A DNA stretch of 64,000 bases from Candidatus Poribacteria bacterium (lineage in GTDB: Bacteria > Poribacteria > WGA-4E > WGA-3G). The translations under genes and the position numbers were made by a program. How positions within the stretch are numbered: position 1 is the stretch's first letter; each line of letters begins with the position of its first letter. The notes below the pieces were generated by a model. The model did no database searches. It was given only the letters and a program-made list of their open reading frames with translations, and was not told the origin of the DNA. The stretch is from positions 572 to 64,571 of the forward strand of contig JAJDWA010000027.1 in assembly GCA_022825825.1 (NCBI GenBank), read 5' to 3'. Shown here one piece after another: positions 1-64,000 of the stretch.

Positions 1-724
1 ACGGAATTGACCAAATACTATTGCCCAGTCCTTGTCGTATTGAAGGTGCACCTTTGGCAGATAAGAGAAAACTGATCCCTGCCATAACGCCGACACTGAT
101 TGCTGCGATGAGAGCACGTAATCGGAAATCCTCCTGTAAGTTCAAGTCGTCAGTTTCAAGGGTAAGATATACAGCAGCGAGCAATGCACAGAGTGTCAAT
201 GTGAAAAAGCCGATTGCGAAAGGAAAGGGGGCAAACCATGATGAGAAAAAGTCAGTTTCTACCTTACCGCTTTCTATATCCACCTGAATTGTTCCTGATG
301 CCACTGCCCCTAAAGTAACACCTAACATAATAGGCGTTATGATGCTTGCGATGGCAAACACACGACTCCACCTGAGGTGTGTTTTATCCGATTGATCGTC
401 GTAGGTTCGGAAAACAAATGCAGTGCCGCGAAGCACAATGCCGATGAGCATTATGGTTAATGGAATATGCAATGCTGTGCCGATTGTAGCAAATGCAACA
501 GGAAACGCGACAAAGAGCAGCACGACAATTACAATCAGCCAGACATGATTCGCCTCCCAGATTGGCGCGAGGGCGTTGGTAATAAGGGCTCGTTGTGTTT
601 TCGCTCTGGGACCCGTCGCAAATAGGTCCCAGACACCACCGCCAAAGTCAGCGCCGCCCGTCAACATATAGAGAATCAGGGAAATTAACATAACACCTGC
701 AATCCAGATTTCAAGACCGAACAT
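1..724 (-). CDS. cydB: Cytochrome bd ubiquinol oxidase subunit II (CydB), 3'-partial; C-terminus runs off the window start.
   Basis: ATG at 724..722 on the minus strand, about 50 nt downstream of the cydA stop. My translation (MFGLEIWIAGVMLISLILYMLTGGADFGGGVWDLFATGPRAKTQRALITNALAPIWEANHVWLIVIV...) is a typical CydB N-terminus. There is no stop before position 1. Confidence 0.8.
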   Translation of the reverse strand, partial: MFGLEIWIAGVMLISLILYMLTGGADFGGGVWDLFATGPRAKTQRALITNALAPIWEANHVWLIVIVVLLFVAFPVAFATIGTALHIPLTIMLIGIVLRGTAFVFRTYDDQSDKTHLRWSRVFAIASIITPIMLGVTLGAVASGTIQVDIESGKVETDFFSSWFAPFPFAIGFFTLTLCALLAAVYLTLETDDLNLQEDFRLRALIAAISVGVMAGISFLLSAKGAPSIRQGLGNSIWSIP

Positions 725-777
725 AGAATTTCTCCCGAAACTGCAAACTCTCAAATACGAAATTGGCAACGTATGGG

Positions 778-2070
778 CTATTCAAATTGGAAGATTTGGC
801 GACGTAACAGGATAACAACGATAATCGAGAGAAAAATATAAAGAATAGTAAATCCAATGAACGGAACAACAAGATTTGGCATAGGTGTTACTGCCTCTGC
901 CGTCCGCATGTAGCCGTAGATTATCCACGGTTGTCGACCAACTTCTGTAACTGTCCACCCAGCTTCTATGGCGATAAACCCAAGCGGTGTGCAGTATGTG
1001 ACGAACCTGAGGTACCAACTGTTGACAGGTAATCCTTTTTGTCTCCACGCCAACCATCCACCGAGGATACCCGCGACAATCATTACCATTCCACATGCGA
1101 CCATAATCTGAAAAGCGAAATGCACAATTGCAACAGGTGGGCGATCTTCACGGGGAACGTCTTTAAGTCCCATAATTTCAGCATTGAAGTCAAAGTGTGC
1201 AAGGAAACTGAGTGCCTTCGGAATTTCTATGGCGTATCGGGTTACTTCTGCCTCTTCATCTGGAATACCGCCTATACGTAAAGGAGCACCGCGTTCGGTT
1301 TCCCACTGTCCCTCCATTGCTGCGAGTTTGATAGGTTGATGCTTGGCAAGTCGCTTTGCACTGATGTCTCCAGAAATCGGTTGGAGAAGTGCGACTACAC
1401 CCCCAACGCACAAGGCAATAGCAAATGCTTTTCTATGAAAAGGGTTGTTTGGATTGCGTCTCAGAAAGTAGGCATGGATACCAGCAACTGCAAATCCGAC
1501 CGCGAGAAAGGCAGCTAAAGTCATGTGAAGTGCTTGACTAAATGAGGAGGGGTTTAGCATCGCTGCGATAGGGTCAATATTGGTAACCTTCCCTTCAACA
1601 ACCGAAAAGCCGACAGGCGTGTTCATCCAAGCGTTGGCAGTTACAACAAAGATGCCTGACAGCATACCACCTATTAACACCATTACACCAGCGCACCAAT
1701 GAACGCTCTTTGGGACGCGTTCCCACCCATACAAGTAGATGCCGAGAAAGATTGCTTCTATAAAAAACGCTAAGCCTTCTAATGAAAACGGCATGCCGAT
1801 AATCGGACCGGCGTAAGCCATAAAAGTCGGCCACAACAAACCGAGTTCAAAGGACAAAACGGTGCCAGAGACTGCCCCTACAGCAAACATGATCGCTGTG
1901 CCTTTTGACCATCGCTTTGCGAGGGTGAGATAGGTTTCGTCCTTCGTTTTCAGCCACATCCCTTCGGCAATTACCATGAGCAATGGCATTGCTATACCAA
2001 CGGAGGCGAAAATAATATGAAAAGCGAGAGACATCGCCATTTGCGCGCGTGCTGCTAAGAGGTCTTCCAT
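778..2070 (-). CDS. cydA: Cytochrome bd ubiquinol oxidase subunit I (CydA).
   Basis: A 430-aa multi-TM protein with a CydA-like N-terminus (MEDLLAARAQMAMSLAFHIIFASVGIAMPLLMV..) and the periplasmic Q-loop region. It lies immediately upstream of cydB. Confidence 0.9.
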   Translation of the reverse strand: MEDLLAARAQMAMSLAFHIIFASVGIAMPLLMVIAEGMWLKTKDETYLTLAKRWSKGTAIMFAVGAVSGTVLSFELGLLWPTFMAYAGPIIGMPFSLEGLAFFIEAIFLGIYLYGWERVPKSVHWCAGVMVLIGGMLSGIFVVTANAWMNTPVGFSVVEGKVTNIDPIAAMLNPSSFSQALHMTLAAFLAVGFAVAGIHAYFLRRNPNNPFHRKAFAIALCVGGVVALLQPISGDISAKRLAKHQPIKLAAMEGQWETERGAPLRIGGIPDEEAEVTRYAIEIPKALSFLAHFDFNAEIMGLKDVPREDRPPVAIVHFAFQIMVACGMVMIVAGILGGWLAWRQKGLPVNSWYLRFVTYCTPLGFIAIEAGWTVTEVGRQPWIIYGYMRTAEAVTPMPNLVVPFIGFTILYIFLSIIVVILLRRQIFQFE

Positions 2071-2115
2071 ATTATTTCTACCTCATTGTGATGTAATAAG
2101 AGAAAAAGGGAACTG

Positions 2116-2150
2116 TAGGTCGGGCAGAGCGAAGCGAAACCCGTAACTGC
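2116..2150. repeat. Family-3 short repeat (gtaggtcgggcagagcgaagcgaaacccg).
   Basis: Near-identical copy at 4534-4565 (gtaggtcgggtagagaaacgaaacccgac) and a partial copy at 5655-5680 (aagcgaagcgaaacct). Each lies in an intergenic spacer 3' of a minus-strand gene. Confidence 0.5.
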
Positions 2151-2199
2151 CAATTTTGTGTATGGTTTAGCAAAACGGTGCTAAACTGATCCCCGCCCG

Positions 2200-4437
2200 C
2201 TACTTCCGTATCAACATCTTGCGCGTAGCAGTGAAATCGCCTGCGGTGAGGGTGTAGAAGTATACACCACTGGCGATTTTTTCTCCATTCTTGTTTCTAC
2301 CATCCCAAAAAGCTGCACGGTCACGATCTTGATAGATGCCGATAGGCTTATCTCCTAAATCTAACGTCCGAATCAACTTGCCATCTTCAGTCCAGATAGA
2401 GATACGAACATTTGCAGGTGATGCCAATTGATACGGAATCCACGTCTCAGGATTGAACGGGTTAGGATAGTTTTGCAACAGTTGATTACGCTTTATCTGA
2501 CCCAGTGTGACAAGTTTCTTATCGTGAGAATCAACGGAAAACGGCTCACCCACATCAATCCCATCAGCACCGGATCTGAAATCCCATAATAGCACGGTTC
2601 CATCAGAACTTGCACTTGCGAGCGTGCGATTATCACCACCGAAAGATACACTGCGCACGGATCCCCTATGCCCTTCAAGTTTGCGTAGATGCAGCCCCTT
2701 GTTTGCGTCCCACAATCGAATGTGTGTGTCATCACTTCCACTTGCGATGATGTTGCCATCTGGACTAAATGCGACACTATTGACGATACTCGTATGCCGC
2801 TCAAGGGTGTGTAAAAGTTTCCCCGATTTTACCTCCCATAACCTGACGGTGTAGTCGTCATCAACTTCGTTCCCACTTCCACTTACGAGTGTGTTGCCAT
2901 CCGGACTAAATGCGATACTTCTGATATTAGCCGTATGTCCTTCATAAGTGCGAAGGAGTTTCCCCGAATTTACATTCCATATCCTGATAACATTGTCCGG
3001 ACTCCCACCTGCGATTGTCTTGCTATCCGGACTAAACGCGACACTATTGAGGAAACTCGTATGTTCCAGAATTCTACGGTGAAGTTTCCCTGTTCTTACG
3101 TTAAATATGGTGAGGTCTGAGGAAACACCCCAACCACCGCATGCGACTAACTTTCCATCAGGACTAAATGAGACACAATTTAGCCATTTGGAATTACTTG
3201 ACCTCATTTTATGGATAATGTCTGTGGTATTTACATCTAACAAAAAGATGGATCCTTGATCACCACCCACACTTGCAATCATATCGCCATTTGGACTAAA
3301 TGACAAGTCATAGACCGAACCTCCAGTCTTGGTAAGTGTTTTGAGTTTTTCACCCGTTTTTATGTCCCATAATCGGATATCTTTATCACCGCCACCTGCA
3401 AGTATGCTACCATCCGGACTAAAAGCTACACCTGCGAACCCATACGTATGTCCCTCAAGTGTGCGTTTATGTCTCCCTGAATTTGCATCCCACAGCCGGA
3501 TAGTAGAATCTCCACTCCCACTTACAAGTGTGTTTCCATCCAGACTAAAAGATAGGGTGCTGACCCAAGTTGTATGTCCTTCAAGTGTTTGGAGATGTTT
3601 CCCTGTTTTTGCGTTCCACAGACGGATGCCATCCCAACTCCCGCTTGCGAGGATGCCGTTTTTAGGATTAAAAGCGATACTTGATATCTTACCTGGATGC
3701 TTCAACATTCGTAGTTGTTTTCCTGTCTTTACATCCCACAACCGGACGGTATTCTCAAAACTTGCACTTGCTATCATTGTCCAATCCGGACTAAATGAAA
3801 TGTATAAGAACGAAATGTTAAGTGTTCGTATGTGTTCCCCGGTATTTGCGTTCCACAACCGGACGGTTTTGTCAGAACTTCCACTTGCGATTGTGTTGCC
3901 ATCCGGACTAAAAGCAACAATTCTGGCCACATCGCTATGCCCTTCAAGTGTTCGTATATGTTGTCCAGTATTTGCGTTCCACAACCGAATAGTTTTATCC
4001 CTGCTCCCACTTGCGATTGTGTTGCCATCCGGACTAAAAGCTACACCAGAAATAGTGGACGAATGTCCTTCAAATATGTGGAGTTGTTGTCCTGTATTTG
4101 CGTTCCACAACCGGACGGTTTTGTCAGAACTTCCACTTGCGATTGTGTTGCCATCCGGACTAAAAGCTACACTTCCAACCGCATCCGTATGTTCAGTGTA
4201 TAGGTCAAGTTCTTCACCGGTCTCTGCATCGTATATCCAAATGCCGATTTGGCACGGCAAAGCGAACTTGGCACCATCTGGTGAAGACACAAAATGACCC
4301 GATCTCGCCCCTTTCCCAAACCGTGCTATCGTACCTTTGGGTAGATCAAATTCTACCCGGTCTTGGGCAGCGATGCTGGGGGCAATAATGAGTGCTATGA
4401 CCAATGTTATCATGATTGAACTCAAAATCTTTTTCAT
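2200..4437 (-). CDS. Secreted WD40-repeat protein with a C-terminal T9SS sorting domain.
   Basis: Signal peptide MKKILSSIMITLVIALIIAPSIAAQ. About 14 WD40 repeats (GH...FSPDGNTIASGSxDxTIRLWN). C-terminus NYPNPFNPETWIPYQL...YFYTLTAGDFTATRKMLIRK looks like a T9SS type-A CTD. The plus-strand ORFs inside this locus (3329..4297 and others) are alternate-frame artefacts of the repeats. Confidence 0.85.
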   Translation of the reverse strand: MKKILSSIMITLVIALIIAPSIAAQDRVEFDLPKGTIARFGKGARSGHFVSSPDGAKFALPCQIGIWIYDAETGEELDLYTEHTDAVGSVAFSPDGNTIASGSSDKTVRLWNANTGQQLHIFEGHSSTISGVAFSPDGNTIASGSRDKTIRLWNANTGQHIRTLEGHSDVARIVAFSPDGNTIASGSSDKTVRLWNANTGEHIRTLNISFLYISFSPDWTMIASASFENTVRLWDVKTGKQLRMLKHPGKISSIAFNPKNGILASGSWDGIRLWNAKTGKHLQTLEGHTTWVSTLSFSLDGNTLVSGSGDSTIRLWDANSGRHKRTLEGHTYGFAGVAFSPDGSILAGGGDKDIRLWDIKTGEKLKTLTKTGGSVYDLSFSPNGDMIASVGGDQGSIFLLDVNTTDIIHKMRSSNSKWLNCVSFSPDGKLVACGGWGVSSDLTIFNVRTGKLHRRILEHTSFLNSVAFSPDSKTIAGGSPDNVIRIWNVNSGKLLRTYEGHTANIRSIAFSPDGNTLVSGSGNEVDDDYTVRLWEVKSGKLLHTLERHTSIVNSVAFSPDGNIIASGSDDTHIRLWDANKGLHLRKLEGHRGSVRSVSFGGDNRTLASASSDGTVLLWDFRSGADGIDVGEPFSVDSHDKKLVTLGQIKRNQLLQNYPNPFNPETWIPYQLASPANVRISIWTEDGKLIRTLDLGDKPIGIYQDRDRAAFWDGRNKNGEKIASGVYFYTLTAGDFTATRKMLIRK

Positions 4438-4754
4438 TGTCTGCTCTCCTATTGTGTTATACGTTGATTATGTCGTGAAGGTAATATTGTATATAGTATA
4501 GTCTATAAGATTTCAGGAGTCAATGATAATAACGAGTCTTGTAGGTCGGGTAGAGAAACGAAACCCGACATGGAAAACCTCAATCTAATCGTCCGTGTCC
4601 AAATCAACGCCAAGGACGCGTTCGGTATTTGGTGGGTTTCGCAAACTCAACCCTCAAATAATGCTACATTTTCATTCAGAGATGGTATAATAACGGAAGT
4701 TGACCATAAAAAAATAGGCGGACAAAACTGCCTGCCTACAAGACAGAGAAATGA

Positions 4755-5591
4755 TTATGCAACCCACGGATTAAGACCGAGAAGTTTTTTCCCTAAAGGT
4801 GTCAACTCAGCAGTTTTACCTTCATTATGCTCTTTCTCTTTCTGATTTTTACCGAGTCCTGTTAGCCGTTCTTGCCACCATGTAACCCGGTGCTCATTTG
4901 TCTCTTTTCCATCATTTGGCGCAGGATTCATTGTGATGTATTGCGCCATACGGGGACGCTCAGCGGAGTTAGGACTACTGCCATGCGGCAACGCGCTATG
5001 CCAAATAACCAAATCACCTGCCTTCCCAGGTACAGGAACACCCTCATCCTGATAATCGCGTATCACGCGGCGTGGGTCAGCATCAGTTGGGAGGTTTTTC
5101 AACCATTCCTCCAATTTTCGATGAAAACCGGGGATACACGTAAATGCTCCCTGATTGCCGGGGGTATCTACCAAATACAATACGCCTTGGACCTTTAACC
5201 GAACTGGCATATCTAATGACATATCCCAATGCAGGTGGGGACCTGGAAACTTCCAATCATCGCGTTCGGGGGGATTCATACTGGCACGGTCAAAACTAAC
5301 CCAGAGTTTTTCATTATTCCAGATTTCTGAGAATGCTTGATGCACACGCGGGTATTGACGATTATCCCATATAGCTTGGTGTTGGTAAATTTCTACCATA
5401 ATGCCGCGGCGTGGCGGATCCTCAGGATACCAGCTATCCGGGTCATCACCATCCATTTCAAGGAAGTCCCACACAGCTTGTTCGGCAGCACGGCAGTTTT
5501 CAATGGGAACAGCCTCACGGACAACGACATAACCGTGTTCTTCCCAAAATTCTAAATCTTCTTTACTAAAAACAGGCATAAGTTTCTCCAA
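4755..5591 (-). CDS. Phytanoyl-CoA dioxygenase (PhyH) family Fe(II)/2OG oxygenase.
   Basis: PhyH-like motifs: WHSALPHGSSPN, HLHWDMS, FSKEDLEFWEEHGYVVVREAV. Confidence 0.75.
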   Translation of the reverse strand: MEKLMPVFSKEDLEFWEEHGYVVVREAVPIENCRAAEQAVWDFLEMDGDDPDSWYPEDPPRRGIMVEIYQHQAIWDNRQYPRVHQAFSEIWNNEKLWVSFDRASMNPPERDDWKFPGPHLHWDMSLDMPVRLKVQGVLYLVDTPGNQGAFTCIPGFHRKLEEWLKNLPTDADPRRVIRDYQDEGVPVPGKAGDLVIWHSALPHGSSPNSAERPRMAQYITMNPAPNDGKETNEHRVTWWQERLTGLGKNQKEKEHNEGKTAELTPLGKKLLGLNPWVA

Positions 5592-5677
5592 ATATAAGGG
5601 GTATGTAAAATTGACAAAAGTTGTACATTTCTTGTTGTAGTAGATGTGGTTGAATAAAGCGAAGCGAAACCTAACAC

Positions 5678-6361
5678 TTACGATGCAAAATGTTGCCGGG
5701 CATATTCAAGACGTTCCGGCACACCAATATCGATCCATTCAGTTTTGGTTTTGTGAACGTAAAGTTGGGATAGGTAAGGAAAGACATCTCGTTCAATAGA
5801 AAAGACTTCCTTTTGTGGAAAAGCATTTATGATGGAGCGGTTAAAAAGAAAAACGGCTCCGTTAGCACAACCGGGACGTGCTACTTGCTGCTTTTCCCTA
5901 AACTCAGTAATCCGCCCCTGTGCGTTAGCAACAATTTCTCCATAAGACGTCAGATCAGACACCGAAATACCAAGTAGTAATCCATCCATTTCAGGACGCA
6001 GCTTTGACAACATGTCAGCTAAAGAGAAGTTTTTCAACAGGATGTCACCGTGTAAAACAAAGACCGGAAAGTCGTGAACCAAACGAAATGCGTTTTTAAT
6101 TGCGCCGCCTGTACCAAGTGGTTTATCTTCCTGCGCGTATCGAATTTTCACACCAGCATGCTTTTCACCGACGTGTTCATACAGTACATCATGCAAATGC
6201 CCAGAAGCAAGAATTGCTTCAATTACACCAGCCTCATCTAAAAGTGTTAACTGCCACTCTAAAACGGTGCGATCACCAATTTTTAGAAGTACCTTTGGAA
6301 GTTTTTCTGTTGTCTTACCAAGTCTTGTGGAAAGTCCACCACAGAGAATAATCGCTTGCAT
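5678..6361 (-). CDS. Sugar-phosphate nucleotidyltransferase (NTP_transferase domain).
   Basis: N-terminus MQAIILCGGLSTRLG...LPKVLL...PLGTGGAIKNA is the canonical G-x-G-x-R-L nucleotidyltransferase signature. Confidence 0.8.
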   Translation of the reverse strand: MQAIILCGGLSTRLGKTTEKLPKVLLKIGDRTVLEWQLTLLDEAGVIEAILASGHLHDVLYEHVGEKHAGVKIRYAQEDKPLGTGGAIKNAFRLVHDFPVFVLHGDILLKNFSLADMLSKLRPEMDGLLLGISVSDLTSYGEIVANAQGRITEFREKQQVARPGCANGAVFLFNRSIINAFPQKEVFSIERDVFPYLSQLYVHKTKTEWIDIGVPERLEYARQHFAS

Positions 6362-6511
6362 GAAGTCCTTTCCTTAGTGGACTGTGAACATTTCCTAACA
6401 TTGATTTCAGGTAAGAGACATAAAAATTTCTCGACATTTCACGTATAATGACCATGTTTTCAGGAGGCCGCATTTGCCTGAACTTGACCTATGTTTGTAG
6501 GAGCTTGCTTT

Positions 6512-7588
6512 CTATGTCCTCAAAGCATTTAAGAATGCCTCAACACTCGGAGTTTGCAATGCAAGAATAATCAGCTGCTTCAATTGTTCGAGATTAGAAA
6601 TTGATTTAAGTGCTTGTTCTATGTTATGTAAGTCGCTTTTAGGGAACTGCGTTGTAAGTATTGAGAGTATATTTTCCACGGTGGTTTCGCGCGCCCCTTG
6701 TTCAACCCCTTGTTCAACCCCTTGTTCAATACCTTGTTCGATTAGTACTTGTGCCATTGATTCTGCCATGGGAGTCACCTCTATTAGTTGTGTGTTTTGG
6801 TCTATGAGTTGGACGAGTTCTTCATGTTCTGCTGCGGGTCTGCGATGTAGTATCAATGAAATGAGATACTTTATCGCCTCTTCCATTTGTCCCTTCTGTC
6901 CCGGATCAAGTGTGCCAAGATAGCCAACTGTATCAACTAAGGCACGACTGATCGTTTCCTTATCTGCGTGTTCCTGCTGAAGCACGGTCATCAACCATCC
7001 GAAAGGATGATCAGTTTTCGTCAATGTTTCCGCATCTGCTTCCTTGACGCTGAGAAACAGTATCTCACAATGTGGTACAAACCGTGTGAGTTCATCTGGG
7101 ATGTCCATAATAGCGTCAAGCTGCAGGGGCGTTTTCCAAGTGCGATCACCCGTATAAAACACTATGGGAAGTATCGGTGTTAACCGCCGTTCTGCTTTCG
7201 GTACATTGTTTTGCTCCCATGTTCTGCGTTCTGTGTCCCATATCATCAGCATGTAAAACAACATTCGAAATCCCATTGTTTCGTCCACCGTGGACTGGTG
7301 TTCAATAAGAATATAGATAATGATCTCACCGGTTTGTCCTTCACTTTTAAACGGCACACGATAGACGAGGTCCGACTCCTGAGCTCTGAATATCTCCAGC
7401 ACAAAACTCCTCTTAATCTGGTCAATCCGCTCAAAATCCATCTTTTCTGATAGGTTGCCAGCGATGATCTGGACTAAGCATCGCAAGTTTTCTGTGTTTT
7501 GGAGCAACCATCTTGCGCTCTGATCAGGATAATGTTCAGTCTGTGTCGCCCAAAAATCAACGATTTGTTGTTCGTTTCTGTTTTCCAT
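6512..7588 (-). CDS. Rpn-family (YhgA-like, PD-(D/E)XK) recombination-promoting nuclease / putative transposase.
   Basis: N-terminal PDDEXK_7-like region (...IYILIEHQSTVD...). C-terminal DUF4351-like tail with EQGIEQGVEQGVEQG repeats, which are typical of Rpn proteins. Confidence 0.7.
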   Translation of the reverse strand: MENRNEQQIVDFWATQTEHYPDQSARWLLQNTENLRCLVQIIAGNLSEKMDFERIDQIKRSFVLEIFRAQESDLVYRVPFKSEGQTGEIIIYILIEHQSTVDETMGFRMLFYMLMIWDTERRTWEQNNVPKAERRLTPILPIVFYTGDRTWKTPLQLDAIMDIPDELTRFVPHCEILFLSVKEADAETLTKTDHPFGWLMTVLQQEHADKETISRALVDTVGYLGTLDPGQKGQMEEAIKYLISLILHRRPAAEHEELVQLIDQNTQLIEVTPMAESMAQVLIEQGIEQGVEQGVEQGARETTVENILSILTTQFPKSDLHNIEQALKSISNLEQLKQLIILALQTPSVEAFLNALRT

Positions 7589-7634
7589 GAACTCTTAAAT
7601 ACATGCTGCCAAACACTGAACTTACGGTTCCTCT

Positions 7635-8024
7635 TCAAATAGTTTCGGGAAGAAAATCAAATGCGTTTTCAATCTGATCAAGTTGTAGCAATTCAAATTG
7701 TGGCGACAGATGGATTGCGATCACATCAAAACGGCAAGGAGCATCTAACAAGTTTTGTGTTTGTAAATACGCCAATGCTATCTTAGAAATTTGCCGTTGC
7801 TTCTGCTCTGTCACAGCGGACTGTGGCAAGCCATACTTTAAACTACGCCGTGTTTTAACCTCAACAAAAACGATTCTTTTATCTTGCTGTGCAATAAGGT
7901 CAATTTCACCGCGTTGGAAACGGTAATTTTGTGCAAGAATCTGGTAACCTTGTGCTTTAAGATGTTCCGCAGCAAATGTTTCACCAATTTTTGCAATGTT
8001 TGGCAGTGAACGCCGCATTTGCAT
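7635..8024 (-). CDS. yraN: YraN-family (UPF0102) endonuclease.
   Basis: GETFAAEHLKAQGYQILAQNYRFQRGEIDLIAQQDKRIVFVEVKTR is the YraN signature. The gene has the conserved position downstream of rnhB. Confidence 0.8.
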   Translation of the reverse strand: MQMRRSLPNIAKIGETFAAEHLKAQGYQILAQNYRFQRGEIDLIAQQDKRIVFVEVKTRRSLKYGLPQSAVTEQKQRQISKIALAYLQTQNLLDAPCRFDVIAIHLSPQFELLQLDQIENAFDFLPETI

Positions 8025-8055
8025 TTCCTCGAATCATCGCGAACTGATAGATTCC

Positions 8056-8676
8056 CTATGAATCTGAAAGCAATTTGAACGTATTCCTATGAATTGCTGA
8101 AGCGCCGAACTGGGCAATCGCTTGACGATGTTGTGCTGTGGGATATCCTTTGTGTTGCGCAAACCCGTAATTTGGATATGTTTGATGAAATTCAATCATC
8201 AACCTATCGCGCGTCGTTTTAGCGATAACCGAAGCCGCAGCGATAGACAGACTCAAGTTATCACCTTTCGGAATTGCTTGTGCTGGAATGTTAGTTTTCG
8301 GCAGCTTGGAACCATCTACAAGCAAATAATCAGGTTTCGGTGTGAGTTGTTGGACAGCTTCCGCCATAGCCCGCAGCGCAGCTTGTAAGATATTAAGTTC
8401 CTCAATTAGACGATTATCTACTGAACCGACACCGACTGAAATAGCAACACTTTGGATTTCATTCGCCAGCAACGAACGTTGTTTTGGAGTCAATTGTTTG
8501 GAATCTTTTAAACCATCAATTTCACAATCGACGGGCAAGATAACCGCAGCAGCAACGACCGGACCTGCTAATGCACCTCTACCCGCTTCGTCAATTCCAG
8601 CAATTCGCTTGTACCCCATCTGTAAGCAAGCACGCTCAAAAGCGTACATTTTGTTATCTTCTCTGTTCCTTGACAC
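8056..8676 (-). CDS. rnhB: Ribonuclease HII.
   Basis: [24 protein letters not shown]...[10 protein letters not shown]...LVDG. The true start may be the internal Met at 8649; that start would remove the 23-nt overlap with rplS. Confidence 0.85.
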
Positions 8677-8998
8677 GTGCAGATTTTCCTGTACGATCCC
8701 TCAAATAGTATAACTTTGCGCGCCGAACAGCACCGTATCGAACGACCCGAATACTTTCTATATTGGGTGAATGAAGTGGAAATGTTCTTTCACTTCCTGT
8801 GCCAAATGCGACGCGGCGGACAGTAAAAGTGGCACGGGTGCCACCATGTGCACGCCGAATCACGGTGCCTTCATAAGCTTGAATACGTTCCTTCTGTCCC
8901 TCTCGAATGCGGGTATTGACTCTTACTACATCGCCAGGACCAAACTCAGGAATATCAGTTTTTTTATATTGGTTTTCTACGGATTCAATCAAATTCAT
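8654..8998 (-). CDS. rplS: 50S ribosomal protein L19.
   Basis: [47 protein letters not shown] is a canonical L19. Confidence 0.9.
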
Positions 8999-9023
8999 TG
9001 TTCTTTCCTCCTTTCCTCATAAT

Positions 9024-9758
9024 TTAACAAGATGATTTACGTTCTGATGTTTGCAAAAGTGCAAGTTCTTCATCAGTGAGTTCAAGATTTTGAAGTAAAT
9101 CTGGACGACGTTGGGCAGTGCGTTTTAGTGCCTCTGCATGCCGCCATTTTTTTATGTTCTCATGATGTCCGCTTAACAACACTTCCGGAACTTTCATTCC
9201 CTCATATTCGGCGGGACGTGTGTAATGCGGATGATCAAGCAAATCTTGACTGAAAGAGTCCTCATGTGCCGATTCAAAATCTCCTAATGCCCCCGGCAAA
9301 ACACGTCCAATAGCATCAATTAGCACCAATGCTGCGATCTCGCCGCCACTCAAAACGTAATCGCCAATTGATATTTCAGTCGTCACGATGTTTTGGCGAA
9401 CACGTTCATCAACCCCTTTGTAACGTCCGCATATCAAAATGAGATGAGATTCCAAAGACAACGTTTCAACAAGCGATTGCGTCAACGGTGTACCTTGTGG
9501 CGTTAAATACACGATTTGTGCGTCAGATTCTGTGTTCAACGCTTTCATAGCTGCAAAGAGCGGCTCAGGTTTGAGAATCATTCCCGCGCCGCCACCATAG
9601 GGATAATCATCAACAGTCTTATGTCTATCTGTTGCCCAGTCTCGCAGATTATACACGTTAATGCTAAGTCGGTCTGCATCTTGAATACGTTTTAAAATGC
9701 CTGTTTGCAAGGCAGGTGTGATTATCTCTGGAAACAGCGCTATCACATCCATTTTCAT
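9024..9758 (-). CDS. trmD: tRNA (guanine37-N1)-methyltransferase.
   Basis: [12 protein letters not shown]...[17 protein letters not shown]...[11 protein letters not shown]. Confidence 0.9.
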
Positions 9759-9779
9759 CTTGACACTTGCCTGTCATCG

Positions 9780-10040
9780 CTATTCTTCGGGCCTCGGTTC
9801 TTCAAGTAGTTCAAGGATGACCTTTTTGTTGGCTTTCAATCCAGCAGTGTAAAGCAGCGTTCTAATTGCTTTTAGCGTCCGTCCGTATCTACCGATAATT
9901 TTACCGAAGTCCGCTTCTGCGACACTCAATTCAATGATAACCACCTTTTCGCCAGTCACTTCACGGACTACTACATCATTAGGAGAGTCAACAAGGGCTA
10001 TTACGATGTATTCAATAAGTTCTTTGAACATAACTAACAT
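9780..10040 (-). CDS. KH-domain RNA-binding protein (YlqC/UPF0109 family).
   Basis: KIIGRYGRTLKAIRTLL is a KH (GXXG) motif. The gene sits in the conserved position between rpsP and trmD. The start could be the Met at 10031. Confidence 0.75.
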   Translation of the reverse strand: MLVMFKELIEYIVIALVDSPNDVVVREVTGEKVVIIELSVAEADFGKIIGRYGRTLKAIRTLLYTAGLKANKKVILELLEEPRPEE

Positions 10041-10103
10041 TCAGAATGGTTATAAAGCGTAAAAAATTTGAATGTGCCTGAAAATTCAGTAGGACTTCAA
10101 AAA

Positions 10104-10496
10104 CTATTCTTCTTCAGACGATTCAGATGTTTCTTCTGCGAGAAGTTCTCCCTGATCGTTTTCAGACTCGGGTATATTCTCATTTTCAAGTGTTTCGTCT
10201 GTTGTAATTTCTTCGTCAGGAAGCGGTTTTCCAAGTTTTTCGTAAGTAAATTTCTTCCAAATGCCTTCTTGCGAAAGCAGTCTTTTAGCTGTATCTGTTG
10301 GTTGCGCACCACGTCTTAACCACTTCAAAGCTTTCTCTTCGTCAATAACGACATCTGCTGGATCCGTTATCGGATTGTAATGACCGAGGCGTTCTAAAAA
10401 AACACCGTCTCTCTGGGCTCGTGCATCGGCTGCAACGAGCCGATAAAAAGGACGTTTTTTTCTACCGAGTCGTTGTAATCTAATTCTAACTGCCAA
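10104..10496 (-). CDS. rpsP: 30S ribosomal protein S16, probable TTG start, with an acidic C-terminal extension.
   Basis: [30 protein letters not shown] is a canonical S16 N-terminus. On the minus strand AGGAGG is followed 6 nt later by TTG at 10496..10494. The ORF-track upstream extension ([14 protein letters not shown]) has no RBS and is not S16-like. Confidence 0.85.
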
Positions 10497-10582
10497 AAAA
10501 TACCTCCTGGTACATATCGTATGGTTGGGACTATCCAAAATTGTTGTGAAATCTTAATTACTTCTTACTATCCATTACTGTG

Positions 10583-11971
10583 TTATTTACGCCGTTTACG
10601 TTTCCGAGGCTTTCTTTTTTTTCGCTGTGTTTGGGGGAGCATACCCATTTTGCCAGCAATCTTCGGCATTGCCATCGATGTTTGCTGGTTTAGCAGGTTA
10701 TTCATCATTCGGAGTTGGGAAACCAACTGATTAACCTGATTGACCGAAGTACCACTTCCTTTGGATATACGGACTTTCCTACTCCTGTCTAATAGAGCAG
10801 GATTCCCTCGTTCTGCAGGTGTCATAGACTGTATCATGGCTTTGGCATATTTGAGATTATTCTCATCCGGTTGCAGGTCTTTGACAGGTAACTGGTTTTT
10901 AAAAGGAACGAGATCCAACAATTGGTCGAGAGGGCCCATATTTTTAAGTTGTTCAAGCTGCGTGAGAAAATCGTTAAAATCTAACCCCTTTTTCTCTGTT
11001 AGCTTACGTTCCAATTCACGGGCTTGGTCTTCGTTGAAAACAGCCTCTGCTTTTTCCATCAGCGTTTGGAAATCGCCTTGTCCAATAATACGCGACGCCA
11101 TCCGTTCGGGATGAAATTCCTCAAGTGCAGCTGCTTCAATCTTTTCTCCGACACCGATGAATTTAATCGGTTTCTCTGTGACAGAACGGATAGAAAGTGC
11201 CGCACCACCCCGCGCGTCCCCATCCATTTTGGTCAAGATAACACCACTAATATCCAAATCGTTATTGAAATTCTCAGCAACGTTCACAGCGTCCTGACCT
11301 GTCATAGCATCAACAACAAGCAGAATCTCAGAAGGGTTCACCGCATCTTTGATACGCTGTAGTTCTTCCATCAATGTTTCATCAATGTGCAAACGACCTG
11401 CTGTATCTATGATAATGCAATCGTAACCGCGTTTTAGGGCGTCTTGCACCGAATCCTTAGCAATGTCAACAGGGGATACGTCAGTCCCTTGTGCAAAAAC
11501 AGGGGTTTCAATCTGTTCCCCAAGCACCTGCAGCTGCTTGATAGCAGCAGGACGATAAACATCAGCTGCAACGAGCATCGGATTGCGACCGTCCTTACGA
11601 AATTTGAGTGCCAATTTCGCTGCGACTGTAGTCTTACCAGCACCTTGCAAGCCTGCTAACATGACAACTGTCGGCCCGGTGGGCGCAATTTGAATCTTTG
11701 CAGATTCAATCCCCATCAACGTTGTCAATTCCTCTTTGATAATCTTTGCGATTTGAAGCTCAGGTGTGAGGCTGCCCATCACTTCCTGACCAAGCGCACG
11801 CACTTTGATATTTTCTATAAAATCGCGCGTGACCTTATAGTTTACGTCTGCCTCTAAAAAGGCGCGACGCACTTCACGCAGGGAATCAGAGATATTATTC
11901 TCTGTCAATTTTCCTTGACCTTTTATCTTTTTAAAGGTGCTTTGTAATCGTTCGCTTAGACTCTCAAACAT
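10583..11971 (-). CDS. ffh: Signal recognition particle protein Ffh.
   Basis: NG domain with GLQGAGKTT, DTAGRL, and an M-domain basic tail. Confidence 0.92.
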   Translation of the reverse strand: MFESLSERLQSTFKKIKGQGKLTENNISDSLREVRRAFLEADVNYKVTRDFIENIKVRALGQEVMGSLTPELQIAKIIKEELTTLMGIESAKIQIAPTGPTVVMLAGLQGAGKTTVAAKLALKFRKDGRNPMLVAADVYRPAAIKQLQVLGEQIETPVFAQGTDVSPVDIAKDSVQDALKRGYDCIIIDTAGRLHIDETLMEELQRIKDAVNPSEILLVVDAMTGQDAVNVAENFNNDLDISGVILTKMDGDARGGAALSIRSVTEKPIKFIGVGEKIEAAALEEFHPERMASRIIGQGDFQTLMEKAEAVFNEDQARELERKLTEKKGLDFNDFLTQLEQLKNMGPLDQLLDLVPFKNQLPVKDLQPDENNLKYAKAMIQSMTPAERGNPALLDRSRKVRISKGSGTSVNQVNQLVSQLRMMNNLLNQQTSMAMPKIAGKMGMLPQTQRKKRKPRKRKRRK

Positions 11972-11987
11972 GTCTACGCATCCTTTA

Positions 11988-12511
11988 TCAAAGGGATTTA
12001 GTTATAGAATTATAGCAGGTTTTATCGGTTCTGTCAAGTTTTTTTATATACCTGACAATAACTTCGCTGGTATTAATTAAAAGCGGATATCTCCTGGGTG
12101 CTACTTGTCCCGCGATGGTGATATAAGGATGTGAGATCCTTAATTTGCTTTCAAGGGTGATCGTACCTGAAACCGTGAATACGACTATCCGGGGTCCTTT
12201 TGTATCTATTGCCTCGCGCAAGCTGCCGGGTCCGGAGTCGTTCAGATTCGTCACCAAGATGACTTTGCCGCCTCTACCACCGCGAGTGATTGCGCCATAA
12301 CCTTCTGCACCCGGAAATGCGGGAACTTGCGGCGTCTCTGCTGCAAATCCGTTTGGAAGCAGTGTGAGGATGCCAAGACATATAAGCAGTAGGTATTTTA
12401 TTGTGTCAGGACTTACGCATTCCCCTGATAAGGGGGAGGGGGTTTAAAAGTCCCTATTTTGGTGTTTTTAACCCTCTAAATCTCCTTATCAGTGGGACTT
12501 AAAAAAATGCG
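11988..12511 (-). pseudogene. Truncated, frameshifted remnant of a secreted pectate-lyase-like (right-handed beta-helix) protein.
   Basis: The ORF 11988..12257 encodes ...[17 protein letters not shown]... and stops after about 90 aa. Upstream in the same frame is a signal peptide ([41 protein letters not shown]) with no in-frame start. The only ATG (12511..12509; MRKS then stop) is +1 out of frame and lies inside an inverted repeat. Confidence 0.45.
12407..12511. repeat. A roughly 105-bp nested inverted-repeat element.
   Basis: Outer arms tcaggacttacgcat / atgcgtaagtcctga. Inner arms ctgataagg / ccttatcag. A 19-nt copy of the outer arm (acaggacttacgcattttt) recurs at 23147-23165. Confidence 0.55.
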
Positions 12512-12604
12512 TAAGTCCTGAGTTGTTATATTTTATTCTAATTTGCTCCTTTAGTTTTAGCACTCGGATTTTCGTCTCCGTTCAGGACGCAGATATCATC
12601 GTTT

Positions 12605-13186
12605 TCACTCAATATGCATATCTTGGTTTTCTTTTACCAAAGATATAACATAATTTGCGAAGTCATCATTAACCATCAGGTCAGAAATTTTAACGGCTAT
12701 TCGGTTAGCACGTCTTTCATGGTCAATACTGTTGACAAAATCCAAAATATCTTTGCGCGCTTCTTCAGCTGCAACATCAAGAGCTTTGTCAGCACCAAAC
12801 GCCCTTATCATGTCTAACAACTCTGAATCTGATTTGTCCACAAGTTCAGAATTATACTCATCCATAAAGCGTGTTGCGACTCGCCATGCAATTGGTGACA
12901 TAGCCGCAGCTATTTTTTCTTTTCGTATTCTCTCTTTTCGTTCTTTCCAAAGTCTTTCCGCCATCATAATCCCAGACATTATATATCCTCCCAATTCTAT
13001 AAAAAGTGTTGATAATAGTAGAAAGAGTGGAATTAAAGCACTTATGTTGATCAGAGTGGATTGTAATGATTTCTTTTCGTCTATCCATAGCCAATATGGG
13101 AGAATCATTGCCGCTGCAATCCATATTCCTATAGGCATCCACTTCTTGATGATTTCTCGCGCGTTTCCACTCTCTTCTTTAGCCAT
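12605..13186 (-). CDS. Hypothetical membrane protein (2 predicted TM helices plus a soluble C-terminal domain).
   Basis: A 193-aa ORF with hydrophobic segments IGIWIAAAMILPYWLWI and ALIPLFLLLSTLFIELGGYIMSGIM. No recognisable motif. Confidence 0.45.
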   Translation of the reverse strand: MAKEESGNAREIIKKWMPIGIWIAAAMILPYWLWIDEKKSLQSTLINISALIPLFLLLSTLFIELGGYIMSGIMMAERLWKERKERIRKEKIAAAMSPIAWRVATRFMDEYNSELVDKSDSELLDMIRAFGADKALDVAAEEARKDILDFVNSIDHERRANRIAVKISDLMVNDDFANYVISLVKENQDMHIE

Positions 13187-13320
13187 TTATTTAGGTGTTC
13201 GCTTTAAAGGTTGCAATCCAGTGGTAAATCTCAGCGTTCCACTAACGTATTACTATACCACAAAAAGGACTAAATCTCAAGTTATGGTAAAATCTGAATA
13301 TATGTTCACATTTCCCAGCA

Positions 13321-13395
13321 GGTTCGGTTTCTAACCACACCATTTACAAGTTCGGTTAGGAAACCGAACTTGTAAATGCCAAAAAGCATATTTAG
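13321..13395. repeat. Perfect 18-bp-stem hairpin with the GGTTAGGAAACC core.
   Basis: catttacaagttcggtt-agg-aaaccgaacttgtaaatg, preceded by ggttcggtttctaacc. Confidence 0.55.
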
Positions 13396-13444
13396 CGTTA
13401 ATTCGTAGTGTCCAAATAACCACTTGTTTTACAATAAAAGCAAT

Positions 13445-13480
13445 AGGCGCGGTTTGAAACCGCGCCTACAACGAAAATGA
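13445..13480 (-). terminator. Candidate rho-independent terminator for the LamG gene (also a member of the taggcg...cgcctac hairpin family).
   Basis: GC-rich stem aggcgcggttt/aaaccgcgcct, followed on the minus strand by ttgcttttattgtaaaa. Confidence 0.4.
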
Positions 13481-13502
13481 ATATTTCAGATTTTACGGTA
13501 AA

Positions 13503-14297
13503 CTAACGCTGAGTAGCCTTTAGTCTTCCCCATGTAGTCGTCAATTTGCCACGCGCTTCAACAGCCAGATGTTCAGTGATACCACTGTTCATAATGGATT
13601 CAACTTCTTCATGCGTTAACCCGCGTTTCCAGACGTTTAATTCATCCATGAGTCCGTTAAAAGGACGGTTATTGTCGATGTTATACCCAACGCGCGCACC
13701 CTGCCCCCAATCTCCTGCGATAGGCGTTCCTACAAGTGCCTTTTGCTCCTGAACTTTGACACCGTTGATGTAGAGATAAGCCATTCCTTCTTCTCGACTG
13801 AACGTGCCAGCATAATGCACCCAATCTTTGGCTTTATTTGTACCTCCACGGATATCAAATATCTTTACACCACCAGCACTCCGATTCAACCAACGATAAT
13901 TGCCGTCTCCACGTGCCTCCGGGTGTACAAGCCACGTGCTGTCTCCTGCACGGGCATTGAAAATTGCCATATCTGCGACTGCTTCAACATTGATCCAGGC
14001 AACAACACTCATCCCCTCTGTCGGAATATGTTCAGGATCAACGTTTGCACCGTCCAAATCAAGAAAACTACCTGATGCAAAATGTGCAGCTTTTCCAAAC
14101 TTACCATCGTTAGACTGTGTCACCTTTCCCATGATTTTGCCATCATAACCGTACCCGGATTTTTCTATAACATCTCCACCCTTAAACTCTTCAAAATCGA
14201 AATAAAGCACTAAATCCGGATCTAATACATCAGCGGACAAACCGCTCATTTGAAATGTCAATAGTAGACATACGAGAATTACTATACTTTGTTGCAT
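13503..14297 (-). CDS. Secreted LamG/concanavalin-A-like lectin domain protein.
   Basis: Start chosen at MQQSIVILVCLLLTFQMSGLSA (signal peptide; ATG 14297..14295). The body is LamG_3-like (...AHFASGSFLDLDG...FNGLMDELNVWKRGLTHEEV). Confidence 0.65.
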   Translation of the reverse strand: MQQSIVILVCLLLTFQMSGLSADVLDPDLVLYFDFEEFKGGDVIEKSGYGYDGKIMGKVTQSNDGKFGKAAHFASGSFLDLDGANVDPEHIPTEGMSVVAWINVEAVADMAIFNARAGDSTWLVHPEARGDGNYRWLNRSAGGVKIFDIRGGTNKAKDWVHYAGTFSREEGMAYLYINGVKVQEQKALVGTPIAGDWGQGARVGYNIDNNRPFNGLMDELNVWKRGLTHEEVESIMNSGITEHLAVEARGKLTTTWGRLKATQR

Positions 14298-14468
14298 TTG
14301 AGAAGCTCCTTCGTAATAGGTTTTATGGAAGCAATCTCCTGATCGCTGTTCCGTTGTGTTAAGTATATCATTTTTTGCCGATCTCTGCAATTAAAAATCG
14401 TGATAGTTTTTTCTTGATTTTTACACTGTATTGCGGTAAATTAGATTTAAGTACTTTGGAGAAACGAA

Positions 14469-16229
14469 ATGAATATTTCATTCATCGATTGGGCAATTGT
14501 TGTTGGCTATATCCTTTTTGCGCTCGGACTCGGCATCTATTTTTCCAAACGCGCTGGAAAAAACATCAACGAATTTTTTGTCTCTGGACGTAATCTTCCG
14601 TGGTGGTTAGCCGGCACCTCTATGGTCGCGACAACCTTCGCTGCAGATACACCCCTTGCAGTTACTAAGCTCGTTGTAGAAGATGGAATCGCAGGAAATT
14701 GGTTTTGGTGGAACGCTGTTTTGAGCGGCATGTTAGCCACATTTCTATTTTCCCGCCTATGGCGGCGTTCCGAAATCATCACGGATGTAGAATTTACTGA
14801 ACTGCGTTACTCAGGACCTTCAGCAAGTTTTCTGCGCGGTTTCCGCGCCCTTTATATTGGCTTACCGATTAACTGCATTACAATGGGATGGGTAATCCTC
14901 GCAATGCAGAAAATCGTTGTGTTAACCTTTGAGCTCCCGGATGATACGAACACAAAGATATTGGTTGTCATGGGCTGCTTACTTATTGCGGGTATCTATT
15001 GTGTATTATCAGGATTTTGGGGCGTTGTCATAACGGACCTTGTGCAGTTCGGCATGGCGATGGTAGGTTCAATCGCACTTGCAATTATAGCCGTTAATAA
15101 GATAGGCGGAATTGGCGTTCTTAAAGAAAAACTTGTTGATGTCTACGGGGCAGAACACGGCATACTGAATTTTACACCCGACTTTAGTGCTGGTGAAATG
15201 GCTATTATCACTTTTGGTGTGTATCTTGGTATACAGTGGTGGGCATCAAACGATGTAGATGGTACTGGTTTTGTTAAACAACGAATGTTTTCAGCACAAA
15301 ATGAACGGCATTCACTTCTCGCTACATTGTGGTTTAACATTGCGCACTACACGGTACGTCCGTGGCCGTGGATACTTGTCGCATTAGTCGCAATGGTGGT
15401 TTACCCTGATTTACACGATCCCGAACTCGGTTATCCGATGCTAATGCTTGATTATCTACCTGTCGGATTGCTCGGACTCATGCTTACTGCGTTCCTTGCG
15501 GCTTTCATGTCAACTATTGACACACATCTGAACTGGGGGGCATCTTATCTCGTCAACGATTTCTACAAACGTTTTTTCAAACCCGAAGCGACACCTAAAC
15601 ACTATGTTGCTGCCTCGCGCATCTCGGTAATACTTATCATGTTAATCGCAGGCGTGACAAGTTTATTCATGACTTCCATTACGGAGGCATGGAAATTTCT
15701 CATCGCCCTAAATGCTGGCATCGGACTTGTGCAGATTCTGCGATGGTACTGGTGGCGCATTAACGCTTGGTCTGAAATTTCTGCAATGGTAGCATCATTA
15801 ATTGTTTCAATCATTGTATTTGTCCATCCAGCAACGAAGGATGTATTCGCATTCCAAATGTTGATTATCGTGCCAGTTTCTACTGTGGTCTGGATAGTTG
15901 TCACGTTCCTAACAGAGCCTGTTTCAACTGAAACGTTAACTAACTTCTATAAAAGAGTTAGACCAAGTAAAATGGGATGGACGTTGATTGCAGCGGAGGC
16001 AAAAGAAGCATCAGATGAGACAAATAGACAAAACCTTCAAACAGATTCTAAAACGCCTGCTTTGGTTAACTGGGTTATCGGTGTAATCTTCATCTATTCA
16101 TTTTTATTCAGCATCGGCAAACTTCTATTAGGTTTTACCGGCACTGGACTAATTTTTCTATTGATCGCAATTATTACAGGAATAATCATGTATAAAAATT
16201 TACCGCGTAAAGAGAGAAATGACATTTGA
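14469..16229 (+). CDS. Sodium:solute symporter family (SSF) transporter.
   Basis: About 13 TM helices. N-terminus DWAIVVGYILFALGLGIYFSKRAGKNINEFFVSGRNLPWWLAGTSMVATTFAADTPL is a typical SSF signature. Confidence 0.85.
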   Translation: MNISFIDWAIVVGYILFALGLGIYFSKRAGKNINEFFVSGRNLPWWLAGTSMVATTFAADTPLAVTKLVVEDGIAGNWFWWNAVLSGMLATFLFSRLWRRSEIITDVEFTELRYSGPSASFLRGFRALYIGLPINCITMGWVILAMQKIVVLTFELPDDTNTKILVVMGCLLIAGIYCVLSGFWGVVITDLVQFGMAMVGSIALAIIAVNKIGGIGVLKEKLVDVYGAEHGILNFTPDFSAGEMAIITFGVYLGIQWWASNDVDGTGFVKQRMFSAQNERHSLLATLWFNIAHYTVRPWPWILVALVAMVVYPDLHDPELGYPMLMLDYLPVGLLGLMLTAFLAAFMSTIDTHLNWGASYLVNDFYKRFFKPEATPKHYVAASRISVILIMLIAGVTSLFMTSITEAWKFLIALNAGIGLVQILRWYWWRINAWSEISAMVASLIVSIIVFVHPATKDVFAFQMLIIVPVSTVVWIVVTFLTEPVSTETLTNFYKRVRPSKMGWTLIAAEAKEASDETNRQNLQTDSKTPALVNWVIGVIFIYSFLFSIGKLLLGFTGTGLIFLLIAIITGIIMYKNLPRKERNDI

Positions 16230-16978
16230 AAAGTGTAGGAATTATCCCAGCCCGTTATGCCTCCAGTCGTTTTGAGGGAAAAGCGTTAGCAGATATTCTT
16301 GGGAAACCGATGGTCCAGCATGTATATGAACGTGCTTGTGCGTCAAAAATACTGAGCCAAGTTATTGTTGCTACGGATGACCAACGTATCTACGATACTG
16401 TTAAAGGTTTTGGTGGAAATGTACAAATGACGGGTGAGTGTGCTACTGGAACTGATCGAATATCAGTTGTTGCTGAAAAATTGACATGTGATGTTGTTGT
16501 TAACATCCAAGGCGATGAGCCTTTACTTGAACCTGAACAGATAGATATGATGCTGCAACCTTTTATTGAAAAACCGTCTGTTCAAGTCTGTACATTAAAA
16601 GAGCGAATTTACACGATGGAGGATTTTCACAACCGGAACGTCGTTAAAGTTGTTACTAATCTTGAGGGCGATGCGTTGTACTTTTCAAGAGGTTCTATTC
16701 CCAGTACACCTGCAAACAAACAGCAAATCTTCGATGAAAGTGCTTTAGTATATAGACATATTGGATTATATGCTTTTAGAAGAGAGCAACTACTTGCATT
16801 CACATCTTGGGAACGTACCCCTTATGAGATTGCTGAGGGTTTAGAACAGTTACGCTTTTTGGAACACGGGGTTCCTATCCATGTTGTTGAAACCGACATA
16901 CCCCTTATTGGAGTTGATGTACCTGCAGACTTGGAACGGGTAAAACGGATTTTAGAAAAGGGAGGCCCTCATTTTTGA
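16226..16978 (+). CDS. kdsB: 3-deoxy-manno-octulosonate cytidylyltransferase (CMP-Kdo synthetase).
   Basis: GIIPARYASSRFEGKALADILGKPMVQHVYERA...NIQGDEPLLEP. It has a 4-nt overlap with the upstream transporter. Confidence 0.85.
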   Translation: MKSVGIIPARYASSRFEGKALADILGKPMVQHVYERACASKILSQVIVATDDQRIYDTVKGFGGNVQMTGECATGTDRISVVAEKLTCDVVVNIQGDEPLLEPEQIDMMLQPFIEKPSVQVCTLKERIYTMEDFHNRNVVKVVTNLEGDALYFSRGSIPSTPANKQQIFDESALVYRHIGLYAFRREQLLAFTSWERTPYEIAEGLEQLRFLEHGVPIHVVETDIPLIGVDVPADLERVKRILEKGGPHF

Positions 16979-16988
16979 AGGGAAGAAA

Positions 16989-18617
16989 ATGACAAAATAT
17001 ATCTTCGTAACAGGCGGCGTTATCTCAGGAATAGGCAAAGGCATTACAACCGCAGCATTAGGCAGATTGCTCATTAACCGCGGCTTCAAAGTGAATGTCA
17101 TCAAAATTGATCCATATCTCAATGTTGATGCGGGGGTGATGAATCCCTTCCAACACGGTGAGGTGTTTGTCACACACGATGGTGCTGAAACAGACTTAGA
17201 CTTAGGCAATTATGAACGTTTTCTCGGTGTTGACCTGAATAAACATTCTAACTTTACGACTGGATCAGTTTATAAAGAGGTAATAGAAAAAGAGCGGCGC
17301 GGTGATTACCTCGGTCAAACAGTACAGCTGATACCACATATTACGGATGAAATCAAACGCCGTATCTACCAGATTGGAAAAGATAGTGATGTTGACATTG
17401 TCATCACGGAAATCGGGGGCACTATTGGTGATTTTGAAACACCCCCGTTTGTTGAAGCTATCCGACAAATGGCAGTGGAGGTCGGACGCGAAAATACGTT
17501 GTTTCTTCACGTCTCGCTCATCTACACCTTACCCAATGGTGAAAGCAAAAGTAAACCAACCCAACATAGCATTAGAAAACTTCAAGAATTGGGTATCCAC
17601 CCTGATTTACTATTATGCCGCACGAGTCAACATATAGATGAAAGCGTACGTAGAAAAATCGCGCTTCTTTGTGGTATCAGCGAAGATTTTATTTTAGAAG
17701 GTTTAGATACAAAATGCGTAGATGAAATCCCACTCAACTTTGAAGAACAGGGCATGGGGCATCTCGTCGCGAAAAAATTAGGTCTTGAGAGACGCGCAAC
17801 ATTGGATGCTGAATGGATAGCGATGGTGGAAAGACTTAAAAATCCTAAGCATACCACGAACATTGCTATAGTTGGAAAATATACTACTGGGAATGATGCT
17901 TATATCAGTGTCCAAGAGGCTATTAAACATGGTGGTATAGCAAACGAAACAGAGGTTCATATTGAATGGATAGAAGCTGAAATGTTGACAGACCATTCCA
18001 ATTTTGATAAGCTGTTTGAAAATATTGACGGAATTTTAGTCCCTGGTGGATTTGGTGATCGCGGTATTGAAGGGATGATATTAGCAGCTAAATATGCGCG
18101 TGAAAATCATATCCCTTACTTTGGGTTGTGCCTCGGCATGCAGTGTCTCGTAATTGAATTTGCTCGGCACGTTGCTAACCTGAAAAATGCAAACAGCACC
18201 GAAGTTGATGAGAAAACACTGTATCCTGTTATAGATTTGATGTTAGAACAACGTTCAATAGCCGACAAAGGGGCAACGATGCGGCTTGGACATTATCCGT
18301 GTGTTCTTAAGGAAGATACCAAGAGTTACGCAGCATATCAACAACCTATTATTTTAGAACGGCACCGTCATCGTTATGAATTAAATAACGATTTCCGTTC
18401 AGAATTAAAAGACGCGGGACTCAGCTTCAGTGGGGTATCGCCTGATGGGAATCTTGTAGAAATTGCAGAGGTGTCTGATCATCCGTGGATGGTCGGTTCA
18501 CAATTCCATCCTGAATTTCAATCTAAACCTCTCACGCCACATCCGCTATTCTGTGAATTTATTGCAGCGGTACTGCGTTATCAACAAGGAAGAATCAAAG
18601 CAGGAGAGGCATCATGA
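16989..18617 (+). CDS. pyrG: CTP synthase.
   Basis: MTKYIFVTGGVISGIGKGITTAALGRLL...GLCLGMQC...HPEF spans both the synthetase and the GATase domains. Confidence 0.95.
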   Translation: MTKYIFVTGGVISGIGKGITTAALGRLLINRGFKVNVIKIDPYLNVDAGVMNPFQHGEVFVTHDGAETDLDLGNYERFLGVDLNKHSNFTTGSVYKEVIEKERRGDYLGQTVQLIPHITDEIKRRIYQIGKDSDVDIVITEIGGTIGDFETPPFVEAIRQMAVEVGRENTLFLHVSLIYTLPNGESKSKPTQHSIRKLQELGIHPDLLLCRTSQHIDESVRRKIALLCGISEDFILEGLDTKCVDEIPLNFEEQGMGHLVAKKLGLERRATLDAEWIAMVERLKNPKHTTNIAIVGKYTTGNDAYISVQEAIKHGGIANETEVHIEWIEAEMLTDHSNFDKLFENIDGILVPGGFGDRGIEGMILAAKYARENHIPYFGLCLGMQCLVIEFARHVANLKNANSTEVDEKTLYPVIDLMLEQRSIADKGATMRLGHYPCVLKEDTKSYAAYQQPIILERHRHRYELNNDFRSELKDAGLSFSGVSPDGNLVEIAEVSDHPWMVGSQFHPEFQSKPLTPHPLFCEFIAAVLRYQQGRIKAGEAS

Positions 18618-19873
18618 ACAACATTGTTACAGTCCGCTCTGGTGCTTGGCACGGAGATAACGAAGTGATGCTAAATTTTCCAACTGGCTGGGAAGTGGAG
18701 ATGTTAAACTCTAAGGATGCTCCCGCACTTTCTGACGCACAGATTGAGCAGGCATTTGCGGAACCGATCGGGACAAAACGTATTTCTGAATTAGCAAAGG
18801 ATAAAAAAAGTGCTACTATCATCGTAGACGACCTGAGCCGCCCGACTCCAGCATTCAAAGTTATTCCGTTTCTGTTGCAGGAACTTTTTGCAGCGGGTAT
18901 ACCGAAATCAGAAATCCGATTTGTCGTTGGTGTTGGCGCACACCGTCCTATCTCCAAGGAGGAGATGGCAAAGAAGGTTGGGGTTGATATCGCAGCAGAA
19001 TATGAGGTAACTAATCATAATTTCCTCAGCAATGACCTTCGTGCATTAGGGCACCTTAAAAACGGGACGCCTGTCTATATCAATCGCACTGTCGCAGATG
19101 CGGACTTTAAAATTTGTCTTGGTGGTATCTATCCGCATAGCTCAGTCGGTTTTACTGGTGGTGCTAAACTCATTGTCCCAGGTACCGCGGGGTTTTCCAC
19201 GATGTATTATTTTCATACCTTTCCACAAGGACGCGGCCCCGCAGTGATTGAGGGACAAAGCGATGAACCTGATCGTCGCGACACCATTGAAATGGCAGCA
19301 GCTTTACTTGGTCTTGACGCAATCGCCAATGTTGTTCTTAATAGTCAACGTGAAATCTGTGGATTGTTCGTTGGAGATTTCATCAAAGCACACCGTAAGG
19401 GCGCACATTTTGCGATGGATACCTACAAAACGAAAATCCCAGAAACAACCCGCACAGAAAGCGATCTTGTCGTGATTAACTGTTATCCGCTTGATGCTGA
19501 TGCTATTCAACTTGATAAAGCGCTCGCCGCTTTTTCCTATTTTGAAGACGCTTGGACAATAGCACTCTATCCTGCAACTGACGGGACCTGCTTTCACGGA
19601 TTGTTTGACAGACTTGATTATCAAAAGTATCTCCAGCAGAAAGTGGAACACGTACCCACTAAGCCATCATCCGCTCCAAAACTTGGAAGACGATCTCAAC
19701 TACATGTTTGGTCTGAGCATTTTGAAAGAGATGATTTCTACAAGGAATATCCTTCCTCAATGTTATTCCGAGACTTAAATCAGTTAATTCAATTGTTGAC
19801 AGAGAAACTTCCTAAACGCGCCAAAGTTGCTATTTTACCTGTAGCAGGAATTCAGGTTTTAACACCAGAATAA
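18614..19873 (+). CDS. LarA-like (nickel-pincer lactate racemase N-terminal domain / DUF2088) family protein.
   Basis: A 419-aa protein with LarA-N-like blocks (IIVDDLSRPTP..., FVVGVGAHRPISKEEM, GGIYPHSSVGFTGGAKLIVPG). Its start overlaps the pyrG stop by 4 nt. Confidence 0.65.
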   Translation: MNNIVTVRSGAWHGDNEVMLNFPTGWEVEMLNSKDAPALSDAQIEQAFAEPIGTKRISELAKDKKSATIIVDDLSRPTPAFKVIPFLLQELFAAGIPKSEIRFVVGVGAHRPISKEEMAKKVGVDIAAEYEVTNHNFLSNDLRALGHLKNGTPVYINRTVADADFKICLGGIYPHSSVGFTGGAKLIVPGTAGFSTMYYFHTFPQGRGPAVIEGQSDEPDRRDTIEMAAALLGLDAIANVVLNSQREICGLFVGDFIKAHRKGAHFAMDTYKTKIPETTRTESDLVVINCYPLDADAIQLDKALAAFSYFEDAWTIALYPATDGTCFHGLFDRLDYQKYLQQKVEHVPTKPSSAPKLGRRSQLHVWSEHFERDDFYKEYPSSMLFRDLNQLIQLLTEKLPKRAKVAILPVAGIQVLTPE

Positions 19874-19943
19874 TCCCATTATAATAAATCTGATATTTCT
19901 CAAAAGTTGTCATAAATCCATAGTTATCAAAGTTCTTTTGGGT

Positions 19944-20333
19944 TTAGTTCATGAAAATGCTCCATGATTTAAAGAACATCTGTCTTTGTCCAGTGAGTTG
20001 TAGTGGTCCTTGATGAAATGTGCGATGCTCTAAGATGCTCACCTTCAACAACATCAGATCGCTTATCACTTTTGTACCGAGATCCGCGGACGTCCCTTGC
20101 ATGCTTTCTAAACGCATAGCGGACAAATGCAAACTGGATTTCAACTGTCTCCAAAAATGTTCAATCCCGTGGTGTTGAGACCAAATCTTGAGTGCTTCAC
20201 AAGTGCATAGGGGTTTACCAAAGACCAAGAGTGTGCGTCCCTTTCCCATATCTAAAAAGAACAGCGCAATACACGCACCAAATGTTGGACTTGTCGCTTG
20301 CACACGACAGACAGGTTTATCACCACATCCCAT
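19944..20333 (-). pseudogene. C-terminal fragment of an IS4/ISAs1-superfamily DDE transposase (decayed IS).
   Basis: ...LKIWSQHHGIEHFWRQLKSSLHL...R.RS.QG... matches the conserved YxxRWxIE-x-FF-x-LK C-terminal block of DDE_Tnp_1 transposases. No intact N-terminal ORF lies upstream. An IS-type terminal repeat is at 20751-20780. Confidence 0.5.
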
Positions 20334-20750
20334 TGGCCTTTGCGGAGTTATCCGAATTTCTTATGAACCGAAAGTTTCTCAGTCGTCTGCTCTATGGTCA
20401 TTACATAGTTGTTTTTGCTATTGACAAACGGACAGCAAAAGTCCAGTGTCAACGATTTGCGATGTAATACGGTGAAAGCGTGAACAAAGAAGATGTTGAA
20501 AAAACTTGGTAGATTTGATAATCTGATGGTACCTGAGATATCCTCCTAACTATGGTCAAATGATGTTATTTTTTATAATTAGGATGACAACTCATGCGTT
20601 TAAAATCAAGTCAAATTTTCAAAATAAACGCATTTTCATGGCTTTAGACCCTCTTTGTATTGATGTTTAGTAGGTTCTGAGCAATTCAGATAAATATCAG
20701 ATAAATTAATCTTCATTCAAGGGGAATGCGTCTGTCCTATCAAAATTGAA

Positions 20751-20780
20751 TTCTTTTATCAAACTCACGTTATAGTAGAC
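20751..20780. repeat. Solo copy of the MITE/IS terminal repeat, adjacent to the transposase remnant.
   Basis: ttcttttatcaaactcacgttatagtagac is nearly identical to 35661-35695 (ttcttttatcaagctcacgttatagtatac). Confidence 0.55.
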
Positions 20781-20829
20781 ATATATGTGATTCATACAGC
20801 GTATGTTAATAACTATTAAGGAGATTTCA

Positions 20830-21669
20830 ATGTCAAAAGAAACATTAAATGATGCGCCGATTCCGATGACATCGGAGCAAAAGTTCTTTTTCGATTTACG
20901 CGGTTGGATTTTATTACCATCAATATTATCAGAGTCGGAAACCGAAGAGATGAAAGCGGAAGTGTATGCGGGTGCAAGGCAAAGTTATCAAGGATCACTG
21001 CAAACCTTGCTTGACCATCCTGCGATTGTAGGTATTCTGAATGAAATCCTGTCTGAAACCCCTTTTGTGCATGACGATTGTTATGGATTTCGGTGTGAGG
21101 GGTCTTTCACGACTGTGCGAGAACCTGGTTGGAGTAAGTTATCGAGGGGTGACAATGGTTTGCCACATGTCGTGCGACCACCACAACAAGCAAATGCGAT
21201 GCGGTATCAGGTTGCCGGTGACAAGATATTTGCTGGATTGACACGTGTTGTGTGGGAACTTGAGGAGGTAAAGGCTGGACAAGGCGGTACCTCTTTTTTG
21301 AGTGGGTCTCATAAGGCACATTTCACCTACGGTGGACCTGACCCGTTCCGTCCGAATATCAGTGAATCCCCTTGGGAGCAGAGCATGCGGGACATGATGG
21401 AGGATTACAGCTGCCCACCGGGTTCAGTCGTCATCTTTACTGAAAGTCTTGTGCATGCGGCAAACGACTGGACGAATCCTTCAAATCCACGCTGTGCAGT
21501 TTTTAATTGTTACAACTCAATTTGGGCACAGTGGCATCGCTTAAATCTGAGTCATGAGGTTATTGAAACGATGCCGCCGAGACGGCAATCGTTATTCCGC
21601 GGGACATGGGCGATTGGTGGTGGTCCTGGTGGGAATCGTGCGTATTCGTTGGAGAATAATACTACGTGA
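20830..21669 (+). CDS. Phytanoyl-CoA dioxygenase (PhyH) family protein.
   Basis: MSKETLNDAPIPMTSEQKFFFDLRGWILLPSIL ... FLSGSHKAH ... VHAAN. Start chosen at the ATG at 20830. Confidence 0.7.
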   Translation: MSKETLNDAPIPMTSEQKFFFDLRGWILLPSILSESETEEMKAEVYAGARQSYQGSLQTLLDHPAIVGILNEILSETPFVHDDCYGFRCEGSFTTVREPGWSKLSRGDNGLPHVVRPPQQANAMRYQVAGDKIFAGLTRVVWELEEVKAGQGGTSFLSGSHKAHFTYGGPDPFRPNISESPWEQSMRDMMEDYSCPPGSVVIFTESLVHAANDWTNPSNPRCAVFNCYNSIWAQWHRLNLSHEVIETMPPRRQSLFRGTWAIGGGPGGNRAYSLENNTT

Positions 21670-22072
21670 CAATAAGTATACGCGAAAGTGATACAATTTT
21701 GCCACCCAATACACTGCCCGGGAACGGTTTGATACAGACCCGCAGCTTGACGTCCAAGCGTTAACGTCCGCACCAATGTACCATTCACAGCATAGATGTG
21801 CAATGTGGCGTCCACTGATTTTGCGAGATGATATCGGCAGCGTCCACAGCAAAATCCAACGCCATAAATCCACTTGGCGATGCGTTCTTCAATATTGGAT
21901 CCATAGACACCATGCTAATTGATAAAAACTCATAACTCATTATGCATTAGGGGTTATCTCATGCAAACGCAGCTTATCAAATCTGCTAACTTTTTCAACC
22001 CGTATCTCCATTAAATACTTGTCAATCAAGGGATTTATGATAGGATTATGCTCAAATCGAAGGAGAGAGAAA

Positions 22073-23125
22073 ATGGCAATAGGATTAGGTGTTATCGGGA
22101 TGAATCCTACCAATATGGGTTCAACAACAGCATTGCTGAAAGATGTGCCTGACTTAAATTATGAACTTCGCGGCATCTGTGCAAATCGAGCGGGCGTTCT
22201 TGAAAACTATGCTAAGGATATCGGCGTTGATTTTTGGACGACAGATTACCGTGAATTGGTCCAGCGTGATGACATCTCAGCCATTGCAGTTTATTCGCCA
22301 GACCATCTTCATGCCGAACATTGCATCGCTGCGATTGAAGCCGGTAAGCACGTAGTTTGCACAAAACCGATGGTGACAACATTAGCTGATGCACAACGTT
22401 TAGTGGATTTAGTTCGGGAATACGGCGTCAAATTCCTTGTCGGGCAAACAATGCGATTTGACCTGCAATTTTTAACGATGAAACGACTTTTTGACGACGG
22501 TGATTTAGGGGACATTATGGTTGCAGATGCCTATTATGTCCATGATCTTCGCGATGTTTACGACTTTACACCGTGGCGACTACATGTCCCACAAGACCTC
22601 ATGTTTGGGGGTGTTGTACATCCTGTTGATATTCTGCGCAGTTTCCTTGGCGATGTAGAAGAGGTACACGCTTACGGTACAAAAGGTATGCTGACTCCTG
22701 AATACCCGATAAAAAACAATTTCTTTCTCAATTTGAAGTTCAAAGGCGGACAAATTGCCAGGGCAATGGGGCTTTACGATGTTGTTCATCCACCGATGCC
22801 GATGATGCAAGTTTCCATCTACGGTAGCAAAGGCACAATGATCGGAGACTTTACAGATAACAAAGGCGGACAAGTAAAACTCATGCTTGATAAAATGTCT
22901 GCAAGAGAACCTTTTGAGATGACATGTCCCCCTGAAGTTGACACAAGCGTTTATGGACATGGTCAAACAGTTATTCGATATATGCGGCATTTTCAGCAGT
23001 GTCTTGAGGAAGATTTAGAACCGTCTCCGAATGTGGTTGATGGAGCGAAATCTATAGCTGTAGGCGTTGCTGCTTGGGAATCAATTGAAGCAGGAAAACC
23101 TGTAAAAGTATTTAACGAATTTTAG
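22073..23125 (+). CDS. Gfo/Idh/MocA-family NAD(P)-dependent oxidoreductase.
   Basis: MAIGLGVIGMNPTNMG...ISAIAVYSPDHLHAEHCIAAIEAGKHVVCTKPM is a Rossmann N-terminus with the EKP-like motif. RBS AGGAGAGAGA precedes the ATG at 22073. Confidence 0.8.
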   Translation: MAIGLGVIGMNPTNMGSTTALLKDVPDLNYELRGICANRAGVLENYAKDIGVDFWTTDYRELVQRDDISAIAVYSPDHLHAEHCIAAIEAGKHVVCTKPMVTTLADAQRLVDLVREYGVKFLVGQTMRFDLQFLTMKRLFDDGDLGDIMVADAYYVHDLRDVYDFTPWRLHVPQDLMFGGVVHPVDILRSFLGDVEEVHAYGTKGMLTPEYPIKNNFFLNLKFKGGQIARAMGLYDVVHPPMPMMQVSIYGSKGTMIGDFTDNKGGQVKLMLDKMSAREPFEMTCPPEVDTSVYGHGQTVIRYMRHFQQCLEEDLEPSPNVVDGAKSIAVGVAAWESIEAGKPVKVFNEF

Positions 23126-23340
23126 CGAGAGGCACGAACAAAAAATACAGGACTTACGCATTTTTATAAAATGGTGTATACTATTCTATTATAACTGCAC
23201 GCTGTGGAATTTCGTTATCATGGAAAGTCAGCAACAGCTGAAAATGCAGAGCATGCAGTGAAAACCTTCAATATAGTTCGCTCGGCAATTCGAAAAGCGT
23301 TGAAATTGTCATAAAATAACTACAGAGGTTGGTTTAACCC

Positions 23341-24156
23341 GTGAGCATAGGAACAACAATAAACATCCCCAAATTAGAAATCTCTGCAGAGGAGCGCGCT
23401 GAAAGCAAACTGACACCAGAAAGCATTGATACTGCCGCTCGCCTCTTACGCGAAACAGGATTGGTTGTTATTGAGAGTGTTCTTCCACGTGATTGGATTG
23501 AAGAGGTTAACACTGCTATGGCGGCAGTGCTTGATATGGAAGAAGATGCACATAACGGCGAACACCCGATGCTAAAAATGCCGTTTATGGATGCACGCAT
23601 CATTGACAATCCGTTTGCAATGCCGATAATGAAAGCTGTGATGGGAGAAAAGATATTTGCTTATTTACCCTACGGGTGCAATGCAACCGTCCCTGGCAAC
23701 GAAATACAGTGGATTCATCGAGATTCTGGGCAACTTTTTCCTGAATTACCGTTTGCGCTGCCTGTTTCAACGATCGTTGTGAATATTCCACTCGTAGATT
23801 TTACGGTGGAAAATGGTGCTACAGAGGTTTGGCCTGGATCACATCTGATTATTGATGATGAAGCAGTACGCAATACGCCTTACAACGTCTGTGATGAGGA
23901 TCGCGCTGCACAAATGCCTTCTTTCCAATTAGTCATGCCTGCGGGTTCGGTCGTGGTGCGTGATATGCGGTGCTGGCATCGAGCAATGCCGAATCGGACG
24001 CAAACTCGGCGCCCGATGCTCGCCCTCGTTTATTTCCGAAGGTTTCACCATGCCCCCGATGCCCCAAATATATTCAACGCAAAGGTCCCAGAAGAGATAT
24101 GGGCGAACATGTCTGAAAACACACAAGAGGTGTATCGTTTTCAAGCGCATGATTAG
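23341..24156 (+). CDS. Phytanoyl-CoA dioxygenase (PhyH) family protein, GTG start.
   Basis: WIHRDSG...NIPLVDFTVENGATEVWPGSH...WHRAMPN gives an HxD...H 2OG-oxygenase facial triad in a PhyH-like arrangement. Confidence 0.7.
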   Translation: MSIGTTINIPKLEISAEERAESKLTPESIDTAARLLRETGLVVIESVLPRDWIEEVNTAMAAVLDMEEDAHNGEHPMLKMPFMDARIIDNPFAMPIMKAVMGEKIFAYLPYGCNATVPGNEIQWIHRDSGQLFPELPFALPVSTIVVNIPLVDFTVENGATEVWPGSHLIIDDEAVRNTPYNVCDEDRAAQMPSFQLVMPAGSVVVRDMRCWHRAMPNRTQTRRPMLALVYFRRFHHAPDAPNIFNAKVPEEIWANMSENTQEVYRFQAHD

Positions 24157-24183
24157 AAAATTATTGTATTATAAGAGGAGATT

Positions 24184-25080
24184 ATGGAACGTACACTACT
24201 TATTCATCCAGATACGCCTGATATTGACAGAGAACATGGGTTCCCCAATATTAATGGGCCGTCGCTTGTTCGCGTGCCGGAGTGGGTAGACAATCCGCTG
24301 GGTAAATACTATCTCTATTTTGCACACCATCGCGGTGCTTATATCCGCTTAGCTTATGCTGATGAAATTGAGGGTCCGTATACCGTCTATCGTCCTGGCA
24401 CACTGCATCGTGATAACACAGTCTTTAAGGGATGTGATCACATAGCGTCCCCAGATGTCCATATAGATGAAGATAATAAACGTTTTATTATGTATTTTCA
24501 TGGTAATTATCGTGGTGGACAAGCCACTTGTTGGGCGACCTCTTCTGATGGCATACATTACACAGCATCGGAAACGTTGGAGAAGCAGCAGGGACCCTAT
24601 TTTCGCGTCTTTTGGTGGAAAGGTCTTCCTTATGCAACGAATCACAACATGTTGAACCGTGGTAAAACACCTGAATGGACAACTGTGTTTGAAAGGCGCG
24701 ACGCGCCCCTTTTTCCTGGAGAACAGGGTAAAGGTAGGGATGGCACCCCACGCCACACTGCGAACTACCTTGTCGGTGATACGTTGACCGTTTATTATTC
24801 GCTTTATGGTGGCACGCCCGAACGGATTTTAAAAAGCACAGTTGAACTTACGGAAGATTGGAACGATTGGCATGCGTCTCCGCCGATAGAGGTTATTGCG
24901 CCGAAATACGATTTTGAAGGAGTGGATGTCCAGATTGTGCCTTCAACGAATGGACTTGATAGGGAACGGGTGCATCAACTCCGCGACCCAGAGATCTTTT
25001 GTGAGGATGGAGAAACGTGGCTTCTTTATTCTGTGGCTGGCGAACAGGGAATTGCAATTATGAAACTGGGCCCTGAATAA
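24184..25080 (+). CDS. Hypothetical protein, possibly a beta-propeller glycoside-hydrolase-like fold (GH43/GH32/GH130 superfamily).
   Basis: A 298-aa protein. YYLYFAHH, ...DEIEGPYTV..., WLLYSVAGEQGIAIMKL resemble 5-bladed beta-propeller GH families only weakly. Confidence 0.4.
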   Translation: MERTLLIHPDTPDIDREHGFPNINGPSLVRVPEWVDNPLGKYYLYFAHHRGAYIRLAYADEIEGPYTVYRPGTLHRDNTVFKGCDHIASPDVHIDEDNKRFIMYFHGNYRGGQATCWATSSDGIHYTASETLEKQQGPYFRVFWWKGLPYATNHNMLNRGKTPEWTTVFERRDAPLFPGEQGKGRDGTPRHTANYLVGDTLTVYYSLYGGTPERILKSTVELTEDWNDWHASPPIEVIAPKYDFEGVDVQIVPSTNGLDRERVHQLRDPEIFCEDGETWLLYSVAGEQGIAIMKLGPE

Positions 25081-25117
25081 TTGTAGAGTAGAGTGCTTTT
25101 TGATAGAGGCTTTCAAT

Positions 25118-25687
25118 TTATATTTCAACAAATCTGTAGATCTGCTGCAAAGAGAGTTCAGCTTCAACTGATATAAACTGGAGTATATCCTCCAGCGAAG
25201 TCAATTCACTGGATACCCAATTCTTATCTTGACGAAGACGGTGTTCAACCCGAACCTGATCCTGTGAAATAAGGATGTATTCTTGCAATGATGCTAATTG
25301 CTGATAACGTCTAAATTTCTCACCTTTGTCATACGTCTCGGTTGACTGGGAAAGCACTTCTATAACGACAATCGGATTGAGAAGTGTGTCAAATTCATTA
25401 TCCTCAAAGCGGGGTTTCTCACAGACAACAGTAACATCTGGATAGAAATAGGAGTCTCCTGCCCCGATTCCGACACGCATATCACTGGCGAAAACCCTAC
25501 ATCCTTTTTCTGTCAATTGGTTGTAAAGTCCGGTTACAGTATTCACTGTAATAAGATTGTGTTCATTACTTGCACCGGACATCGCTACAATCTCTCCGCT
25601 TAGGTATTCGCTTTTGAGTGTCGACTTTCGTTCGACAGTGATATACTCTTGGGGAGTTAAGTAGGTTTGTGCTGCAATAGATGACAT
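25118..25687 (-). CDS. Uma2-family (DUF820) putative restriction-endonuclease-like protein.
   Basis: Start at MSSIAAQTYLTPQEYITVERKSTLKSEYLSGEIVAMSGAS...PDVTVVC is the canonical Uma2 pattern. A GGAG RBS is upstream. Confidence 0.75.
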   Translation of the reverse strand: MSSIAAQTYLTPQEYITVERKSTLKSEYLSGEIVAMSGASNEHNLITVNTVTGLYNQLTEKGCRVFASDMRVGIGAGDSYFYPDVTVVCEKPRFEDNEFDTLLNPIVVIEVLSQSTETYDKGEKFRRYQQLASLQEYILISQDQVRVEHRLRQDKNWVSSELTSLEDILQFISVEAELSLQQIYRFVEI

Positions 25688-25783
25688 AAGATCTCCTATA
25701 TTATAACTTTGACTCCGCGATGTTGTGTTTATTGTAAAGAATAACACATTTTCAGAGAGATTGCAATATAGTATTACGGTTTG

Positions 25784-26062
25784 CTATTCGGATGCTAAGG
25801 CGCGTATCTGATTAACTGTTTTGATAACTTCCTCATCAACGATACCAACTTCTTCCGCTGTGTTATAATGCCCCAAACCGAAACGGATAGCAATTACCAC
25901 CAATTTATTCGTAACTGTAACTCCCATTGAAACTAAAACATGTGATGGTGTAACAGATTCGGAATCACACGCTGAGCCTGTTGACATCGCAACACCCTTG
26001 AGTTCCATCAAAAGCGCATGACTTTGTACACCTGCGAAACAGAGATTTAGATTCCCTAACAA
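25784..26062 (-). pseudogene. C-terminal fragment of a cysteine desulfurase (IscS/NifS-like).
   Basis: ...LMELKGVAMSTGSACDSESVTPSHVLVSMG...IRFGLGHYNTAEEV matches the IscS/NifS C-terminal block that contains the active-site Cys loop (SACDS). Only 92 aa are present and no PLP domain lies upstream. Confidence 0.55.
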
Positions 26063-26249
26063 ACTCAGGTTATTTTAGGGTGTGTAAAGTTTTTGTAGAA
26101 CAGTGGTGTGTAAAGAAATGAGATGTTGCGAGGTATAAAAAATGGTATCCTATCCTAATAATATAGGAGAAGATACCAATGCTGAATATTATAGTCAAAT
26201 CCATAATTATTTGGACACTACGGTAGGTGCGATTTCCTAATCGCCCCCG

Positions 26250-26365
26250 ATGGGTCTGGGAAATGGTTATGAATGCCTTTTGGTGAATACGCGTATGGTA
26301 TTCGCCATGATTCCCCGTCCGGTATTCTGAATTGGTTAGGAAACCGCTCCTACCAAGGTTGTTCA
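26250..26365. repeat. Family-2 element fragment.
   Basis: Shares attcgccatgattc and ggttatgaatgcc with the 38662-38866 copy, then ttggttaggaaaccgctcctaccaagg. Confidence 0.45.
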
Positions 26366-26465
26366 CATATTTAGGTTTATTATGAAACATTAACGGATGT
26401 GATAGATGCCCCAGAAAAACCGGTACAGTCTTATTAGAGGTTGGCGCATCCCAGAATCAAATAAA

Positions 26466-28604
26466 TTACCTAAGGATGCTAAATTTGCCAATTTGTCGGA
26501 CAACCGAATCTGCTTGTGTTGCAGCAATGTGGTAAATATAGATACCGGAAGAGAGCGGTGTTCCACGAAGGTTTGAACCGTCCCAATGAAATTTTCCGGG
26601 GGCAAGGACATCCTGATGTGTCTTGCTGTAGACTTTCTCGCCTTTAATAGTGAAGATTTCAAGGGACACGGTGTCTGCGGACTGGGAGGCAGAGAGTTGA
26701 TACGCAAACGTCATTTCAGATGCAGATGTTGATGGACGAAAAGGGTTCGGATAAACACGGGCCTGTGTGAGAGCAAAAGATTCGGGGTCGAGTTGTTCTA
26801 CGAACAATTTATATGATGCAACGCTGCTGAATCCGTTATTAGATGTTACCACAAGATATAACGTCTGTTGAGCAGAAGGTTGGTAAAGAATTTGGTATCC
26901 GAGTAGATTAGCTGCTTTTTCACCTATTGCTAACGTCTCTCCTGTCATTGTCAAGAGCGATAAACGGTAATCCAGATTTTCTGGAAAATCTGATAATGTT
27001 GCGCGGACTGTTACACCGCCAGCAGCTTCAATTCTATAAGAATCCTGGGTATCCGAAGCATCGTATAAAAAGGAGTAATAAGGCTGACCGTAGAAAATAG
27101 GAAACGCTGTTTCTACGGTATTGTTCGGTTCATAAGTATCACCAAATGAAACGAGCATCTTCATGACTGGACCTTCAGGTCCAATATTAGTTATAGATAT
27201 ACCGGTTGGCGTTCCATCGTTCGCACTGCTGTTGGGTAGAGTTCCTGGAGTAAACGCAGTTTGGTCATCATTGGCAGAATAAGCTGCGCCTTCAGTGACA
27301 GTTTGAATGTCTATAAAACCAGGATCATCGGGGCGAATGCCAAGATGTTCAGGATCGTTAGGGTCTTCAAGCCAAATCTGTTGTGCGGCATCATAACTAC
27401 GAAGGTCACGCACCTGTGTCTCATCAATGTGCCAAATGAGAATGCCAGATTCGGGTAAATAGGTATCAAAGGTAGCTCCGGAGGCTTTGTACCGGTTTTC
27501 AATGAGAAAAAATTCTTTGTTAGTTGCAGCACGTGCTTCCCGCACATGTGGAATATCAATTTTGAAAAGTTTGTCTGTTTTCGGAGATAATTCAAAAGCT
27601 GGAACAGATATCGGACCACTTTGAGTAATGTTAACAGGTTTAATCCAACCAACGCGACCATTTTCTGGGCGTGCATCAAAATCCCATTTCAGGTACCCTA
27701 TGATGTGACTGGGTGCTAATCCGTCCCCTAAACCAAAAACTTCCTGACCTTGATATGGACCGAATGCACCCATCAATCCCCATTTATGATCGCGAGCATC
27801 TGTGAAGTTTAGCCCGTAGACATCTGGCGCCCCGAAATCATGAAAAAATTCATGAAAGTAGATACCTAAGTGAGGTTTATCGAAATCTGGCTCTTCGGCG
27901 ACAAGGACGGCGGTATCAACGCGAACACCGTCAACGATAATATTGACATCCGGTGTTAAGACCGACCAGATATCATTAACTGCCTTAACTGGGTCTATTG
28001 CGGTGTAGGATGCTTCGTCATTCCCCGCATGAATGATAAATAGATGGTCAACGACACCATCTTTGTCACGATCGTATTTTGAAAAATCGACGGTTGCGTC
28101 TACAGCACGACACGCTTCGGCGATTAATTCCCGATAACGTTGAATAGGTCCTGGCCCTCTATTTTCTCCATAGTAACGCATCGGTTTCTGCGCGCGAATC
28201 CATTGGTCGTCTTCAGGGAGAACACCTCCAACAGGTCCCGGCTGCACATCCATCTGTCCGTAAGAATTTTCGCGAAAGTAGGTTTTTAGGGAAACACCGG
28301 TTTCTGCAAATAGATATTCATTGAATTCAGCGCTTGTTCTTTTTCCCGGTTGATCGCTGAAGTCAATTTTGAGAGCAAGGACATATTCTATGCCATCCGG
28401 TTGTAGCACACTCTGTTCTCTTGCGAAGCAACAGCCATCCAACGCTTGTAAATATTTTGAGATACTGAGTTCAGAATTCTGCCCAGCGGAAGGTTTCGGC
28501 TTCACTTCACCGGTAACTGGATCGATGTCAAAATAGAGATAGGGGTTAGGGGGAGCAGCAAGACTAAATGTTGTAGTCGTGAGGATACATCCTAAGCAGA
28601 GCAT
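26466..28604 (-). CDS. Secreted M6-like (immune-inhibitor-A type) zinc metalloprotease with a C-terminal T9SS sorting domain.
   Basis: HEFFHDFGAPDVYG is an HExxH zincin motif. Signal peptide MLCLGCILTTTTFSLAA (start chosen at 28604 so as not to overlap the upstream gene). The C-terminus (RVYPNPFRPS...IYIYHIAATQ...KFSILR) looks like a T9SS CTD. Confidence 0.65.
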   Translation of the reverse strand: MLCLGCILTTTTFSLAAPPNPYLYFDIDPVTGEVKPKPSAGQNSELSISKYLQALDGCCFAREQSVLQPDGIEYVLALKIDFSDQPGKRTSAEFNEYLFAETGVSLKTYFRENSYGQMDVQPGPVGGVLPEDDQWIRAQKPMRYYGENRGPGPIQRYRELIAEACRAVDATVDFSKYDRDKDGVVDHLFIIHAGNDEASYTAIDPVKAVNDIWSVLTPDVNIIVDGVRVDTAVLVAEEPDFDKPHLGIYFHEFFHDFGAPDVYGLNFTDARDHKWGLMGAFGPYQGQEVFGLGDGLAPSHIIGYLKWDFDARPENGRVGWIKPVNITQSGPISVPAFELSPKTDKLFKIDIPHVREARAATNKEFFLIENRYKASGATFDTYLPESGILIWHIDETQVRDLRSYDAAQQIWLEDPNDPEHLGIRPDDPGFIDIQTVTEGAAYSANDDQTAFTPGTLPNSSANDGTPTGISITNIGPEGPVMKMLVSFGDTYEPNNTVETAFPIFYGQPYYSFLYDASDTQDSYRIEAAGGVTVRATLSDFPENLDYRLSLLTMTGETLAIGEKAANLLGYQILYQPSAQQTLYLVVTSNNGFSSVASYKLFVEQLDPESFALTQARVYPNPFRPSTSASEMTFAYQLSASQSADTVSLEIFTIKGEKVYSKTHQDVLAPGKFHWDGSNLRGTPLSSGIYIYHIAATQADSVVRQIGKFSILR

Positions 28605-28623
28605 TATGAATACAAAATGCCTG

Positions 28624-29946
28624 TTAATCAAATTCACCACCACATTTCCTGCACAAGATATAGAATTGGATGTCATCAGAATGAGCATGTTGTTTAATGA
28701 GATCAACTGCTTGGTCCGGCAAATCTGCTTCACATTTTTGGCACTTATAGAGCGAACCTTCTGGCTCAGGAAATTTTCTGATATCCCCCCAGATATCATG
28801 AAGCCAGTATTTAAATTCCCATGGAAACTCAGCCTCAACAGCTTTAGATATCTCTACTGCATGCCGAATTAATTTTTGACACTCTTCAAAGGTTGCAGGT
28901 TCATACGGGTGAGGTTCCGTGTGTAGAGGAATCGGTTTGCCTTCGGATACGGTTTCTGGGTTAAATCTGCGAGAACGTGTCAACAAGATTTGGTCTAACC
29001 GTGTCCCTTGTTCTCTGCCTTTTGACCAGACTCGGTAATAGCCGCGTCGTTTGACATTAAAATAACCAGGAGTTGACTTGCCGAGCGGATGTGTTGAAGT
29101 ATCCCATAACCAACGGTTCCATTTGGAATCGTCGCCAGGGACTGCCCAAATTTTGATTGCATTCGGGCCACCTTGTTCGTCCCAAGGATAAGGTTCTGCA
29201 TCTTCAATGCCTATCCAGTAAGAGTCTTGACTGCCTGATTTATAATAGGTGCGAATCCATACGTACCACTTACCCGTTTTTGGGATGTAAACTTCATAAA
29301 TACCGCGTGCATTTCTTGCACTCTCAATGGCTTTTCCGTTAGAAGCCTCTTCGTCGTCCACCACTATCACACCATTATCAAAATGCATCGCAGTTTCGGC
29401 TTCAATGATAAGCGTATTTCTTGGGACACGAATTAATTCTTGCCTTGTATTTTTTTCTTCTCGCTCAGTATCTTCTTCTTGTTCCTCTTCTTCTGGGAGT
29501 GTTTGTTCCGGTTCAGTATAACTATTTCCGAACCGTTGACATGCACGTTCAAATTGTTTTTCGGAAAGATTTGCATCGTAAAAGCAATCTCGGACTCCTT
29601 TTTTCCAGAGGTCCAGGAGAAGAAACATGGCTTTTAGATTTCCGTCGGGCCGTTTGCGGGTGCCAACAACAATGAACATGCCGGTATCTCGTGAGCGGCT
29701 GACAAGACATAGATGGAGTGGATATTCGGGCGAGGCAACTTTTCTGCTTTTGACGATGAGTGGACTATAGTATTTACAACGATGGTCACATCCGGGTATT
29801 TTCGCCCGTTTAGCACTGCAGCATTCTGGGCAAATTATCATGCTACTGAGAGCAGGGCATGCGCGTTTACCATTACCGGAACGGCATGTGCGGCATCTTT
29901 GCTGTTTGGTGCGTTTTTGTCTGGTAGAAAGTCTCTGATGGCGCAT
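28624..29946 (-). CDS. Hypothetical protein with N- and C-terminal Cys-rich zinc-ribbon-like motifs.
   Basis: A 440-aa protein. N-terminal part is basic with CRTCRS...CPECCS...CDHRC. Acidic linker (EEEEQEEDTEREE). Trp-rich central domain (WYVWIRTYYKSGSQDSYWIG...). C-terminal CQKCE...CRKCGGEFD. No family recognised. Confidence 0.55.
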   Translation of the reverse strand: MRHQRLSTRQKRTKQQRCRTCRSGNGKRACPALSSMIICPECCSAKRAKIPGCDHRCKYYSPLIVKSRKVASPEYPLHLCLVSRSRDTGMFIVVGTRKRPDGNLKAMFLLLDLWKKGVRDCFYDANLSEKQFERACQRFGNSYTEPEQTLPEEEEQEEDTEREEKNTRQELIRVPRNTLIIEAETAMHFDNGVIVVDDEEASNGKAIESARNARGIYEVYIPKTGKWYVWIRTYYKSGSQDSYWIGIEDAEPYPWDEQGGPNAIKIWAVPGDDSKWNRWLWDTSTHPLGKSTPGYFNVKRRGYYRVWSKGREQGTRLDQILLTRSRRFNPETVSEGKPIPLHTEPHPYEPATFEECQKLIRHAVEISKAVEAEFPWEFKYWLHDIWGDIRKFPEPEGSLYKCQKCEADLPDQAVDLIKQHAHSDDIQFYILCRKCGGEFD

Positions 29947-29978
29947 GGTTTAACGTTTTCGCTTCATTAACTTGTATA

Positions 29979-30080
29979 GTGAATTATAAAAATAAATTGA
30001 CACTCTCATTCTCGGTAGGCGAGGTTTCCTAACCTCGCCAGTGTAGCGTGTTCAAGTAATTCTAAAACCTACTATATATG
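29979..30080. repeat. Family-2 MITE/REP-like element (short form).
   Basis: gtgaattataaaaataaattgacactctcattctcggtaggcgaggtttcctaacctcgcc...aaacctactatatatgg. Its ends match the 38662-38866 copy and the core hairpin ggcgaggtttcctaacctcgcc. Confidence 0.6.
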
Positions 30081-30197
30081 GCAGAATTTGAATACAGAAA
30101 TATGCCATTATGCTGCCAACGAATAGCATTTGCAGTCGAAACTTAAACAGGACTGTTAACTTGGGCGGTTAACCAGATCAGCGAGATATTCTACGAT

Positions 30198-32561
30198 TTA
30201 TTCGGTATCCACATCTACATCCACATGCACATCGGGAGCGTCACTTGGGCGGTTAACCAGATCAGCGAGATATTCTGCGATTTTGTCTGTGATTTGTCCG
30301 GCATCTACATCGGCAAAATTAAAGAGTTCCTTAAGCATCGGTGAAATCGCACCTGTGTCAAGGAGCGTATTTGCAAGACGTCCCATGCTGCTTCGGTTGA
30401 TACCGCCTTTACCATCGTTGTTGCCCATATCAAGAATTTTGATGCTGTCAATTTGCTCTACAGGACGCATCATTTGTTCAATAATGTCAGGGGCTTCTTC
30501 AATTAATTCTAAGATTGCTTCTTGGACCAGGACACGTTGTTCGGCAACGTTACGGGCTTCATATTCCGCCATTTCACCTTGTGCTTTCGCTCGTGCTTCG
30601 GACAACACAGCATCAGCAAGACGTTCAATCGGTTGTGCTTGTGCTTCGGCACCGAGGATTGCAACATCACGTTGCCATTCAGCACCTTTTATCTGTTCGG
30701 TAGCAGTAACATTGACTTCCGCCTCCATACGTTCTGCTTCAGCCTCTAACTGCTCTTTTTCTGCAAGTGCAGTAAGCTGCTGTTTATTGGCAACATCAAT
30801 CTTTCTATCTTCGTCAGTGAGAGCGACACGTAATTCTTGACCGATACGGGATTGCTCGACCGTCAACATTTTATTAATTTCAGTAAGTTCCACCTGTTTG
30901 TTTTGGTCGATTTGTGCGGTTTCAACAACGAGGTTCTTCTCAATCTCACGTTGTTGCACCTGTTGTTCTTGTGCGAATTTCGCAGTTTGCACAGTCAACT
31001 CTCGTTCAACATCTCGCAACTCAACACCCTCTTCCTGAGCGATGCGCGCTTTTTCTACGAAGAGTTGCTTTTCAAACTCACGCTCTTGTACCTGTTGTTC
31101 CATACCGATTTTGTTGACATCAACCGCTAACGTCTTGGCGATCTCTGTGAGTTCCACCTGTTTGTTTTGGTCGATTTGTGCGGTTTCAACAACGAGGTTC
31201 TTCTCAATCTCACGTTGTTGCACCTGTTGTTCTTGTGCGAATTTCGCAGTTTGCACAATTAAGTCTCGCTCAACATCTCGCAACTGAACACCCTCTTCCT
31301 GAGCGATGCGGGCTTTTTCTACCATGAGCTGCTTCTCTATCTCGCGAACTTCAATTGTCTGTTCCTGTTCAATTTTTTCCATTTGAACAGTAAGATGTTG
31401 TGCGATTTCAGCGAGTTGAACGACTTTAGTTTGGTCGATCTGTGCGGTTTCAACAACGAGGTTCTTCTCAATCTCACGCTGCTGCACCTGTTGTTCTTGT
31501 GCAAATGTTGCTGTTTGAACCTCCAATTCTAACTCAACTTCTCGTAATTGGACACCCTCTTCTTGAGAAATACGTGCGCGTTCAACTTCCAACTTCATTT
31601 CGTATTCACGTTCTTGAACGCTCTGCTCCATCTCAAATTGGAACTTTATAGTTTCGGCTTCCCGTTCCGCAGCATAGATAGCGATATTTTTCTGCTGGTC
31701 GGATTCTCCCCAGGCCTGTTCCTGCTCTAATTCAAGTTCTCGGAGACGCGCTTCAACATTAATTTGTACGATGGCAACCTCTTTCGCTTTGATGGCAGCC
31801 TCTTTATCTCGCTCTTGTTCAGCAGTAATTTCAGTGATTTCGCGGATACCGACAGCATCAAATCGGTTGTCTGGACTTAGTATATCAATGGGGGTTTGAT
31901 CAACCCGAATAATGGAAACAGTATCGAGTGTCAAACCATTATCGAGTTTCAGATTTTCTCCACAAGTATCTTGAACTTTGTCTGCGAATTCGACACGTTT
32001 TTGTAGAAGATCCTGAATTTCACTTTCAGCGGCAACGCTTCTTATGGCACCGTCCAACATCGGTTCAATTAATTCGCGAATAGTTTCAGGCGTCATGGAT
32101 TTATCGCCGAGGGCTTGGGCAGCCTTTAAAATGTCGTCCTCAATTGGATCAACCTTAATATAAAAAACGACTTCAACATCAGCACGGTTGAAGTCTTTGG
32201 TAATCAAGGAATCGGTGGTTTCTCGGACCACCTCAATTCGCATGGTGTTGAGAGATATCTCTTTAATTTCATGAATAATCGTGTTAACCCAGAGACCACT
32301 GGTAATACGAATCTTTTCCCTTGCACCACCTGTTCTAACCAAGGCTATATCAGCTTTTGGTATCCTATAGCGGATAACAGAACCTATAAAAGCAGCCAAA
32401 GCTCCAAATAAGACAACCGCAATAAGGCCCATCCAGCGCAAGGTATTAGGTTCATTGGCTTGGTTTTCACCATCACCATCCGGCATCAGAAAATTATAGG
32501 CGAAATATCCGATGGCACATACAACAACAATTAGAAATACAACAACAAGAATGAGACGCAT
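30198..32561 (-). CDS. Flotillin/SPFH (band-7) family protein with an extended coiled-coil built from 88-aa tandem repeats.
   Basis: N-terminal TM segments followed by an SPFH domain (ADIALVRTGGAREKI...). Three nearly identical 88-aa repeats (...VQTAKFAQEQQVQQREIEKNLVVETAQIDQNKQVELTEI...) and a C-terminal flotillin-like tail. Confidence 0.8.
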   Translation of the reverse strand: MRLILVVVFLIVVVCAIGYFAYNFLMPDGDGENQANEPNTLRWMGLIAVVLFGALAAFIGSVIRYRIPKADIALVRTGGAREKIRITSGLWVNTIIHEIKEISLNTMRIEVVRETTDSLITKDFNRADVEVVFYIKVDPIEDDILKAAQALGDKSMTPETIRELIEPMLDGAIRSVAAESEIQDLLQKRVEFADKVQDTCGENLKLDNGLTLDTVSIIRVDQTPIDILSPDNRFDAVGIREITEITAEQERDKEAAIKAKEVAIVQINVEARLRELELEQEQAWGESDQQKNIAIYAAEREAETIKFQFEMEQSVQEREYEMKLEVERARISQEEGVQLREVELELEVQTATFAQEQQVQQREIEKNLVVETAQIDQTKVVQLAEIAQHLTVQMEKIEQEQTIEVREIEKQLMVEKARIAQEEGVQLRDVERDLIVQTAKFAQEQQVQQREIEKNLVVETAQIDQNKQVELTEIAKTLAVDVNKIGMEQQVQEREFEKQLFVEKARIAQEEGVELRDVERELTVQTAKFAQEQQVQQREIEKNLVVETAQIDQNKQVELTEINKMLTVEQSRIGQELRVALTDEDRKIDVANKQQLTALAEKEQLEAEAERMEAEVNVTATEQIKGAEWQRDVAILGAEAQAQPIERLADAVLSEARAKAQGEMAEYEARNVAEQRVLVQEAILELIEEAPDIIEQMMRPVEQIDSIKILDMGNNDGKGGINRSSMGRLANTLLDTGAISPMLKELFNFADVDAGQITDKIAEYLADLVNRPSDAPDVHVDVDVDTE
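30888..31680. repeat. Three tandem, near-identical 264-bp repeats inside the flotillin gene.
   Basis: The block gttccacctgtttgttttggtcgatttgtgcggtttcaacaacgaggttcttctcaatctcacgttgttgcacctgttgttcttgtgcgaatttcgcagtttgcac recurs at about 30888, 31152 and 31416. The period is 264 bp, which equals 88 codons, so it is in-frame. Confidence 0.85.
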
Positions 32562-32600
32562 TAATTTCTCCTATTATAAATATCACTTCAGAAATTGTTT

Positions 32601-34016
32601 CTATTGGAAGAGCATGTCACTGTTTTGGTTTGTCCTATAACGTCCCTTGAGCGGTTGGCGTGGAGAGGTTTGCCACGCGAGACTCGCAAGATAACAGAGT
32701 GTATTTTCAATTAAAGGTTTAGCGACAGCTGTTTTATGAGCATCCCGTGTATCTACGGCAAAACCAACGTAGTATCCGTCACCCCACTGTAATTGAATCC
32801 CGATAGGACCGTTATTATCTTCTCTGACTACCAACTTTCGATAACTTGGATCATTCGTAATCCAATGGTCGTCCGTCACCAAATTATCAACGTTGATCTT
32901 ATGGGGCCATGTAAACATGCCAGTTTTTTGACCGTCCTCGGTAATAGTTACGTTGGAATCCTCAGCACCAACGACGTCAATAGGATGCCGATCTACAGGC
33001 AGCCAGTCGCCACGCCATGCAGATTCAGATGCATGGACACCATCAGGCGGCACGATATTATTATCCATTGCCGATGTCCAAACAACACCACCTTTTCTAA
33101 CGAAGTCTTTGATTGCATCATCAGCGTCTTCGACAAAATACTCTCCGTCATGCCCCGTGGCAAACCAAGTGAACCAAATAATATCATAATTAGTAAGCGT
33201 AACGTTGGAGAGCTTTACAGCATTATTTGAGTCGCCTCGGTTATCAGGGTTATCGTTAATATGGACTGTTGTATATTGAAATTCTAAACCTTCAAGCGTT
33301 GTGAGAGATTGCAAAACGGCAGGTTCACCTGTCAGATTATCGCCTACAACAATCAGCACGCGAAAGACACCTAACGGCACAATCTTTATGGAGGACATGA
33401 TGTCGGAAAACGATTGTGAGTGGGGTAGATCGCGAAGATTCCGGATTGATTTCTGGAATTCGCGAGAGTTTAGGTCTATATTAATCTTACGCCCCTCAAA
33501 ATTCACATGCTCATAAAAAATGATATGGCATCCACTGAACGGGAAATTCGGACCACGCTGGATACGGACAGAAGAGATCATATCGTTCATGCCGACTTCA
33601 AACATTGAACTGACATCACGCATGATCAGACTCCGCCGTCCGCTGAAATCCACATCGCTAAACACCTCTATGACGACAGGAACAGCGCCATACACCGGCG
33701 GGGTAGGATGTGCAGCTGGGCTAAAACTTATAGATGTGATCGCATCACCGAAATTGTACGGTATCTCATGGATGTTCGGGTAAAATCCTGGCGCTAAAAC
33801 CAATCGTCTGCCTTTATATTTTTCATGTTCGTGAAAAATCGCTTTGTAGTTGGGAGACGCACTAAAGCCAGGTCCCTGGTATATCTTAATAGAAGAGATT
33901 ACGTCCTGAGCACCTATTTCGGTTGTATTCGGGATGGATTCTACAAGGGTAATCTTGCGTCCATGATAATTGACATGTTCAAAGACTTCAACGACTAACC
34001 TCGGTGTGCTCGCCAT
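32601..34016 (-). CDS. Two beta-gamma-crystallin domains fused to a ThuA/class-I-glutamine-amidotransferase-like domain.
   Basis: Four Greek-key motifs ((F/Y)xxxx(Y/F)xG...S): VFEHVNYHGRKITL, IFHEHEKYKGRRLVL, VFSDVDFSGRRSLI, IFYEHVNFEGRKINI. C-terminal roughly 270 aa (VLIVVGDN...DIIWFTWFATGHDGE...) looks like ThuA/DUF4159. It lies 40 nt upstream of the flotillin gene on the same strand. Confidence 0.65.
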   Translation of the reverse strand: MASTPRLVVEVFEHVNYHGRKITLVESIPNTTEIGAQDVISSIKIYQGPGFSASPNYKAIFHEHEKYKGRRLVLAPGFYPNIHEIPYNFGDAITSISFSPAAHPTPPVYGAVPVVIEVFSDVDFSGRRSLIMRDVSSMFEVGMNDMISSVRIQRGPNFPFSGCHIIFYEHVNFEGRKINIDLNSREFQKSIRNLRDLPHSQSFSDIMSSIKIVPLGVFRVLIVVGDNLTGEPAVLQSLTTLEGLEFQYTTVHINDNPDNRGDSNNAVKLSNVTLTNYDIIWFTWFATGHDGEYFVEDADDAIKDFVRKGGVVWTSAMDNNIVPPDGVHASESAWRGDWLPVDRHPIDVVGAEDSNVTITEDGQKTGMFTWPHKINVDNLVTDDHWITNDPSYRKLVVREDNNGPIGIQLQWGDGYYVGFAVDTRDAHKTAVAKPLIENTLCYLASLAWQTSPRQPLKGRYRTNQNSDMLFQ

Positions 34017-34312
34017 TTATCTCCCCTTTGCTGAAGGTTATTATGTTTATTTTAGTTTAATAACTATTATATCATTGAATTAAGGGGTTGTCAAGGAAAA
34101 AGGGAGCGAATGTTACTTTTTGCACTTGACTCCTCAAAAAAAATATGATAAATTTTTACAACATAGTTGTTCATAAAAATGTCCTTATTTATCAGAAAGG
34201 TTTCTTTATTGATTTTTTGAAAGTCATGTCTAATAGTTGGTAAACTCTCGGACTGTTCCTTCTCGACTGTATATTCGATACATCTTTTACAAGAAGATAG
34301 AGGGTAACACCG

Positions 34313-35185
34313 ATGCGCAATAACAAAATTTTTGTTTTATTCTGCTTTATAGGTATTAGTGCTTTCCTGGTCTACTTTCTTATAAAGATAGAAGACTCTG
34401 AGCGGAAAAAGAAAGCTGCTACTGCCCCAATTGAACTACCCTATACTTGGGTAGGCAATATTAGCAAAACAACAATCGCTGAACCTTCTGGCGTAACCTA
34501 TCACCCAATACGGCGAACTCTATTTGTTGTGGACGATGAGGGGCATATTTATGAGATTCGCCCAGACGGGACGGTTATTCAGACGAAGGCACTGCAAGCG
34601 CGTGATCTTGAAGGAATTACGACTAACCCCACAACAGGATGGCTTTATGCGGCTGTTGAGGATGATGAAGCCATTTTGGAAATTAGTCCACAGACACTTA
34701 CGATCCATCGAGAATTTAAAATCAATCGTACTTTCGAGGGAAAACCCCTTCTTAAAAAAGGAGGCATGGGAATAGAGGCAATAGCCTTTGTTCCGGACGC
34801 ATCGCACCCAGAGGGCGGAACTTTTTGGATTGGCAATCAATCATTTAGCCGAAAACCTGACGGGGAACCGTCAATTATATGTGAAGTGGTTGTGCCGCTT
34901 CTCACCTCCGAAGCAGCAGAAGCGGAAGTTAAAATTATCCGTTTCTTTAAGATGGGGTTCTTGGATATTTCTGGACTTGCCTACAACGCAAAGGCAGATT
35001 CTCTTGTCCTAATCAGCGATACAACGAACCTTTTGGTAGAACTAAAACGTGATGGAACAAACCTTCATCGCTACTTGTTACCGGGTGATGACCAAGAAGG
35101 TATTACGTTAGATGGACTCGGCTATATGTATATTGCACAGGAAAGTGGACAGATCATCAAGTTGGCTGATCGAAGGCTCCGTTAA
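34313..35185 (+). CDS. SdiA-regulated / YjiK-like beta-propeller domain protein (membrane-anchored).
   Basis: N-terminal TM anchor. IAEPSGVTYHPIRRTLFVVDDEGHIYEI...DLEGIT...GGMGIEAIAFVP matches the SdiA-regulated (PF06977) pattern. Confidence 0.65.
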   Translation: MRNNKIFVLFCFIGISAFLVYFLIKIEDSERKKKAATAPIELPYTWVGNISKTTIAEPSGVTYHPIRRTLFVVDDEGHIYEIRPDGTVIQTKALQARDLEGITTNPTTGWLYAAVEDDEAILEISPQTLTIHREFKINRTFEGKPLLKKGGMGIEAIAFVPDASHPEGGTFWIGNQSFSRKPDGEPSIICEVVVPLLTSEAAEAEVKIIRFFKMGFLDISGLAYNAKADSLVLISDTTNLLVELKRDGTNLHRYLLPGDDQEGITLDGLGYMYIAQESGQIIKLADRRLR

Positions 35186-35201
35186 AAAGAAAATTAGATG
35201 T

Positions 35202-35405
35202 TCACTCGGTATCTTGGAGGCGAAGCACAGCGACTTCGGGCATCAAACCTAAAACATGGTTCAGAGAAGCGTATTGTTCAGCCGTATACCCGCAATCTAC
35301 TCGCCATAACACCTGAATGTTGCCTTCATCGTAGATAACACCAGTGGCAAGTTTATTCCCTTTAACATCTTCTAACTGAAAACCCTTGCGGCGTTTCGTG
35401 TCCAT
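35202..35405 (-). CDS. Small hypothetical protein (67 aa).
   Basis: ORF only; no motif. It is adjacent to MITE copy b. Confidence 0.25.
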   Translation of the reverse strand: MDTKRRKGFQLEDVKGNKLATGVIYDEGNIQVLWRVDCGYTAEQYASLNHVLGLMPEVAVLRLQDTE

Positions 35406-35448
35406 AGCAGGATCCCTACAATTCAGGACTTCTAAAAGCCAATTATTT

Positions 35449-35694
35449 TATAGTATAACGTGAGTTTGATAAATCCCGTAGGCTTCTAAGTCCGATTTAG
35501 GACCTCTCTCTGGTAGGCGCGTTTAGAAAACGCGCCTACCAAGGGGTGTGGCCGATAAATTGACGCATAAGGGTTTCGCTGCGCTTTATCCAACGGACTA
35601 TACTCAATCTAATTACTAAACTCACGTTATTATACTAAAGATGCGTCCATCCTATTAAAATAAAATTCTTTTATCAAGCTCACGTTATAGTATA
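35449..35694. mobile_element. A roughly 245-bp MITE-like element with 25-bp terminal inverted repeats (copy b).
   Basis: Left end ttatagtataacgtgagtttgataaa (35449-35474). Right end tttatcaagctcacgttatagtata (35670-35694) is its near-perfect reverse complement. Inside are the hairpin ggtaggcgcgtttagaaaacgcgcctacc and a third TIR-like copy at about 35620. Confidence 0.6.
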
Positions 35695-35698
35695 CACG

Positions 35699-36535
35699 TT
35701 AAAGTTCAACAAAATCAGCATTTACGCGATGCGGAATCACACCAGCTTCATGACCACGGTTAAGCAATTCCTGTACCGCTTTTCTACCACTTTCTCCATA
35801 ATCCAAAGTATAATCATTAACATACATTCCAACGAACTTATCCGCGAGGTCGGTTTCCATGTCTCGTGCATAAGTCATTGCATATTCAAGTCCGCTCTCC
35901 CGATGTTCAAGTGAATATTGAATACTTTGTTTTAACAAAGATGTAATAGAGCGAATTTTCTCGATTCCGAGGTTGCGGCGGATAACATTTGCCCCAAGAG
36001 GTAGCGGCAGCCCAGTTTCTTCGTGCCACCATTCACCTAAATCAACTATTTTATGAAGCCCCTCGCGTGTGTAGGTCAGTTGTCCCTCATGAATGATGAG
36101 TCCTGCGTCTACTTCGCCTTTTTGGACAGCCTCAATAATCTTGTCGAAGCGGCGCGTTTCTGTTTCAACATCGGCGTGGAAGAGTTTCATCGTCAAATAG
36201 GCAGTAGTCATCTCTCCCGGTATTGCTATCCGTTTCCCAGTAAGAGTTTTCATTGGTGTTTTGGAAACGATTAGAGGCCCGTACTTATCCCCAATGCTTG
36301 CACCACAAGGCATGATTGCGTAATTATCTGCAACATACGCATAGGCGTGAACGGAAATCGCTGTAACTTCAAGTTCTGCGGCCAGTGCGCGTTGATTCAA
36401 AGTTTCAATGTCTTCTATAACGTGGAGAATTTCAAAAGGTGTCGTTGGAATAATCCCTTTTGCAAGGGCATAGAACATGAACGCATCATCAGAATCTGGA
36501 CTATGCCCAATCCGAATCTTCTCAGTCTCTGACAT
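35699..36535 (-). CDS. mqnD: Menaquinone (futalosine pathway) MqnA/MqnD-family protein, probably 1,4-dihydroxy-6-naphthoate synthase.
   Basis: RIGHSPDSDDAFMFYALAKG... is MqnA/MqnD periplasmic-binding-like fold signature. Length 278 aa. Confidence 0.65.
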   Translation of the reverse strand: MSETEKIRIGHSPDSDDAFMFYALAKGIIPTTPFEILHVIEDIETLNQRALAAELEVTAISVHAYAYVADNYAIMPCGASIGDKYGPLIVSKTPMKTLTGKRIAIPGEMTTAYLTMKLFHADVETETRRFDKIIEAVQKGEVDAGLIIHEGQLTYTREGLHKIVDLGEWWHEETGLPLPLGANVIRRNLGIEKIRSITSLLKQSIQYSLEHRESGLEYAMTYARDMETDLADKFVGMYVNDYTLDYGESGRKAVQELLNRGHEAGVIPHRVNADFVEL

Positions 36536-36589
36536 TAAGTGTTCCTTTCTAACATTGTTATTTCAATATGTTTATGCTATCATGATAAC

Positions 36590-37525
36590 ATGACGGCACA
36601 AAAATATCTGTATCTCATGGCGATTCCGTCTCAACTTGCAGAGCTAGTATCAGCAGAATCGGTTGCTTTGACGGGCGCTGCTCCCGATGAATATGGTATC
36701 ACAGTTTCGAATACTTGTGTTGATGTGCGACGAGGTGCCTATCTCAAAAGTTGTACTGAAGTACTCTTTGAAGTTGGAAACGTTGCTGAACTCCTTCCGA
36801 AAATTCGGTCTGCAGATTTACATGCAGACGGATTTCGGGTGTCAGTTGTTAAAAAGCCTCGCAGCCTGAATGTTGACTCAATGGCATTAGCAGGTCAGAT
36901 AGGGAGTTTCATTGGTGGCAAACCCAATTTATCGTCTCCGCAAATTGTCTTTTTAACTGTTGTTACGCCCCAAAAAATTTGGTTCGGTAGACTCCTCTCC
37001 GAATCTGATGGTATGTGGGTTGCACACGATCAGCGTCCACATGTAACTTCCAGTTCGCTACCTGCAAGGTTGGCTCGTGTTCTCGTTAACCTTGTGGCTT
37101 CTCCCGGTGAACATCTACTTGATCCGTGTTGTGGCACCGGCACGATTGTAATGTCGGCTGCACATTGCGATGTGCAAGCGTCGGGTTACGATATCAATCC
37201 GCGCATGGTAGGTGCAACAACTAAGAATCTTAAACATTACGGCCTCATGGCTGACGTTCAATTAAGCGATGCGCGGACGATCCAACAAAAGTTCGATGTA
37301 GTTGCTACGGATCTGCCTTACGGCATAAGTCTTGTTAAAGATACTACCGCGACCATAGAAATTCTGGCAAATCTACAGACTTGCGCTCCCAAAGCTGGAT
37401 TTATCGATATCCGCGATCTCAGCCAACCACTTGGTGATTTAGGGTATCAGGTAGAGAATGTCATACCTGTTCCGAAGCTACGTCTTGTTCGGCGTATTTT
37501 TATTACTTCCAGCGGCGATCAATAA
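36590..37525 (+). CDS. THUMP-domain-like class-I SAM-dependent RNA (N2-guanine/N6-adenine type) methyltransferase.
   Basis: LLDPCCGTGTIVMSAA (motif I) and DVVATDLPYG (DPPY-type motif IV). The N-terminal half is THUMP-like. ATG at 36590. Confidence 0.65.
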   Translation: MTAQKYLYLMAIPSQLAELVSAESVALTGAAPDEYGITVSNTCVDVRRGAYLKSCTEVLFEVGNVAELLPKIRSADLHADGFRVSVVKKPRSLNVDSMALAGQIGSFIGGKPNLSSPQIVFLTVVTPQKIWFGRLLSESDGMWVAHDQRPHVTSSSLPARLARVLVNLVASPGEHLLDPCCGTGTIVMSAAHCDVQASGYDINPRMVGATTKNLKHYGLMADVQLSDARTIQQKFDVVATDLPYGISLVKDTTATIEILANLQTCAPKAGFIDIRDLSQPLGDLGYQVENVIPVPKLRLVRRIFITSSGDQ

Positions 37526-37950
37526 TCGTCAATATTTTCATAAAAATCTGTTTCTGGTAAGTACTCGCCTTCATCAAGTTCATCTTCTTCATAGTCTTCG
37601 TAGTCCTCTAAACTCAAAAGTGAGTCGAGTTCACTGAGATTGTCTATGTAGATTTTGCAAATCCATCCATCACCTTCCGGTACACTGTTAATAAGTTCAA
37701 TATCTTCCTCAAGTGCTGTATTGACTTCATGGATTTCTCCGGCGACAGGCGCGTAAAGATAAAAGTTCCCTCCGGTTTCAGTTTCAATTCTGCCTATAAT
37801 TTCACCTTGCTCGCATTCTTGTTCAGGGGACACATCGACAAAAATAACCCCACCGTACAGGTGTTGCGCGCGTTCTGTAATGCCAATAGTTCCCTCTGTG
37901 TCAACAACCTCAATCCATTCATGCGTAGTTGTATATTTCACTGTGCTCAA
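37519..37950 (-). CDS. GcvH-like (glycine-cleavage H / lipoyl-domain fold) protein that lacks the lipoyl-lysine; acidic C-terminal tail.
   Basis: It aligns with GcvH (YTTTHEWIEV..., YAPVAGEIHEVNTAL, GDGWICKI). The ESVKA lipoylation site is replaced by RIETETGG. C-terminal tail DYEDYEEDELDEGEY. Confidence 0.7.
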   Translation of the reverse strand: MSTVKYTTTHEWIEVVDTEGTIGITERAQHLYGGVIFVDVSPEQECEQGEIIGRIETETGGNFYLYAPVAGEIHEVNTALEEDIELINSVPEGDGWICKIYIDNLSELDSLLSLEDYEDYEEDELDEGEYLPETDFYENIDDY

Positions 37951-37977
37951 CGTGCATTCCTCCGATAAGCTAAAACC

Positions 37978-38580
37978 TTACTGTAACTTTGTTTCTGTAA
38001 TTCCAATACTTTGAAGCTGTGCTTTGAAAGTTTTTAACTCTTTTTGCTGAATCTGAATTGCTATGTTTGGGGTTGGATCATATTCAATATTTGTTACTTG
38101 ACCTCCCAAGCGTTTACATAGTGTGACAACTGTGCCTATATGAGAGTAGGGGACATTTACATGTAAGTTGTGATAAAAAGTCAGGGTTTCTAAAGTTGCA
38201 TTTTCAAGACAGGCGCGTGCACATGTGCCATAAGCTCTAATCAATCCGCCAATCCCAAGATTAATTCCACCATAATACCGTGCAACAACGATTATAGTAT
38301 TAGATAATCCGGTGGCACGAATTGCCCCGAGAATAGGAGGACCTGCCGAATGTATCGGTTCACCTGCATCTGTTGAATATTCCAACTTTTCATCACCGCT
38401 ACCAAGACTATAAGCATAACAGTAGTGCGTGGCTTGACGAATCCGTGCCCTGATATCAGCAACAAACTTTTTGACTGAATCGTGGCTATTTACTGCTGAT
38501 GCTTCACCGAAAAACCGTGATTTTTTGACTACATGTTTAGCGGTAGCGATTCCGACAATTGTTTGATACTCCCCTGACAT
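37978..38580 (-). CDS. YigZ / IMPACT-family (UPF0029) protein.
   Basis: KKSRFFGEASAV...AYSLG....STDAGEP..SAGPPIL is the IMPACT N-domain signature. Start at MSGEYQ (38580). The ORF-track N-terminal extension would overlap a MITE. Confidence 0.7.
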   Translation of the reverse strand: MSGEYQTIVGIATAKHVVKKSRFFGEASAVNSHDSVKKFVADIRARIRQATHYCYAYSLGSGDEKLEYSTDAGEPIHSAGPPILGAIRATGLSNTIIVVARYYGGINLGIGGLIRAYGTCARACLENATLETLTFYHNLHVNVPYSHIGTVVTLCKRLGGQVTNIEYDPTPNIAIQIQQKELKTFKAQLQSIGITETKLQ

Positions 38581-38661
38581 AATACTTGTTTTTGTAATAT
38601 TGGATACTGTATCTGTATAAAAGTTTGAAAGTTTTCGATAAATGATATGCTTAAGATTATG

Positions 38662-38866
38662 GTGAATTATAAAAATAAATAGGCACTTTCGTCTCACGGT
38701 AGGCGGGGAATGCCTAAAGACGAATACGCCAAATCAACGGTATGAATGCCATTTAGGCATTCCCCGGGCATTCGCCATGATTCATACCTTTGATTTCTTG
38801 GTTTGGAGGTTTCCTAACCTCGTTGGCACAGAGCGTCCAAATAATTCTAAAATCTACCATAAATGT
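38662..38866. repeat. Family-2 MITE/REP-like element (long form).
   Basis: It starts gtgaattataaaaataaat, contains the ggtaggcgggg...ccccg hairpins and a ggtttcctaacc core, and ends aaatctaccataaatg. A short-form copy is at 29979-30080 and a reverse-orientation copy at 46399-46475. Confidence 0.6.
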
Positions 38867-38895
38867 TCAAAACAGTTGGATGTATTAAAGATCGC

Positions 38896-40050
38896 TTAAA
38901 AGTTCTGTCCGATTGAAAAGGTGTAGACAGCGGGGCCTTGGACGATGTGGATGCGTTCATCCTCAGACACACTTGGCTTGAATTGGGGGGTATAAGCGGC
39001 ATTTAATATAATGTTTCCGAACCGCACGCCAAATCCCAAGCAGAGACCTTCTGCCTTCCAATTTCGCTCTTCCATTTCAAGTGTAGCATCTTCCAAAAGG
39101 AAAACCGAGGCGTAACGTTTTTCAGTGTCCCTAATATATCCGATTCTGCCGCCAATGCGGTTGCGATACCAAATCTCAGTTCCAAGATTGATTCGGGCTC
39201 CATCACTAAAAGGCAGATGTAAATCTAAACCGAGCCGTAAAGACATGTTCGAAATTTCGCGTTGATAAGTTATACCGGCAGTGAAATCGCGGCGGATTTT
39301 ATCTGGGATAGTGGGGTCCACAAAGGACAAACCATTACTCAAATTGCGAACGACAATGCCTGCCTGAAATGCGTTTCCAAATTTCTGAATAAGTCCAACA
39401 TTATATGCGTAACCATGTCCAAAATGCTCGGTTTCCGACGGATCGGTGACTTTAGACCGTAACCACTTCGCATCAAATCCGACAACAGTGTTTCCAAAAC
39501 AATTTACACCGTAACCGATCCCGATAGCAAGGTTATTTTCTGGAAAACTATTGAGTGCTTTCCCTTCGTGGTTGACACGGCGAAAGGCACCCTCATGTGC
39601 TGTGGATAGAGCGACACCTATCGTGCCGAACTTGCCTATTGGAAATGCCCAATTCAATGTTTCAATACCGGAAGCACGCTGTTCATACTGACTATAATCC
39701 TCGTAGCTTGCATCGAAATTCGGTTTTGAAAGAAGAGCAATAGTTCGTGGAAAACGGGTCATGTGAATTACAAATCGGTTTCCTTTAGTAACACTGATAC
39801 CAGCAGGGTTGCTGCCGAGTGCGCTTGCGCCACCGGTTGTCCCAACAAAACTACCACCCATGCCACGATGTTCAGCACCGATCAACTGTTTTAGAAACCT
39901 GTCTGCTTCTGCTGTTGTGGTTGCTTTTGATGCAATTCCATTCGAAATGGAAAAGCAGAAAACAAGGTAAAATATATAAATCAATAAAGAGGTTTGTAAA
40001 CGTTGTGATAATAGGGTTCGCGGGTGTAAAAAATGCAAATTTCTCTTCAC
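38896..40050 (-). CDS. Putative outer-membrane beta-barrel protein (possibly PorV/PorQ-like T9SS component).
   Basis: Signal peptide, alternating amphipathic beta-strand pattern, Gly/aromatic-rich, terminal ...FSIGQNF with a C-terminal Phe. The PorV-like assignment is a guess from length (about 380 aa) and T9SS cargo nearby. Confidence 0.45.
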   Translation of the reverse strand: MKRNLHFLHPRTLLSQRLQTSLLIYIFYLVFCFSISNGIASKATTTAEADRFLKQLIGAEHRGMGGSFVGTTGGASALGSNPAGISVTKGNRFVIHMTRFPRTIALLSKPNFDASYEDYSQYEQRASGIETLNWAFPIGKFGTIGVALSTAHEGAFRRVNHEGKALNSFPENNLAIGIGYGVNCFGNTVVGFDAKWLRSKVTDPSETEHFGHGYAYNVGLIQKFGNAFQAGIVVRNLSNGLSFVDPTIPDKIRRDFTAGITYQREISNMSLRLGLDLHLPFSDGARINLGTEIWYRNRIGGRIGYIRDTEKRYASVFLLEDATLEMEERNWKAEGLCLGFGVRFGNIILNAAYTPQFKPSVSEDERIHIVQGPAVYTFSIGQNF

Positions 40051-40142
40051 TTTTCTTACTTACTCCAAAATATGTGTGTAGATATATCTGTGGCCACAGT
40101 GGGACGAACTTTTACACAGAGACAAAAGCACACAACCTAAAA

Positions 40143-40343
40143 ATAACGCGAGTTTGATAAATCAGATTTTGTATTCGGTGCAGTTAGGAAACCGCCAAAT
40201 CAAGAAATCAACGGTATGAACGCCATTTAGGCGTTCCCCGGGTATGAATGCTATATAGCATTCCCCGCCTACCAGGTCTATGAGAGTAATATTTTTGGAA
40301 AAATGAAGTTCATATATCTATTATCATACTCACGTTAAAAATA
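40143..40343. mobile_element. A roughly 200-bp MITE-like element (copy c) with the same TIR family as copy b.
   Basis: Left ataacgcgagtttgataaat (40143-40162). Right ttatcatactcacgttaaaaata (40321-40343). The interior shares about 50 bp with the 38662-38866 element (ccaaatcaa...cggtatgaa.gccatttaggc.ttccccgg). Confidence 0.55.
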
Positions 40344-40358
40344 CGATAGTTCTCTTAA

Positions 40359-40754
40359 CTAAGAGGAACAAAGCGTTACTTGTGCGACTGCATAATCAAC
40401 CGCGTGTGAGAGACTAATAAAGCTTGTAACAACACCGAGTTCTGAAGCATATTGCTTGACTTTTCCGTGTAAAATGAGCGATGGTTTTCCAGCGGCATTC
40501 GCGCAAACTTCTACATCTTGCCAATACATTCCAACTGTTAATCCTGTTCCGAGTGCTTTCAGAGTTGCCTCCTTTGCCGCGAACCGAGTGGCAAGTCTTG
40601 CATAACGTGTTTGTGTTTTTCCACAATATGCAAGTTCCTGAGGTGTATAGACGCGATGTTCAAACTTGCTCCCCCACCGAAGAGAAAGGCGTCTGATCCG
40701 TTCAATCTCAATAATATCAATGCCGATCCCTTGAATTTTTTGTTGGAGCATCAA
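40359..40754 (-). CDS. acpS: Holo-[acyl-carrier-protein] synthase.
   Basis: GIGIDIIEIERI...FAAKEATLKALGTG is a canonical AcpS. Confidence 0.8.
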   Translation of the reverse strand: MMLQQKIQGIGIDIIEIERIRRLSLRWGSKFEHRVYTPQELAYCGKTQTRYARLATRFAAKEATLKALGTGLTVGMYWQDVEVCANAAGKPSLILHGKVKQYASELGVVTSFISLSHAVDYAVAQVTLCSS

Positions 40755-40774
40755 TTTTTCTGATTCGTGTCTGT

Positions 40775-41602
40775 TTACCGATAAAGAGCGTCTGTAATTC
40801 GTGCTGCGCGGACTGTAGCCTCCACATCATGAACGCGTACGATATCTGCGCCATGTGCAATTGCCCAACACACTGTAGCAAGGGTGCCTTCACCCCTTTC
40901 AGTTACAGGAAGTTCTAATAAATTACCGATAAACGATTTTCGTGATGTGCCGATTAATATCGGTTTGTTTAGTTGCCTGAATACGTCGAGATGTTTTAAA
41001 ATCTGTAAATTCTGTTCGATAGTTTTGCCGAATCCGATACCCGGGTCTATAATAACACGGTCAGGGTCAATACCGTTTTGCGCTGCATCGTTAATCCAAT
41101 TCTCTAATGCCTCATAAACCTCTTCCACAACATTTTCATACTGTGGCGCGCGCTGCATAGTACGCGGTATCCCCTTCATGTGCATGAGAATAACACCTGC
41201 TTCCATTTCTGCTGCAACGTGTGCCATCGCCGCATCCCCGCGAAGTGCGGTAATATCGTTGATGATATGTGCCCCAGCTTCAAGTGCTTGTTCTGCTACC
41301 ACAGCTTTGGTGGTATCAATAGAAAGCGGAACATCCAGTTGTTCAGAAGCGAGCGCATGGATAACCGGTAATACCCTATTTAATTCTATTTCTGCTGTTA
41401 CCGGTTCTGATCCTGGGCGCGACGATTCCCCACCAATATCAATAATAGTTGCCCCTTCTGCTACCATGGTTTTGGCATGTGTAATCGCGCAGTTGACATC
41501 AAGGTAAGCACCACCATCCGAAAAGGAATCAGGGGTGACATTCAGAACACCCATAATATGGGTGCTGCCGCCAAAAGCGAGCGATTTACCACGGTAATTC
41601 AT
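40775..41602 (-). CDS. folP: Dihydropteroate synthase.
   Basis: IMGVLNVTPDSFSDGG...IIDIGGESSRPG...INDI. Confidence 0.9.
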   Translation of the reverse strand: MNYRGKSLAFGGSTHIMGVLNVTPDSFSDGGAYLDVNCAITHAKTMVAEGATIIDIGGESSRPGSEPVTAEIELNRVLPVIHALASEQLDVPLSIDTTKAVVAEQALEAGAHIINDITALRGDAAMAHVAAEMEAGVILMHMKGIPRTMQRAPQYENVVEEVYEALENWINDAAQNGIDPDRVIIDPGIGFGKTIEQNLQILKHLDVFRQLNKPILIGTSRKSFIGNLLELPVTERGEGTLATVCWAIAHGADIVRVHDVEATVRAARITDALYR

Positions 41603-43494
41603 GTGAGGGGTTTAGCTGGCAACTGAGGCCGAGGACCGAGTATCTCTTCAATTTCTTCGGTAATTAGTGTTTCCCGTTCTAATAAGGCATCGGCGAGCAA
41701 TTTCAAACCATCAAGATTGGTCTCTATAATCTCTTTCGCTTTTTCGTAACATTCCATTATGATGGCACAAACGGCTTTATCAATAGAGACAGCTGTTTCT
41801 TCACTATAATCTTGATGTACTGCCAATTCTTTACCGAGGAAGACCTGTTCGTCTCTCCTGCCGAAAGCCAATGGCCCCAATGGACTCATGCCCCATTGTG
41901 TGACCATTCGCCGGGCAAGATGGGTTGCTTGTTCAAAATCATTTTGCGCGCCGGTTGTTTGCTCACCGAAGATAATTTCTTCAGCTACGCGTCCACCGAG
42001 TGCAAAAATAATATGTGCAAGTAACCTTTTCTTACTTAGGTTATGTCGTTCTTCAAGTGGGAGCATAGCAGTTACACCGAGTGCTCTACCGCGTGGCACA
42101 ATCGTACACTTATAATTAGGATCGCTTTCCGGCACAAAATGCAACATGAGAGCATGTCCTGCTTCATGATAGGCAGTGATGCGCCGTTCTTCATCACTAA
42201 TCACCAAACTACGGCGTTCAGGCCCCATCAAGACGCGATCTTTAGCTTCATCAAAGCAGCTCATGTCAATTGTATCTTTGTCTTGCCTCGCGGCAAGCAG
42301 CGCGGCTTCATTCGCCATATTTTTTAGGTCTGCGCCTGAGAATCCTGGTGTTGCTTTTGCTAATATCTCCAAGTCAACGTCTTCAGAAATTTTATAGGGT
42401 TCTTTTGTGTGAACGCCGAGAATGGCTTGTCTGCCGCGAACATCAGGTAAATCAACGATAATCTGACGGTCAAACCTGCCGGGGCGTAGTAGAGCCGGAT
42501 CAAGAACATCAGGACGGTTTGTAGCTGCAATCACAATGACGCCTTCAGATGCCTCAAAACCTTGCATTCCAACAAGAAGTTGATTTAAAGTTTGTTCGCG
42601 TTCATCGTGGCCACCGCCGATGCCAGCACCCCGATGGCGTCCAACAGCATCAAGCTCATCAATAAAAATGATACAAGGGGCATTTTTCTTACCTGTTTCA
42701 AACAGGTCACGGACTCTGGAAGCGCCGACTCCGACAAACATTTCAACAAAATCGGATCCACTAATGTCGAAAAATGGAACATCCGCTTCACCTGCAACGG
42801 CTTGTGCCAGCATTGTTTTACCAGTACCTGGAGGACCGACTAACAACACACCTGTAGGAATTGTGCCGCCAAGCCTTTCAAACTTCTTAGGGGCTTTGAG
42901 AAATTCAATAATCTCTTCGAGTGCTTCTTTCGCCTCGTCTACCCCCGCAACATCTTCAAAGGTAATCTTTTTATCACTTTCAGTATAGAGTGTAGCACGA
43001 CTTTTACCAAAAGATAATGCGCGGTTTCCGCTTCCCTGCATCTGCCGAGATAGAAAGATCATCAAACCCAAAAATATCAATAATGGGACTATTGTCGTGC
43101 CAAAAACGAGTAGCCAGTCAGGAAAATTAGAGGCGGGTTTGGCATCGTACAGAATGCCACTTCCATCAAGTTTCTCCTGGAGTTTGTAATCGTCATTTGT
43201 ATCACGACTTGCCTTAAATTCTCCCATCCATTTTGGAGGCAGCACCACATTTTTCATCTCCAATTCTGCCGTAATTTTGCCCAGATAACTCTCGTGAAAC
43301 TTGCCTTCAATCCACTCGTCATCAAGAATGAGATAGTCATCAAAGAGACTACCTCCTTCCTTTATGTAGTTATGAAAGTCAGAGGTAGCTAACTGGAGAA
43401 CTTGGTCGCCACGGTTGATAAGTTGGTAAATAGCGACAACAACAACCAACCCCAAAATAAACCACACGAACATGTTTTTTGTGTTTTTGTTCAC
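41599..43494 (-). CDS. ftsH: ATP-dependent zinc metalloprotease FtsH.
   Basis: N-terminal TM, Walker [12 protein letters not shown] motif, HEAGHA zinc site. Confidence 0.95.
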
Positions 43495-43821
43495 AACCTA
43501 TCGCCTCGTTTTCATTAAAATTATCACACTTGGAGCGATACTATAGACTATAGCATGCATTCAGAACAGACACTTAAATTGTGCACGCACAAGCAATTTT
43601 AGTGGTACCTGCTTATTTTGTGTTTGTTTTAGAAAGATTTTGAACCTGACTTATAAATTATAACACACTTTTTACTTAATATCAACTGAATTTAAAAAAA
43701 CTCCTTTCTCACATCAATACCTTTGCCAAAAATGGACGCTTCTTCATAAATCAACCAGGGTTATTTAGTTTTAAGTATTTTTATTTATGAGGTTAACTAT
43801 GGGTTTAGGTCTTGAGGATAG

Positions 43822-43880
43822 GTGTGGTTTCCTAACCGCACTGGTCAGATGTGGCTAATAGTGCGGTTAGGAAACCACAC
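43822..43880. repeat. Long perfect inverted repeat (21-bp arms, 17-nt spacer) containing the GGTTAGGAAACC core.
   Basis: gtgtggtttcctaaccgcact ... agtgcggttaggaaaccacac. It lies in the 620-bp ftsH / 44119 divergent intergenic region. Confidence 0.7.
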
Positions 43881-44054
43881 ACGCCGAATCATGAAAAATA
43901 CCTTATGTGTGTATGCTACCACGCGCATGCGGCGTTGATTCACCAGGAAGTGTGCATATATTATAGATTGGATGGTATCGTAAATATTAATGTTTGTGAT
44001 AAAATTGCAAGAAAAACCGAAAACTAAATAATCCTGGATATTGAATAAATTTGG

Positions 44055-44084
44055 TTGACAAAATTAAATTAACTATGATATACT
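44055..44084 (+). promoter_or_regulatory. Candidate sigma70-like promoter for the 44119 gene.
   Basis: TTGACA (44055-44060), an 18-nt spacer, TATACT (44079-44084). GGAGG RBS 9 nt before the GTG at 44119. Confidence 0.4.
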
Positions 44085-44118
44085 ATACCATAATAGTGTT
44101 CAAAGGAGGAGTAATAAA

Positions 44119-44823
44119 GTGCGTACACAAATTCTTTTGGCAAGTGTCCTGTTGTTGACAGTGATGTCTTATGCATTAGGACATCTTACCGACGAAAATC
44201 TTCAAAATTTCCAATATAACGCAGAACTTGTGCCAGTCGCGCCTATCGTTGATGGATATCTTGATGATCCGGTATGGGAGGAAGCATCAGTTGGTAAACT
44301 TGAACAAGAAATCATGCACGAGCATCGGTGGCCGGAATCCAATGATTTCACGGGATCCTTCAAAGCGGTTTGGCGTAGTGGATTTCTTTATGTCGCTATT
44401 AAAATACAAGATGACCAGTTTGAGAAATATCAATCTAAGCTTTTTAGAGCAGATCAACTTATCCTCCATATTGACCAATTTCACTATCAACGTAAGGATG
44501 AGCTCTACCGCTATGAAATTCCTATTGGAATAGAAGAAGGCATCCTGAAACCCCCTCTAACATCAGTAGCCTGGGGAAATGATGGTCAGACTTGTGAATT
44601 AAGTTTTCGGCTTGGAGGCATCGCGAGTAAAGATAGTGTTATCAGTTTTAGTATTGCCTATGATGACGTTGATAACGGTCAACTACAAAATAAAATCGCT
44701 TGGGCGCCAGTAGGTTATACAGAACAGGATGACAGACTTCCAGATCTCGTTTTTACAGCGAAGATAGATCCTAATGTACAACAGAAATTGATCCGATGGG
44801 GACAAATCAAAAGACTTTATTAA
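44119..44823 (+). CDS. Secreted carbohydrate-binding (CBM9/DOMON-like) domain protein.
   Basis: Signal peptide MRTQILLASVLLLTVMSYALG. DDPVWEEA...F...LWR..FLYVAIKIQDD resembles CBM family 9-like sugar-binding modules. Confidence 0.5.
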   Translation: MRTQILLASVLLLTVMSYALGHLTDENLQNFQYNAELVPVAPIVDGYLDDPVWEEASVGKLEQEIMHEHRWPESNDFTGSFKAVWRSGFLYVAIKIQDDQFEKYQSKLFRADQLILHIDQFHYQRKDELYRYEIPIGIEEGILKPPLTSVAWGNDGQTCELSFRLGGIASKDSVISFSIAYDDVDNGQLQNKIAWAPVGYTEQDDRLPDLVFTAKIDPNVQQKLIRWGQIKRLY

Positions 44824-44893
44824 TAACATATCAGGGCAATTCCAACATTTAGTATATCACTAAAATGTTGGAATTTGTTCTAAAAACGACAGA

Positions 44894-45079
44894 ATGTTGT
44901 ATTATATTGGAAAAACTTTAGAACTGATGGGCATAGCATGTTTAGGTGCTGCACTCTATTTGGGACTTTTCAACCCCTTTGGGTATAGTGAAACTCAAGC
45001 TATGGGGGCTGAGATGGGTTTCTTAGCACTCGGAATTATTGTTTTTTTTGTTGGAAGACTTATTGAAAAACAACATTAG
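44894..45079 (+). CDS. Small hypothetical membrane protein (61 aa, 2 TM).
   Basis: ORF with two hydrophobic helices; no motif. Confidence 0.3.
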   Translation: MLYYIGKTLELMGIACLGAALYLGLFNPFGYSETQAMGAEMGFLALGIIVFFVGRLIEKQH

Positions 45080-45183
45080 AAATTATCATTATTTCCCTAA
45101 TTAGACAGACACTGATCAAGTGTTGTCTTTTGCGCTCCATCCTAAAGCCAAATATTATAAACTGAATATTAGTCCGCTTCTGC

Positions 45184-46269
45184 TCACTTTGTCTGTGAAG
45201 ATGATGAGATTGTGGGTTGGTCTGCGTCAAAATATCCATAGACCGGAATACGTATCGGCGTGGAAGTTGCTGAGGTCGTGATACGAATTTCTTCACGTAA
45301 CAGGGAAGGTGATTTTGATACATCCCAGGACACTTTAAACCATCTTTCGTAAAGCGGTGAACCTGTTTTGGATTGTACAGTTTTGGGAATATCAACAATC
45401 TCTAAAGAGTCGGGGGCTTGAATGCTTAACACCTTAAACTCGGTTTTTGCAGAGAGCGTGAATTCTAATGATGGTATTGCTTCCTTGTTTATTGTGCCAT
45501 AAGAAAGATTTTCCGGTTTAACTGTTACAGGTCCTATAATTCTTGCTATAATCGGTAACGTCAAGGTGCGTTCATTTGGAAAAGCTACCGTGAGTAGCGC
45601 TGAAAAAGGTTCACCAACATTATAGTGATTAGTTTTGGCTGCTCTATCTCTTTTCTGAACGTTCAAGTAAATCGTGATTATAAAACACTCTGAACTCGGA
45701 GCGGGTGTTATATCCCATGTTAACATTGGATATTCTGAAGGTAGAAGCCGAATTTCTTGTTGATTGATCGGTGCATTGATACACAGTTTAACCTGCTTTT
45801 CATACAGTGTTTTAGGTAAGATTTCTCCAAAATCACATACCTCTGCACTCAGCGTTGCAAACCGTTTTGCTGTCGCAACAATTGTCAAATAGACTTGTGG
45901 TGTCTTAGGACTATCTGTAAAAAGAATTACAGTTGCTGAAGTCGTATCATCAGGTAGGAATTGCGGATCAAGGAGGACCTTAAACGTCCCTTCCTTACCT
46001 GGTGGAATCGCCTTTGGTCCCTCAATTTCAATATAATTACAACCGGTTTGGATTCTGTTTATATGGAGAAGACGTTTTCCGGTGTTTTGTGCCGAAACCG
46101 TTCGTGTTACTCGTCCTTCCCACTCAGGGACTGTTCCAAAGTCAAGTTGCGTTTGAGAAAGAACTAACTCCCCTGGAAATTCTTTTCGGTTATTGATTAA
46201 GACGACTATTAATCCTGAAATTAGCAGTCCGGGAATAATAACTGTCGTCAGAATTTTACGTTTTGACAT
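45184..46269 (-). CDS. DUF1573-domain (Ig-like) membrane-anchored protein.
   Basis: N-terminal TM anchor. LDFGTVPEWEGRVTRTVSAQNTGKRLLHINRIQTGCNY matches the DUF1573 consensus (FDFG.v..G......f...N.G...L.I..v...C.C). A second similar module is at CDFGEIL. Confidence 0.6.
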   Translation of the reverse strand: MSKRKILTTVIIPGLLISGLIVVLINNRKEFPGELVLSQTQLDFGTVPEWEGRVTRTVSAQNTGKRLLHINRIQTGCNYIEIEGPKAIPPGKEGTFKVLLDPQFLPDDTTSATVILFTDSPKTPQVYLTIVATAKRFATLSAEVCDFGEILPKTLYEKQVKLCINAPINQQEIRLLPSEYPMLTWDITPAPSSECFIITIYLNVQKRDRAAKTNHYNVGEPFSALLTVAFPNERTLTLPIIARIIGPVTVKPENLSYGTINKEAIPSLEFTLSAKTEFKVLSIQAPDSLEIVDIPKTVQSKTGSPLYERWFKVSWDVSKSPSLLREEIRITTSATSTPIRIPVYGYFDADQPTISSSSQTK

Positions 46270-46398
46270 AGCCTCATTTTAGCGTTATATCAGTCTATCC
46301 ACTGTTCTGGAACATTAGGCTTATAATATATCTTACTACCTTGTCTCTGTCTACTGAAAACTTCCAAAGACTTGACTCCTAAAATGTAAAACGGTATA

Positions 46399-46475
46399 TT
46401 ATGGTAGATTTTAGATATATTTATACATTGCTGCTCTGGCGAGGTTAGGAAACCTCGCCTACCGTGGGGTGGAAG
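46399..46475. repeat. Family-2 element, reverse orientation.
   Basis: tattatggtagattttagat... then ggcgaggttaggaaacctcgcctaccgtggggtgg; this is the reverse complement of the 29979-30080 hairpin and end. Confidence 0.55.
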
Positions 46476-46523
46476 TGTATATTAAATTTTAGAAATCACC
46501 GTATAACAAGTTAGGGAGTTTAT

Positions 46524-47252
46524 ATGCAAACCCAGCGAATTTGTCTTTGGTCGGGACCACGGAACATTTCAACAGCACTAATGTATGCTTTCGGGCAACG
46601 AAGCGATACCGAAATCGTTGATGAACCGTTATATGCACACTATCTGCATGTCACAGGTGCGGCACACCCTGGACGAGAAGAGGTGATGGCATCTATGCAG
46701 ACTGATGGTGCTGCTGTTATCCGTGCTGTTATCCTTGGCCCTTGCACTAAACCTATCCTATTTATGAAGCAGATGGCGCACCATCTCGTTGACATTGATA
46801 TATCTTTTATGCGGAAAACGGTAAATATATTGCTCATTCGCGATCCGCGGGAGATGCTTCCGTCTTTAACGAAGGTCATCGGGATTCCGACCTTGAAGGA
46901 TACCGGTTTGAAGGGACAATTCGAATTATTGTCGAAATTAAGAGGGATGGGACAATCACCTCCTATTTTAGATGCACGGGAATTGTTGCTTGCACCGAGA
47001 CAGGTATTGTCAATACTGTGTGATCGATTAGGTCTCCCGTTTGAAGAATCGATGTTGTCATGGCCGCGTGGTGGACATCCTTCGGATGGCGTTTGGGCAC
47101 CGCATTGGTATCATAATGTGCATCAGAGTGTGGGTTTCGTGCCGTATCAACCGAAACGTGAACCGTTTCCTGAAACGTTGGAAGGTGTTTTATCGGAGTG
47201 TTTGCCCTATTACGATGTCCTACGTGCTGATGCAATTTGTGGTGATGCGTAA
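46524..47252 (+). CDS. Hypothetical P-loop-like protein, possibly sulfotransferase family.
   Basis: WSGPRNISTALMYAFGQR resembles the PAPS-binding 5'-PSB loop of sulfotransferases (PRSGST-like). Weak. Confidence 0.4.
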   Translation: MQTQRICLWSGPRNISTALMYAFGQRSDTEIVDEPLYAHYLHVTGAAHPGREEVMASMQTDGAAVIRAVILGPCTKPILFMKQMAHHLVDIDISFMRKTVNILLIRDPREMLPSLTKVIGIPTLKDTGLKGQFELLSKLRGMGQSPPILDARELLLAPRQVLSILCDRLGLPFEESMLSWPRGGHPSDGVWAPHWYHNVHQSVGFVPYQPKREPFPETLEGVLSECLPYYDVLRADAICGDA

Positions 47253-47321
47253 AGCCATCCTTTTGGCGAGATATTATCAGTATAAGGGATTCGCAAGCGA
47301 TAAATTCTGAAGTGAACTGAA

Positions 47322-47849
47322 TTAAGCCTTGTAATGTCTTATTTGCCGAATTAACAATTCCAGCCCATATCCCTGTTGAGAGGAACAAACTATCCCAAAA
47401 CTCCCTGCCGCCAATACGATATTTGAGAAAACCATCATCCAATTAGGTGTTGTTGAAACTGAAAGCCCTAAGAAGTCAAGAAAACTAAAAAGAAAATTGG
47501 CACAACCGCAATCCGTTACAGGCAGTTCTTGCAATAACACATTTGCCAATGCAGCCGCAAATATAAGAAAAAGGAGCGATGCCAACGTCCCCGCCCCTCG
47601 CGAAAAATAGCCGATGCTTAACGTTATCCCCAATGTTATCTCTGCCGAAACCAACACGTAACTTACCGGCTTTACCAGTACCATCGGCAACATCTGATAG
47701 CTAGCTACGACAGCGGCAAAAGCACTGAAATTAGTGAGTTTAGCAATACCTGCAAAAAAGAGGATTATCCCAAGAATTATTCTTAGGAATGTTACCAACA
47801 GTAATGGAATTGTCATTCTGTTTCCAATGGATATCCCAATGCCTGCCAA
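47322..47849 (-). CDS. MauE/DoxX-family membrane protein.
   Basis: 4 TM helices and a DCGCANF motif, as in the methylamine-utilisation MauE family. Confidence 0.65.
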   Translation of the reverse strand: MAGIGISIGNRMTIPLLLVTFLRIILGIILFFAGIAKLTNFSAFAAVVASYQMLPMVLVKPVSYVLVSAEITLGITLSIGYFSRGAGTLASLLFLIFAAALANVLLQELPVTDCGCANFLFSFLDFLGLSVSTTPNWMMVFSNIVLAAGSFGIVCSSQQGYGLELLIRQIRHYKA

Positions 47850-48247
47850 CCTCTTATCCCACGTGGGAAGAACTTCACGTTACGATAGCCATATCTTAAA
47901 AGTACATTCATCAACTGATAGGCGTTTGGACATTCAATGCTTCCGCAATATGTGATGAGAAGTACCTCTTTGTCTGTTGGTAAGGCGGATAAAGTCTGTT
48001 TTACTCGGTTGATAGGGACATTTACAGCATCCGGTATATGTCCCCGTCTGAAGTTAGCTGCAGAACGAGTGTCCACAAAAACTGCTTTTCCGTGCTTCCA
48101 AATTTGGTGTACTTCGGGGAAATCTACTTGCAGAGGGGTGGCACTTGGCGCATGGGAAGTGGAGGAAAGTAGTCCAAATCCATCCGCTACCCAAAGTGTT
48201 CCGGTTCCAAAACCGATCCAAATGCAAACAATGAGCAATTCCTTCAT
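47813..48247 (-). CDS. Rhodanese-domain (sulfurtransferase-like) protein, secreted.
   Basis: FVDTRSAANFRRGHIPDAVNVP...YCGSIECPNAYQ is a rhodanese fold with active-site Cys. Start chosen at MKELLIV (signal peptide). Confidence 0.7.
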   Translation of the reverse strand: MKELLIVCIWIGFGTGTLWVADGFGLLSSTSHAPSATPLQVDFPEVHQIWKHGKAVFVDTRSAANFRRGHIPDAVNVPINRVKQTLSALPTDKEVLLITYCGSIECPNAYQLMNVLLRYGYRNVKFFPRGIRGWQALGYPLETE

Positions 48248-48306
48248 AATTTGCTGTCCTGTTCTGTGTTCAGAACTGTCTTGAGATTGTTTTGGGAAAC
48301 CACGCA

Positions 48307-49005
48307 TTATCTTCTTTTGAGTTGTGCCCAGGTTGAGGTTACTTTTACCTCAGGAGAAATGTTTAGTCCAGAAATCGTGAACGAATCAACCCATCCTTCG
48401 CCGATCCATTCATTTGCGATAGTAATTCCTTCCACAACAAATCCGAGAATCTCGATTCTATTGAAATTTGCATCTCGGAATTTTGCACGAAATTCGCCAT
48501 CCGCGAACAGTAAAAAATTACCTGAGTTAAAATGTAACTCCATTTCTGTCAAAATGTCTGTGTCCCAACGTACACGTGGCTCTCGCGATAATCGAATTTG
48601 AAAAGGATGGCTACTCCCTTTGCCATCAAAACGTCTGGCTCTAATTTCATCTAAAAAAAACACATAAAAAAATGGATCTTCTTCGGGTGTATCAGGAAAA
48701 TGTCGTCCTACGCAAAAACCGAAACGTAACTTGTCGCCACCGAAATTCTTTATTTTAACTGTAAAGTCTCTATAAGAGGCAGGAAATGCGATGAGTTGGT
48801 AGAGATCATATTGCGCCTCCCAATCTCGGTTAATTTCAACGCGTAAAAAACCATCTTCTACTTTCCATACGTCATCATTACCTACGGCATGCCACGCTTT
48901 TGGGTTCTCGGTGTCAAAATCATCGTGCCAAGTTACTGCAGAAATGGAGATGCTACTGCAGAATAAGATAAAAATGATTACTAAGATTTTTGAAATGGTT
49001 TGCAT
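48307..49005 (-). CDS. Secreted DUF1080-like (LamG/jellyroll, 3-keto-disaccharide-hydrolase-like) protein, paralog B.
   Basis: Signal peptide MQTISKILVIIFILF. VTWHDDFDTENPKAWHAVGNDDVWKVEDGFLRVEI. About 35% identical to the 49872..50561 protein. Confidence 0.5.
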   Translation of the reverse strand: MQTISKILVIIFILFCSSISISAVTWHDDFDTENPKAWHAVGNDDVWKVEDGFLRVEINRDWEAQYDLYQLIAFPASYRDFTVKIKNFGGDKLRFGFCVGRHFPDTPEEDPFFYVFFLDEIRARRFDGKGSSHPFQIRLSREPRVRWDTDILTEMELHFNSGNFLLFADGEFRAKFRDANFNRIEILGFVVEGITIANEWIGEGWVDSFTISGLNISPEVKVTSTWAQLKRR

Positions 49006-49126
49006 TAGTTTCCTGCTTGTATGGAAATATAATGACGTATTTTCAGACCGTAATATAAGAAACGCAATAAATTCCACAATTCCAACGAATTATGGAATTA
49101 ACTGTACCAGCGATTAGGTTTCGTGC

Positions 49127-49870
49127 TTAATTGATCTTTATGCAATCGTACCATCGGTGTGTTCGCCTTCCTTTTCGGCTTAACACACCAGGTTTCCGCT
49201 CAACGGGAGAACCGAAGTCCCGATCTTTCTGTTTCATGACATTCCAGTCGGGTGGAAACCATGCTTTTAGCGTTTTACAATGCACTTCAAGGTCTTCACC
49301 TTCCCATCCTCCAACTTTGTAATACATGGGACAAACCCATCTCTCTCTGCCTCGAGCGTGCTGCCGCCATCCCATCACAGATGCTTGTGATCGGATAATG
49401 TTTCCGTCGCGCCAATGCCGTTCAATGCCACTCCAAGGATAGCCTGTTGTCCCGGTTCCGCGATTAATTTCACTCCACCCAAGATCATCATAGAGCGTAA
49501 TATAAGATACGTTTGTGCCCCAAGGTGTCTTGTCGTCGGCAAAACCCCACTTCTGTCGCCTGTACCAATGTAAAGCCCCTGGAATACTTGACTTGGAAAC
49601 TACAGCGTTTTCAATGGTTTCTGTAATGTCAAAAAAACCTCTATTGTTATACAGGTTATGTACACCCTCACAGAGTGTTAATGAGTTCACTTCAGGACCG
49701 AACCATTTTCCGTTTTTACCGGGTGTTCTATAATATGCGCCAGACGCTGCAGGTTTAGCACGTTCGCTCGGATTCAATTTTGCCTTCGCAAATGTGCTCC
49801 AGAACATCACACCTAAAACTGCTAATAGCAAAAAGAGATTAAAAAGTATATCTAAATTCTTTCGCAACAT
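49127..49870 (-). CDS. Hypothetical secreted Trp-rich protein.
   Basis: Signal peptide MLRKNLDILFNLFLLLAVLGVMFWS. No motif. Confidence 0.45.
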   Translation of the reverse strand: MLRKNLDILFNLFLLLAVLGVMFWSTFAKAKLNPSERAKPAASGAYYRTPGKNGKWFGPEVNSLTLCEGVHNLYNNRGFFDITETIENAVVSKSSIPGALHWYRRQKWGFADDKTPWGTNVSYITLYDDLGWSEINRGTGTTGYPWSGIERHWRDGNIIRSQASVMGWRQHARGRERWVCPMYYKVGGWEGEDLEVHCKTLKAWFPPDWNVMKQKDRDFGSPVERKPGVLSRKGRRTHRWYDCIKIN

Positions 49871-49871
49871 T

Positions 49872-50561
49872 TTAGGGTTTTTCCCGTTTCATGTGTGCCC
49901 ATGTTGTTGTTAATTTCTGTTTTGGTGAGACTGGCATTCCGGAAATAGTAATCTTCTCTGCCCATGCTTCGCCTTCACTCGCCATATCCGTAACATACCC
50001 GACAAGGACCAAGCCGATAATATCGATTTTTGATAAATTAGCGTCCCTAAAATCCATGCGCGATTCGCCGTCACCGAACAACTGAAATCTACCGTCATCA
50101 AACTGGAGGACCATCTCGTTAAGGGCGTCTGTGTTCCAGCGTCTGCCAGGACCGAGAAACACTTTACCATCTCTTGATGCTTGCATATCATTTGTGAAAA
50201 ATAGGTAATAACCTATCTCCTCTATTTCCCCGTTGTCATTTAAAAAATGTTTTCCAAGCGCAATGCCGAATTTAATATTCCCTGATGCGCCGATGTTATC
50301 AACCTTAATTGTAATGTTGTTGTAAGGGCCGGTAAAAACTGTAAATTGATAAAGTTCAAATATGGTATGCCACTGCTTTTCTGTTTGGATTTCTGCCCTT
50401 AAATATCCAGCCTCAATCCGCCATATAGAATCGCTTCCTTGTAGTTGCCAATTATCTAATGTTTCTTGATCAAAGTCATCTTGCCAGGTAACTGCAACTG
50501 CAATTCCTTGTAAAGCGAGGAAGGCAAAAACCGTGATGAGTATTCTCAAAATGTGTATCAT
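49872..50561 (-). CDS. Secreted DUF1080-like protein, paralog A.
   Basis: Start at MIHILRILITVFAFLAL (ATG 50561..50559). VTWQDDFDQETLDNWQLQGSDSIWRIEAGYLRAEI. Confidence 0.5.
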   Translation of the reverse strand: MIHILRILITVFAFLALQGIAVAVTWQDDFDQETLDNWQLQGSDSIWRIEAGYLRAEIQTEKQWHTIFELYQFTVFTGPYNNITIKVDNIGASGNIKFGIALGKHFLNDNGEIEEIGYYLFFTNDMQASRDGKVFLGPGRRWNTDALNEMVLQFDDGRFQLFGDGESRMDFRDANLSKIDIIGLVLVGYVTDMASEGEAWAEKITISGMPVSPKQKLTTTWAHMKREKP

Positions 50562-50604
50562 GTTTTCATTCGATTTGTAATAAACCGCATACGGAGTGTG
50601 TCTA

Positions 50605-52716
50605 CTACTTTGCAAATGGCGTTCCATCTGCCTTTCCAAGATAGATGTGGTATGTATTATCGCTACAGACTGGAATTGTAACTTGCTTTTGAATATACAC
50701 ACGCTGATATGTTTGTGTCCCTTTTTCAAATACCGACTGCACAGCCCGAATACGCAAATTATAACGTTCCTGAGTCAAATTTGAAAACCAAAATATACCC
50801 TGCGCGTCTGTCTCCGTTTCAAAACGGTCTAAAGTTAATGACATATCATATCGGTTTAACTCCCACGGATACCACGAGCGCGACACTAAGGCTTCCTGCA
50901 CAGGTTCGCCTGTCCCTGCCCAAAACACGTGTCCTTTTATTCCTAATGTTGGTTTGTCCGCAACGATGAGTACTTCTTCACCACCCGTAGATGGTTTCAC
51001 GCTCATTTCAGTTGCGGCAATGCCGTCTCCTACAATGTAGAGTTTATACTTTTCCTCAAAGAGACCATCCAATACAAAAGTCGTTTCTGTTACTGGAAAT
51101 TGTTTAGACAAAAGTGGTCTGTTCAATACTAAAGGATTTAACGTTGGTTCCATTTTGGCATTTTCAGGGAAAACTTTTACCTCATAAAAGCCATCAATCG
51201 GAACATCACGTGGTAGGATAACACGTCCTTTAATTGTAAATCCTTTTTGAAGCGGAACGATCAACGGATCTTTTCCGATTTCCACATTTGGGTAGCCCCT
51301 TGAAAGATAACCTTCTTTCGACACCTCTACAGACAGAAGATGTGGCTCCGTGTCTAATAATTGCATCCGAAAAACACCTTTTATATCCGTTTGCGTCATG
51401 GCAAGGATCAAACCGTGTCCATGTGTAATTTCGCTCTGGCGTATACCGTAAAGTTTAGCATTCGCTATAGGACGTTGTTTGGCATCAATGACCGTGCCGT
51501 GCAACGTCTTTAGTTTGGGCAATCGGATTTTAAATTGTTTTTTATTTTTGGGATTAACCGACTCTAAGAAGGCAATAATAACACCGTTTTGAGAAATTGT
51601 CAAACTGTATTCAATCGGATAGAGTTCAGAGAAGAGGAAATTGCCATCACTGTCAGTTTGCACAGTATGTTCAGGCTGCGCTGCAGCGCGAAAAAAGTCG
51701 GCAGACTTGTTGTGCATTTTTAGATGCACCGTAAGTCCATCAACTGTGTAATTTGAATTTGATTTAGAAACCTTGCCTTGCAGCGACAGGAAAGGGTTCA
51801 GCGTAAGTTCACCTAATATATACACATCTTTGTTTGGTTCCATATCCCATCGCCAACGGTGTGTCTGATACCGTGGATGTGAGGCTATTAGTGTAAAAGC
51901 GTAATAGGTTTCTGCATCATTTGGTGTGGTTAGAAGGAATTCACCGTTTGTATCCGCCTCCGTTTCATGAGCGAACGTTCCATCAGGATAAATGCTGTCA
52001 ATCTTTTCTGATGCTACACTGACGAATACATCAGGAATAGGTTGTCCATTTTCAGCATCAACAAAGCGTCCATAGAGAGACGCGCCCGGTTTCAAAAACG
52101 CCTCTACGCCGCCGACATGACCTCCTGGATAAACGGGCACTACAGGAGAATCGGATATAGCGAATACATAACCGTCAAAAGCATCAATAATAACATATCG
52201 CCCCGACAACAGATTTTTGACTTCAAAATACCCGTTGGATACCTCACCGTGATATGTCCTTTCTATCCACTCATCACCAGAAGTGAGAAGTCCAACTTGG
52301 ATTTTTCCGGTTATCGGTAACGGAAGTTTGTTATTGGAATCAAGCAAAAACCCGGAAATAACGCCTGTCCCCTCAATAACAAAGTCGGCTTTAGCTTCGG
52401 TTCTTTCGCTAACCGTAACTTTACGTTCTGCAAGTAGTGTGCTATCGTGCCGTACTTTTACCTTCCAAGCACCAGCAGGGAGGTTCGTTAGTGCAAACTG
52501 CCCACCCGAATTCGTTTTAGCGGCATAAGTTACGTTGTCTTTTTGGGATACAGCTGAAATGACGTAATCGGAGAGTGGATTGTTTTGTTTATCTGTGACT
52601 TGTCCCTGAATTGTGCCAAAGTGTGTATTGGGAACCTCCTGAGATTGGCAAATTTCGATGGAAGGACTAAAATAGAATAGAAGTGAAAAAAAACAGATAA
52701 GAATAGTTTTTGGCAT
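50605..52716 (-). CDS. Secreted protein with multiple carboxypeptidase-regulatory-like (CarbopepD_reg / Cna-B-like) domains.
   Basis: Start at MPKTILICFFSLLF. The repeated pattern G.V.D....Pl..a.v....g....t.t...G.F.l..l.aG.y recurs about 6 times. Confidence 0.65.
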   Translation of the reverse strand: MPKTILICFFSLLFYFSPSIEICQSQEVPNTHFGTIQGQVTDKQNNPLSDYVISAVSQKDNVTYAAKTNSGGQFALTNLPAGAWKVKVRHDSTLLAERKVTVSERTEAKADFVIEGTGVISGFLLDSNNKLPLPITGKIQVGLLTSGDEWIERTYHGEVSNGYFEVKNLLSGRYVIIDAFDGYVFAISDSPVVPVYPGGHVGGVEAFLKPGASLYGRFVDAENGQPIPDVFVSVASEKIDSIYPDGTFAHETEADTNGEFLLTTPNDAETYYAFTLIASHPRYQTHRWRWDMEPNKDVYILGELTLNPFLSLQGKVSKSNSNYTVDGLTVHLKMHNKSADFFRAAAQPEHTVQTDSDGNFLFSELYPIEYSLTISQNGVIIAFLESVNPKNKKQFKIRLPKLKTLHGTVIDAKQRPIANAKLYGIRQSEITHGHGLILAMTQTDIKGVFRMQLLDTEPHLLSVEVSKEGYLSRGYPNVEIGKDPLIVPLQKGFTIKGRVILPRDVPIDGFYEVKVFPENAKMEPTLNPLVLNRPLLSKQFPVTETTFVLDGLFEEKYKLYIVGDGIAATEMSVKPSTGGEEVLIVADKPTLGIKGHVFWAGTGEPVQEALVSRSWYPWELNRYDMSLTLDRFETETDAQGIFWFSNLTQERYNLRIRAVQSVFEKGTQTYQRVYIQKQVTIPVCSDNTYHIYLGKADGTPFAK

Positions 52717-52928
52717 TCGGTTTGCCCGATTAACAATAGGTGGTCTATGATCGTTGTCTGAACAACGATGCTGTGAACTAACGACAATGTGCATTCGGTA
52801 CCAGATAAGGCAAGATGGAACATTTTTTAGCTGCGCACCGCAATTGATCTAACTTAAGCATAACCCATCTGCAAAAAAGAATCAAGGTGTCTCATAAATA
52901 GGCAGGGTTATTAGTTTTCGGTTTTTCT

Positions 52929-53130
52929 GTGCACTTTATCACAAGAAGCGTCTGCAAAACGCTTATTCGCTGGACGCGTGGACATTGGTCAATAGAGAAT
53001 AAGTCGCACTGGATACAGTGCTCGGAGAAGACACCTCATCTGTCAGATGTGTTGCTATTCCACAAGTTATGGCAGCTTTGCGTAATACCGCATTATCAGT
53101 ATTCCGATTTGCAGGGGTCGCGCGTATAGC
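52929..53130 (+). pseudogene. Frameshifted C-terminal remnant of an ISAs1/IS4-family transposase.
   Basis: RGHWSIENKSHW matches the HWxIENxxHW C-terminal signature. A neighbouring frame continues with MAALRNTALSVF, which resembles the ...AVLRHIALNLL tail. There is no N-terminal body. Confidence 0.4.
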
Positions 53131-53277
53131 TGATACAATGAAGCATTTCACTTCAAATCCTAAACTCGCAATTAACCTGATAAACTGGAATACTTAAAAC
53201 TAAATAACCCTGTGTCATTCCACATAAATTGGATATTTTTTAGAAGTTATGCTATCCTTTAACAAGAGGAGGGAGCT

Positions 53278-53730
53278 ATGCGAAAAATGTGGATAAAACG
53301 CACTGTGCAGATTTGCGCATGTGTTGTGCTCTGTTGTATGTTTGCAGTGGCACAGAAAAATGAGGGCACGACAAAGGAAGGTATTACTTTGGCTGACCTC
53401 GGTGTGACACCGGAACAGAAAATCCAAATTGAGGCGATGTGGAAACTAAAACGCCAGAAACATGGGCAGGCAGTCAAAGATTTGAAGACCTTGAATCGAT
53501 TTGTAAAGGATACACTTATCAGTGAGAAAGAGATTGAGGAGACACTGAAAAAATTCCGAACGAAACGGAAAGAGATGCAGAATGAGATTGATAAGGCAGA
53601 GGAGGCGTTAATAGAAACTTTGTCGCCACATGCACAACTCCATCTGACACTTTTAGGTATTTTGGATAACGGTTTGCCTCACAGAACGGCAAGAACGCAA
53701 ACAGATAAAGCGGCAGGACAAAAAAAATAA
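53278..53730 (+). CDS. Periplasmic Spy/CpxP-family (LTXXQ-motif) protein.
   Basis: Signal peptide. LGVTPEQKIQIEAMW is an LTxxQ motif. Helical, Lys/Glu-rich, 150 aa. Confidence 0.6.
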   Translation: MRKMWIKRTVQICACVVLCCMFAVAQKNEGTTKEGITLADLGVTPEQKIQIEAMWKLKRQKHGQAVKDLKTLNRFVKDTLISEKEIEETLKKFRTKRKEMQNEIDKAEEALIETLSPHAQLHLTLLGILDNGLPHRTARTQTDKAAGQKK

Positions 53731-53772
53731 CGATGCTCCAACCCCTGCTGAACAATCACAAGACAAGACATC

Positions 53773-53848
53773 GCAATAAAGATGGTGGAGGATACCAGAC
53801 TTGAACTGGTGACCCCTTGCATGCCATGCAAGTGCTCTCCCAACTGAG
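53773..53848 (-). tRNA. tRNA-Ala (anticodon GGC).
   Basis: Minus-strand sequence GGGGGATTAGCTCAGTTGGGAGAGCACTTGCATGGCATGCAAGGGGTCACCAGTTCAAGTCTGGTATCCTCCACCA. Cloverleaf with a 7-bp acceptor including the Ala identity G3:U70, D-loop AGTTGGGA, anticodon loop AT-GGC-AT, T-arm GGTTCAAGTCC (written as GTTCAAGTCT), and an encoded CCA. Confidence 0.85.
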
Positions 53849-53934
53849 CTAATCCCCCACCTGATTTAACTATTTAAAAATGATAACATATATCCGCATA
53901 AAAAGCAAATAAATTTTAAGTTTTCAGGAAAATT

Positions 53935-54768
53935 ATGAAAAATAGCGAAACGGATACATTTTTTTATTTCGCAGATCAACCAGATAGTGAAGTAGGACTT
54001 GCCATCGGTGCGTTACTTATTGCACAAAGCGAATACCCGGATGTTGATATTGACGACTACCTTCAGAAATTGGGCGAAATGGCAGAGGAAGTGCGGGAAA
54101 GGATATCTGAAACGTTACCACCCCACGAACAGATTGCTGAATACAATCGCTATTTCTTTACGGAAAATCGGTTTAAAAGAGAGATTGTCGGCTTTTACGA
54201 ACCTGCTAACAACTATCTTAATGATGTAATTGATAGAAGAACCGGCATTGATGTAACTCTTTACGTGCTATATATCGAAATCGGTAGAAAAGCGGGCTTA
54301 CCACTTTCAGCAGTAAATGTGCCCTCCCACTGCATTGTCAAGTATAAATTCAAGCATTTCGATATTTTTTTAGATTTAGGTGACGAAGGGCGGATTATGT
54401 CAGAGGAAGCACTCCAAGAAAAATTAGAAATTGTATATGGCGAGGAAGCAGATATACAACGTAGATCGATTAATGAAGATGCGAATAAGGAGACGTTAGC
54501 TCGGATCTTACGTAATTTGGCACGGATATATACCGATGAGGATGAACACGACAAAGCGATTCAAGCACTCAAGCGCATCACATGGCTTACACCACAATAT
54601 ATGACTCCGTATCGCCGCCTCGGAAACCTCTTTTATCAAATAGGGAGTTATAATGAAGCGCTCACAGCATTTGAGACATATTTAGATGGTATAGAGAGTC
54701 CATCAGACGAAGAACATGTCATTGAAAATATTCGGATGCTCCGCAGGATACTTGCAAAGATGAATTAG
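53935..54768 (+). CDS. Transglutaminase-like / TPR protein (SirB1/UPF0162-like).
   Basis: The N-terminal half has a transglutaminase-like Cys-protease fold pattern (...VPSHCIVKY...). The C-terminal half is TPR-like (YRRLGNLFYQIGSYNEALTAFETYL). Confidence 0.55.
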   Translation: MKNSETDTFFYFADQPDSEVGLAIGALLIAQSEYPDVDIDDYLQKLGEMAEEVRERISETLPPHEQIAEYNRYFFTENRFKREIVGFYEPANNYLNDVIDRRTGIDVTLYVLYIEIGRKAGLPLSAVNVPSHCIVKYKFKHFDIFLDLGDEGRIMSEEALQEKLEIVYGEEADIQRRSINEDANKETLARILRNLARIYTDEDEHDKAIQALKRITWLTPQYMTPYRRLGNLFYQIGSYNEALTAFETYLDGIESPSDEEHVIENIRMLRRILAKMN

Positions 54769-54779
54769 AGGAGAGACTA

Positions 54780-56180
54780 ATGCTAACCAAAGCCGAAATT
54801 GCCAGCGAAAAATTAAATCCTAATTCTCATTTTTTTTCTGTTGTCCTCGCGCCAACCAATGAAGAACAGCAGCTACTTTGGACGCTTAAAAACCTCGGTA
54901 AATTACCAGAGGATTTTGATGGTCAGTTGTTTGTGCCTTTACTGGAACACCAAAATCCAAAAATTCGGTGTCTCGCTGTAAAAAATGTTGGAAAGTTAAA
55001 AGACGAACGTTTTTTAACAAAACTTGTCGCGTTTGCTGAAAATGAGAAAAACACGATCGCTCGCCGTGAAGCGGTATCAGCAATAGGTAGACTCAAAACA
55101 GAAAACGCAATTCCCATTTTGACCCAATTTACTATAGATGCTGATCCAAAGATTATACTGCAGGCACTGCGCGGGCTTCTTTACTTCAGAGAACATCCTA
55201 AAGTCCAATTAGCGTTAGCATCTCTTGCTGAACACCCTAATGAAATGATTCGAGAACAAATAGCTAAAGAACTGAAGGACCGTAGGCAGGCAGAAACCTC
55301 CAAAACGCGAAACCATTCTGCCAGTCCAGAGGCGCTTAAAAATGTAATGGTCCGTGCAGATGTTCAGGATGTGTTAAAGGTGGTTCCGGACGAGTCAGTG
55401 CATCTCACTTTTACTTCTCCACCGTACTATAATGCACGCGACTACACCATTTTTCCGAGTTATGAAGCGTACCTTGATTTTCTGACTGCTGTATTCAAGG
55501 AAACGCATCGTATTACTAAAGAGGGAAGGTTCTTTGTTCTTAACACGTCCCCTGTTATTGTGCCACGGATTAGCCGCGCCCATTCCAGCAAACGGTATGC
55601 TATTCCTTACGATATTCACCCGCGTCTCACTGAAATTGGCTGGGAGTTTATTGACGACATCGTATGGGTAAAACCAGAATACGCCGCGAAGAATCGAAAC
55701 GGAGGATTTTTCCAACATCGTAAACCACTTGGTTACAAGGCAAATTCTGTCACTGAAAGCGTTATGGTGTACCGTAAAAAAACAGACAAGTTGATTGATT
55801 GGAATCTACGTCAGTATGACGATGAAACAATTGCCGCAAGTAAAGTTATGGGTGAATATGAAAAAACGAATGTTTGGCAGATCAATCCTGCAACTGACAA
55901 AGTCCATCCCGCAATTTTTCCACCCGAATTGGCTGCGCGTGTTATTCAGTTTTATTCTTTTAAAGGTGACCTTGTTTTTGACCCATTTGGTGGCAGTGGA
56001 ACTGTCGGACACGTTGCTCTGACTCATGAAAGATACTTTTTCCTCTGTGAGAAAGAGGCAGAATATGTTGAACGTGCTGAGCAGATGCTTGATACATCCT
56101 TATTTCCTACCACAAACCCTCGGACACTTTCACTTACCGAATTAAAATCTGATATTGCAAAGGAAACTCAAAAGTTATGA
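54780..56180 (+). CDS. DNA methyltransferase (beta-class N4C/N6A, N6_N4_Mtase domain) fused to an N-terminal HEAT-repeat domain.
   Basis: Residues about 40-190 are HEAT/PBS-lyase-like repeats (NPKIRCLAVKNVGKL..., ARREAVSAIGRL..., DPKIILQALRGL...). The catalytic motif IV TSPPYYNARDY then precedes motif I FDPFGGSGTVGHVA, which is beta-class order. SPPY favours N4-cytosine. Confidence 0.8.
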   Translation: MLTKAEIASEKLNPNSHFFSVVLAPTNEEQQLLWTLKNLGKLPEDFDGQLFVPLLEHQNPKIRCLAVKNVGKLKDERFLTKLVAFAENEKNTIARREAVSAIGRLKTENAIPILTQFTIDADPKIILQALRGLLYFREHPKVQLALASLAEHPNEMIREQIAKELKDRRQAETSKTRNHSASPEALKNVMVRADVQDVLKVVPDESVHLTFTSPPYYNARDYTIFPSYEAYLDFLTAVFKETHRITKEGRFFVLNTSPVIVPRISRAHSSKRYAIPYDIHPRLTEIGWEFIDDIVWVKPEYAAKNRNGGFFQHRKPLGYKANSVTESVMVYRKKTDKLIDWNLRQYDDETIAASKVMGEYEKTNVWQINPATDKVHPAIFPPELAARVIQFYSFKGDLVFDPFGGSGTVGHVALTHERYFFLCEKEAEYVERAEQMLDTSLFPTTNPRTLSLTELKSDIAKETQKL

Positions 56181-56689
56181 CTGTTACTGGTGCCGTTATA
56201 AAAAATATCATTCGCAAACTTTTTGCAGGAGAAGATTATCGCACCGAAGTTCTTGCTTTGATTAATGCTGGGTTCTTGCAATATGCTGTAGACTTTTTCA
56301 AACGTGTAGCTTGTGCAAAGCTGGATAATAAATCTGTAACGGTTGACTGGTACAAAAAGGAATTCCTCAATTCAGATTCATTCCGTCCAGAGGAAATTGC
56401 TATTCATTCAGGTCTAAACAAGAAAACAATTACAAATGCATACAATTCAGCTAAGAAACAAATTGTGTTAGACGCATCCTTAGAACATTATGATACTCTT
56501 TATAACGCTATTAACAGTTTGACTGAACAAGATGAGCTTGATGTGACACTTACAATAAAATTCCGAGATGTTAGTGTTGATTTGAATATTAATGAAAGTT
56601 TAATTGTTATCAATACACTCGCTGTTAAACGTTCTGCGCTCCGTGGAGCGTTTTGGAGCACATCAGGAAACAGGTCGAAAAACCGTTGA
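56177..56689 (+). CDS. Hypothetical protein, candidate N-terminal half of a restriction endonuclease.
   Basis: Its ATG overlaps the methyltransferase stop (ATGA). It overlaps the next ORF by 37 nt in a different frame. No motif. Confidence 0.4.
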   Translation: MTVTGAVIKNIIRKLFAGEDYRTEVLALINAGFLQYAVDFFKRVACAKLDNKSVTVDWYKKEFLNSDSFRPEEIAIHSGLNKKTITNAYNSAKKQIVLDASLEHYDTLYNAINSLTEQDELDVTLTIKFRDVSVDLNINESLIVINTLAVKRSALRGAFWSTSGNRSKNR

Positions 56690-57168
56690 TGGTGACACTT
56701 TGTGCGCTTTTCCAAGTGCCGAAAAAATGCTTTGACCAAAAGAATCTTCCAGAATCGGAACGCGAATCCGACTTTTATCTATTTGACGAAACAGGGAAGA
56801 ATTATCCTTGTGAAGTAAAGTTGATGGGAAAAGGTAACCCCGAAAGTGCTGACGCGGTGTTCGCTCGTGGTGGCCGCGTCCTTGTTGCCAATAAACTTTC
56901 TGATACAAATAAACAACAGATGGATAGAGATGGTATTCTCTGGGTTGAACTTCAAACTCAAGATGGATACAAACGATTTGAACAAGTTCTAAAGGCACTG
57001 TCAATTCCTTGTAAACCTTTTACTGGAAATCTTGAAGAAGCGTTAGAAAAAATTTTATCTCTTATTCTTTCCGATGATGTTCAAGATTCGGTAACCCCAG
57101 AGGTGGTTTTGCAAGAACGTTTATTTAATAACAATTCCGCTTCCGAATTACTGATTGAATTTGAATGA
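56653..57168 (+). CDS. Candidate PD-(D/E)xK nuclease (restriction endonuclease C-terminal half), TTG start in the ORF track.
   Basis: DFYLFDETGKNYPCEVKLMGKG gives a D...(E)xK catalytic-core-like arrangement. Its stop overlaps the tsaB start (ATGA). The frame is shifted relative to 56177..56689, so this may be one frameshifted gene. Confidence 0.4.
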   Translation: MEHIRKQVEKPLMVTLCALFQVPKKCFDQKNLPESERESDFYLFDETGKNYPCEVKLMGKGNPESADAVFARGGRVLVANKLSDTNKQQMDRDGILWVELQTQDGYKRFEQVLKALSIPCKPFTGNLEEALEKILSLILSDDVQDSVTPEVVLQERLFNNNSASELLIEFE

Positions 57169-57845
57169 AAATATTAGGCATTGACACCTCAACCCCTATC
57201 GGCAGTGTTGCCCTCATAGATGACGAAAACATAGTCGCTGAGCACACCCTTAATATCGTCCAAGCACATTCTTCCAGACTAATGCCCGCAATTGACACTG
57301 TCCTGAAATGGGGTGATATTACGCCAAATGATTTAGATGGCTGCGTTGTCGGTATCGGCCCTGGGTCGTTTACTGGTATCCGCATCGGCGTTGCAACAGC
57401 CAAATCGCTCTGCTATGCTGTAGACAAACCAATCGTTGGTGTGTCAACTTTAGAGGCAATCGCTTATAATCTGCGGTGGACAGACGGGTTTGTCTGTCCG
57501 ATCCTTGATGCTCGGCGGCGTGAGATTTATGGGAGTATCTTTCACGGTGGCATAGAATGGCAACGACTCACGGACGATCTCTGCTTACCGATTGATGCAT
57601 TTTTAGATGAGCTGGATAGTCATGTCTCACCAGATTCTGCCATCATTTTTGTTGGGGATGGTCTTGTGACGTACGGAGATGCAGTCCGTGAACGACTTGA
57701 TGAGGCAGCATGCTTTGCAGATGCAATTCTTAATGTGCCGCGCGGCGCCACTATTGCTCAACTCGGCGCGCAACGTCTGAAGCAAGGTGATAATGATAGT
57801 TATTGGACTTTAGTGCCGAACTATGTTAGAATCGGGTTGTATTGA
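57165..57845 (+). CDS. tsaB: tRNA threonylcarbamoyladenosine biosynthesis protein TsaB.
   Basis: MKILGIDTSTPIGSVALIDDENIVAE...GPGSFTGIRIGVATAKSL. Confidence 0.85.
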   Translation: MKILGIDTSTPIGSVALIDDENIVAEHTLNIVQAHSSRLMPAIDTVLKWGDITPNDLDGCVVGIGPGSFTGIRIGVATAKSLCYAVDKPIVGVSTLEAIAYNLRWTDGFVCPILDARRREIYGSIFHGGIEWQRLTDDLCLPIDAFLDELDSHVSPDSAIIFVGDGLVTYGDAVRERLDEAACFADAILNVPRGATIAQLGAQRLKQGDNDSYWTLVPNYVRIGLY

Positions 57846-57908
57846 TAGCTCACAACTGAAACTGATTCCTAAATAACCCACCCATTTTTCAATTTGCTTT
57901 TCCATGAA

Positions 57909-59339
57909 ATGAACCGTATTTTCAAAAACACGTCTACGCTGTTCAGCGCACACCTTATTGGCCGCCTCGGTTCACTCGTCATAACGATCTGGTTGATGCC
58001 TCGTTTTTTTGACGATAGTGAATTGGGCGGCTATTTTGTTGCAATCGCCTTAACGAACCTCATTGCGATCCTGACAGAACTCGGTATACATAACCCATTG
58101 ATTCGGGAGATGACACTAAACCTCTCTCAAACGCGGCATTTTCTCGGCAATGCCCTCCTCGTTGGTCTCGTCTTGTCTGTTGTAGCATACGCGCTCATGA
58201 TTGTCAGTGGTGTATTTCTGGGATACGCCTCAAGGACCGTGACGATGATAGCCTATTTAGGGTTAGCGGAGATTGTCAACTCTATCGCACAACTCTATAG
58301 ATGTGTCTTCCGTGCACATGAGGAGATGAAATATGAGGCGTTGACGGTGGTTGCCGAACGCGGTACTTTTTTTCTTATCGGGGGCAGCGCAATCCTACTC
58401 GGATACGGACTTGTGAACGTATGTCAAGCAATGCTGATAGCAGGTTGTATTAACCTGATTTTGAGCATCGGATTCACTCGGTATCGCTTCACGCCGCTCC
58501 GTTTCGAACCGAGTCGCCGGATTGTAGTAGTGCTAATGCAGCAGGCGCTGCCGTTTGCAGTCGGCAATCTATTCAACCTACTCTATTTTCGGATTGATGC
58601 GATTATGTTGTCAAAACTGAGCCCGTATGGTACAGATGCGAATGCATGGTATGGTTTGGCGTATACGATTGTCAATGCCTTCACGACGTTGCCAGGTGCT
58701 TTTATGATGGGGGCAATGTTTCCTGTGCTGTCCCGTGCGTATGAAAGGGATCGAGATAGATTGTCAGATGTATATACGTTCGGTGTGCGGTGGATGGTGA
58801 TATGTGCCGTGCCGTTAGCAGTTGGACTTGCAGTGCTATCCCATGAAATTACCGATGCGTTGCTTCCTACCGATACTATTAAGGCTAAGAATACTATGAA
58901 AGAGGTCGCGATTGCACTACGATGGCTAAGTGGTCCGGGCGGTTTGATTTTCATAACAACTGTTGTCTTGACAATGCTGCGTGCTGCGGATAAACGTCGC
59001 GCGTTTTCTGTACTTATGGGAACAACGGCACTTCTGAATATCTGTTTGAACCTAATATTAATTCCGCGTTTTAGCCACGCTGGTGCTGCAATCGCGATGG
59101 TTATCAGTGAAGTGTATCTGCTTGTCGTTGGGTTTGGTTATATTTCAAAACGGATTACTAAACTCACTGAGACCCGTTTTATCTTTAAATCCATTATTCT
59201 TTCTACTGTGATGGGAGTAGGTTTGGTATTATTGAAGGGGATTCTGTCTATCTGGATTCTGATTCCATTGGCGATGGTGTTTTATGGTAGCGGGGTTTTT
59301 GTTTTAGGGGAATTTCGGACAAAATTTGCATTTGATTAA
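57909..59339 (+). CDS. Polysaccharide-biosynthesis / oligosaccharide flippase (MOP superfamily, Wzx-like).
   Basis: About 14 TM helices. N-terminus MNRIFKNTSTLFSAHLIGRLGSLVITIWL is typical of Wzx/MurJ-like proteins. Confidence 0.7.
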   Translation: MNRIFKNTSTLFSAHLIGRLGSLVITIWLMPRFFDDSELGGYFVAIALTNLIAILTELGIHNPLIREMTLNLSQTRHFLGNALLVGLVLSVVAYALMIVSGVFLGYASRTVTMIAYLGLAEIVNSIAQLYRCVFRAHEEMKYEALTVVAERGTFFLIGGSAILLGYGLVNVCQAMLIAGCINLILSIGFTRYRFTPLRFEPSRRIVVVLMQQALPFAVGNLFNLLYFRIDAIMLSKLSPYGTDANAWYGLAYTIVNAFTTLPGAFMMGAMFPVLSRAYERDRDRLSDVYTFGVRWMVICAVPLAVGLAVLSHEITDALLPTDTIKAKNTMKEVAIALRWLSGPGGLIFITTVVLTMLRAADKRRAFSVLMGTTALLNICLNLILIPRFSHAGAAIAMVISEVYLLVVGFGYISKRITKLTETRFIFKSIILSTVMGVGLVLLKGILSIWILIPLAMVFYGSGVFVLGEFRTKFAFD

Positions 59340-59440
59340 ATCTTAGAATTTACGCTTCCATAGGAAAACGCTTGATATATTCAGACAAAGATGCTAAACT
59401 TATTTTTACTACCCAACTTAGAGAATAAGGAGTTTCACTC

Positions 59441-60031
59441 ATGGATGTAGCATACACATCGGCAATCGCCGAAATAATAGAAAAATTGGAATCAGGCAAT
59501 CCACTCCCGCCGCTTGTCCCAGAAAATGCATGGAGCAGCGAACTTACAGATACACTATTAGCTTTATCGTTGGAAGAACTTTTTGACGGGCAATCGCTGA
59601 AAGATGATATTTTCGGGGGCGCTATTAAGAGTGGTTTACTACTTTGGAACGATGCGTTGGACGATTCCCACGACGTATCACAAGAACTGGGTAACAACAC
59701 TGGTAGTTATTGGCACGGTATCATGCACCGTCGTGAACCGGATTATAGCAATGCTAAGTATTGGTTCGGCAGAGTCGGCACACACCCGATATTTCCTGAA
59801 CTCCGGGAACGTACTATTGCCCTTTTCAAGGAAACATCAAATCCATCAGAGGCACTATCACAAATCGGGCAAGCTATTGAAGCGCAAGAGCATTGGGACG
59901 CATACCAGTTCATTGATTGGTGTCAGGCTGCAGAAAATGACCTGTCTTTAGATGTTACTCGATTCTTACAACAGGTGCAGGCAAAAGAGATCAAACTGTT
60001 ACTCGCGCATTCTTATCGGAATGCCATTTAA
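59441..60031 (+). CDS. Hypothetical protein (196 aa).
   Basis: Has a conserved-looking block YWHGIMHRREPDYSNAKYWFGRVGTHP. No family recognised. Confidence 0.5.
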   Translation: MDVAYTSAIAEIIEKLESGNPLPPLVPENAWSSELTDTLLALSLEELFDGQSLKDDIFGGAIKSGLLLWNDALDDSHDVSQELGNNTGSYWHGIMHRREPDYSNAKYWFGRVGTHPIFPELRERTIALFKETSNPSEALSQIGQAIEAQEHWDAYQFIDWCQAAENDLSLDVTRFLQQVQAKEIKLLLAHSYRNAI

Positions 60032-60074
60032 GATGAATTATTCGGTTGTTTTAGAAATCTAAAGGAGATAGAAA

Positions 60075-61073
60075 ATGTTATCACATAACAAGATTGCAGA
60101 GGCGGGCGGTTGGTGTTACCTCCTTACTATCCTCACAAGCATATTACTATTCGTTTCTTGTGTGCCCACGACTCTTAATTCGACAGGTTCGGCACCAGTT
60201 CCAGCGAACGATGGATATGCTGAGATAAAAGAGATTGCGGGAAAACTTTCAATAACCAGCGAACCGGTTACTGCAGAGATGTTAATTGAGAAATCAAGAG
60301 CTTTTATCAAAGCACACCCGAAATATAAACAGGTGGGTGAGGTCTACCATATCCTCGGAACTACTTTAGTTCAGTTTAATCGGACTGAAGAAGGCATTGA
60401 GGTTTTAGAAGAGCTTATTAGGTACTACCCGCTTGCTACTTCCGTTGAACCGTGTTTGTTAACATTGGGATTGGCTTACGACAAAGCCAACATGCATGAC
60501 AAAGCAGATGTAGTCTATGAAAAACTGGTAAATACGTCAAAGTACAGTAACGGAACGTATGCCAAAACCGCTCGGCAATTGTTACAAACGGATAAGACTG
60601 ATCGCAAAGGTGCGCTTGAAGGATTACCTGATGGATCCGGCAGAACTAATTTTGTTGGTCAAGCGGCTATGGATTTTCAGGTAACAGATCTGAATGGTGA
60701 ACCGTTATCGTTAGAAAAATTTAAAGGGCAGGTTGTGCTTCTTGATTTTTGGGCATCCTGGTGTGGCCCTTGCCTTGCAGAGATGCCAAACGTGAAGCGA
60801 ACATATCAAAAGTATAAAAATCAGAAGTTTCAGATTATCGGTATCAGTTTAGATAGCGGGAAAGCACCACTTAAGGATTATATTGAAAAAGAAGGAATTA
60901 TGTGGCCGCAATATTACGACAACAGCAGGCAGATTTCGAATATGTACCAGGTCCAATCCATTCCGTCAACTTTTCTGATTGATGGTGACGGAATTATCCG
61001 CAAAACGAACCTCCGCGGAAATGCCCTTGAGGTTGCCGTCGCTCAACTTGTGCAAGAGAATATGGCTCGATAA
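60075..61073 (+). CDS. Lipoprotein-like TPR-like domain plus TlpA/ResA-type thioredoxin (redoxin) domain protein.
   Basis: VLLDFWASWCGPCLAEMPNVKRTYQKYKNQKFQIIGISLD has a CxxC (WCGPC) active site. The N-terminal roughly 150 aa are helical-repeat. Confidence 0.75.
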   Translation: MLSHNKIAEAGGWCYLLTILTSILLFVSCVPTTLNSTGSAPVPANDGYAEIKEIAGKLSITSEPVTAEMLIEKSRAFIKAHPKYKQVGEVYHILGTTLVQFNRTEEGIEVLEELIRYYPLATSVEPCLLTLGLAYDKANMHDKADVVYEKLVNTSKYSNGTYAKTARQLLQTDKTDRKGALEGLPDGSGRTNFVGQAAMDFQVTDLNGEPLSLEKFKGQVVLLDFWASWCGPCLAEMPNVKRTYQKYKNQKFQIIGISLDSGKAPLKDYIEKEGIMWPQYYDNSRQISNMYQVQSIPSTFLIDGDGIIRKTNLRGNALEVAVAQLVQENMAR

Positions 61074-61152
61074 ATGACGAATTGGATGGACACAGTCGCT
61101 GTTCAACAATCAAAAGTACGTTCATGGTTTCTACAACCTAAGGAGGTATACG

Positions 61153-63483
61153 ATGTTTATCCGAAATCAAACAACGTTCGATCACAAACAAAATAGTAGT
61201 GTCTCTGTTTGCAACATTAGTATTCTTGCGATTGTTGTGCTGCTCGGTTTCTTTACTAATCTTGCCAGTGTTGATTCGGCGGAAACAGGTCCAACTGTTA
61301 GTCCAAAGGAAATAAGAGGCAAATATGATGAAATTAAGACGATTGCTAAGAAACTTACTAATCAAAATGCGCCGGAAGAATTAGAGAAGTTAGTTGAAAA
61401 GTCAACAGATTTTATTGCAGCGTTTCCAGAATACAAACGCATAGATGAGGTCTACTATCGCCTTGGCAACGCTTCAGTTCGGTTGGGCCGTGTTGAAGCA
61501 GGTATTAAAGTCTTTGAAAAATTAGACGAGAAACATCCAGAGGCGCGTTGGATTGCACCAAGTCTGTTAGAATTGGGTATGGCTTATGACAAACTCGGCA
61601 AACATGATAAAGCAAATGAAACCTATAACAAACTGATCAACCACCCAAAGTATGGTGATCGATCTTATGCGCAACGTGCCAAAGAGATTCTTGAACAGGA
61701 TATAGCCTCGCGAAAGGGTGAATTACCCAAATCTCCAGGAACAATCTCAAGTCCGAGTGAGTGGATCGGTAAACCTGCCCCAGATTTTCAGGTGAAGGAT
61801 TTGAGAGGTAAAGAACTCTCCTTGAAAAAATATAGAGGTCAAGTTGTGCTTGTTGACTTTTGGGCAACGTGGTGCGGGCCGTGTCTCAAGGAGTTACCAA
61901 ACGTTAAAAGAACTTACGAAAAGTACAAAGATCAGAAGTTTCAGATAATCGGAATTAGTCTTGACAGGTCAAAACAATCACTTGAGACGTTCATTGAAAG
62001 AAAAAATCTTGCATGGATTCACTATTGGGATCAAAGTCAAAAGATTACGTCTCAATATGGGGTACGGGGAATTCCATCAATCTTTCTGATTGACGGTGAA
62101 GGTATCATCCGTAAGACAAACCTCCATGGACATTCGCTTGAAACTGCCGTTGCTGAATTGGTAGGCGAGAATCTTACGAAACTTGCCGATACTTCCGCCA
62201 AAGCATCTGAATCCAATTCACAATCGAAGTCAATTCCCGCAACAAAACTTATTAAACCGAGCCCTACTCCTCAAAAAAGTGAATCGCTTGAGTCTCTCAA
62301 AGCAAGAGTGAATGAGTGGGTCGGTAAACCTGCCCCAGATTTTCAGGTGGTGGATTTGAAAGGTGAAGAACTTTCGTTGGAGAAATTCCGGGGACAGATT
62401 GTGCTTCTTGATTTCTGGGCAACATGGTGTGGTCCCTGTATAGCCGAGATGCCCAAAGTTAAGCAGACTTATGAAAAGTACAAAGATCAGAAGTTTCAGA
62501 TTATTGGCATTAGCTCAGACAGATCAAAACAACCGCTTGAAGCTTATATTGAGAAAGAGGGACTTGATTGGATTCACACTTGGGATGAAAATCGTGATCT
62601 GAGAAATCTATACGGGATAATAGGAATCCCAACAGCTTTTTTAATTGACGGTGAAGGTGTAATCCGAAAGGCGAGTCTCGGTGGTTTTGATGTTGAATCT
62701 GCCGTTGCCGAGTTGGTTAAGGAAAATCTTGCCAAACCTGCTAACCCCACTCCACCTGAAAAAACTCCTTCCGATCCTCCATCAGATAACCAAAAAGCAG
62801 ATGCTAAAGCAAAAGAGATTATTGACGCTGCTGTGGCTGCACACGGTGGACTTGAGAAACTGCAAGCAGTGAAAAATATTGTAATGGAATCTCGCAGCTT
62901 TGAACACTTTCCAGATGGTTCCATGCAGGATGAGGGACGGAATAAAACCTATTATTATGCTAACAAATTCCGCAACGATTGGCACAGAAGCAACAGTGTA
63001 GAAAGTATAATCTTTAGTAGCGATTCTCTGTTTCTGCTAACAGATGGAGTGGTCAAACCAATTTCAGAGAAGGCGGCTAAATCTTTTATTGATTACTTCA
63101 AAGATAGTATTTTTCGAGAACCGATTTGGCTTCTGACAAAACTCTCACAAAACGCTATACCCGTTGAATACGTGGGGACAGAGGATGTCAAAGGTATCCC
63201 CGCATCCGTTCTTCTCGTTATACAGCCTTCTGGCAAAAAACTCAAAATCTTCATTAGTAAGGAAACTCACTATGTGGTGCAGTTTAGTTATAGTCTTGAA
63301 ATAGTAAAGGAAAAGGAAAATGTGGTAGCATTATTAGACAACTATCGCGATGTAGATGGTATTAAAATTGCACACCATCGTACCACAAAATCCTTTGAAC
63401 ATCGGGAAACTTTAATCACAGATGTTAAATTTAATGCTGAAATTGATGAAGCACTGTTCAGTCCTAAAGAGTCGAATGAATAG
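61153..63483 (+). CDS. Paralogous protein with a TPR-like domain, two tandem TlpA-type thioredoxin domains, and a C-terminal roughly 250-aa unknown domain.
   Basis: Two WCGPC sites (VVLVDFWATWCGPCLKELPNVKRTYEKYKDQKFQIIGISLD and IVLLDFWATWCGPCIAEMPKVKQTYEKYKDQKFQIIGISSD). The N-terminal domain is about 40% identical to the 60075 protein. Confidence 0.75.
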   Translation: MFIRNQTTFDHKQNSSVSVCNISILAIVVLLGFFTNLASVDSAETGPTVSPKEIRGKYDEIKTIAKKLTNQNAPEELEKLVEKSTDFIAAFPEYKRIDEVYYRLGNASVRLGRVEAGIKVFEKLDEKHPEARWIAPSLLELGMAYDKLGKHDKANETYNKLINHPKYGDRSYAQRAKEILEQDIASRKGELPKSPGTISSPSEWIGKPAPDFQVKDLRGKELSLKKYRGQVVLVDFWATWCGPCLKELPNVKRTYEKYKDQKFQIIGISLDRSKQSLETFIERKNLAWIHYWDQSQKITSQYGVRGIPSIFLIDGEGIIRKTNLHGHSLETAVAELVGENLTKLADTSAKASESNSQSKSIPATKLIKPSPTPQKSESLESLKARVNEWVGKPAPDFQVVDLKGEELSLEKFRGQIVLLDFWATWCGPCIAEMPKVKQTYEKYKDQKFQIIGISSDRSKQPLEAYIEKEGLDWIHTWDENRDLRNLYGIIGIPTAFLIDGEGVIRKASLGGFDVESAVAELVKENLAKPANPTPPEKTPSDPPSDNQKADAKAKEIIDAAVAAHGGLEKLQAVKNIVMESRSFEHFPDGSMQDEGRNKTYYYANKFRNDWHRSNSVESIIFSSDSLFLLTDGVVKPISEKAAKSFIDYFKDSIFREPIWLLTKLSQNAIPVEYVGTEDVKGIPASVLLVIQPSGKKLKIFISKETHYVVQFSYSLEIVKEKENVVALLDNYRDVDGIKIAHHRTTKSFEHRETLITDVKFNAEIDEALFSPKESNE

Positions 63484-63567
63484 TCTCCAATTTTTGTAAT
63501 CCTGATTTTCTGATAGCGGGATCAGAAATTAACAGATGAAAACGGTATCTGATCAGAGGAGGAAAAT

Positions 63568-64000
63568 ATGGTTCGCATCAGTTTAATTGCAACGCTAATT
63601 ATCTGTGTAAGTATTTCCCTCAGCATTCCGACTGCACACGGGGAAGAAAAGGACGTTATAAGTGTGGAAATAGAGGGCATTGCAACGGCAACGATTCGAG
63701 GTGAAGTTGTTGAAGCATCACCTGAACAGATACCAATAGAAGATGTTAACGTTACAATTGTTAACACCAGTACAGGTGAAGAATATACTGTGACAACCGA
63801 CATAGACGGTGCGTACGTAAAGACAGGGATACCTGCAGGTCGCTATACGACTATTGTGGCTAAGAAAGGGTACGGTAACCGGATCGTAAAATCTGAGGTT
63901 GTTGCAGCTGGCGGTGAAATTTTTGGCCGGATTAGGATGATAAAAAATGAGACAATCACCACCTTTTTTCTCGATAATTTTTTCACATGGCAACTTCTCA
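63568..64000 (+). CDS. Secreted carboxypeptidase-regulatory-like domain protein, 3'-partial (runs off the window).
   Basis: ATG at 63568 with GAGGAGG upstream. Signal peptide MVRISLIATLIICVSISLSIPTAHG. ...NVTIVNTSTGEEYTVTTDIDGAYVKTGIPAGRYTTIVAKKGYG is a CarbopepD_reg pattern. No stop before 64000. Confidence 0.55.
   Translation, partial: MVRISLIATLIICVSISLSIPTAHGEEKDVISVEIEGIATATIRGEVVEASPEQIPIEDVNVTIVNTSTGEEYTVTTDIDGAYVKTGIPAGRYTTIVAKKGYGNRIVKSEVVAAGGEIFGRIRMIKNETITTFFLDNFFTWQLL

Follow-up and report, generated by a model that had tools for sequence, protein, structure and literature searches.

The palindromic repeats scattered through the 64-kb stretch of Candidatus Poribacteria DNA analysed here (the window) are built around a REP hairpin that belongs to a REP-RAYT system, and the decisive evidence is a RAYT transposase gene bracketed by inverted copies of that same REP. 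Within the window, these hairpins are very probably for the most part the cargo or the targets of other non-autonomous elements, the whole being primarily selfish mobile DNA. A sequence-only reading had described eight loci as a single modular, palindromic, non-autonomous family resembling MITEs or REPs. All eight are present, the modules that it listed lie where it placed them, and their MITE/REP-like character is borne out by insertion polymorphism at orthologous sites and by a cognate, REP-flanked transposase. The single family dissolves, on closer inspection, into composites that draw on five or more distinct kinds of repeat, in which the REP hairpin is nested with unrelated MITE-type frames.

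The core GGTTAGGAAACC is the apex of the REP hairpin, comprising the top 4 bp of its stem and an AGGA/TCCT tetraloop. Seven exact cores occur on the two strands of the 64-kb window, where dinucleotide shuffles predict 0.01; the abundance noted earlier holds. The locus at 40170-40290 carries the core with one mismatch (AGTTAGGAAACC), and that at 35515-35545 is without it, holding instead the related hairpin GGTAGGCGCGTTT-AGA-AAACGCGCCTACC. The complete REP spans 22-26 nt, with a 9-bp stem and the 4-nt loop, and one of its ends bears a tag, GGTAG or GCTGG; its TCCT strand reads 5'-GGTAG followed by G-NNN-GGTT-TCCT-AACC-N'N'N'-CC. In 81 distinct copies, none of which matches the search pattern, 88.9% of stem cells are paired, compared with 30-52% when the partner column is slid, and 87 double-sided stem changes are counted against 36.6 in shuffles (a value reached by none of 500), with only some three or four stem subfamilies behind the signal. 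Stem triplets covary as CGA/TCG, TTC/GAA and TGC/GCA, and the subfamilies switch between UA and CG at columns 7/24, GC and UA at 8/23, and AU and CG at 9/22. Folded as DNA, the window elements form stable hairpins, as had been anticipated, with z-scores of -3.4 to -11.5 (-6 to -11 for REP hairpins). Among 195 copies, a sample biased by the search pattern, about 67 end in CC-TACC (GGTAG on the other strand) and about 107 in CC-AGC (GCTGG); within the window, GGTAG tags the copies at 30014, 38698, 40266, 46438 and 35511.

Of the 199 cores found in 1.07 Mb of sequence from Poribacteria, 193 fall between genes, where intergenic bases make up only 19.5% (p=2e-127). The related loci were gathered with search patterns that bias the sample; core density among copies outside that selection is about 0.1 per kb. 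The window copies likewise sit between real genes, and the open reading frames that they overlap, 12732-13334 (+) and 26070-26390 (-), have no Pfam support. T9SS-type domains would point to a Bacteroidota origin, but strong Shine-Dalgarno sites, as read from the sequence, and the Poribacteria matches speak against one. A cyanobacterial origin, suggested by a sequence style like that of Nostoc small dispersed repeats, was set aside because the scaffold and the pattern matches are poribacterial. In GTDB species representatives the REP search pattern finds 119 matches, all in MAGs and nearly all labelled Poribacteria, from about 44 assemblies when counted by the isolate names listed. A single match, on a 2.3-kb contig labelled 'Coatesbacteria', may be mis-binned. 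The pattern is absent from the viral contigs searched, and the REP family is confined to Candidatus Poribacteria.

Searches by phmmer and by a HUH...Y motif found no RAYT gene in the window or the first 119 loci (about 1 Mb), nor did any stand between inverted REP pairs in those first-sampled loci. The gene came to light in metagenome contigs, through a second scan with a GGTTC stem variant. With E. coli TnpA_REP (PDB 4ER8) as query, phmmer returned three genes in sponge-metagenome contigs, which score 58-61 bits against Pfam Y1_Tnp and 113-116 bits against the NCBIfam equivalog NF047646 (cutoff 80) and conserve the HUH and YxYxNP motifs of 4ER8. There are 142 homologues; all those named by NCBI are Candidatus Poribacteria, several on 5-6 Mb chromosomes, and each of the few genomes examined has one RAYT locus of about 155 aa. 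In OX638351, GCTGGCGAGGTTTCCTAACCTCGCC ends some 20 nt before the ATG and GCGAGGTTAGGAAACCTCGCCAGC begins 7 nt past the stop codon, and OY761015, L197, L146 and L139 share this layout. Throughout L229, L227, L197, L146 and L139 a TCCT-orientation REP stands upstream and an AGGA-orientation REP downstream, 6-135 nt from the gene; in several genomes the brackets fall within 7-25 nt. Two chromosomal RAYTs are bracketed by GCTGG-tagged REPs, and the window A-type REPs carry GGTAG, the tag that flanks the RAYTs of L197, L146, L139 and L231. The L231 REPs have a different loop, present on both sides of the gene, which suggests that REP and transposase have co-evolved.

The window holds three TA-flanked MITEs of about 103 nt with Correia-like termini (A-type) and two degenerate relatives, two elements with TAACGYGAGTTTGATAA inverted-repeat boundaries (T-type), one 283-nt TIR element around a REP doublet (F-type), and hairpin units of about 40 nt (D-type) nested in REPs and in one another (Table 1). 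Two ends previously listed as separate modules, gtgaattataaaaataaat and aaatctaccataaatg, are the two termini of one A-type element (29975-30076, 38658-38861 and 46400-46503). Because the copies share these termini and the cggtatgaatgccatttaggcattcccc module (38731-38771 and 40205-40245, 93% identity), they align well beyond the 12-nt core, as had been predicted. Nesting is plainest where REPs are split. The central REP at 38658 (38698-38705 and 38805-38821) is parted by a 99-nt insert, 38706-38804, made of D-type units of about 40 nt, one of them sitting in another's loop; in the REP at 40144, D-type units at 40197-40265 part the half that bears the 1-mismatch core (40177-40196) from CGCCTACC at 40266-40273. 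The internal arrangement of the 26190-26385 composite recurs in L037, L022, L031 and L099, and its left end is 76% complementary to the right end of the 13283-13437 frame. The T-type TIR motif has 10 matches at up to 3 mismatches against 0.57 expected; six, with 0-2 mismatches, are at T-type ends, and the remainder lie inside the tandem repeats of a flotillin-like gene or at 26056. The doublet at 43822-43880 folds as one long hairpin (-26.5 kcal/mol, z -10.0).

Table 1. Repeat elements and REP hairpins of the window (A model, nhmmer model of the ~103-nt A-type element; z, DNA-fold z-score)
Feature	Position	Strand	Details
Exact GGTTAGGAAACC cores	13354, 26334, 30023, 38808, 43826, 43865, 46443		both strands searched
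Degenerate A-like frame	13283-13437 (boundaries approximate)	+	left end TATGGTAAAATCTGAATATATG resembles A-type terminus
Decayed REP in 13283 frame	13322-13343		
Perfect 17-bp-stem hairpin	13341-13378		tip is core 13354-13365; -17.5 kcal/mol, z -11.5
Solo REP variant	13444-13468	-	TAGGCGCGGTT-TCA-AACCGCGCCTA; GTAG tag on minus strand; z -6.3
A-like composite	26190-26385	+	left terminus TATAGTCAAATCCATAATTATTTGG; right terminus present
Decayed REP of 26190 composite	26222-26247		GATTTCCTAATC core
Small hairpin units in 26190 composite	about 26264-26320		
REP half in 26190 composite	26334-26354		exact core, ...CTACC tag
Canonical A-type MITE, 102 nt	29975-30076	-	TA both ends; termini TAGTAGGTTTT.../...ATAATTCACTA; A model 86.7 bits, model positions 1-103; z -3.35; centroid structure is the REP hairpin
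Central REP of 29975 MITE	30014-30039		GGTAGGCGAGGTTTCCTAACCTCGCC
T-type element	35449-35694	.	25-nt inverted-repeat ends TATAGTATAACGTGAGTTTGATAAA, 92% complementary; z -8.2
REP variant in 35449 element	35511-35541		GGTAGGCGCGTTT-AGA-AAACGCGCCTACC; other repeat fragments alongside
Interrupted A-type MITE	38658-38861	-	two half-matches to A model; z -4.1
T-type element	40144-40337	+	ends TAACGCGAGTTTGATAA / TTATCATACTCACGTTA; z -4.2
F-type TIR element	43755-44037	.	26-nt arms CCAGGGTTATTTAGTTTTAAGTATTT / ...AAAACTAAATAATCCTGG; REP doublet within
Inverted REP doublet, REPIN-like	43822-43880	.	GTGTGGTTTCCTAACCGCAC, 18-nt spacer, GTGCGGTTAGGAAACCACAC; 21/21 nt inverted match
A-type MITE, 104 nt	46400-46503	+	A model 67.8 bits; z -3.8
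Central REP of 46400 MITE	46438-46463		GGCGAGGTTAGGAAACCTCGCCTACC

Presence and absence in related genomes, which the sequence-only reading had proposed to compare, separates filled from empty sites: the repeat elements are mobile, since orthologous spacers in sister genomes are empty. The spacer filled at 38658-38861 is empty in L124 and L125; the 40144-40337 element is missing from L123, L124 and L125, where the spacer measures only 96-133 nt; the 43755-44037 element is missing from the orthologous CBM9-ftsH spacer of L125; and the L125 site corresponding to 46400-46503 is likewise empty, TA standing on both sides of the filled copy. Among the related loci, A-type and B-type insertions of L123 are missing from L122, and L037 is filled where L043 is empty, with flanks 96% identical. 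Each of these differences may be a gain or a precise loss. Two of them, the window at 46400 against L125 and L123 against L122, fit duplication of TA. F-type paralogues were also considered as a presence/absence test of the REP doublet, and were set aside because their interiors are too diverged.

The frames differ in how they meet their target sites. A-type elements run from TAGTRGATT to AATTCACTA between TA dinucleotides, and TA is outermost at both ends in nearly all of 26 full copies. A 4-bp TATA duplication does not fit, since variation at the second dinucleotide follows an inverted and not a direct repeat (TATG...CATA); TA does fit. B-type elements, found in related loci, consist of a REP, a 25-nt spacer and an inverted REP; they are without target duplication, direct repeats being essentially absent, and are seated in the centres of unrelated palindromes, where on average 7.9 of 12 flanking positions are complementary, compared with a random expectation of 3.1. 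Some B-type copies have chimeric flanks, and a role of the repeats as recombination hot spots, as suggested earlier, is plausible. C-type MITEs of the same genomes trace to an IS982-like parent: the 15-bp TIRs are identical, and the duplications measure 5-7 bp. We infer that A-type MITEs are mobilised in trans by an IS630/Tc1-like DDE transposase. A search for ORF-bearing elements that end like the A, T or B types came up empty in about 1 Mb, a limited sample in which absence is weak evidence; the sampled loci contained no transposase with A-, T- or F-type ends and no multi-copy transposase clusters, and TIR pairs 0.4-3.5 kb apart enclosed ordinary genes only, save for the IS982-like element of the C type.

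E. coli TnpA_REP and the REPINs of Pseudomonas suggest, by analogy, that the RAYT would recognise the folded single-stranded hairpin with its tag, and would move REPs, singly or as doublets, in trans and with no duplication of the target. A-type MITEs are inserted at TA and have TA at either flank, T-type and F-type elements have terminal inverted repeats as their boundaries, and D-type units of about 40 nt occupy REPs and each other. By inserting again and again into one another, frequently into hairpin loops, these elements very probably built the modular mosaics. Any regulatory effect, such as a putative structured 5' leader added at 46400, would be secondary.

How much of this spread the RAYT accounts for is the point at which the nearest alternative enters, namely that the REP hairpin is a mere internal module of DDE-type MITEs, carried solely as cargo of A-like and B-like frames, with the RAYT an incidental neighbour or the relic of an inactive REP-RAYT system. 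About three quarters of cores (149/199) lie within such frames, so many copies may indeed have spread as passive cargo rather than via the RAYT; the TA termini of the A type are typical of IS630/Tc1-mobilised MITEs (PMC2229807), and the C type has its demonstrable parent. Yet the other 50 cores, including solo hairpins and doublets, lie in neither frame, the seating of B-type elements in palindrome centres without duplication is not DDE behaviour, and the same REP brackets RAYTs closely in several genomes, down to the variant loop of L231. We therefore regard the cargo-only account as unlikely.

That selection for function keeps the hairpins locus by locus, in place of their spread as mobile DNA, is more improbable still. 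On this account the hairpins would be RNA or DNA signals (terminators, attenuators, mRNA-stabilising stem-loops or protein-binding sites), which would suit their stability, covarying stems and strongly conserved loop. REPs of E. coli bind gyrase and IHF and stabilise mRNA. Many A-type ends come within 6-40 nt of a start codon. The TA at which the 46400 MITE is inserted belongs to, or adjoins, the -10 hexamer of a promoter-like site (TTGACT-17-TATATT, 46372-46400) upstream of a sulfotransferase gene; the copy, standing between this -10 and the RBS, would become a transcribed leader. A Laminin_G_3 gene (13503-14390, minus strand) has the solo hairpin 13444-13468 placed 35 nt downstream of its stop codon, with a T-rich tract beyond. 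That hairpin is, however, the only copy in a terminator-like context: a scan of 28000-47000 placed no terminator-like site at the hairpins within that range, and no T-run follows any other, so the terminator or attenuator role once proposed for the repeats finds no support. The suggestion of small-RNA-like units fares no better, with no Rfam match at gathering scores or at E<=1, copies in both orientations relative to flanking genes, and presence or absence between close relatives. A-type orientation is unbiased, one end facing 19 starts and 16 stops and the other 13 starts and 19 stops; an orientation shared by three of three copies at first did not prove general on a wider sample. Outward sigma-70 promoters in A-type ends, a further candidate, were not flagged by the scan, and there is no orientation bias towards genes. 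Sister-genome spacers simply lack the elements, and association with a dedicated transposase accounts for their spread without function.

Within the preferred reading of selfish mobile DNA, we offer more tentatively, as a possibility that we would not favour at present, that REP-derived elements (B-type REPINs with extra AT-rich arms, and D units of about 40 nt) integrate precisely into unrelated hairpin loops without target duplication, building fractal nested palindromes. If so, structure would direct the insertion, unlike in IS200/IS605, which target tetranucleotides, and if the RAYT performs it, these genomes would be a natural record of RAYT target choice among single-stranded hairpin loops.

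The kind of system, REP/REPIN-RAYT plus MITEs, is already known; it is new for the phylum Poribacteria. A literature search turned up no publication that treats Poribacteria together with REPIN, RAYT, MITE, palindromic repeats or IS200, and this is the first REP-RAYT system and MITE family set described for these uncultivated sponge symbionts. The 22-nt REP is a highly specific marker of Poribacteria contigs in sponge metagenomes that could aid binning, and the repeats are a likely cause of assembly breaks in Poribacteria MAGs. With so many orthologous sites filled in one genome and empty in another, they offer a good natural system for REPIN/MITE dynamics and nesting, and insertions at promoter -10 regions hint at possible effects on gene expression.

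The closest relatives in kind are the GTAG-tagged REPs and RAYTs, or REPtrons (E. coli REP/BIME and TnpA_REP, that is YafM, PDB 4ER8; Di Nocera et al. 2013, PMC3733652). That superfamily is defined by imperfect palindromes of 20-40 nt with a 6-13 bp stem and short loop (PMC3733652), and the Poribacteria REPs share with it an extragenic palindrome of this length, a 9-bp stem, a short loop, complementary stem sub-families, singletons with head-head and tail-tail dimers, inverted REPs around a Y1/HUH RAYT gene and, as in BIMEs, mosaic association with other short motifs; an unpaired GTAG-type tag ends some of the copies. Set against the text descriptions in PMC3733652, the Poribacteria sequence appears to have no relation to any of the 24 published GTAG families. 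GCTGG takes the place of GGTAG in more than half of the sampled copies, among them those at two chromosomal RAYTs, the host is an uncultivated sponge-symbiont phylum, and most copies lie inside larger TIR-bounded elements. Pseudomonas fluorescens REPINs (Bertels & Rainey 2011, PMC3116915) are inverted REP pairs that form one hairpin with their spacer, like window 43822-43880 and B-type elements; they too lack target duplication, cluster by insertion into or next to existing repeats and have a single RAYT locus per genome, a likeness drawn from few Poribacteria genomes. The B type differs in its extra terminal inverted repeat of about 25 nt, AT-rich (TGAAGWTTAA...) and outside the REP pair, and in being seated, with few exceptions, in the loop of a hairpin to which it is unrelated.

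The A-type element is non-coding, shorter than 200 bp, TIR-bounded and ends in TA, as TA-type MITEs do. With the Correia elements of Neisseria (CREE/NEMIS) and pneumococcal RUP (Delihas 2008, PMC2229807; PMC5039591) it shares TIRs, AT-rich ends, terminal 5'-TA-3', insertion at TA, long stem-loops and frequent placement just upstream of genes. Its terminal 13 nt, TATAGTGAATTAT (right) and TATAGTAGATTTT (left), compare with TATAGTGGATTAA in the Correia repeat, and agreement with the 26-bp Correia inverted repeat (tatagtggattaacaaaaaccggtacgg and variants) extends over only these first 13 nt or so, at 11/13 positions on the right and 9/13 on the left, which points to resemblance rather than membership. 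Correia elements are reported as unique to Neisseria (PMC2229807; PMC5039591). In contrast to them, the A type has a RAYT-type REP hairpin at its centre and no identified IHF-site module; RUP has IS630-Spn1 as its partner, whereas no cognate transposase was found for the A type in about 1 Mb.

The small dispersed repeats of Nostoc and Anabaena are reportedly tiny hairpin units nested in other repeats, and are said to be present or absent at orthologous sites with no obvious target duplication. They enter this comparison as cited in passages of PMC5861425 and PMC3116915. The Poribacteria units share with them nested hairpins of tens of nucleotides and site polymorphism without obvious target duplication; they differ in belonging to another phylum, in their unrelated sequences, and in that a RAYT partner has been identified for the main Poribacteria hairpin.

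The window, with a G+C of 43%, lies within the 349-kb metagenome scaffold KELL22-1 scaffold_27, and all eight of the loci that a sequence-only reading had assigned to one MITE/REP-like family are found in it. The 12-nt hairpin apex GGTTAGGAAACC, hereafter the core, has seven exact matches across both strands against 0.01 expected from dinucleotide shuffles, with a one-mismatch core at an eighth locus and, at 35515-35545, a related hairpin in place of the core. Self-comparison of the window revealed both ends to be common to 29975-30080, 38658-38865 and 46399-46503, a 41-nt module to be common to 38731-38771 and 40205-40245 (93% identity), and 38781-38818 to be 92% complementary to 40183-40220; the copies therefore align well beyond the core. 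Neither the gathering scores nor a relaxed threshold of E<=1 gave an Rfam match. The reported repeats are real, and their proposed interpretation was only partly right.

On its AGGA strand the repeat unit reads GG-NNN-GGTT-AGGA-AACC-N'N'N'-CC, followed 3' by TACC (the 5' GGTAG tag of the other strand) or AGC (the GCTGG tag). Exact cores collected from the window and pattern-matched loci numbered 196, or 192 when wider flanks were required. Among 81 distinct copies, none chosen by search pattern, 88.9% of cells in the nine-pair stem were paired, compared to 30-52% when the partner column was slid, and double-sided changes occurred in 87 cells against 36.6 in shuffles, with none of 500 shuffles scoring as high; the three variable pairs alternate between CGA/TCG, TTC/GAA and TGC/GCA. 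As single-stranded DNA, window copies fold far more stably than shuffles (z -3.4 to -11.5), and 193 of 199 cores fall outside crude gene calls (1.07 Mb), where only 19.5% of bases lie. Stem, pairing and extragenic location are the defining features of the GTAG-tagged REP element (PMC3733652). The hairpin is a REP element.

Scanning GTDB, at one genome per species, with the pattern GGCGNGGTTTCCTAACCNCGCC yielded at least 119 stretches; among the matches listed, all are in MAGs (approximately 44 assemblies by count of isolate names) and nearly all are labelled Candidatus Poribacteria. The only other-phylum label among those listed belongs to a 2.3-kb contig named Candidatus Coatesbacteria (DAOVLG010000395.1), a very short sequence that possibly derives from Poribacteria and was binned wrongly; the REP could be used as a marker for binning. 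Viral contigs had zero matches to the pattern.

Association with a REP-associated tyrosine transposase (RAYT) is what defines REPs mechanistically. A search of the window and 119 loci with E. coli TnpA_REP, identical to PDB 4ER8, found no RAYT. A second scan, of metagenome contigs with a GGTTC stem variant, collected at least 101 stretches, and among the matches listed accessions of MKWU01, the Aplysina aerophoba sponge metagenome, predominate. Within these stretches phmmer identified three RAYT ORFs of 156 aa, all matching Pfam Y1_Tnp (58-61 bits) and the NCBIfam equivalog NF047646 "REP-associated tyrosine transposase" (113-116 bits; cutoff 80), and all sharing with TnpA_REP a conserved HUH motif (PDHIH) and tyrosine motif (YxYxNP). 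Inverted REP copies bracket each gene, GGTAG-tagged and in TCCT orientation upstream, CTACC-tagged and in AGGA orientation downstream. One of these proteins retrieved 142 homologues, of which those named by NCBI are all from Candidatus Poribacteria, several on chromosomes of 5-6 Mb. Three chromosomal loci were inspected: in OX638351, GCTGGCGAGGTTTCCTAACCTCGCC stops ~20 nt ahead of the RAYT ATG and GCGAGGTTAGGAAACCTCGCCAGC begins 7 nt past its stop codon, a layout repeated in OY761015, whilst on the chromosome sampled as locus L231 (2800-3520) the REPs either side of the RAYT share another loop, GGTTACAAACC instead of GGTTAGGAAACC, a pattern expected under, and suggestive of, REP-RAYT co-evolution. 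The GGCGAGG stem found beside these RAYTs is also that of window copies 30014-30039 and 46438-46463. Given this common stem and the bracketing of RAYTs by the REP, the family belongs to the REP-RAYT class, the window's own genome being represented by this scaffold segment only and the RAYTs by other Poribacteria and metagenome contigs.

Naked REPs are rare: of 199 cores, 74 have an A-like frame around them and 75 a B-like one, leaving 50 with neither, and the frames and their occurrences are collected in the table.

Small elements associated with the REP, and orthologous spacers with and without them (bare coordinates, window; L-numbers, related loci from other Poribacteria genomes or sponge-metagenome contigs)
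Feature	Location	Length	Structure or comparison
A-type frame		~103 nt	TA, TAGTAGATTTTGAAATTACTTGAACACTCTGCATC-[REP]-GTGGGGCGAAAGTGTCAACTTATATTTATAATTCACTA, TA
A-type, clear copies	29975-30076; 38658-38861; 46400-46503
A-type, decayed relatives	13283-13437; 26190-26385
T-type	35449-35694; 40144-40337		Ends TAACGYGAGTTTGATAA; each encloses one of the eight listed copies
F-type	43755-44037	283 nt	TIR element; REP doublet 43822-43880 inside
F-type, second diverged copy	~52908-53222		Ends CAGGGTTATTTAGTTTTCGG.../...AAAACTAAATAACCCTG, as in 43755-44037
D-type		~40-nt units	CGGGGAATGCC-loop-GGCATTCATACCGTTGATTT
B-type	None in window		REP doublet plus AT-rich arms TGAAGWTTAA...TTAAWCTTCA
C-type MITEs	Related loci		Perfect 15-bp TIR common to 923-bp IS; 5-7 bp duplications
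IS, apparent parent of C-type	L079 4237-5159	923 bp	Perfect 15-bp TIRs AACCTAAGTTGCCAC; 5-bp AACAA duplication
Spacer 384-aa gene - Impact_N		315 nt (window)	Window, A-type with nested D units; L124 (113 nt) and L125 (102 nt), both empty
Spacer ACPS - 384-aa gene		308 nt (window)	Window, T-type; 96-133 nt in L123, L124, L125
Spacer CBM9 - ftsH			Window, F-type within; L125, without F-type
Spacer sulfotransferase - DUF1573		255 nt (window)	Window, A-type; L125, 106 nt

In nearly all of 26 full A-type copies the outermost dinucleotide at both ends is TA, and the next varies as an inverted repeat (TATG...CATA) and so is part of the TIR, not a duplication. The T-type end motif, allowing three mismatches, occurs ten times in the window, where 0.57 occurrences would be expected; T-type ends account for six of these (0-2 mismatches), and the others appear chance-like, falling inside the tandem repeats of a flotillin-like gene or at 26056. 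A 56-nt segment ending in a T-type terminus (…TTTATCAAACTCACGTTATAGTA) is common to 20726-20781 and 35641-35696 (88% identity), the former being an isolated end that lacks a partner TIR in its vicinity. Conservation between the two F-type copies is limited to ~55 terminal nt on one side and 70 on the other, the interiors being unrelated, and only the 43.8-kb copy holds a REP doublet; a tRNA-Ala(GGC) gene (53783-53858, minus strand) occupies the spacer beside the second. D-type units, to which the previously described "cggtatgaatgcc..." module belongs, sit at two fixed positions inside REPs at many loci and in the window, and at 38706-38804 one is nested within the loop of another.

B-type elements differ in their mode of insertion. 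Across 30 full copies, their 12-nt flanks are mutually complementary at a mean of 7.9 positions (3.1 in random pairs), 16 of the 30 reach at least nine positions (0.05% of random pairs), there are virtually no direct repeats, and the flanks derive from six or more hairpin families unrelated to one another, among them this REP and the D-unit hairpin. B-type elements therefore sit in loops of hairpins that were already in place, and duplicate no target sequence. Abundant in L122, L123, L013 and L028 (e.g. L122 11170-11225) is a second REPIN family, of classical form, whose GTAGCRCAAAYTG-loop-CAGTTTGYGC doublets bear outward-pointing GTAG tags; it is a frequent host of B-type insertions, and no copy of it was noticed in the parts of the window inspected.

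The orthologous region of four other Poribacteria genomes, reached via a conserved 384-aa protein, provides empty counterparts to several filled window sites. In the spacer between the 384-aa and Impact_N genes, L122 and L123 carry different elements again, with two insertions setting L123 apart from L122, one of a B-type element into the loop of a GTAGCACAATCTG... hairpin and one of an A-type element at a TA. The sulfotransferase - DUF1573 junctions (window against L125) fit insertion at TA, with TA either side, and what distinguishes the 96% identical L037 and L043 is a 215-nt composite with a CATTATA duplication around it. As different elements hold different positions of one spacer in different genomes, gain would be the simpler reading of these differences. 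At the conserved ftsH promoter-like site (TTGATA-17-TATAAT; window 43685-43657), L123 carries a C-type MITE with an AATTTA duplication (~6400-6600, ftsH upstream spacer) directly after the extended -10 (TGTTATAAT), a position empty in the window, L124 and L125. The C-type MITEs in L037 (6022-6248), L122, L123 and L013 apparently have their autonomous parent in the IS of L079, which codes for a 285-aa DDE_Tnp_1_3 (IS982-like) transposase.

Other repeats and remnants share the window. A 745-aa WD40-repeat gene (2200-4437) and its flanks (2058-4752) are missing at the orthologous position in the Poribacteria genomes L115, L117 and L068, where the gap is only ~95 nt; on either side of the inserted block, at 2115 and 4541, stand direct copies of a different GTAG-tagged repeat, GTAGGTCGGG[CT]AGAG...CGAAACCCG, to which a fragment at 35557-35594 is related. 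The dispersed repeat CAGGACTTACGCATT occurs at 12405-12425, 12505-12525, 23147-23165 and 20720-20735; its two copies at 12.4-12.5 kb are inverted relative to each other on either side of a G-rich segment, and in L027 and L075 it adjoins a REP copy. A possible gene remnant is the 92-aa ORF at 25784-26062, ~130 nt from the A-like composite beginning at 26190; of an aminotransferase class-V domain it covers just the final ~60 residues (Pfam positions 312-369 of 371). The coding repeats at 30856-31640 and 60637-62741, which are long, in-frame and tandem or dispersed, are unrelated to the REP family; the flotillin-like gene (30198-32561) has 264-nt units, and genes 60075-61073 and 61153-63483 have units of 135-291 nt in common.

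Regulation offers a rival account of the repeats. A start codon is found 6-40 nt from many A-type ends, and the copy in the sulfotransferase - DUF1573 spacer (46400-46503, with the sulfotransferase gene at 46524) adjoins the -10 hexamer of a promoter-like site (TTGACT-17-TATATT) which, if used, would make the 104-nt element a structured 5' leader. A solo REP variant at 13444-13468 lies 35 nt past a stop codon and precedes a T-rich tract, the only terminator-like context encountered. A-type orientation is unbiased with respect to neighbouring genes, and a consensus scan of 28000-47000 found neither sigma-70-like promoters inside A-type ends nor, contrary to the proposal that the repeats may act as terminators, any terminator-like site at the REP loci covered; regulatory roles are thus possible side effects, not the explanation.

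Within the REP-RAYT class the hairpin forms a new family. It is comparable to E. coli REP/TnpA_REP, Pseudomonas REPINs and GTAG-tagged REPs, and differs from them in sequence (from published GTAG families, insofar as the available text descriptions portray them), in its frequent GCTGG tag and in its host phylum; no account of repeats like these in Poribacteria emerged from a literature search. Judged by sequence, the A-type elements are small bacterial MITEs of the TA-terminated class (PMC2229807). Over the first ~13 nt (TATAGTGAATTAT and TATAGTAGATTTT) they resemble the Neisseria Correia repeat (TATAGTGGATTAA), and as the likeness ends there, identity with Correia elements was rejected. The sole aspect that could prove mechanistically new is the hairpin-loop-targeted, duplication-free insertion of REP-derived elements; the nesting of elements resembles that of BIMEs, REPIN clusters and the small dispersed repeats of Nostoc.

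Follow-up and report, generated by a model that had tools for sequence, protein, structure and literature searches.

In the yuaF-floT locus of B. subtilis and the yqiJ-yqiK locus of E. coli, an SPFH protein is paired with an NfeD protein. SPFH cages have been solved only recently, and it is an open design question how cage size depends on the length of the helix CC1. Poribacteria, the phylum from which the present locus comes, have long been suspected of compartmentation. The eukaryotic flotillin-1/2 cage is a 44-mer, and the wall formed by human flotillin is a single-layer right-handed helical barrel to which each subunit contributes 186 aa without heptads; the length of CC1 sets the size of the complex (PMC11260169).

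The window analysed here, a stretch of 64,000 nucleotides from the sponge symbiont Candidatus Poribacteria, carries a locus that resembles yuaF-floT and yqiJ-yqiK in that a flotillin-type SPFH gene directly follows a partner gene in a two-gene unit. The SPFH protein also shares with theirs an N-terminal membrane anchor and a cytoplasmic bulk, the latter being a predicted topology in the Poribacteria protein. Unlike in those operons, the gene upstream encodes a soluble crystallin/GATase1-like fusion rather than a membrane NfeD, the locus has an additional conserved third gene, and the flotillin is approximately 170–440 aa longer than the bacterial flotillins of the FloT and YqiK operons. We found no NfeD gene adjoining the flotillin, whose neighbours at the locus are the crystallin fusion, gene 3, an M6 peptidase gene and an SdiA-regulated-like gene. 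The features of the locus are as follows:

26466..28643, (-) strand: gene 4, metallopeptidase of secreted type (M6, immune inhibitor A-like), C-terminal domain FlgD_Ig/T9SS-like
28624..29946, (-) strand: gene 3, Poribacteria-specific protein of 440 aa, conserved 3' of the flotillin
30198..32561, (-) strand: gene 2, flotillin-type SPFH protein of 787 aa
30318..30650, (-) strand: Flot C-terminal domain of the flotillin, aa 638-748 (Pfam)
30840..31631, (-) strand: three tandem 264-nt/88-aa units of the flotillin (31368-31631, 31104-31367, 30840-31103), aa 311-574 (TRF, repeat search)
31881..32351, (-) strand: SPFH/Band_7 domain of the flotillin, aa 71-227 (Pfam)
32367..32555, (-) strand: N-terminal hairpin of the flotillin, two hydrophobic segments, aa ~3-25 and ~43-65 (sequence)
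32601..34016, (-) strand: gene 1, crystallin fusion of 471 aa, soluble, without signal peptide, with two beta-gamma-crystallin domains and a GATase1-like domain
32631..33377, (-) strand: predicted class-I glutamine-amidotransferase-like (flavodoxin-like) domain of the crystallin fusion, aa ~214-462 (structure model and Foldseek)
33381..34004, (-) strand: two beta-gamma-crystallin domains with four Greek keys, aa ~5-98 and ~111-212 (Pfam Crystall and motifs)
34066..34094, (-) strand: promoter-like site (TTGACA, 17 nt, TG-TATAAT), ~50 nt 5' of the crystallin-fusion start
34313..35185, (+) strand: SdiA-regulated/phytase-like beta-propeller gene, divergently transcribed

The crystallin fusion and flotillin ORFs share the (-) strand and are separated by an intergenic spacer of 39 nt that contains an RBS. 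This arrangement looks like an operon, and the operon claimed in the preliminary description is upheld in this form. The promoter-like site agrees with the sigma-70 consensus at 12 of 12 positions, has an extended -10 element and is the sole 12/12 site in 9.5 kb; it is to be read as a consensus match only, the total of promoter-like sites in these 9.5 kb being no higher than in shuffled sequence. Gene 4 overlaps the end of gene 3, with an uncertain start at 28643 or 28604, and was found in the sponge-symbiont clade. The SdiA-regulated/phytase-like gene is syntenic at most sponge-clade loci and lies outside the core trio of crystallin fusion, flotillin and gene 3. The orthologues of this trio are transcribed in situ, in sponge tissue: in the Poribacteria SAG 3G they reach 708, 225 and 176 FPKM, respectively (PMC5087111 supplement).

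Two stretches in the N-terminal part of the crystallin fusion matched Pfam Crystall (PF00030), with E 4e-18 and 65.6 bits (cut-off 25), and PDB beta-crystallin B3 aligns with aa 10-179. The Y/FxxxxY/FxG motif and the motif serine are present in all four Greek keys and are kept in 44 homologues; the spacing in Greek key 2 is longer by one residue, and the first Greek-key strand begins at residue ~7. The protein is thus the two-domain, four-Greek-key beta-gamma-crystallin that had been claimed from its sequence. The search for Ca-binding residues that had been proposed alongside, using the motif N/D-N/D-x-x-S/T-S (PMC3551895), gave a divided answer. Greek key 3 is canonical (NDMISS), whereas the other three motifs (QDVISS, GDAITS and SDIMSS) are degenerate, with Q, G or S at position 1. 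Four Greek keys, the Y/FxxxxY/FxG motif, the motif serine and one Ca motif of canonical sequence are shared with the microbial two-domain beta-gamma-crystallins (Myxococcus Protein S, vibrillin and M-crystallin). The Poribacteria protein differs from all three in its three degenerate Ca motifs, the absence of a signal peptide, its fusion to a GATase1-like domain and the adjacent SPFH gene.

The C-terminal domain of the fusion was assigned through its predicted structure (pLDDT 89, pTM 0.87). A Foldseek search of the PDB with this model gave 111 matches at E <= 1e-3, and the best 50 of these 111 are all GATase1-like domains; the ThuA-like 1T0B (TM 0.52/0.58) is one of many fold neighbours. The predicted fold is shared with the GH42/GH35 “trimerisation” domains (5XB7, 7VKZ), STM3548 (2GK3) and 1T0B (TM ~0.5, Foldseek E 1e-7 to 4e-5), from which the Poribacteria domain differs in lacking both sequence-level membership and the Cys-His-Glu triad. 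Pfam and, by profile search, the PDB gave no match even at E <= 10, and NCBIfam gave none either. With these sequence-profile searches all empty, a sequence-level assignment to the ThuA family (PF06283) or to another family was rejected. Of the earlier “ThuA/GATase1-like” assignment the second half therefore stands, and the modelled domain is GATase1-like at the fold level only. Its distant relatives gave sub-threshold matches to DUF4159, GH42M and GATase_3, and the family is small, with 63 clusters among 1.84 billion representatives. Comparison of homologue sequences revealed no conserved nucleophile Cys or Cys-His-Glu triad. The residue after strand VVWT, where the catalytic Cys is expected (after strand 4), is an invariant Ser, and the only near-invariant Cys is located in the C-terminal helix (LCYLASLAW). 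We also noted an invariant S315, H344-P and a D/H cluster, which were considered as a candidate Ser-His-Asp catalytic site.

The 787-aa protein exceeded the gathering scores of Pfam Band_7 (SPFH; 54.5 bits against a cut-off of 23.6) and of the Flot C-terminal domain (67 bits against 27), confirming the downstream gene as an SPFH/flotillin gene. The epithet “giant” given to it is a relative term and was not retained, since Poribacteria relatives span 678 to 944 aa. Its score of 24 bits against the cut-off of 700 for the NCBIfam FloT equivalog NF058507 indicates that it is not a FloT orthologue. An acidic loop links the two hairpin segments, and the sequence RYRIPK comes after them. Based on the positive-inside rule applied to the hairpin charges, we infer that the SPFH domain and the helices face the cytoplasm. 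The helical region (aa ~235-640) extends for ~405 aa without proline, and its hydrophobicity follows periods of 5.5 and 2.75 residues, not 3.5, which places two seams at ~180 degrees to each other, with a spacing of 11 residues along each. By analogy, these seams fit the single-layer helical-barrel wall of the solved flotillin cages. PDB sequence searches with the whole flotillin, its SPFH part and its C-terminal part gave no meaningful match to solved SPFH structures, so the cage analogy is based on the Pfam profiles and the periodicity.

An SPFH domain, a long helix and a Flot C-terminal domain are what the protein has in common with flotillin-1/2 and the other SPFH cages (HflK/C, prohibitin, erlin and stomatin). 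As in the flotillin-1/2 cage, its helix is free of heptads, rich in E/Q/K/R and marked by two opposite seams. In contrast to that cage, the helical region is ~405 aa long, where human flotillin has 186 aa, and is made of duplicated 88-aa modules whose number varies by species, and the predicted anchor is a two-segment N-terminal hairpin in place of lipidation.

The three 88-aa (264-nt) tandem repeats reported in the preliminary description were recovered by TRF (period 264, 2.5 copies, score 866) and by a separate repeat search, which returned three copies of the 264-nt unit, far beyond chance. Each 88-aa unit consists of 4 x 22 aa (8 x 11). The description of the units as perfect copies, or nearly so in their DNA, did not hold: DNA identity is 70% (units 1/2), 69% (1/3) and 83% (2/3), and protein identity is 69–81%. 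The only exact block, of 108 nt, is shared by units 2 and 3, and all three units have one near-identical 66-nt quarter. Unit 1 is old and in most clades shares ~50% identity with the rest, and unit 2 and unit 3 each have orthologues in other species, which rules out that all repeats are recent. The other half of the claim, that the repeats are homogenised, survives in local form, as homogenisation between units via gene conversion. A module length strictly in multiples of 11 residues was also ruled out, by a period of 106 aa in a distant relative (L086).

An assembly artefact, with repeats expanded or collapsed, is a highly improbable origin of the repeat block. The units differ by 17–31% in DNA and are therefore easy to assemble, the 3-unit structure occurs in dozens of independent genomes, on multi-megabase contigs and on chromosomes assembled as a single contig among others, and the 2-, 3-, 4- and 5-unit classes are each present on contigs > 1 Mb. 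What resembles a collapse is the locus of a close relative (L010, a short-read MAG), where unit 2 of two is a unit-2/unit-3 chimera with its junction in the 108-nt identical block.

Among 80 Poribacteria species, the flotillin contains two units in 18, three in 52, four in 6 and five in 4, and at least 20 changes in unit number were counted on the tree of these species, in agreement with the prediction that the repeat would be prone to copy-number variation. The length changes in whole 88-aa quanta only, and the reading frame and the 22-aa register are kept in 80/80 species. Orthologous flotillins with 2, 3, 4 or 5 equal-length modules form a natural allelic series, in which the cage-size question is directly testable. 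These counts also bear on an unlikely alternative, an ordinary flotillin microdomain scaffold in which the repeat helix is a tolerant spacer drifting neutrally in length by replication slippage or unequal crossing-over, and in which the flotillin is merely co-transcribed with the crystallin fusion and gene 3, whose functions (stress, storage) would be independent of it. Unit number flips often, even in sister species, as neutral length variation predicts, and every domain comes from a known family; the restriction to whole quanta with frame and register kept speaks against this alternative, as does the tight spacing of the crystallin fusion and the flotillin. Separately, some 2-unit alleles of short-read MAGs could be collapsed assemblies.

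The order crystallin fusion, flotillin, gene 3 is kept at ~76 of the 80 species loci. At two more divergent loci (L002 and L003) the trio order is also kept, with different flanking genes. Strong co-conservation of the crystallin–flotillin pair, which had been put forward as a check, was thus found, including at the divergent loci. Two distant homologues of the crystallin fusion (50–53% identity) have a Band_7 gene with long repeats directly downstream; one further homologue of the fusion (58% identity) lies after a secretin gene without an SPFH neighbour. Gene order that outlasts deep divergence, flank changes and duplication into homologous loci is unlike that of unrelated neighbours and further weakens the tolerant-spacer alternative. 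The literature searched held nothing linking crystallins with SPFH proteins or with Poribacteria, nor Poribacteria with flotillin, and the conserved pairing is apparently undescribed in that literature. Beyond the preliminary description, the analysis adds a third conserved partner gene, a sub-period of 22 aa and the restriction to Poribacteria.

In the gene 3 product, an 8-Cys motif at the N-terminus and a small beta domain are followed by an acidic linker, a beta-sandwich resembling CBM6/CBM35 and, at the C-terminus, a helical region that carries a CxxC...CxxC ribbon; the protein would be a Zn-finger protein with a swappable lectin-like beta-sandwich. Crystallin, CBM6, discoidin and LamG domains and M6 proteases are typically extracellular, and a cytoplasmic cage sits uneasily with them. 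An envelope or host-interaction module would accommodate these domains, with the crystallin fusion, the CBM6-like protein and the M6 protease exported as “eukaryote-like” adhesion/lectin factors and the flotillin organising export or membrane-vesicle release. The T9SS-like C-terminal domain of the M6 protease, the homologue directly after a secretin gene, the DUF1349-crystallin genes that adjoin several homologue loci and the swapping of the gene 3 sugar-binding-type domain between lineages all point the same way. We nevertheless consider export unlikely: neither the crystallin fusion nor the gene 3 product has an N-terminal signal peptide, the conserved CxxC clusters of gene 3 are typical of cytoplasmic zinc ribbons, L002 and L003 retain the trio without the M6 protease, and the SPFH domain is expected in the cytoplasm from the distribution of charges.

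We propose, at an even balance of confidence and doubt, that the locus encodes a Poribacteria-specific membrane-scaffold module, namely a flotillin cage with a modular wall and dedicated cytoplasmic partners. A strong promoter would drive expression of the soluble protein with two beta-gamma-crystallin domains and a probably non-catalytic GATase1-like domain. The flotillin would be held in the membrane by its N-terminal hairpin, most of the protein lying in the cytoplasm, and, by analogy with the SPFH assemblies solved so far, would most likely oligomerise into a membrane-attached cage. The wall of this putative cage would be one layer of parallel helices, to which the 88-aa units would add length. 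Unequal recombination between units would add or remove whole modules (2 to 5 per species), and each module would alter wall length by ~13 nm of helix. The crystallin–GATase1-like and CBM6-like proteins may act as dedicated cytoplasmic partners (clients, caps or regulators), and their genes would take the operon place that NfeD has in canonical bacterial SPFH operons.

The scaffold module would provide a conserved SPFH partner set other than NfeD, composed of the crystallin/GATase1-like fusion together with the CBM6-like zinc-finger product of gene 3; the partner genes are transcribed in a phylum of sponge symbionts that is abundant and uncultivated. Should these partners be cage clients, this would be a rare bacterial flotillin with cargo readable from the genome. 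A bolder extension, which we regard as doubtful, is that an unusually tall cytoplasmic membrane-anchored SPFH cage constitutes a protein-walled inner-membrane nanocompartment, its height set in 88-aa quanta, which encloses or is capped by the crystallin/GATase1-like and lectin-like zinc-finger proteins; if true, such a compartment would be of a kind new to bacteria. Flotillin homologues reach ~1100 aa, and the number of modules there may exceed 5.

The locus is most economically read as a lineage-specific SPFH scaffold module, in which the flotillin would face the cytoplasm, with a wall helix of modular build and variable length, and two soluble proteins, the crystallin fusion and the gene 3 product, would act as its dedicated partners. 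In canonical bacterial SPFH genes, NfeD is found at the operon position taken here by soluble partners, whereas no NfeD is adjacent at the locus in the window. The first two genes and their promoter are arranged as follows.

32601–34016, minus strand: gene 1 (ORF call), crystallin fusion, 471 aa
30198–32561, minus strand: gene 2 (ORF call), flotillin, 787 aa
34094–34066, minus strand: sigma-70 consensus TTGACA-17-TGnTATAAT, 12/12, about 50 nt upstream of the gene 1 ATG

The promoter site is the sole 12/12 sigma-70 consensus across the 9.5 kb scanned, and the 39-nt spacer between genes 1 and 2 contains a GGAG-type ribosome-binding site. The 251-nt spacer between the flotillin gene and gene 3 carries a 9-bp GC-rich hairpin (GGCGAGGTT-AGGA-AACCTCGCC, 30018–30039, minus strand) without a T-run, with a TGTCAA...TATAAT-like site downstream of it; the hairpin may act as a partial terminator or be where the transcript is processed, and the TATAAT-like site could be a second promoter serving gene 3 and the M6 peptidase. 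The G+C content of the window is 43%.

Co-conservation of the crystallin–flotillin pair, named as a check in the preliminary description, was borne out by tblastn of the window proteins against 80 Poribacteria loci. About 76 of the 80 keep the crystallin fusion, the flotillin, the 440-aa gene 3 and the M6 peptidase in this order on one strand. Among the exceptions, L071 and L081 are contig ends, and L018, L021 and L057 either carry an insert or are missing the genes downstream: in L021 the crystallin gene is parted from the flotillin gene by an insert of about 1 kb (7817–8896), in L018 the flotillin gene is parted from gene 3 by one of about 3.3 kb (10768–14133), and neither gene 3 nor the M6 peptidase was found by tblastn in the L057 flank. 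In the more divergent loci L002 and L003 (64–69% identity), genes 1 to 3 stay together in other surroundings, where nuo genes lie downstream and the M6 and SdiA-like genes are missing. Distant crystallin-fusion homologues (50–53% identity; 462 and 685 aa) have a Band_7 gene immediately downstream, its product bearing long 22/88- or 106-aa repeats, and one homologue (58% identity) is preceded by a secretin gene instead. We consider it unlikely that the repeats form a neutral spacer helix next to unrelated neighbour genes. Homologues of the gene 1, 2 and 3 proteins with a named source come only from Candidatus Poribacteria, and, among genomes, OZ241980.1 matches best (97% across the C-terminal domain). 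In the metatranscriptome of Poribacteria SAG 3G from Xestospongia, the three orthologues (contig_9.10, our locus L061; 1416, 2301 and 1305 nt) reached 708, 225 and 176 FPKM, the first, the crystallin-fusion orthologue, being at about 0.9 times housekeeping level (PMC5087111 supplement).

In homologue loci of mixed make-up (L086 6527–12285, the P0070 locus and L004 2151–9428), a DUF1349(ConA-like)-crystallin protein occurs together with a crystallin fusion and an SPFH protein; the 685-aa fusion has two or three GATase1-like domains, and the SPFH repeat period differs (106 aa). In one such locus, the third with a distant crystallin fusion, the downstream gene encodes 1116 aa without a Pfam match.

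The scaffold module reading centres on the flotillin, whose Pfam domains flank three repeat units placed in frame.

aa 71–227: Band_7 (Pfam)
aa 311–398; 31368–31631, minus strand: unit 1
aa 399–486; 31104–31367, minus strand: unit 2
aa 487–574; 30840–31103, minus strand: unit 3
aa 638–748: Flot (Pfam)

The tandem repeat is real and far beyond chance: Tandem Repeats Finder returned a 264-nt period (2.5 copies, 83% matches, score 866) and a repeat search three copies at 100, 85 and 71%. The units are not the "perfect" or "almost identical" copies first described, with DNA identities of 70% (1/2), 69% (1/3) and 83% (2/3) and similar numbers of synonymous and non-synonymous codon differences. Units 2 and 3 share a single exact block of 108 nt, and one 66-nt quarter is nearly identical across all three.

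The lengths of flotillin homologues fall into discrete classes, which an HMM of the unit resolved by unit number in 80 species-representative Poribacteria loci.

Unit number in complete flotillin genes (unit HMM)
2 units: 18 genes, 678–702 aa
3 units: 52 genes, 764–792 aa
4 units: 6 genes, 844–856 aa
5 units: 4 genes, 942–944 aa

Every class has members on contigs above 1 Mb or on complete chromosomes, and we regard an assembly artefact as the source of the repeat as extremely improbable. A neighbour-joining tree was built from the non-repeat parts; Fitch parsimony on it required at least 20 changes of unit number, and sister species differ. The expected proneness to copy-number variation is thus supported in substance by the range of 2–5 units and these changes, and homogenisation by a tract in unit 1: in the window's own clade and in a few adjacent ones its quarters 2–3 are replaced by unit-2 sequence, a gene-conversion tract. 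Recent origin fits only the additional units found in alleles with 4 or 5 of them. Unit 1 is old: in most clades it shares about 50% identity with the other units, and it is orthologous across genomes. Units 2 to n resemble one another at 80–95%, and units 2 and 3 of the window each have their own orthologues in related species. In the close relative L010 (PYJA01000119.1), the second of two units joins the 5′ part of unit 2 to the 3′ part of unit 3, with the junction inside the block identical between units 2 and 3; this allele is either a fresh unequal crossing-over or a short-read assembly collapse.

The flotillin N-terminus comprises a hydrophobic segment, an acidic loop and a second hydrophobic segment followed by RYRIPK; the positive-inside rule would place the SPFH domain and all downstream parts in the cytoplasm. 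About 405 residues from Band_7 to Flot contain no proline. Each 88-aa unit is 4 × 22 aa, with the consensus EIEK.L.VETAqIaQEQQVQLR across 13 consecutive rows, and the peaks of the hydrophobicity spectrum lie at 5.5 and 2.75 residues instead of 3.5. Hydrophobics every 5.5 positions alternate between opposite faces of an alpha-helix and so form two seams with 11-residue spacing, the arrangement needed where a helix has a neighbour on each side in the single-layer wall of a right-handed barrel. A PDB sequence search gave no pairwise match between the flotillin and solved structures. The published flotillin cage is a 44-mer with end widths of 32 nm and 19 nm and a height of 22 nm, its wall helix (186 aa per subunit) has charged residues on both faces and no heptads, and complex size is proposed to be set by CC1 length (PMC11260169). 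The Poribacteria helix agrees with such a single-layer right-handed wall, heptads being absent, and would by analogy correspond to the cage wall. Each module would then add 88 × 0.15 nm, or about 13 nm of helix, and, if tilted as in the human cage, raise the height by roughly 7 nm.

On either side of the flotillin stop codon lie the two copies of a perfect 34-nt direct repeat (30243–30276 and 30159–30192, minus strand, 84 nt apart). Translation of the second copy would give '...DLVNRPS*', with which the protein ends in other clades and which is the ancestral form; the acidic tail DAPDVHVDVDVDTE, found only in the window's clade (L006–L015), therefore seems to stem from a small duplication.

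The gene 1 protein contains two Crystall domains (Pfam, E 4e-18), and residues 10–179, covering both, align to beta-crystallin B3. Across 44 homologues, each of the four Y/FxxxxY/FxG signatures is conserved, as are the motif serines. The Ca motif, N/D-N/D-x-x-S/T-S (PMC3551895), is canonical in Greek key 3 only (NDMISS); the other three keys have the non-canonical QDVISS, GDAITS and SDIMSS. The C-terminal 260 aa had no match in Pfam at E ≤ 10, in NCBIfam or, by profile, in the PDB. The AlphaFold2 model of this domain, built from 46 sequences, was confident (pLDDT 89, pTM 0.87), and all 50 listed of its 111 Foldseek matches in the PDB at E ≤ 1e-3 were class-I glutamine-amidotransferase-like domains. 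These neighbours include the GH35/GH42 "trimerisation" domains 7VKZ and 5XB7 (E about 1e-7, TM about 0.5) and, among the matches listed, STM3548, STM1381 and TrpG/PabA; ThuA-like 1T0B gave E 4e-5 and TM 0.52/0.58. The "ThuA/GATase1-like" label therefore holds for the fold and finds no support as family membership. Because the only near-invariant cysteine lies in the last helix, the GATase nucleophile is absent. As the top fold neighbours are oligomerisation domains, the modelled domain may drive multimerisation of the crystallin pair. HMMER run in full against 1.84 billion representatives yielded only 63 clusters at E ≤ 1e-3, part stand-alone and part fused to unrelated domains; DUF4159, GH42M and GATase_3 signals among them were sub-threshold. 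One relative, P0073 (466 aa), has the domain twice in tandem and no crystallin domains.

Gene 3 (28624–29946, minus strand) had no match in Pfam. Its product starts with an invariant 8-Cys motif; a small beta domain comes next, then an acidic linker. The beta-sandwich at its centre resembles CBM6/CBM35 (Foldseek 5FUI, E 2e-6, TMt 0.74; moderate model, pLDDT 74), and its conserved helical C-terminus bears CxxC...CxxC. Distant orthologues retain both ends and have discoidin (F5/8 type C) or LamG-type domains in place of the central one. An export or host-adhesion module is a rather improbable reading; it retains real weight, since the majority of the partner domains are of types usually found outside the cell. 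All domains of the proposed scaffold module are of known kinds; the literature searched contains no description of a quantised 2–5 module series in an SPFH wall helix, of a crystallin/GATase1-like fusion, or of a conserved association of that fusion with an SPFH protein and a CBM6-like zinc-finger protein. Gene 3 homologues P0331–P0350 are from Poribacteria only, and their central domain is sometimes duplicated. The M6 peptidase (26466–28838, minus strand) has a FlgD_Ig/T9SS-like tail and an ambiguous start codon, and overlaps the gene 3 end; in one relative, P0299, gene 3 reads through into the signal-peptide region of the peptidase.

Follow-up and report, generated by a model that had tools for sequence, protein, structure and literature searches.

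Short non-coding elements with IS982-type terminal repeats in a Candidatus Poribacteria genome

The DNA analysed here (the window) is a 64-kb stretch from a Candidatus Poribacteria bacterium, a sponge symbiont. Two short elements, at 35456-35687 and 40144-40337, and an isolated end at 20707-20772 lie within it, and the only defining feature common to the three is the terminal inverted repeat TAACGTGAGTTTGATAA. Each full copy lies between two genes of the same orientation, at most about 20 nt 3' of a stop codon, and no ORF of at least 50 aa is present inside either the 232-bp or the 194-bp element. The features of the first element are as follows.

35456-35687 (unstranded): putative composite MITE, 232 bp, recognised by its terminal repeats, subfamily homology and absence from relatives
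35456-35629: complete 'type d' unit, with both subterminal regions of type d elements present
35641-35687: right end of a 'type c' unit, separated from the type d unit by an 11-bp linker; the d-c junction sequence inside the composite is CTCACGTTATTATACTAAAGATGCGTCC
35456-35472 (+): left terminal inverted repeat TAACGTGAGTTTGATAA, 17/17 to the consensus
35671-35687 (-): right terminal inverted repeat TAACGTGAGCTTGATAA, 16/17
35613-35629 (-): internal, degenerate third copy of the repeat, TAACGTGAGTTTAGTAA, 15/17, which bounds the type d unit on its right
35451-35455: left copy of the target-site duplication TAGTA, a perfect 5 bp abutting the outer pair of repeats
35688-35692: right copy of TAGTA, with the stop codon (35699-35701) of a 278-aa VitK2_biosynth (menaquinone-biosynthesis) gene 6 nt away
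35512-35540: internal hairpin GGTAGGCGCGTTT-AGA-AAACGCGCCTACC, a variant of the window-wide GGTAGGCG...CCTACC module

The 25-mer TATAGTATAACGTGAGTTTGATAAA occurs in the window at 35449-35473 (+) and, with 2 mismatches, at 35670-35694 (-) and 20755-20779 (-), while the number of matches expected in the shuffled window is 0. For an 18-mer core the window has 6 matches where 0.14 would be expected, two of them at 40144-40161 (+) and 40320-40337 (-); the terminal motif is present far above chance. Weak matches at 26056 and at three positions in 30937-31201 (3 mismatches each) were set aside as chance or coding repeats. When bases were tallied by position over 192 ends, taken from the window and the Poribacteria loci, the conserved repeat proved to be 17 bp long, TAACGTGAGTTTGATAA, with conservation stopping sharply at the 17-mer boundary and unconserved bases beyond. 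The 25-bp repeat given in a preliminary description of the region was found where it had been placed, but is conserved over 17 bp only: at the first element five of the additional outer bases are the target-site duplication TAGTA, and the second element lacks the outer 7 bp. The same description had located the elements correctly, and their boundaries are refined here to 35456-35687, 40144-40337 and, for the repeat of the orphan end, 20756-20772. The outer ends of both full elements show 0-1 mismatch each to TAACGTGAGTTTGATAA; when the divergence of the window copies is considered (83-94% identity to relatives), each of their ends is counted with 1-2 mismatches. The tip of the ends is TAAC, and T/A is favoured at positions -5/-4 of their flanks. 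The arrangement typical of IS982, in which TA would belong to the duplication and AC would form the tip, was rejected since the 3-5 bp direct repeats abut TA directly.

Scanning a genome collection with the motif yielded at least 119 loci. Candidatus Poribacteria titles account for 99 of the 119 listed, and among these listed matches the motif hardly occurs beyond Candidatus Poribacteria MAGs. Perfect abutting direct repeats of 3-5 bp flank 37 of the 54 end pairs drawn from the loci listed, compared with 5.7% in a mismatched-flank control. Related end pairs are mostly 124-177 bp long, their interiors are mosaics of hairpin modules falling into at least four subfamilies, and three contigs (L124, L125 and L207) end at these MITEs.

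Comparison with orthologous sites indicates that the ends delimit insertions. At site 1 the spacer measures 293 bp in the window versus about 67 bp in L126, where the whole 35456-35687 block is absent, although divergence prevents an empty site at single-base resolution. The orthologous intergenic region of L210 contains no element of the TAACGTGAGTTTGATAA-ended family, and in L209 a different subfamily with the same ends occupies the same spot, with the duplication TAG. Site 2 is the spacer between AcpS and a 384-aa gene; it spans 308 bp in the window, and the orthologous spacers of L211 (117 bp) and L209 (133 bp) are without the element. The size differences correspond to element plus duplication, with base-level precision limited by intergenic divergence. 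When the flanking genes were looked up by exact protein, the matches were confined to the source contig or to contigs breaking at the MITE, and AcpS gave no match. Since these elements have IS-like terminal inverted repeats, duplications and empty orthologous counterparts, their earlier designation as MITEs is upheld.

The 35456-35687 element is probably a fusion of two subfamily units that moved as one piece via its outermost ends. Nesting of type d into type c was rejected, since there is no second left end upstream of 35456. A quite plausible alternative, towards which we incline less than evenly, is that site 1 records two events, with a type d MITE (35456-35629) landing next to an orphan type c end that was already there (35641-35687), TAGTA round the outer pair then being a chance match favoured by an A+T-rich target and a preference for TA. 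Both type d subterminal regions are indeed found within 35456-35629, a like type c end stands alone as an orphan at 20707-20772 and is also followed by TAGTA, the inner-pair flanks TTATAGTA and TTATACTA match at 7/8 positions, and the T/A preference at flank positions -5/-4 would favour such coincidences. However, the inner pair lacks the perfect abutting 3-5 bp duplication typical of the family while the outer pair has a perfect 5 bp, the null frequency of a 5-bp flank match is 0.7%, and relatives lack the entire 237 bp, not merely part of it. These observations argue for movement of the fused element as a single unit.

The second element differs in its construction, and its features are as follows.

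40144-40337 (unstranded): 'type b' MITE, 194 bp
40144-40160 (+): left terminal repeat, 16/17
40321-40337 (-): right terminal repeat, 16/17
40140-40143 and 40338-40341: flanking AAAA, a low-complexity duplication
40196-40267 (unstranded): inserted hairpin module, 72 bp, with two GAAYGC...GCRTTC stem-loops

Element positions 1-52 and 125-194 match, at 83-94%, the 124-bp elements of many Poribacteria MAGs, and the element is a 124-bp consensus MITE to which a 72-bp hairpin module has been added. The module interrupts the type b consensus hairpin GGTGCGG/CCGCACC and is missing from the 124-bp consensus copies; it is also present at window positions 38731-38818 and in L048, L036, L029 and L081, outside the TAACGTGAGTTTGATAA-type repeat family. 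Together with the two subfamilies joined in 35456-35687, this agrees with the earlier proposal that both elements are composites, and each copy has a flanking duplication (TAGTA at the first, the low-complexity AAAA at the second). Beyond this, the hairpin modules might form a separate mobile or recombining layer, inserted into, or swapped among, MITE families whose terminal repeats are unrelated. We consider this unlikely, albeit with some real chance of being correct; the modules concerned may be the 72-bp block 40196-40267, GGTAGGCG…CCTACC and the GAATGCC-ATTTA-GGCATTC stem-loops, and the families may be the TAACGTGAG and the TTATGGTAGATTTTAG family. If true, Poribacteria MITEs would be assembled combinatorially from modules with their own propagation mechanism, a parallel to Nostoc's small dispersed repeats.

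A full-length IS with these ends exists, as the preliminary description had anticipated, but it is of the IS982 family and resides in other Poribacteria genomes; the 64-kb window contains no IS982-family transposase. In L108, an IS of 1018 bp (1260-2277) has these ends and a single ORF of 299 aa, the product of which scores 243.4 bits (cut-off 130) against NF033520 'IS982 family transposase' and 215.7 bits against PF13612. A tblastn search with this transposase gave uninterrupted matches to residues 1-298 in L044, L018 and L067/L069, and decayed IS copies with the same ends are present in L005 (duplication CCTA) and L007 (duplication TTA). The motif stands at both ends with a spacing of 1016-1051 bp in L108, L005, L007 and L044, the transposases of the last three being 54-70% identical to that of L108 by tblastn. 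The partner IS is thus about 1 kb long, with inverted repeats and duplications of 3-5 bp, and its ends depart from the 5'-AC start in having TA first and AC at positions 3-4. The MITE interiors have nothing in common with it beyond the 17 bp and are not deletion derivatives of an IS982-family IS.

This limited sharing, together with an IS982 copy in L067 that abuts a type b MITE and has no right end of its own, would also suit a reading in which another transposase moves the MITEs and the IS982 copies acquired their ends by inserting into, or recombining with, MITE ends. We judge such an acquisition improbable, given that the motif stands at both ends, 1016-1051 bp apart, of IS copies from no fewer than four genomes (L108, L005, L007 and L044), and that the L005 and L007 copies are flanked by the same kind of 3-4 bp duplications. 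An IS982-family source of the mobilising activity is the reading we prefer.

The orphan end adjoins an unrelated element, and the two features concerned are as follows.

20707-20772 (-): orphan right end of a type c MITE, with its terminal repeat at 20756-20772
19890-20700 (-): IS701/IS4-like IS, internally deleted, containing ORF 19944-20333

The orphan end has no partner; it matches L023 at 100% identity over 54 bp and L033 at 89% over 76 bp. The ORF at 19944-20333 (-) encodes, as previously described, a genuine C-terminal DDE-transposase fragment, of 129 aa; by itself it gave only a sub-threshold DDE_Tnp_1 match in Pfam and NCBIfam scans, and placing it in a family required longer homologues. 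The IS that carries it is 811 bp long versus 1358 bp for the copy in L001, matches both ends of that copy at 84%, and has its own inverted repeats, CTGATATTT(A/C)TC…, and its own 6-bp duplication, ATAAAT, at 19884-19889 and 20701-20706. When it is removed in silico, the rejoined flanks are homologous to the MITE interior of L033; the IS701/IS4-like IS is inserted at the inner edge of the orphan MITE remnant, and the transposase fragment is a bystander. The proposed link between MITEs and fragment is refuted because the fragment belongs to an IS with its own inverted repeats and its own duplication. That the MITEs should nonetheless descend from the IS family of this decayed transposase, with the solo end 20755-20779 as its terminus, is suggested by proximity alone (about 55 bp from the end of the IS) and is highly improbable: besides the bounding repeats and ATAAAT, the 1358-bp L001 copy has the duplication TTCTTAA, the TAACGTGAG motif is found in neither L001 nor L002, the family matches of the neighbouring transposase are weak but point to IS701/IS4 with none to IS982, and BLASTP of the fragment against the IS982-family transposase from between TAACGTGAG ends revealed no similarity (E = 0.4).

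As RNA, both full elements are predicted to fold strongly (-75.7 kcal/mol and z = -5.6 for 35456-35687; z = -5.6 for 40144-40337), which, with their positions just downstream of stop codons in co-directional gene pairs and the independent occupation of the same spacer in L209, could suggest immobile, host-selected structural or regulatory hairpins of the REP-like kind, but this can hardly be correct in view of the strongly enriched duplications, the presence/absence differences between orthologous sites, the ends identical to those of a transposase-encoding IS, and the lack of any terminator-like site in a terminator scan or of any Rfam family match for the elements.

Taken together, these results make it very probable that the window elements are non-autonomous MITEs with IS982-family ends and mosaic interiors, presumably mobilised in trans, and show that the neighbouring IS is unrelated to them. 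On the basis of the sequences, an IS982-family DDE transposase supplied in trans would recognise the 17-bp ends and move the MITE, insertion would take place into A+T-rich intergenic DNA with duplication of 3-5 bp of the target, and one window copy would have gained the 72-bp module, the other arising as a fusion of two subfamily units. The mechanism is not new, and this is a fairly ordinary kind of mobile element. The analysis nevertheless assigns the right parent family and boundaries to a repeat that is abundant, restricted to Poribacteria and a cause of breaks in short-read assemblies, and reveals spacers just 3' of stop codons that are colonised repeatedly in different lineages. For sponge-symbiont genomics this is a useful annotation, and the repeat is a possible marker for strain typing and studies of genome plasticity.

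One comparison is with Nezha and other cyanobacterial MITEs, and with the short dispersed repeats reportedly nested in the MITEs of Nostoc: they likewise combine terminal inverted repeats, duplications, ends that match an IS and nested short hairpins, and differ from the present elements in IS family, host phylum and sequences. Members of the IS982 family are about 1 kb long, with a single ORF, inverted repeats and direct repeats of variable length, and 57 of the 69 registered members start with AC while 12 deviate (Fayad et al. 2020, PMC7335449). The L108 partner resembles them in its length of about 1 kb, its DDE transposase of about 300 aa scoring above the cut-off and its variable direct repeats; its ends, unlike theirs, start with TAAC, and the window elements, which encode nothing, are satellites rather than members of the family. 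The closest parallel is MITECca01, a non-coding MITE of about 240 bp associated with ISCca4 (IS982 family) in the Cardinium endosymbiont cOegib, the ends of which are very like those of an IS982-family IS and the persistence of which has been attributed to intact parental copies (PMC9769881). Unlike that case, the window is without a parental IS and the host is a member of the Poribacteria rather than the Bacteroidota; furthermore, MITECca01 keeps short stretches of its parent IS, whereas the Poribacteria elements keep only the 17-bp ends around unrelated hairpin-mosaic interiors of several subfamilies. Similar to MITECca01, they are short, non-coding and lineage-specific, have IS982-like ends and reside in a symbiont genome, and they represent the second documented case of MITEs with IS982-type ends.

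We searched the window with the 25-mer TATAGTATAACGTGAGTTTGATAAA, which the preliminary description had proposed as the terminal inverted repeat of two MITEs. It matched exactly at 35449-35473 (+) and with two mismatches at 35670-35694 (-) and 20755-20779 (-), versus 0 matches expected in shuffled sequence; the 18-mer core matched six times versus 0.14 expected, further matches being located at 40144-40161 (+), 40320-40337 (-) and, as an internal copy, 35612-35629 (-). The repeats are thus present where they had been reported, and above chance. When genomes, one for each species, were scanned with the pattern TAACGYGAGYTTGATAA, at least 119 loci matched; among the matches listed, 99 of 119 carried Poribacteria titles. 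These titles, together with homologues of the transposase fragment and of flanking genes, assign the window to Candidatus Poribacteria, a sponge symbiont. Upon alignment of 192 ends from the window and the scan loci, conservation stopped sharply at the limits of the 17-mer TAACGTGAGTTTGATAA; apart from an A+T bias and a T/A preference at -5/-4, the flanks are not conserved. Bases 1-2 of the 17-mer lay within the search pattern, which biases conservation there; the boundary is fixed independently, since direct repeats abut the 17-mers. Such perfect repeats of 3, 4 or 5 bp were found in 37 of 54 plus/minus end pairs (69%), compared to 5.7% in a mismatched-flank control, and surround both full elements of the window. 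The inverted ends are therefore real, with only 17 of the proposed 25 bp being conserved, and five of the seven extra outer bases are explained by the TAGTA duplication. The family comprises several subfamilies (types b, c and d here) that have nothing in common but these ends.

MITEs and MITE-like elements of the window (L numbers are loci in other genomes, mostly Poribacteria MAGs)
35456-35687: MITE at site 1, outer pair of ends, flanked by abutting TAGTA
35456-35629: type d part, both subterminal regions as in L048, L099 and L095
35641-35687: type c right end, resembling 20726-20772, L023 and L033
40144-40337: type b MITE at site 2, flanked by abutting AAAA; positions 1-52 and 125-194 correspond to 124-bp elements of many MAGs (83-94%)
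40196-40267: extra 72-bp module (element positions 53-124) with two stem-loops
38656-38867, 29975-30080, 46399-46503 and about 26189-26360: different MITE-like family with ends of type TTATGGTAGATTTTAGAATTATTTGGAC

The suggestion that both full MITEs are composite held in altered form: 40144-40337 carries the 72-bp hairpin module, which is also found elsewhere, including within a different MITE family at 38731-38818, while 35456-35687 joins type d and type c parts. We favour the latter having moved as one composite unit via its outermost ends, because these bear a perfect 5-bp duplication; the flanks abutting the inner pair (35456-35629) contain no canonical duplication. Alternatively, it possibly arose by two successive events. 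As RNA, both full elements are predicted to fold strongly (z about -5.6); searches of the elements for Rfam families and for terminator-like sites gave no hit. The left terminal repeat and its flank contain a weak outward sigma-70-like match (35445-35472 (-); TTATCA, 16 nt, TAAAAT; 9/12), a candidate by consensus match only, pointing at the 67-aa gene 35405-35202.

Comparison with orthologous loci indicates that the ends delimit insertions. At site 1, which is bounded by the stop codon of a 278-aa VitK2_biosynth gene and by the 67-aa gene, the window has a spacer of 293 bp and the syntenic locus L126 (82% protein identity) one of about 67 bp. At site 2, between AcpS and a 384-aa gene, the window spacer measures 308 bp, whereas L211 has 117 bp and L209 has 133 bp, a gap corresponding to the MITE. 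The site 1 spacer of L210 holds other repeats and no TAACGTGAG element. That of L209 (10168-10668, 499 bp) contains, at the identical nucleotide position, a MITE (10178-10333, TAACGTGAG ends, duplication TAG) that belongs to this terminal-repeat family but to another subfamily; a further kind of MITE directly follows it. The spacer just past this stop codon is a recurrent insertion hot spot.

Several end pairs among the scan loci are spaced about 1 kb apart, and a full-length IS with these ends was indeed found in L108 (1260-2277, 1018 bp; one end TAACGTGAGTTTGATAA, the other TAACGTGAGTTTGGAAA). Its 299-aa product scores 243 bits against NF033520 'IS982 family transposase' (cut-off 130) and also has a match to PF13612. 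With this protein as tblastn query, L044, L018 and L067/L069 gave uninterrupted matches to nearly the whole transposase (residues 1-298), L005, L007, L010 and others contained decayed copies, and the 64-kb window gave no match. Duplications at IS copies were CCTA in L005 and TTA in L007. The copy at L067 3403-4517 (L069 alike) lacks its own right end and adjoins a 124-bp type b MITE; the IS could use the far end of this MITE as its right end. In an Anaerolineae MAG, outside Poribacteria, L062 1074-2852 contains several end pairs of the related motif TAACCTGAGTTCGATAA, 78-180 bp apart, which may represent a sister MITE family in another phylum.

The descent of the MITEs from the adjacent DDE-transposase fragment, as originally proposed, is not supported, the fragment being unrelated to them. 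The ORF is present (19944-20333 (-), weak match to the C-terminal part of DDE_Tnp_1), with the same arrangement in close strain L003 (98% identity), and belongs to an IS with its own ends. Comparison with P0002 loci places this IS at 2314-3671 in L001 (1358 bp, ends CTGAC…ATCAG, duplication TTCTTAA). Window 19890-20700 matches only its positions 1-279 and 832-1357 (84%) and is thus an internally deleted copy (552 bp missing), with both ends intact and ATAAAT on each flank. Family searches gave weak IS701/IS4 matches, protein-database homologues are nearly all short fragments (107-224 aa), and BLASTP detected no match between this transposase and the IS982-family protein. Once the IS is taken out, the rejoined flanks are homologous to the MITE interior in L033. 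Given these flanks, the IS's own ends and ATAAAT, the orphan end (20707-20772) is a separate remnant, at the inner edge of which the IS landed.

Other repeats occur in the window. The TTATGGTAGATTTTAGAATTATTTGGAC family and 40144-40337 share internal hairpin modules (GGTTAGGAAACC…, AAATCAACGGTATGAATGCCATTTAGGCATTCCCCGG), and the AGGACTTACGCAT / GGGGAATGCGTC motif, recurring at 12395-12527, 20720-20751 and 23141-23169, ties the type c interior to other short inverted repeats. Coding-region repeats comprise a 126-bp periodic (WD40-like) array (2580-4170), three 264-bp tandem units (30856-31640, within ORF 30198-32561), a 12-bp tandem CCCCTTGTTCAA (6694-6739) and a unit of about 290 bp that is present three times (60637-62741).

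Collectively, the MITEs have defined ends and target-site duplications, their insertions differ between species, and an autonomous IS982-family element carries identical ends. The 17-bp ends would be the sites at which an IS982-family DDE transposase acts in trans; for IS982 itself, the choice between cut-and-paste and copy-and-paste transposition is unsettled (PMC7335449). More unusual, judging from the sequences, is that hairpin modules appear common to MITE families with different ends. The literature searched contained no paper joining Poribacteria with miniature inverted-repeat elements. IS982 elements are about 1 kb long with inverted repeats and direct repeats of variable length (PMC7335449), which fits the L108-type IS, although most registered members begin with AC (PMC7335449), whereas the ends here begin with TAAC. 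The closest precedent is MITECca01 of Cardinium, derived from the IS982-family element ISCca4.
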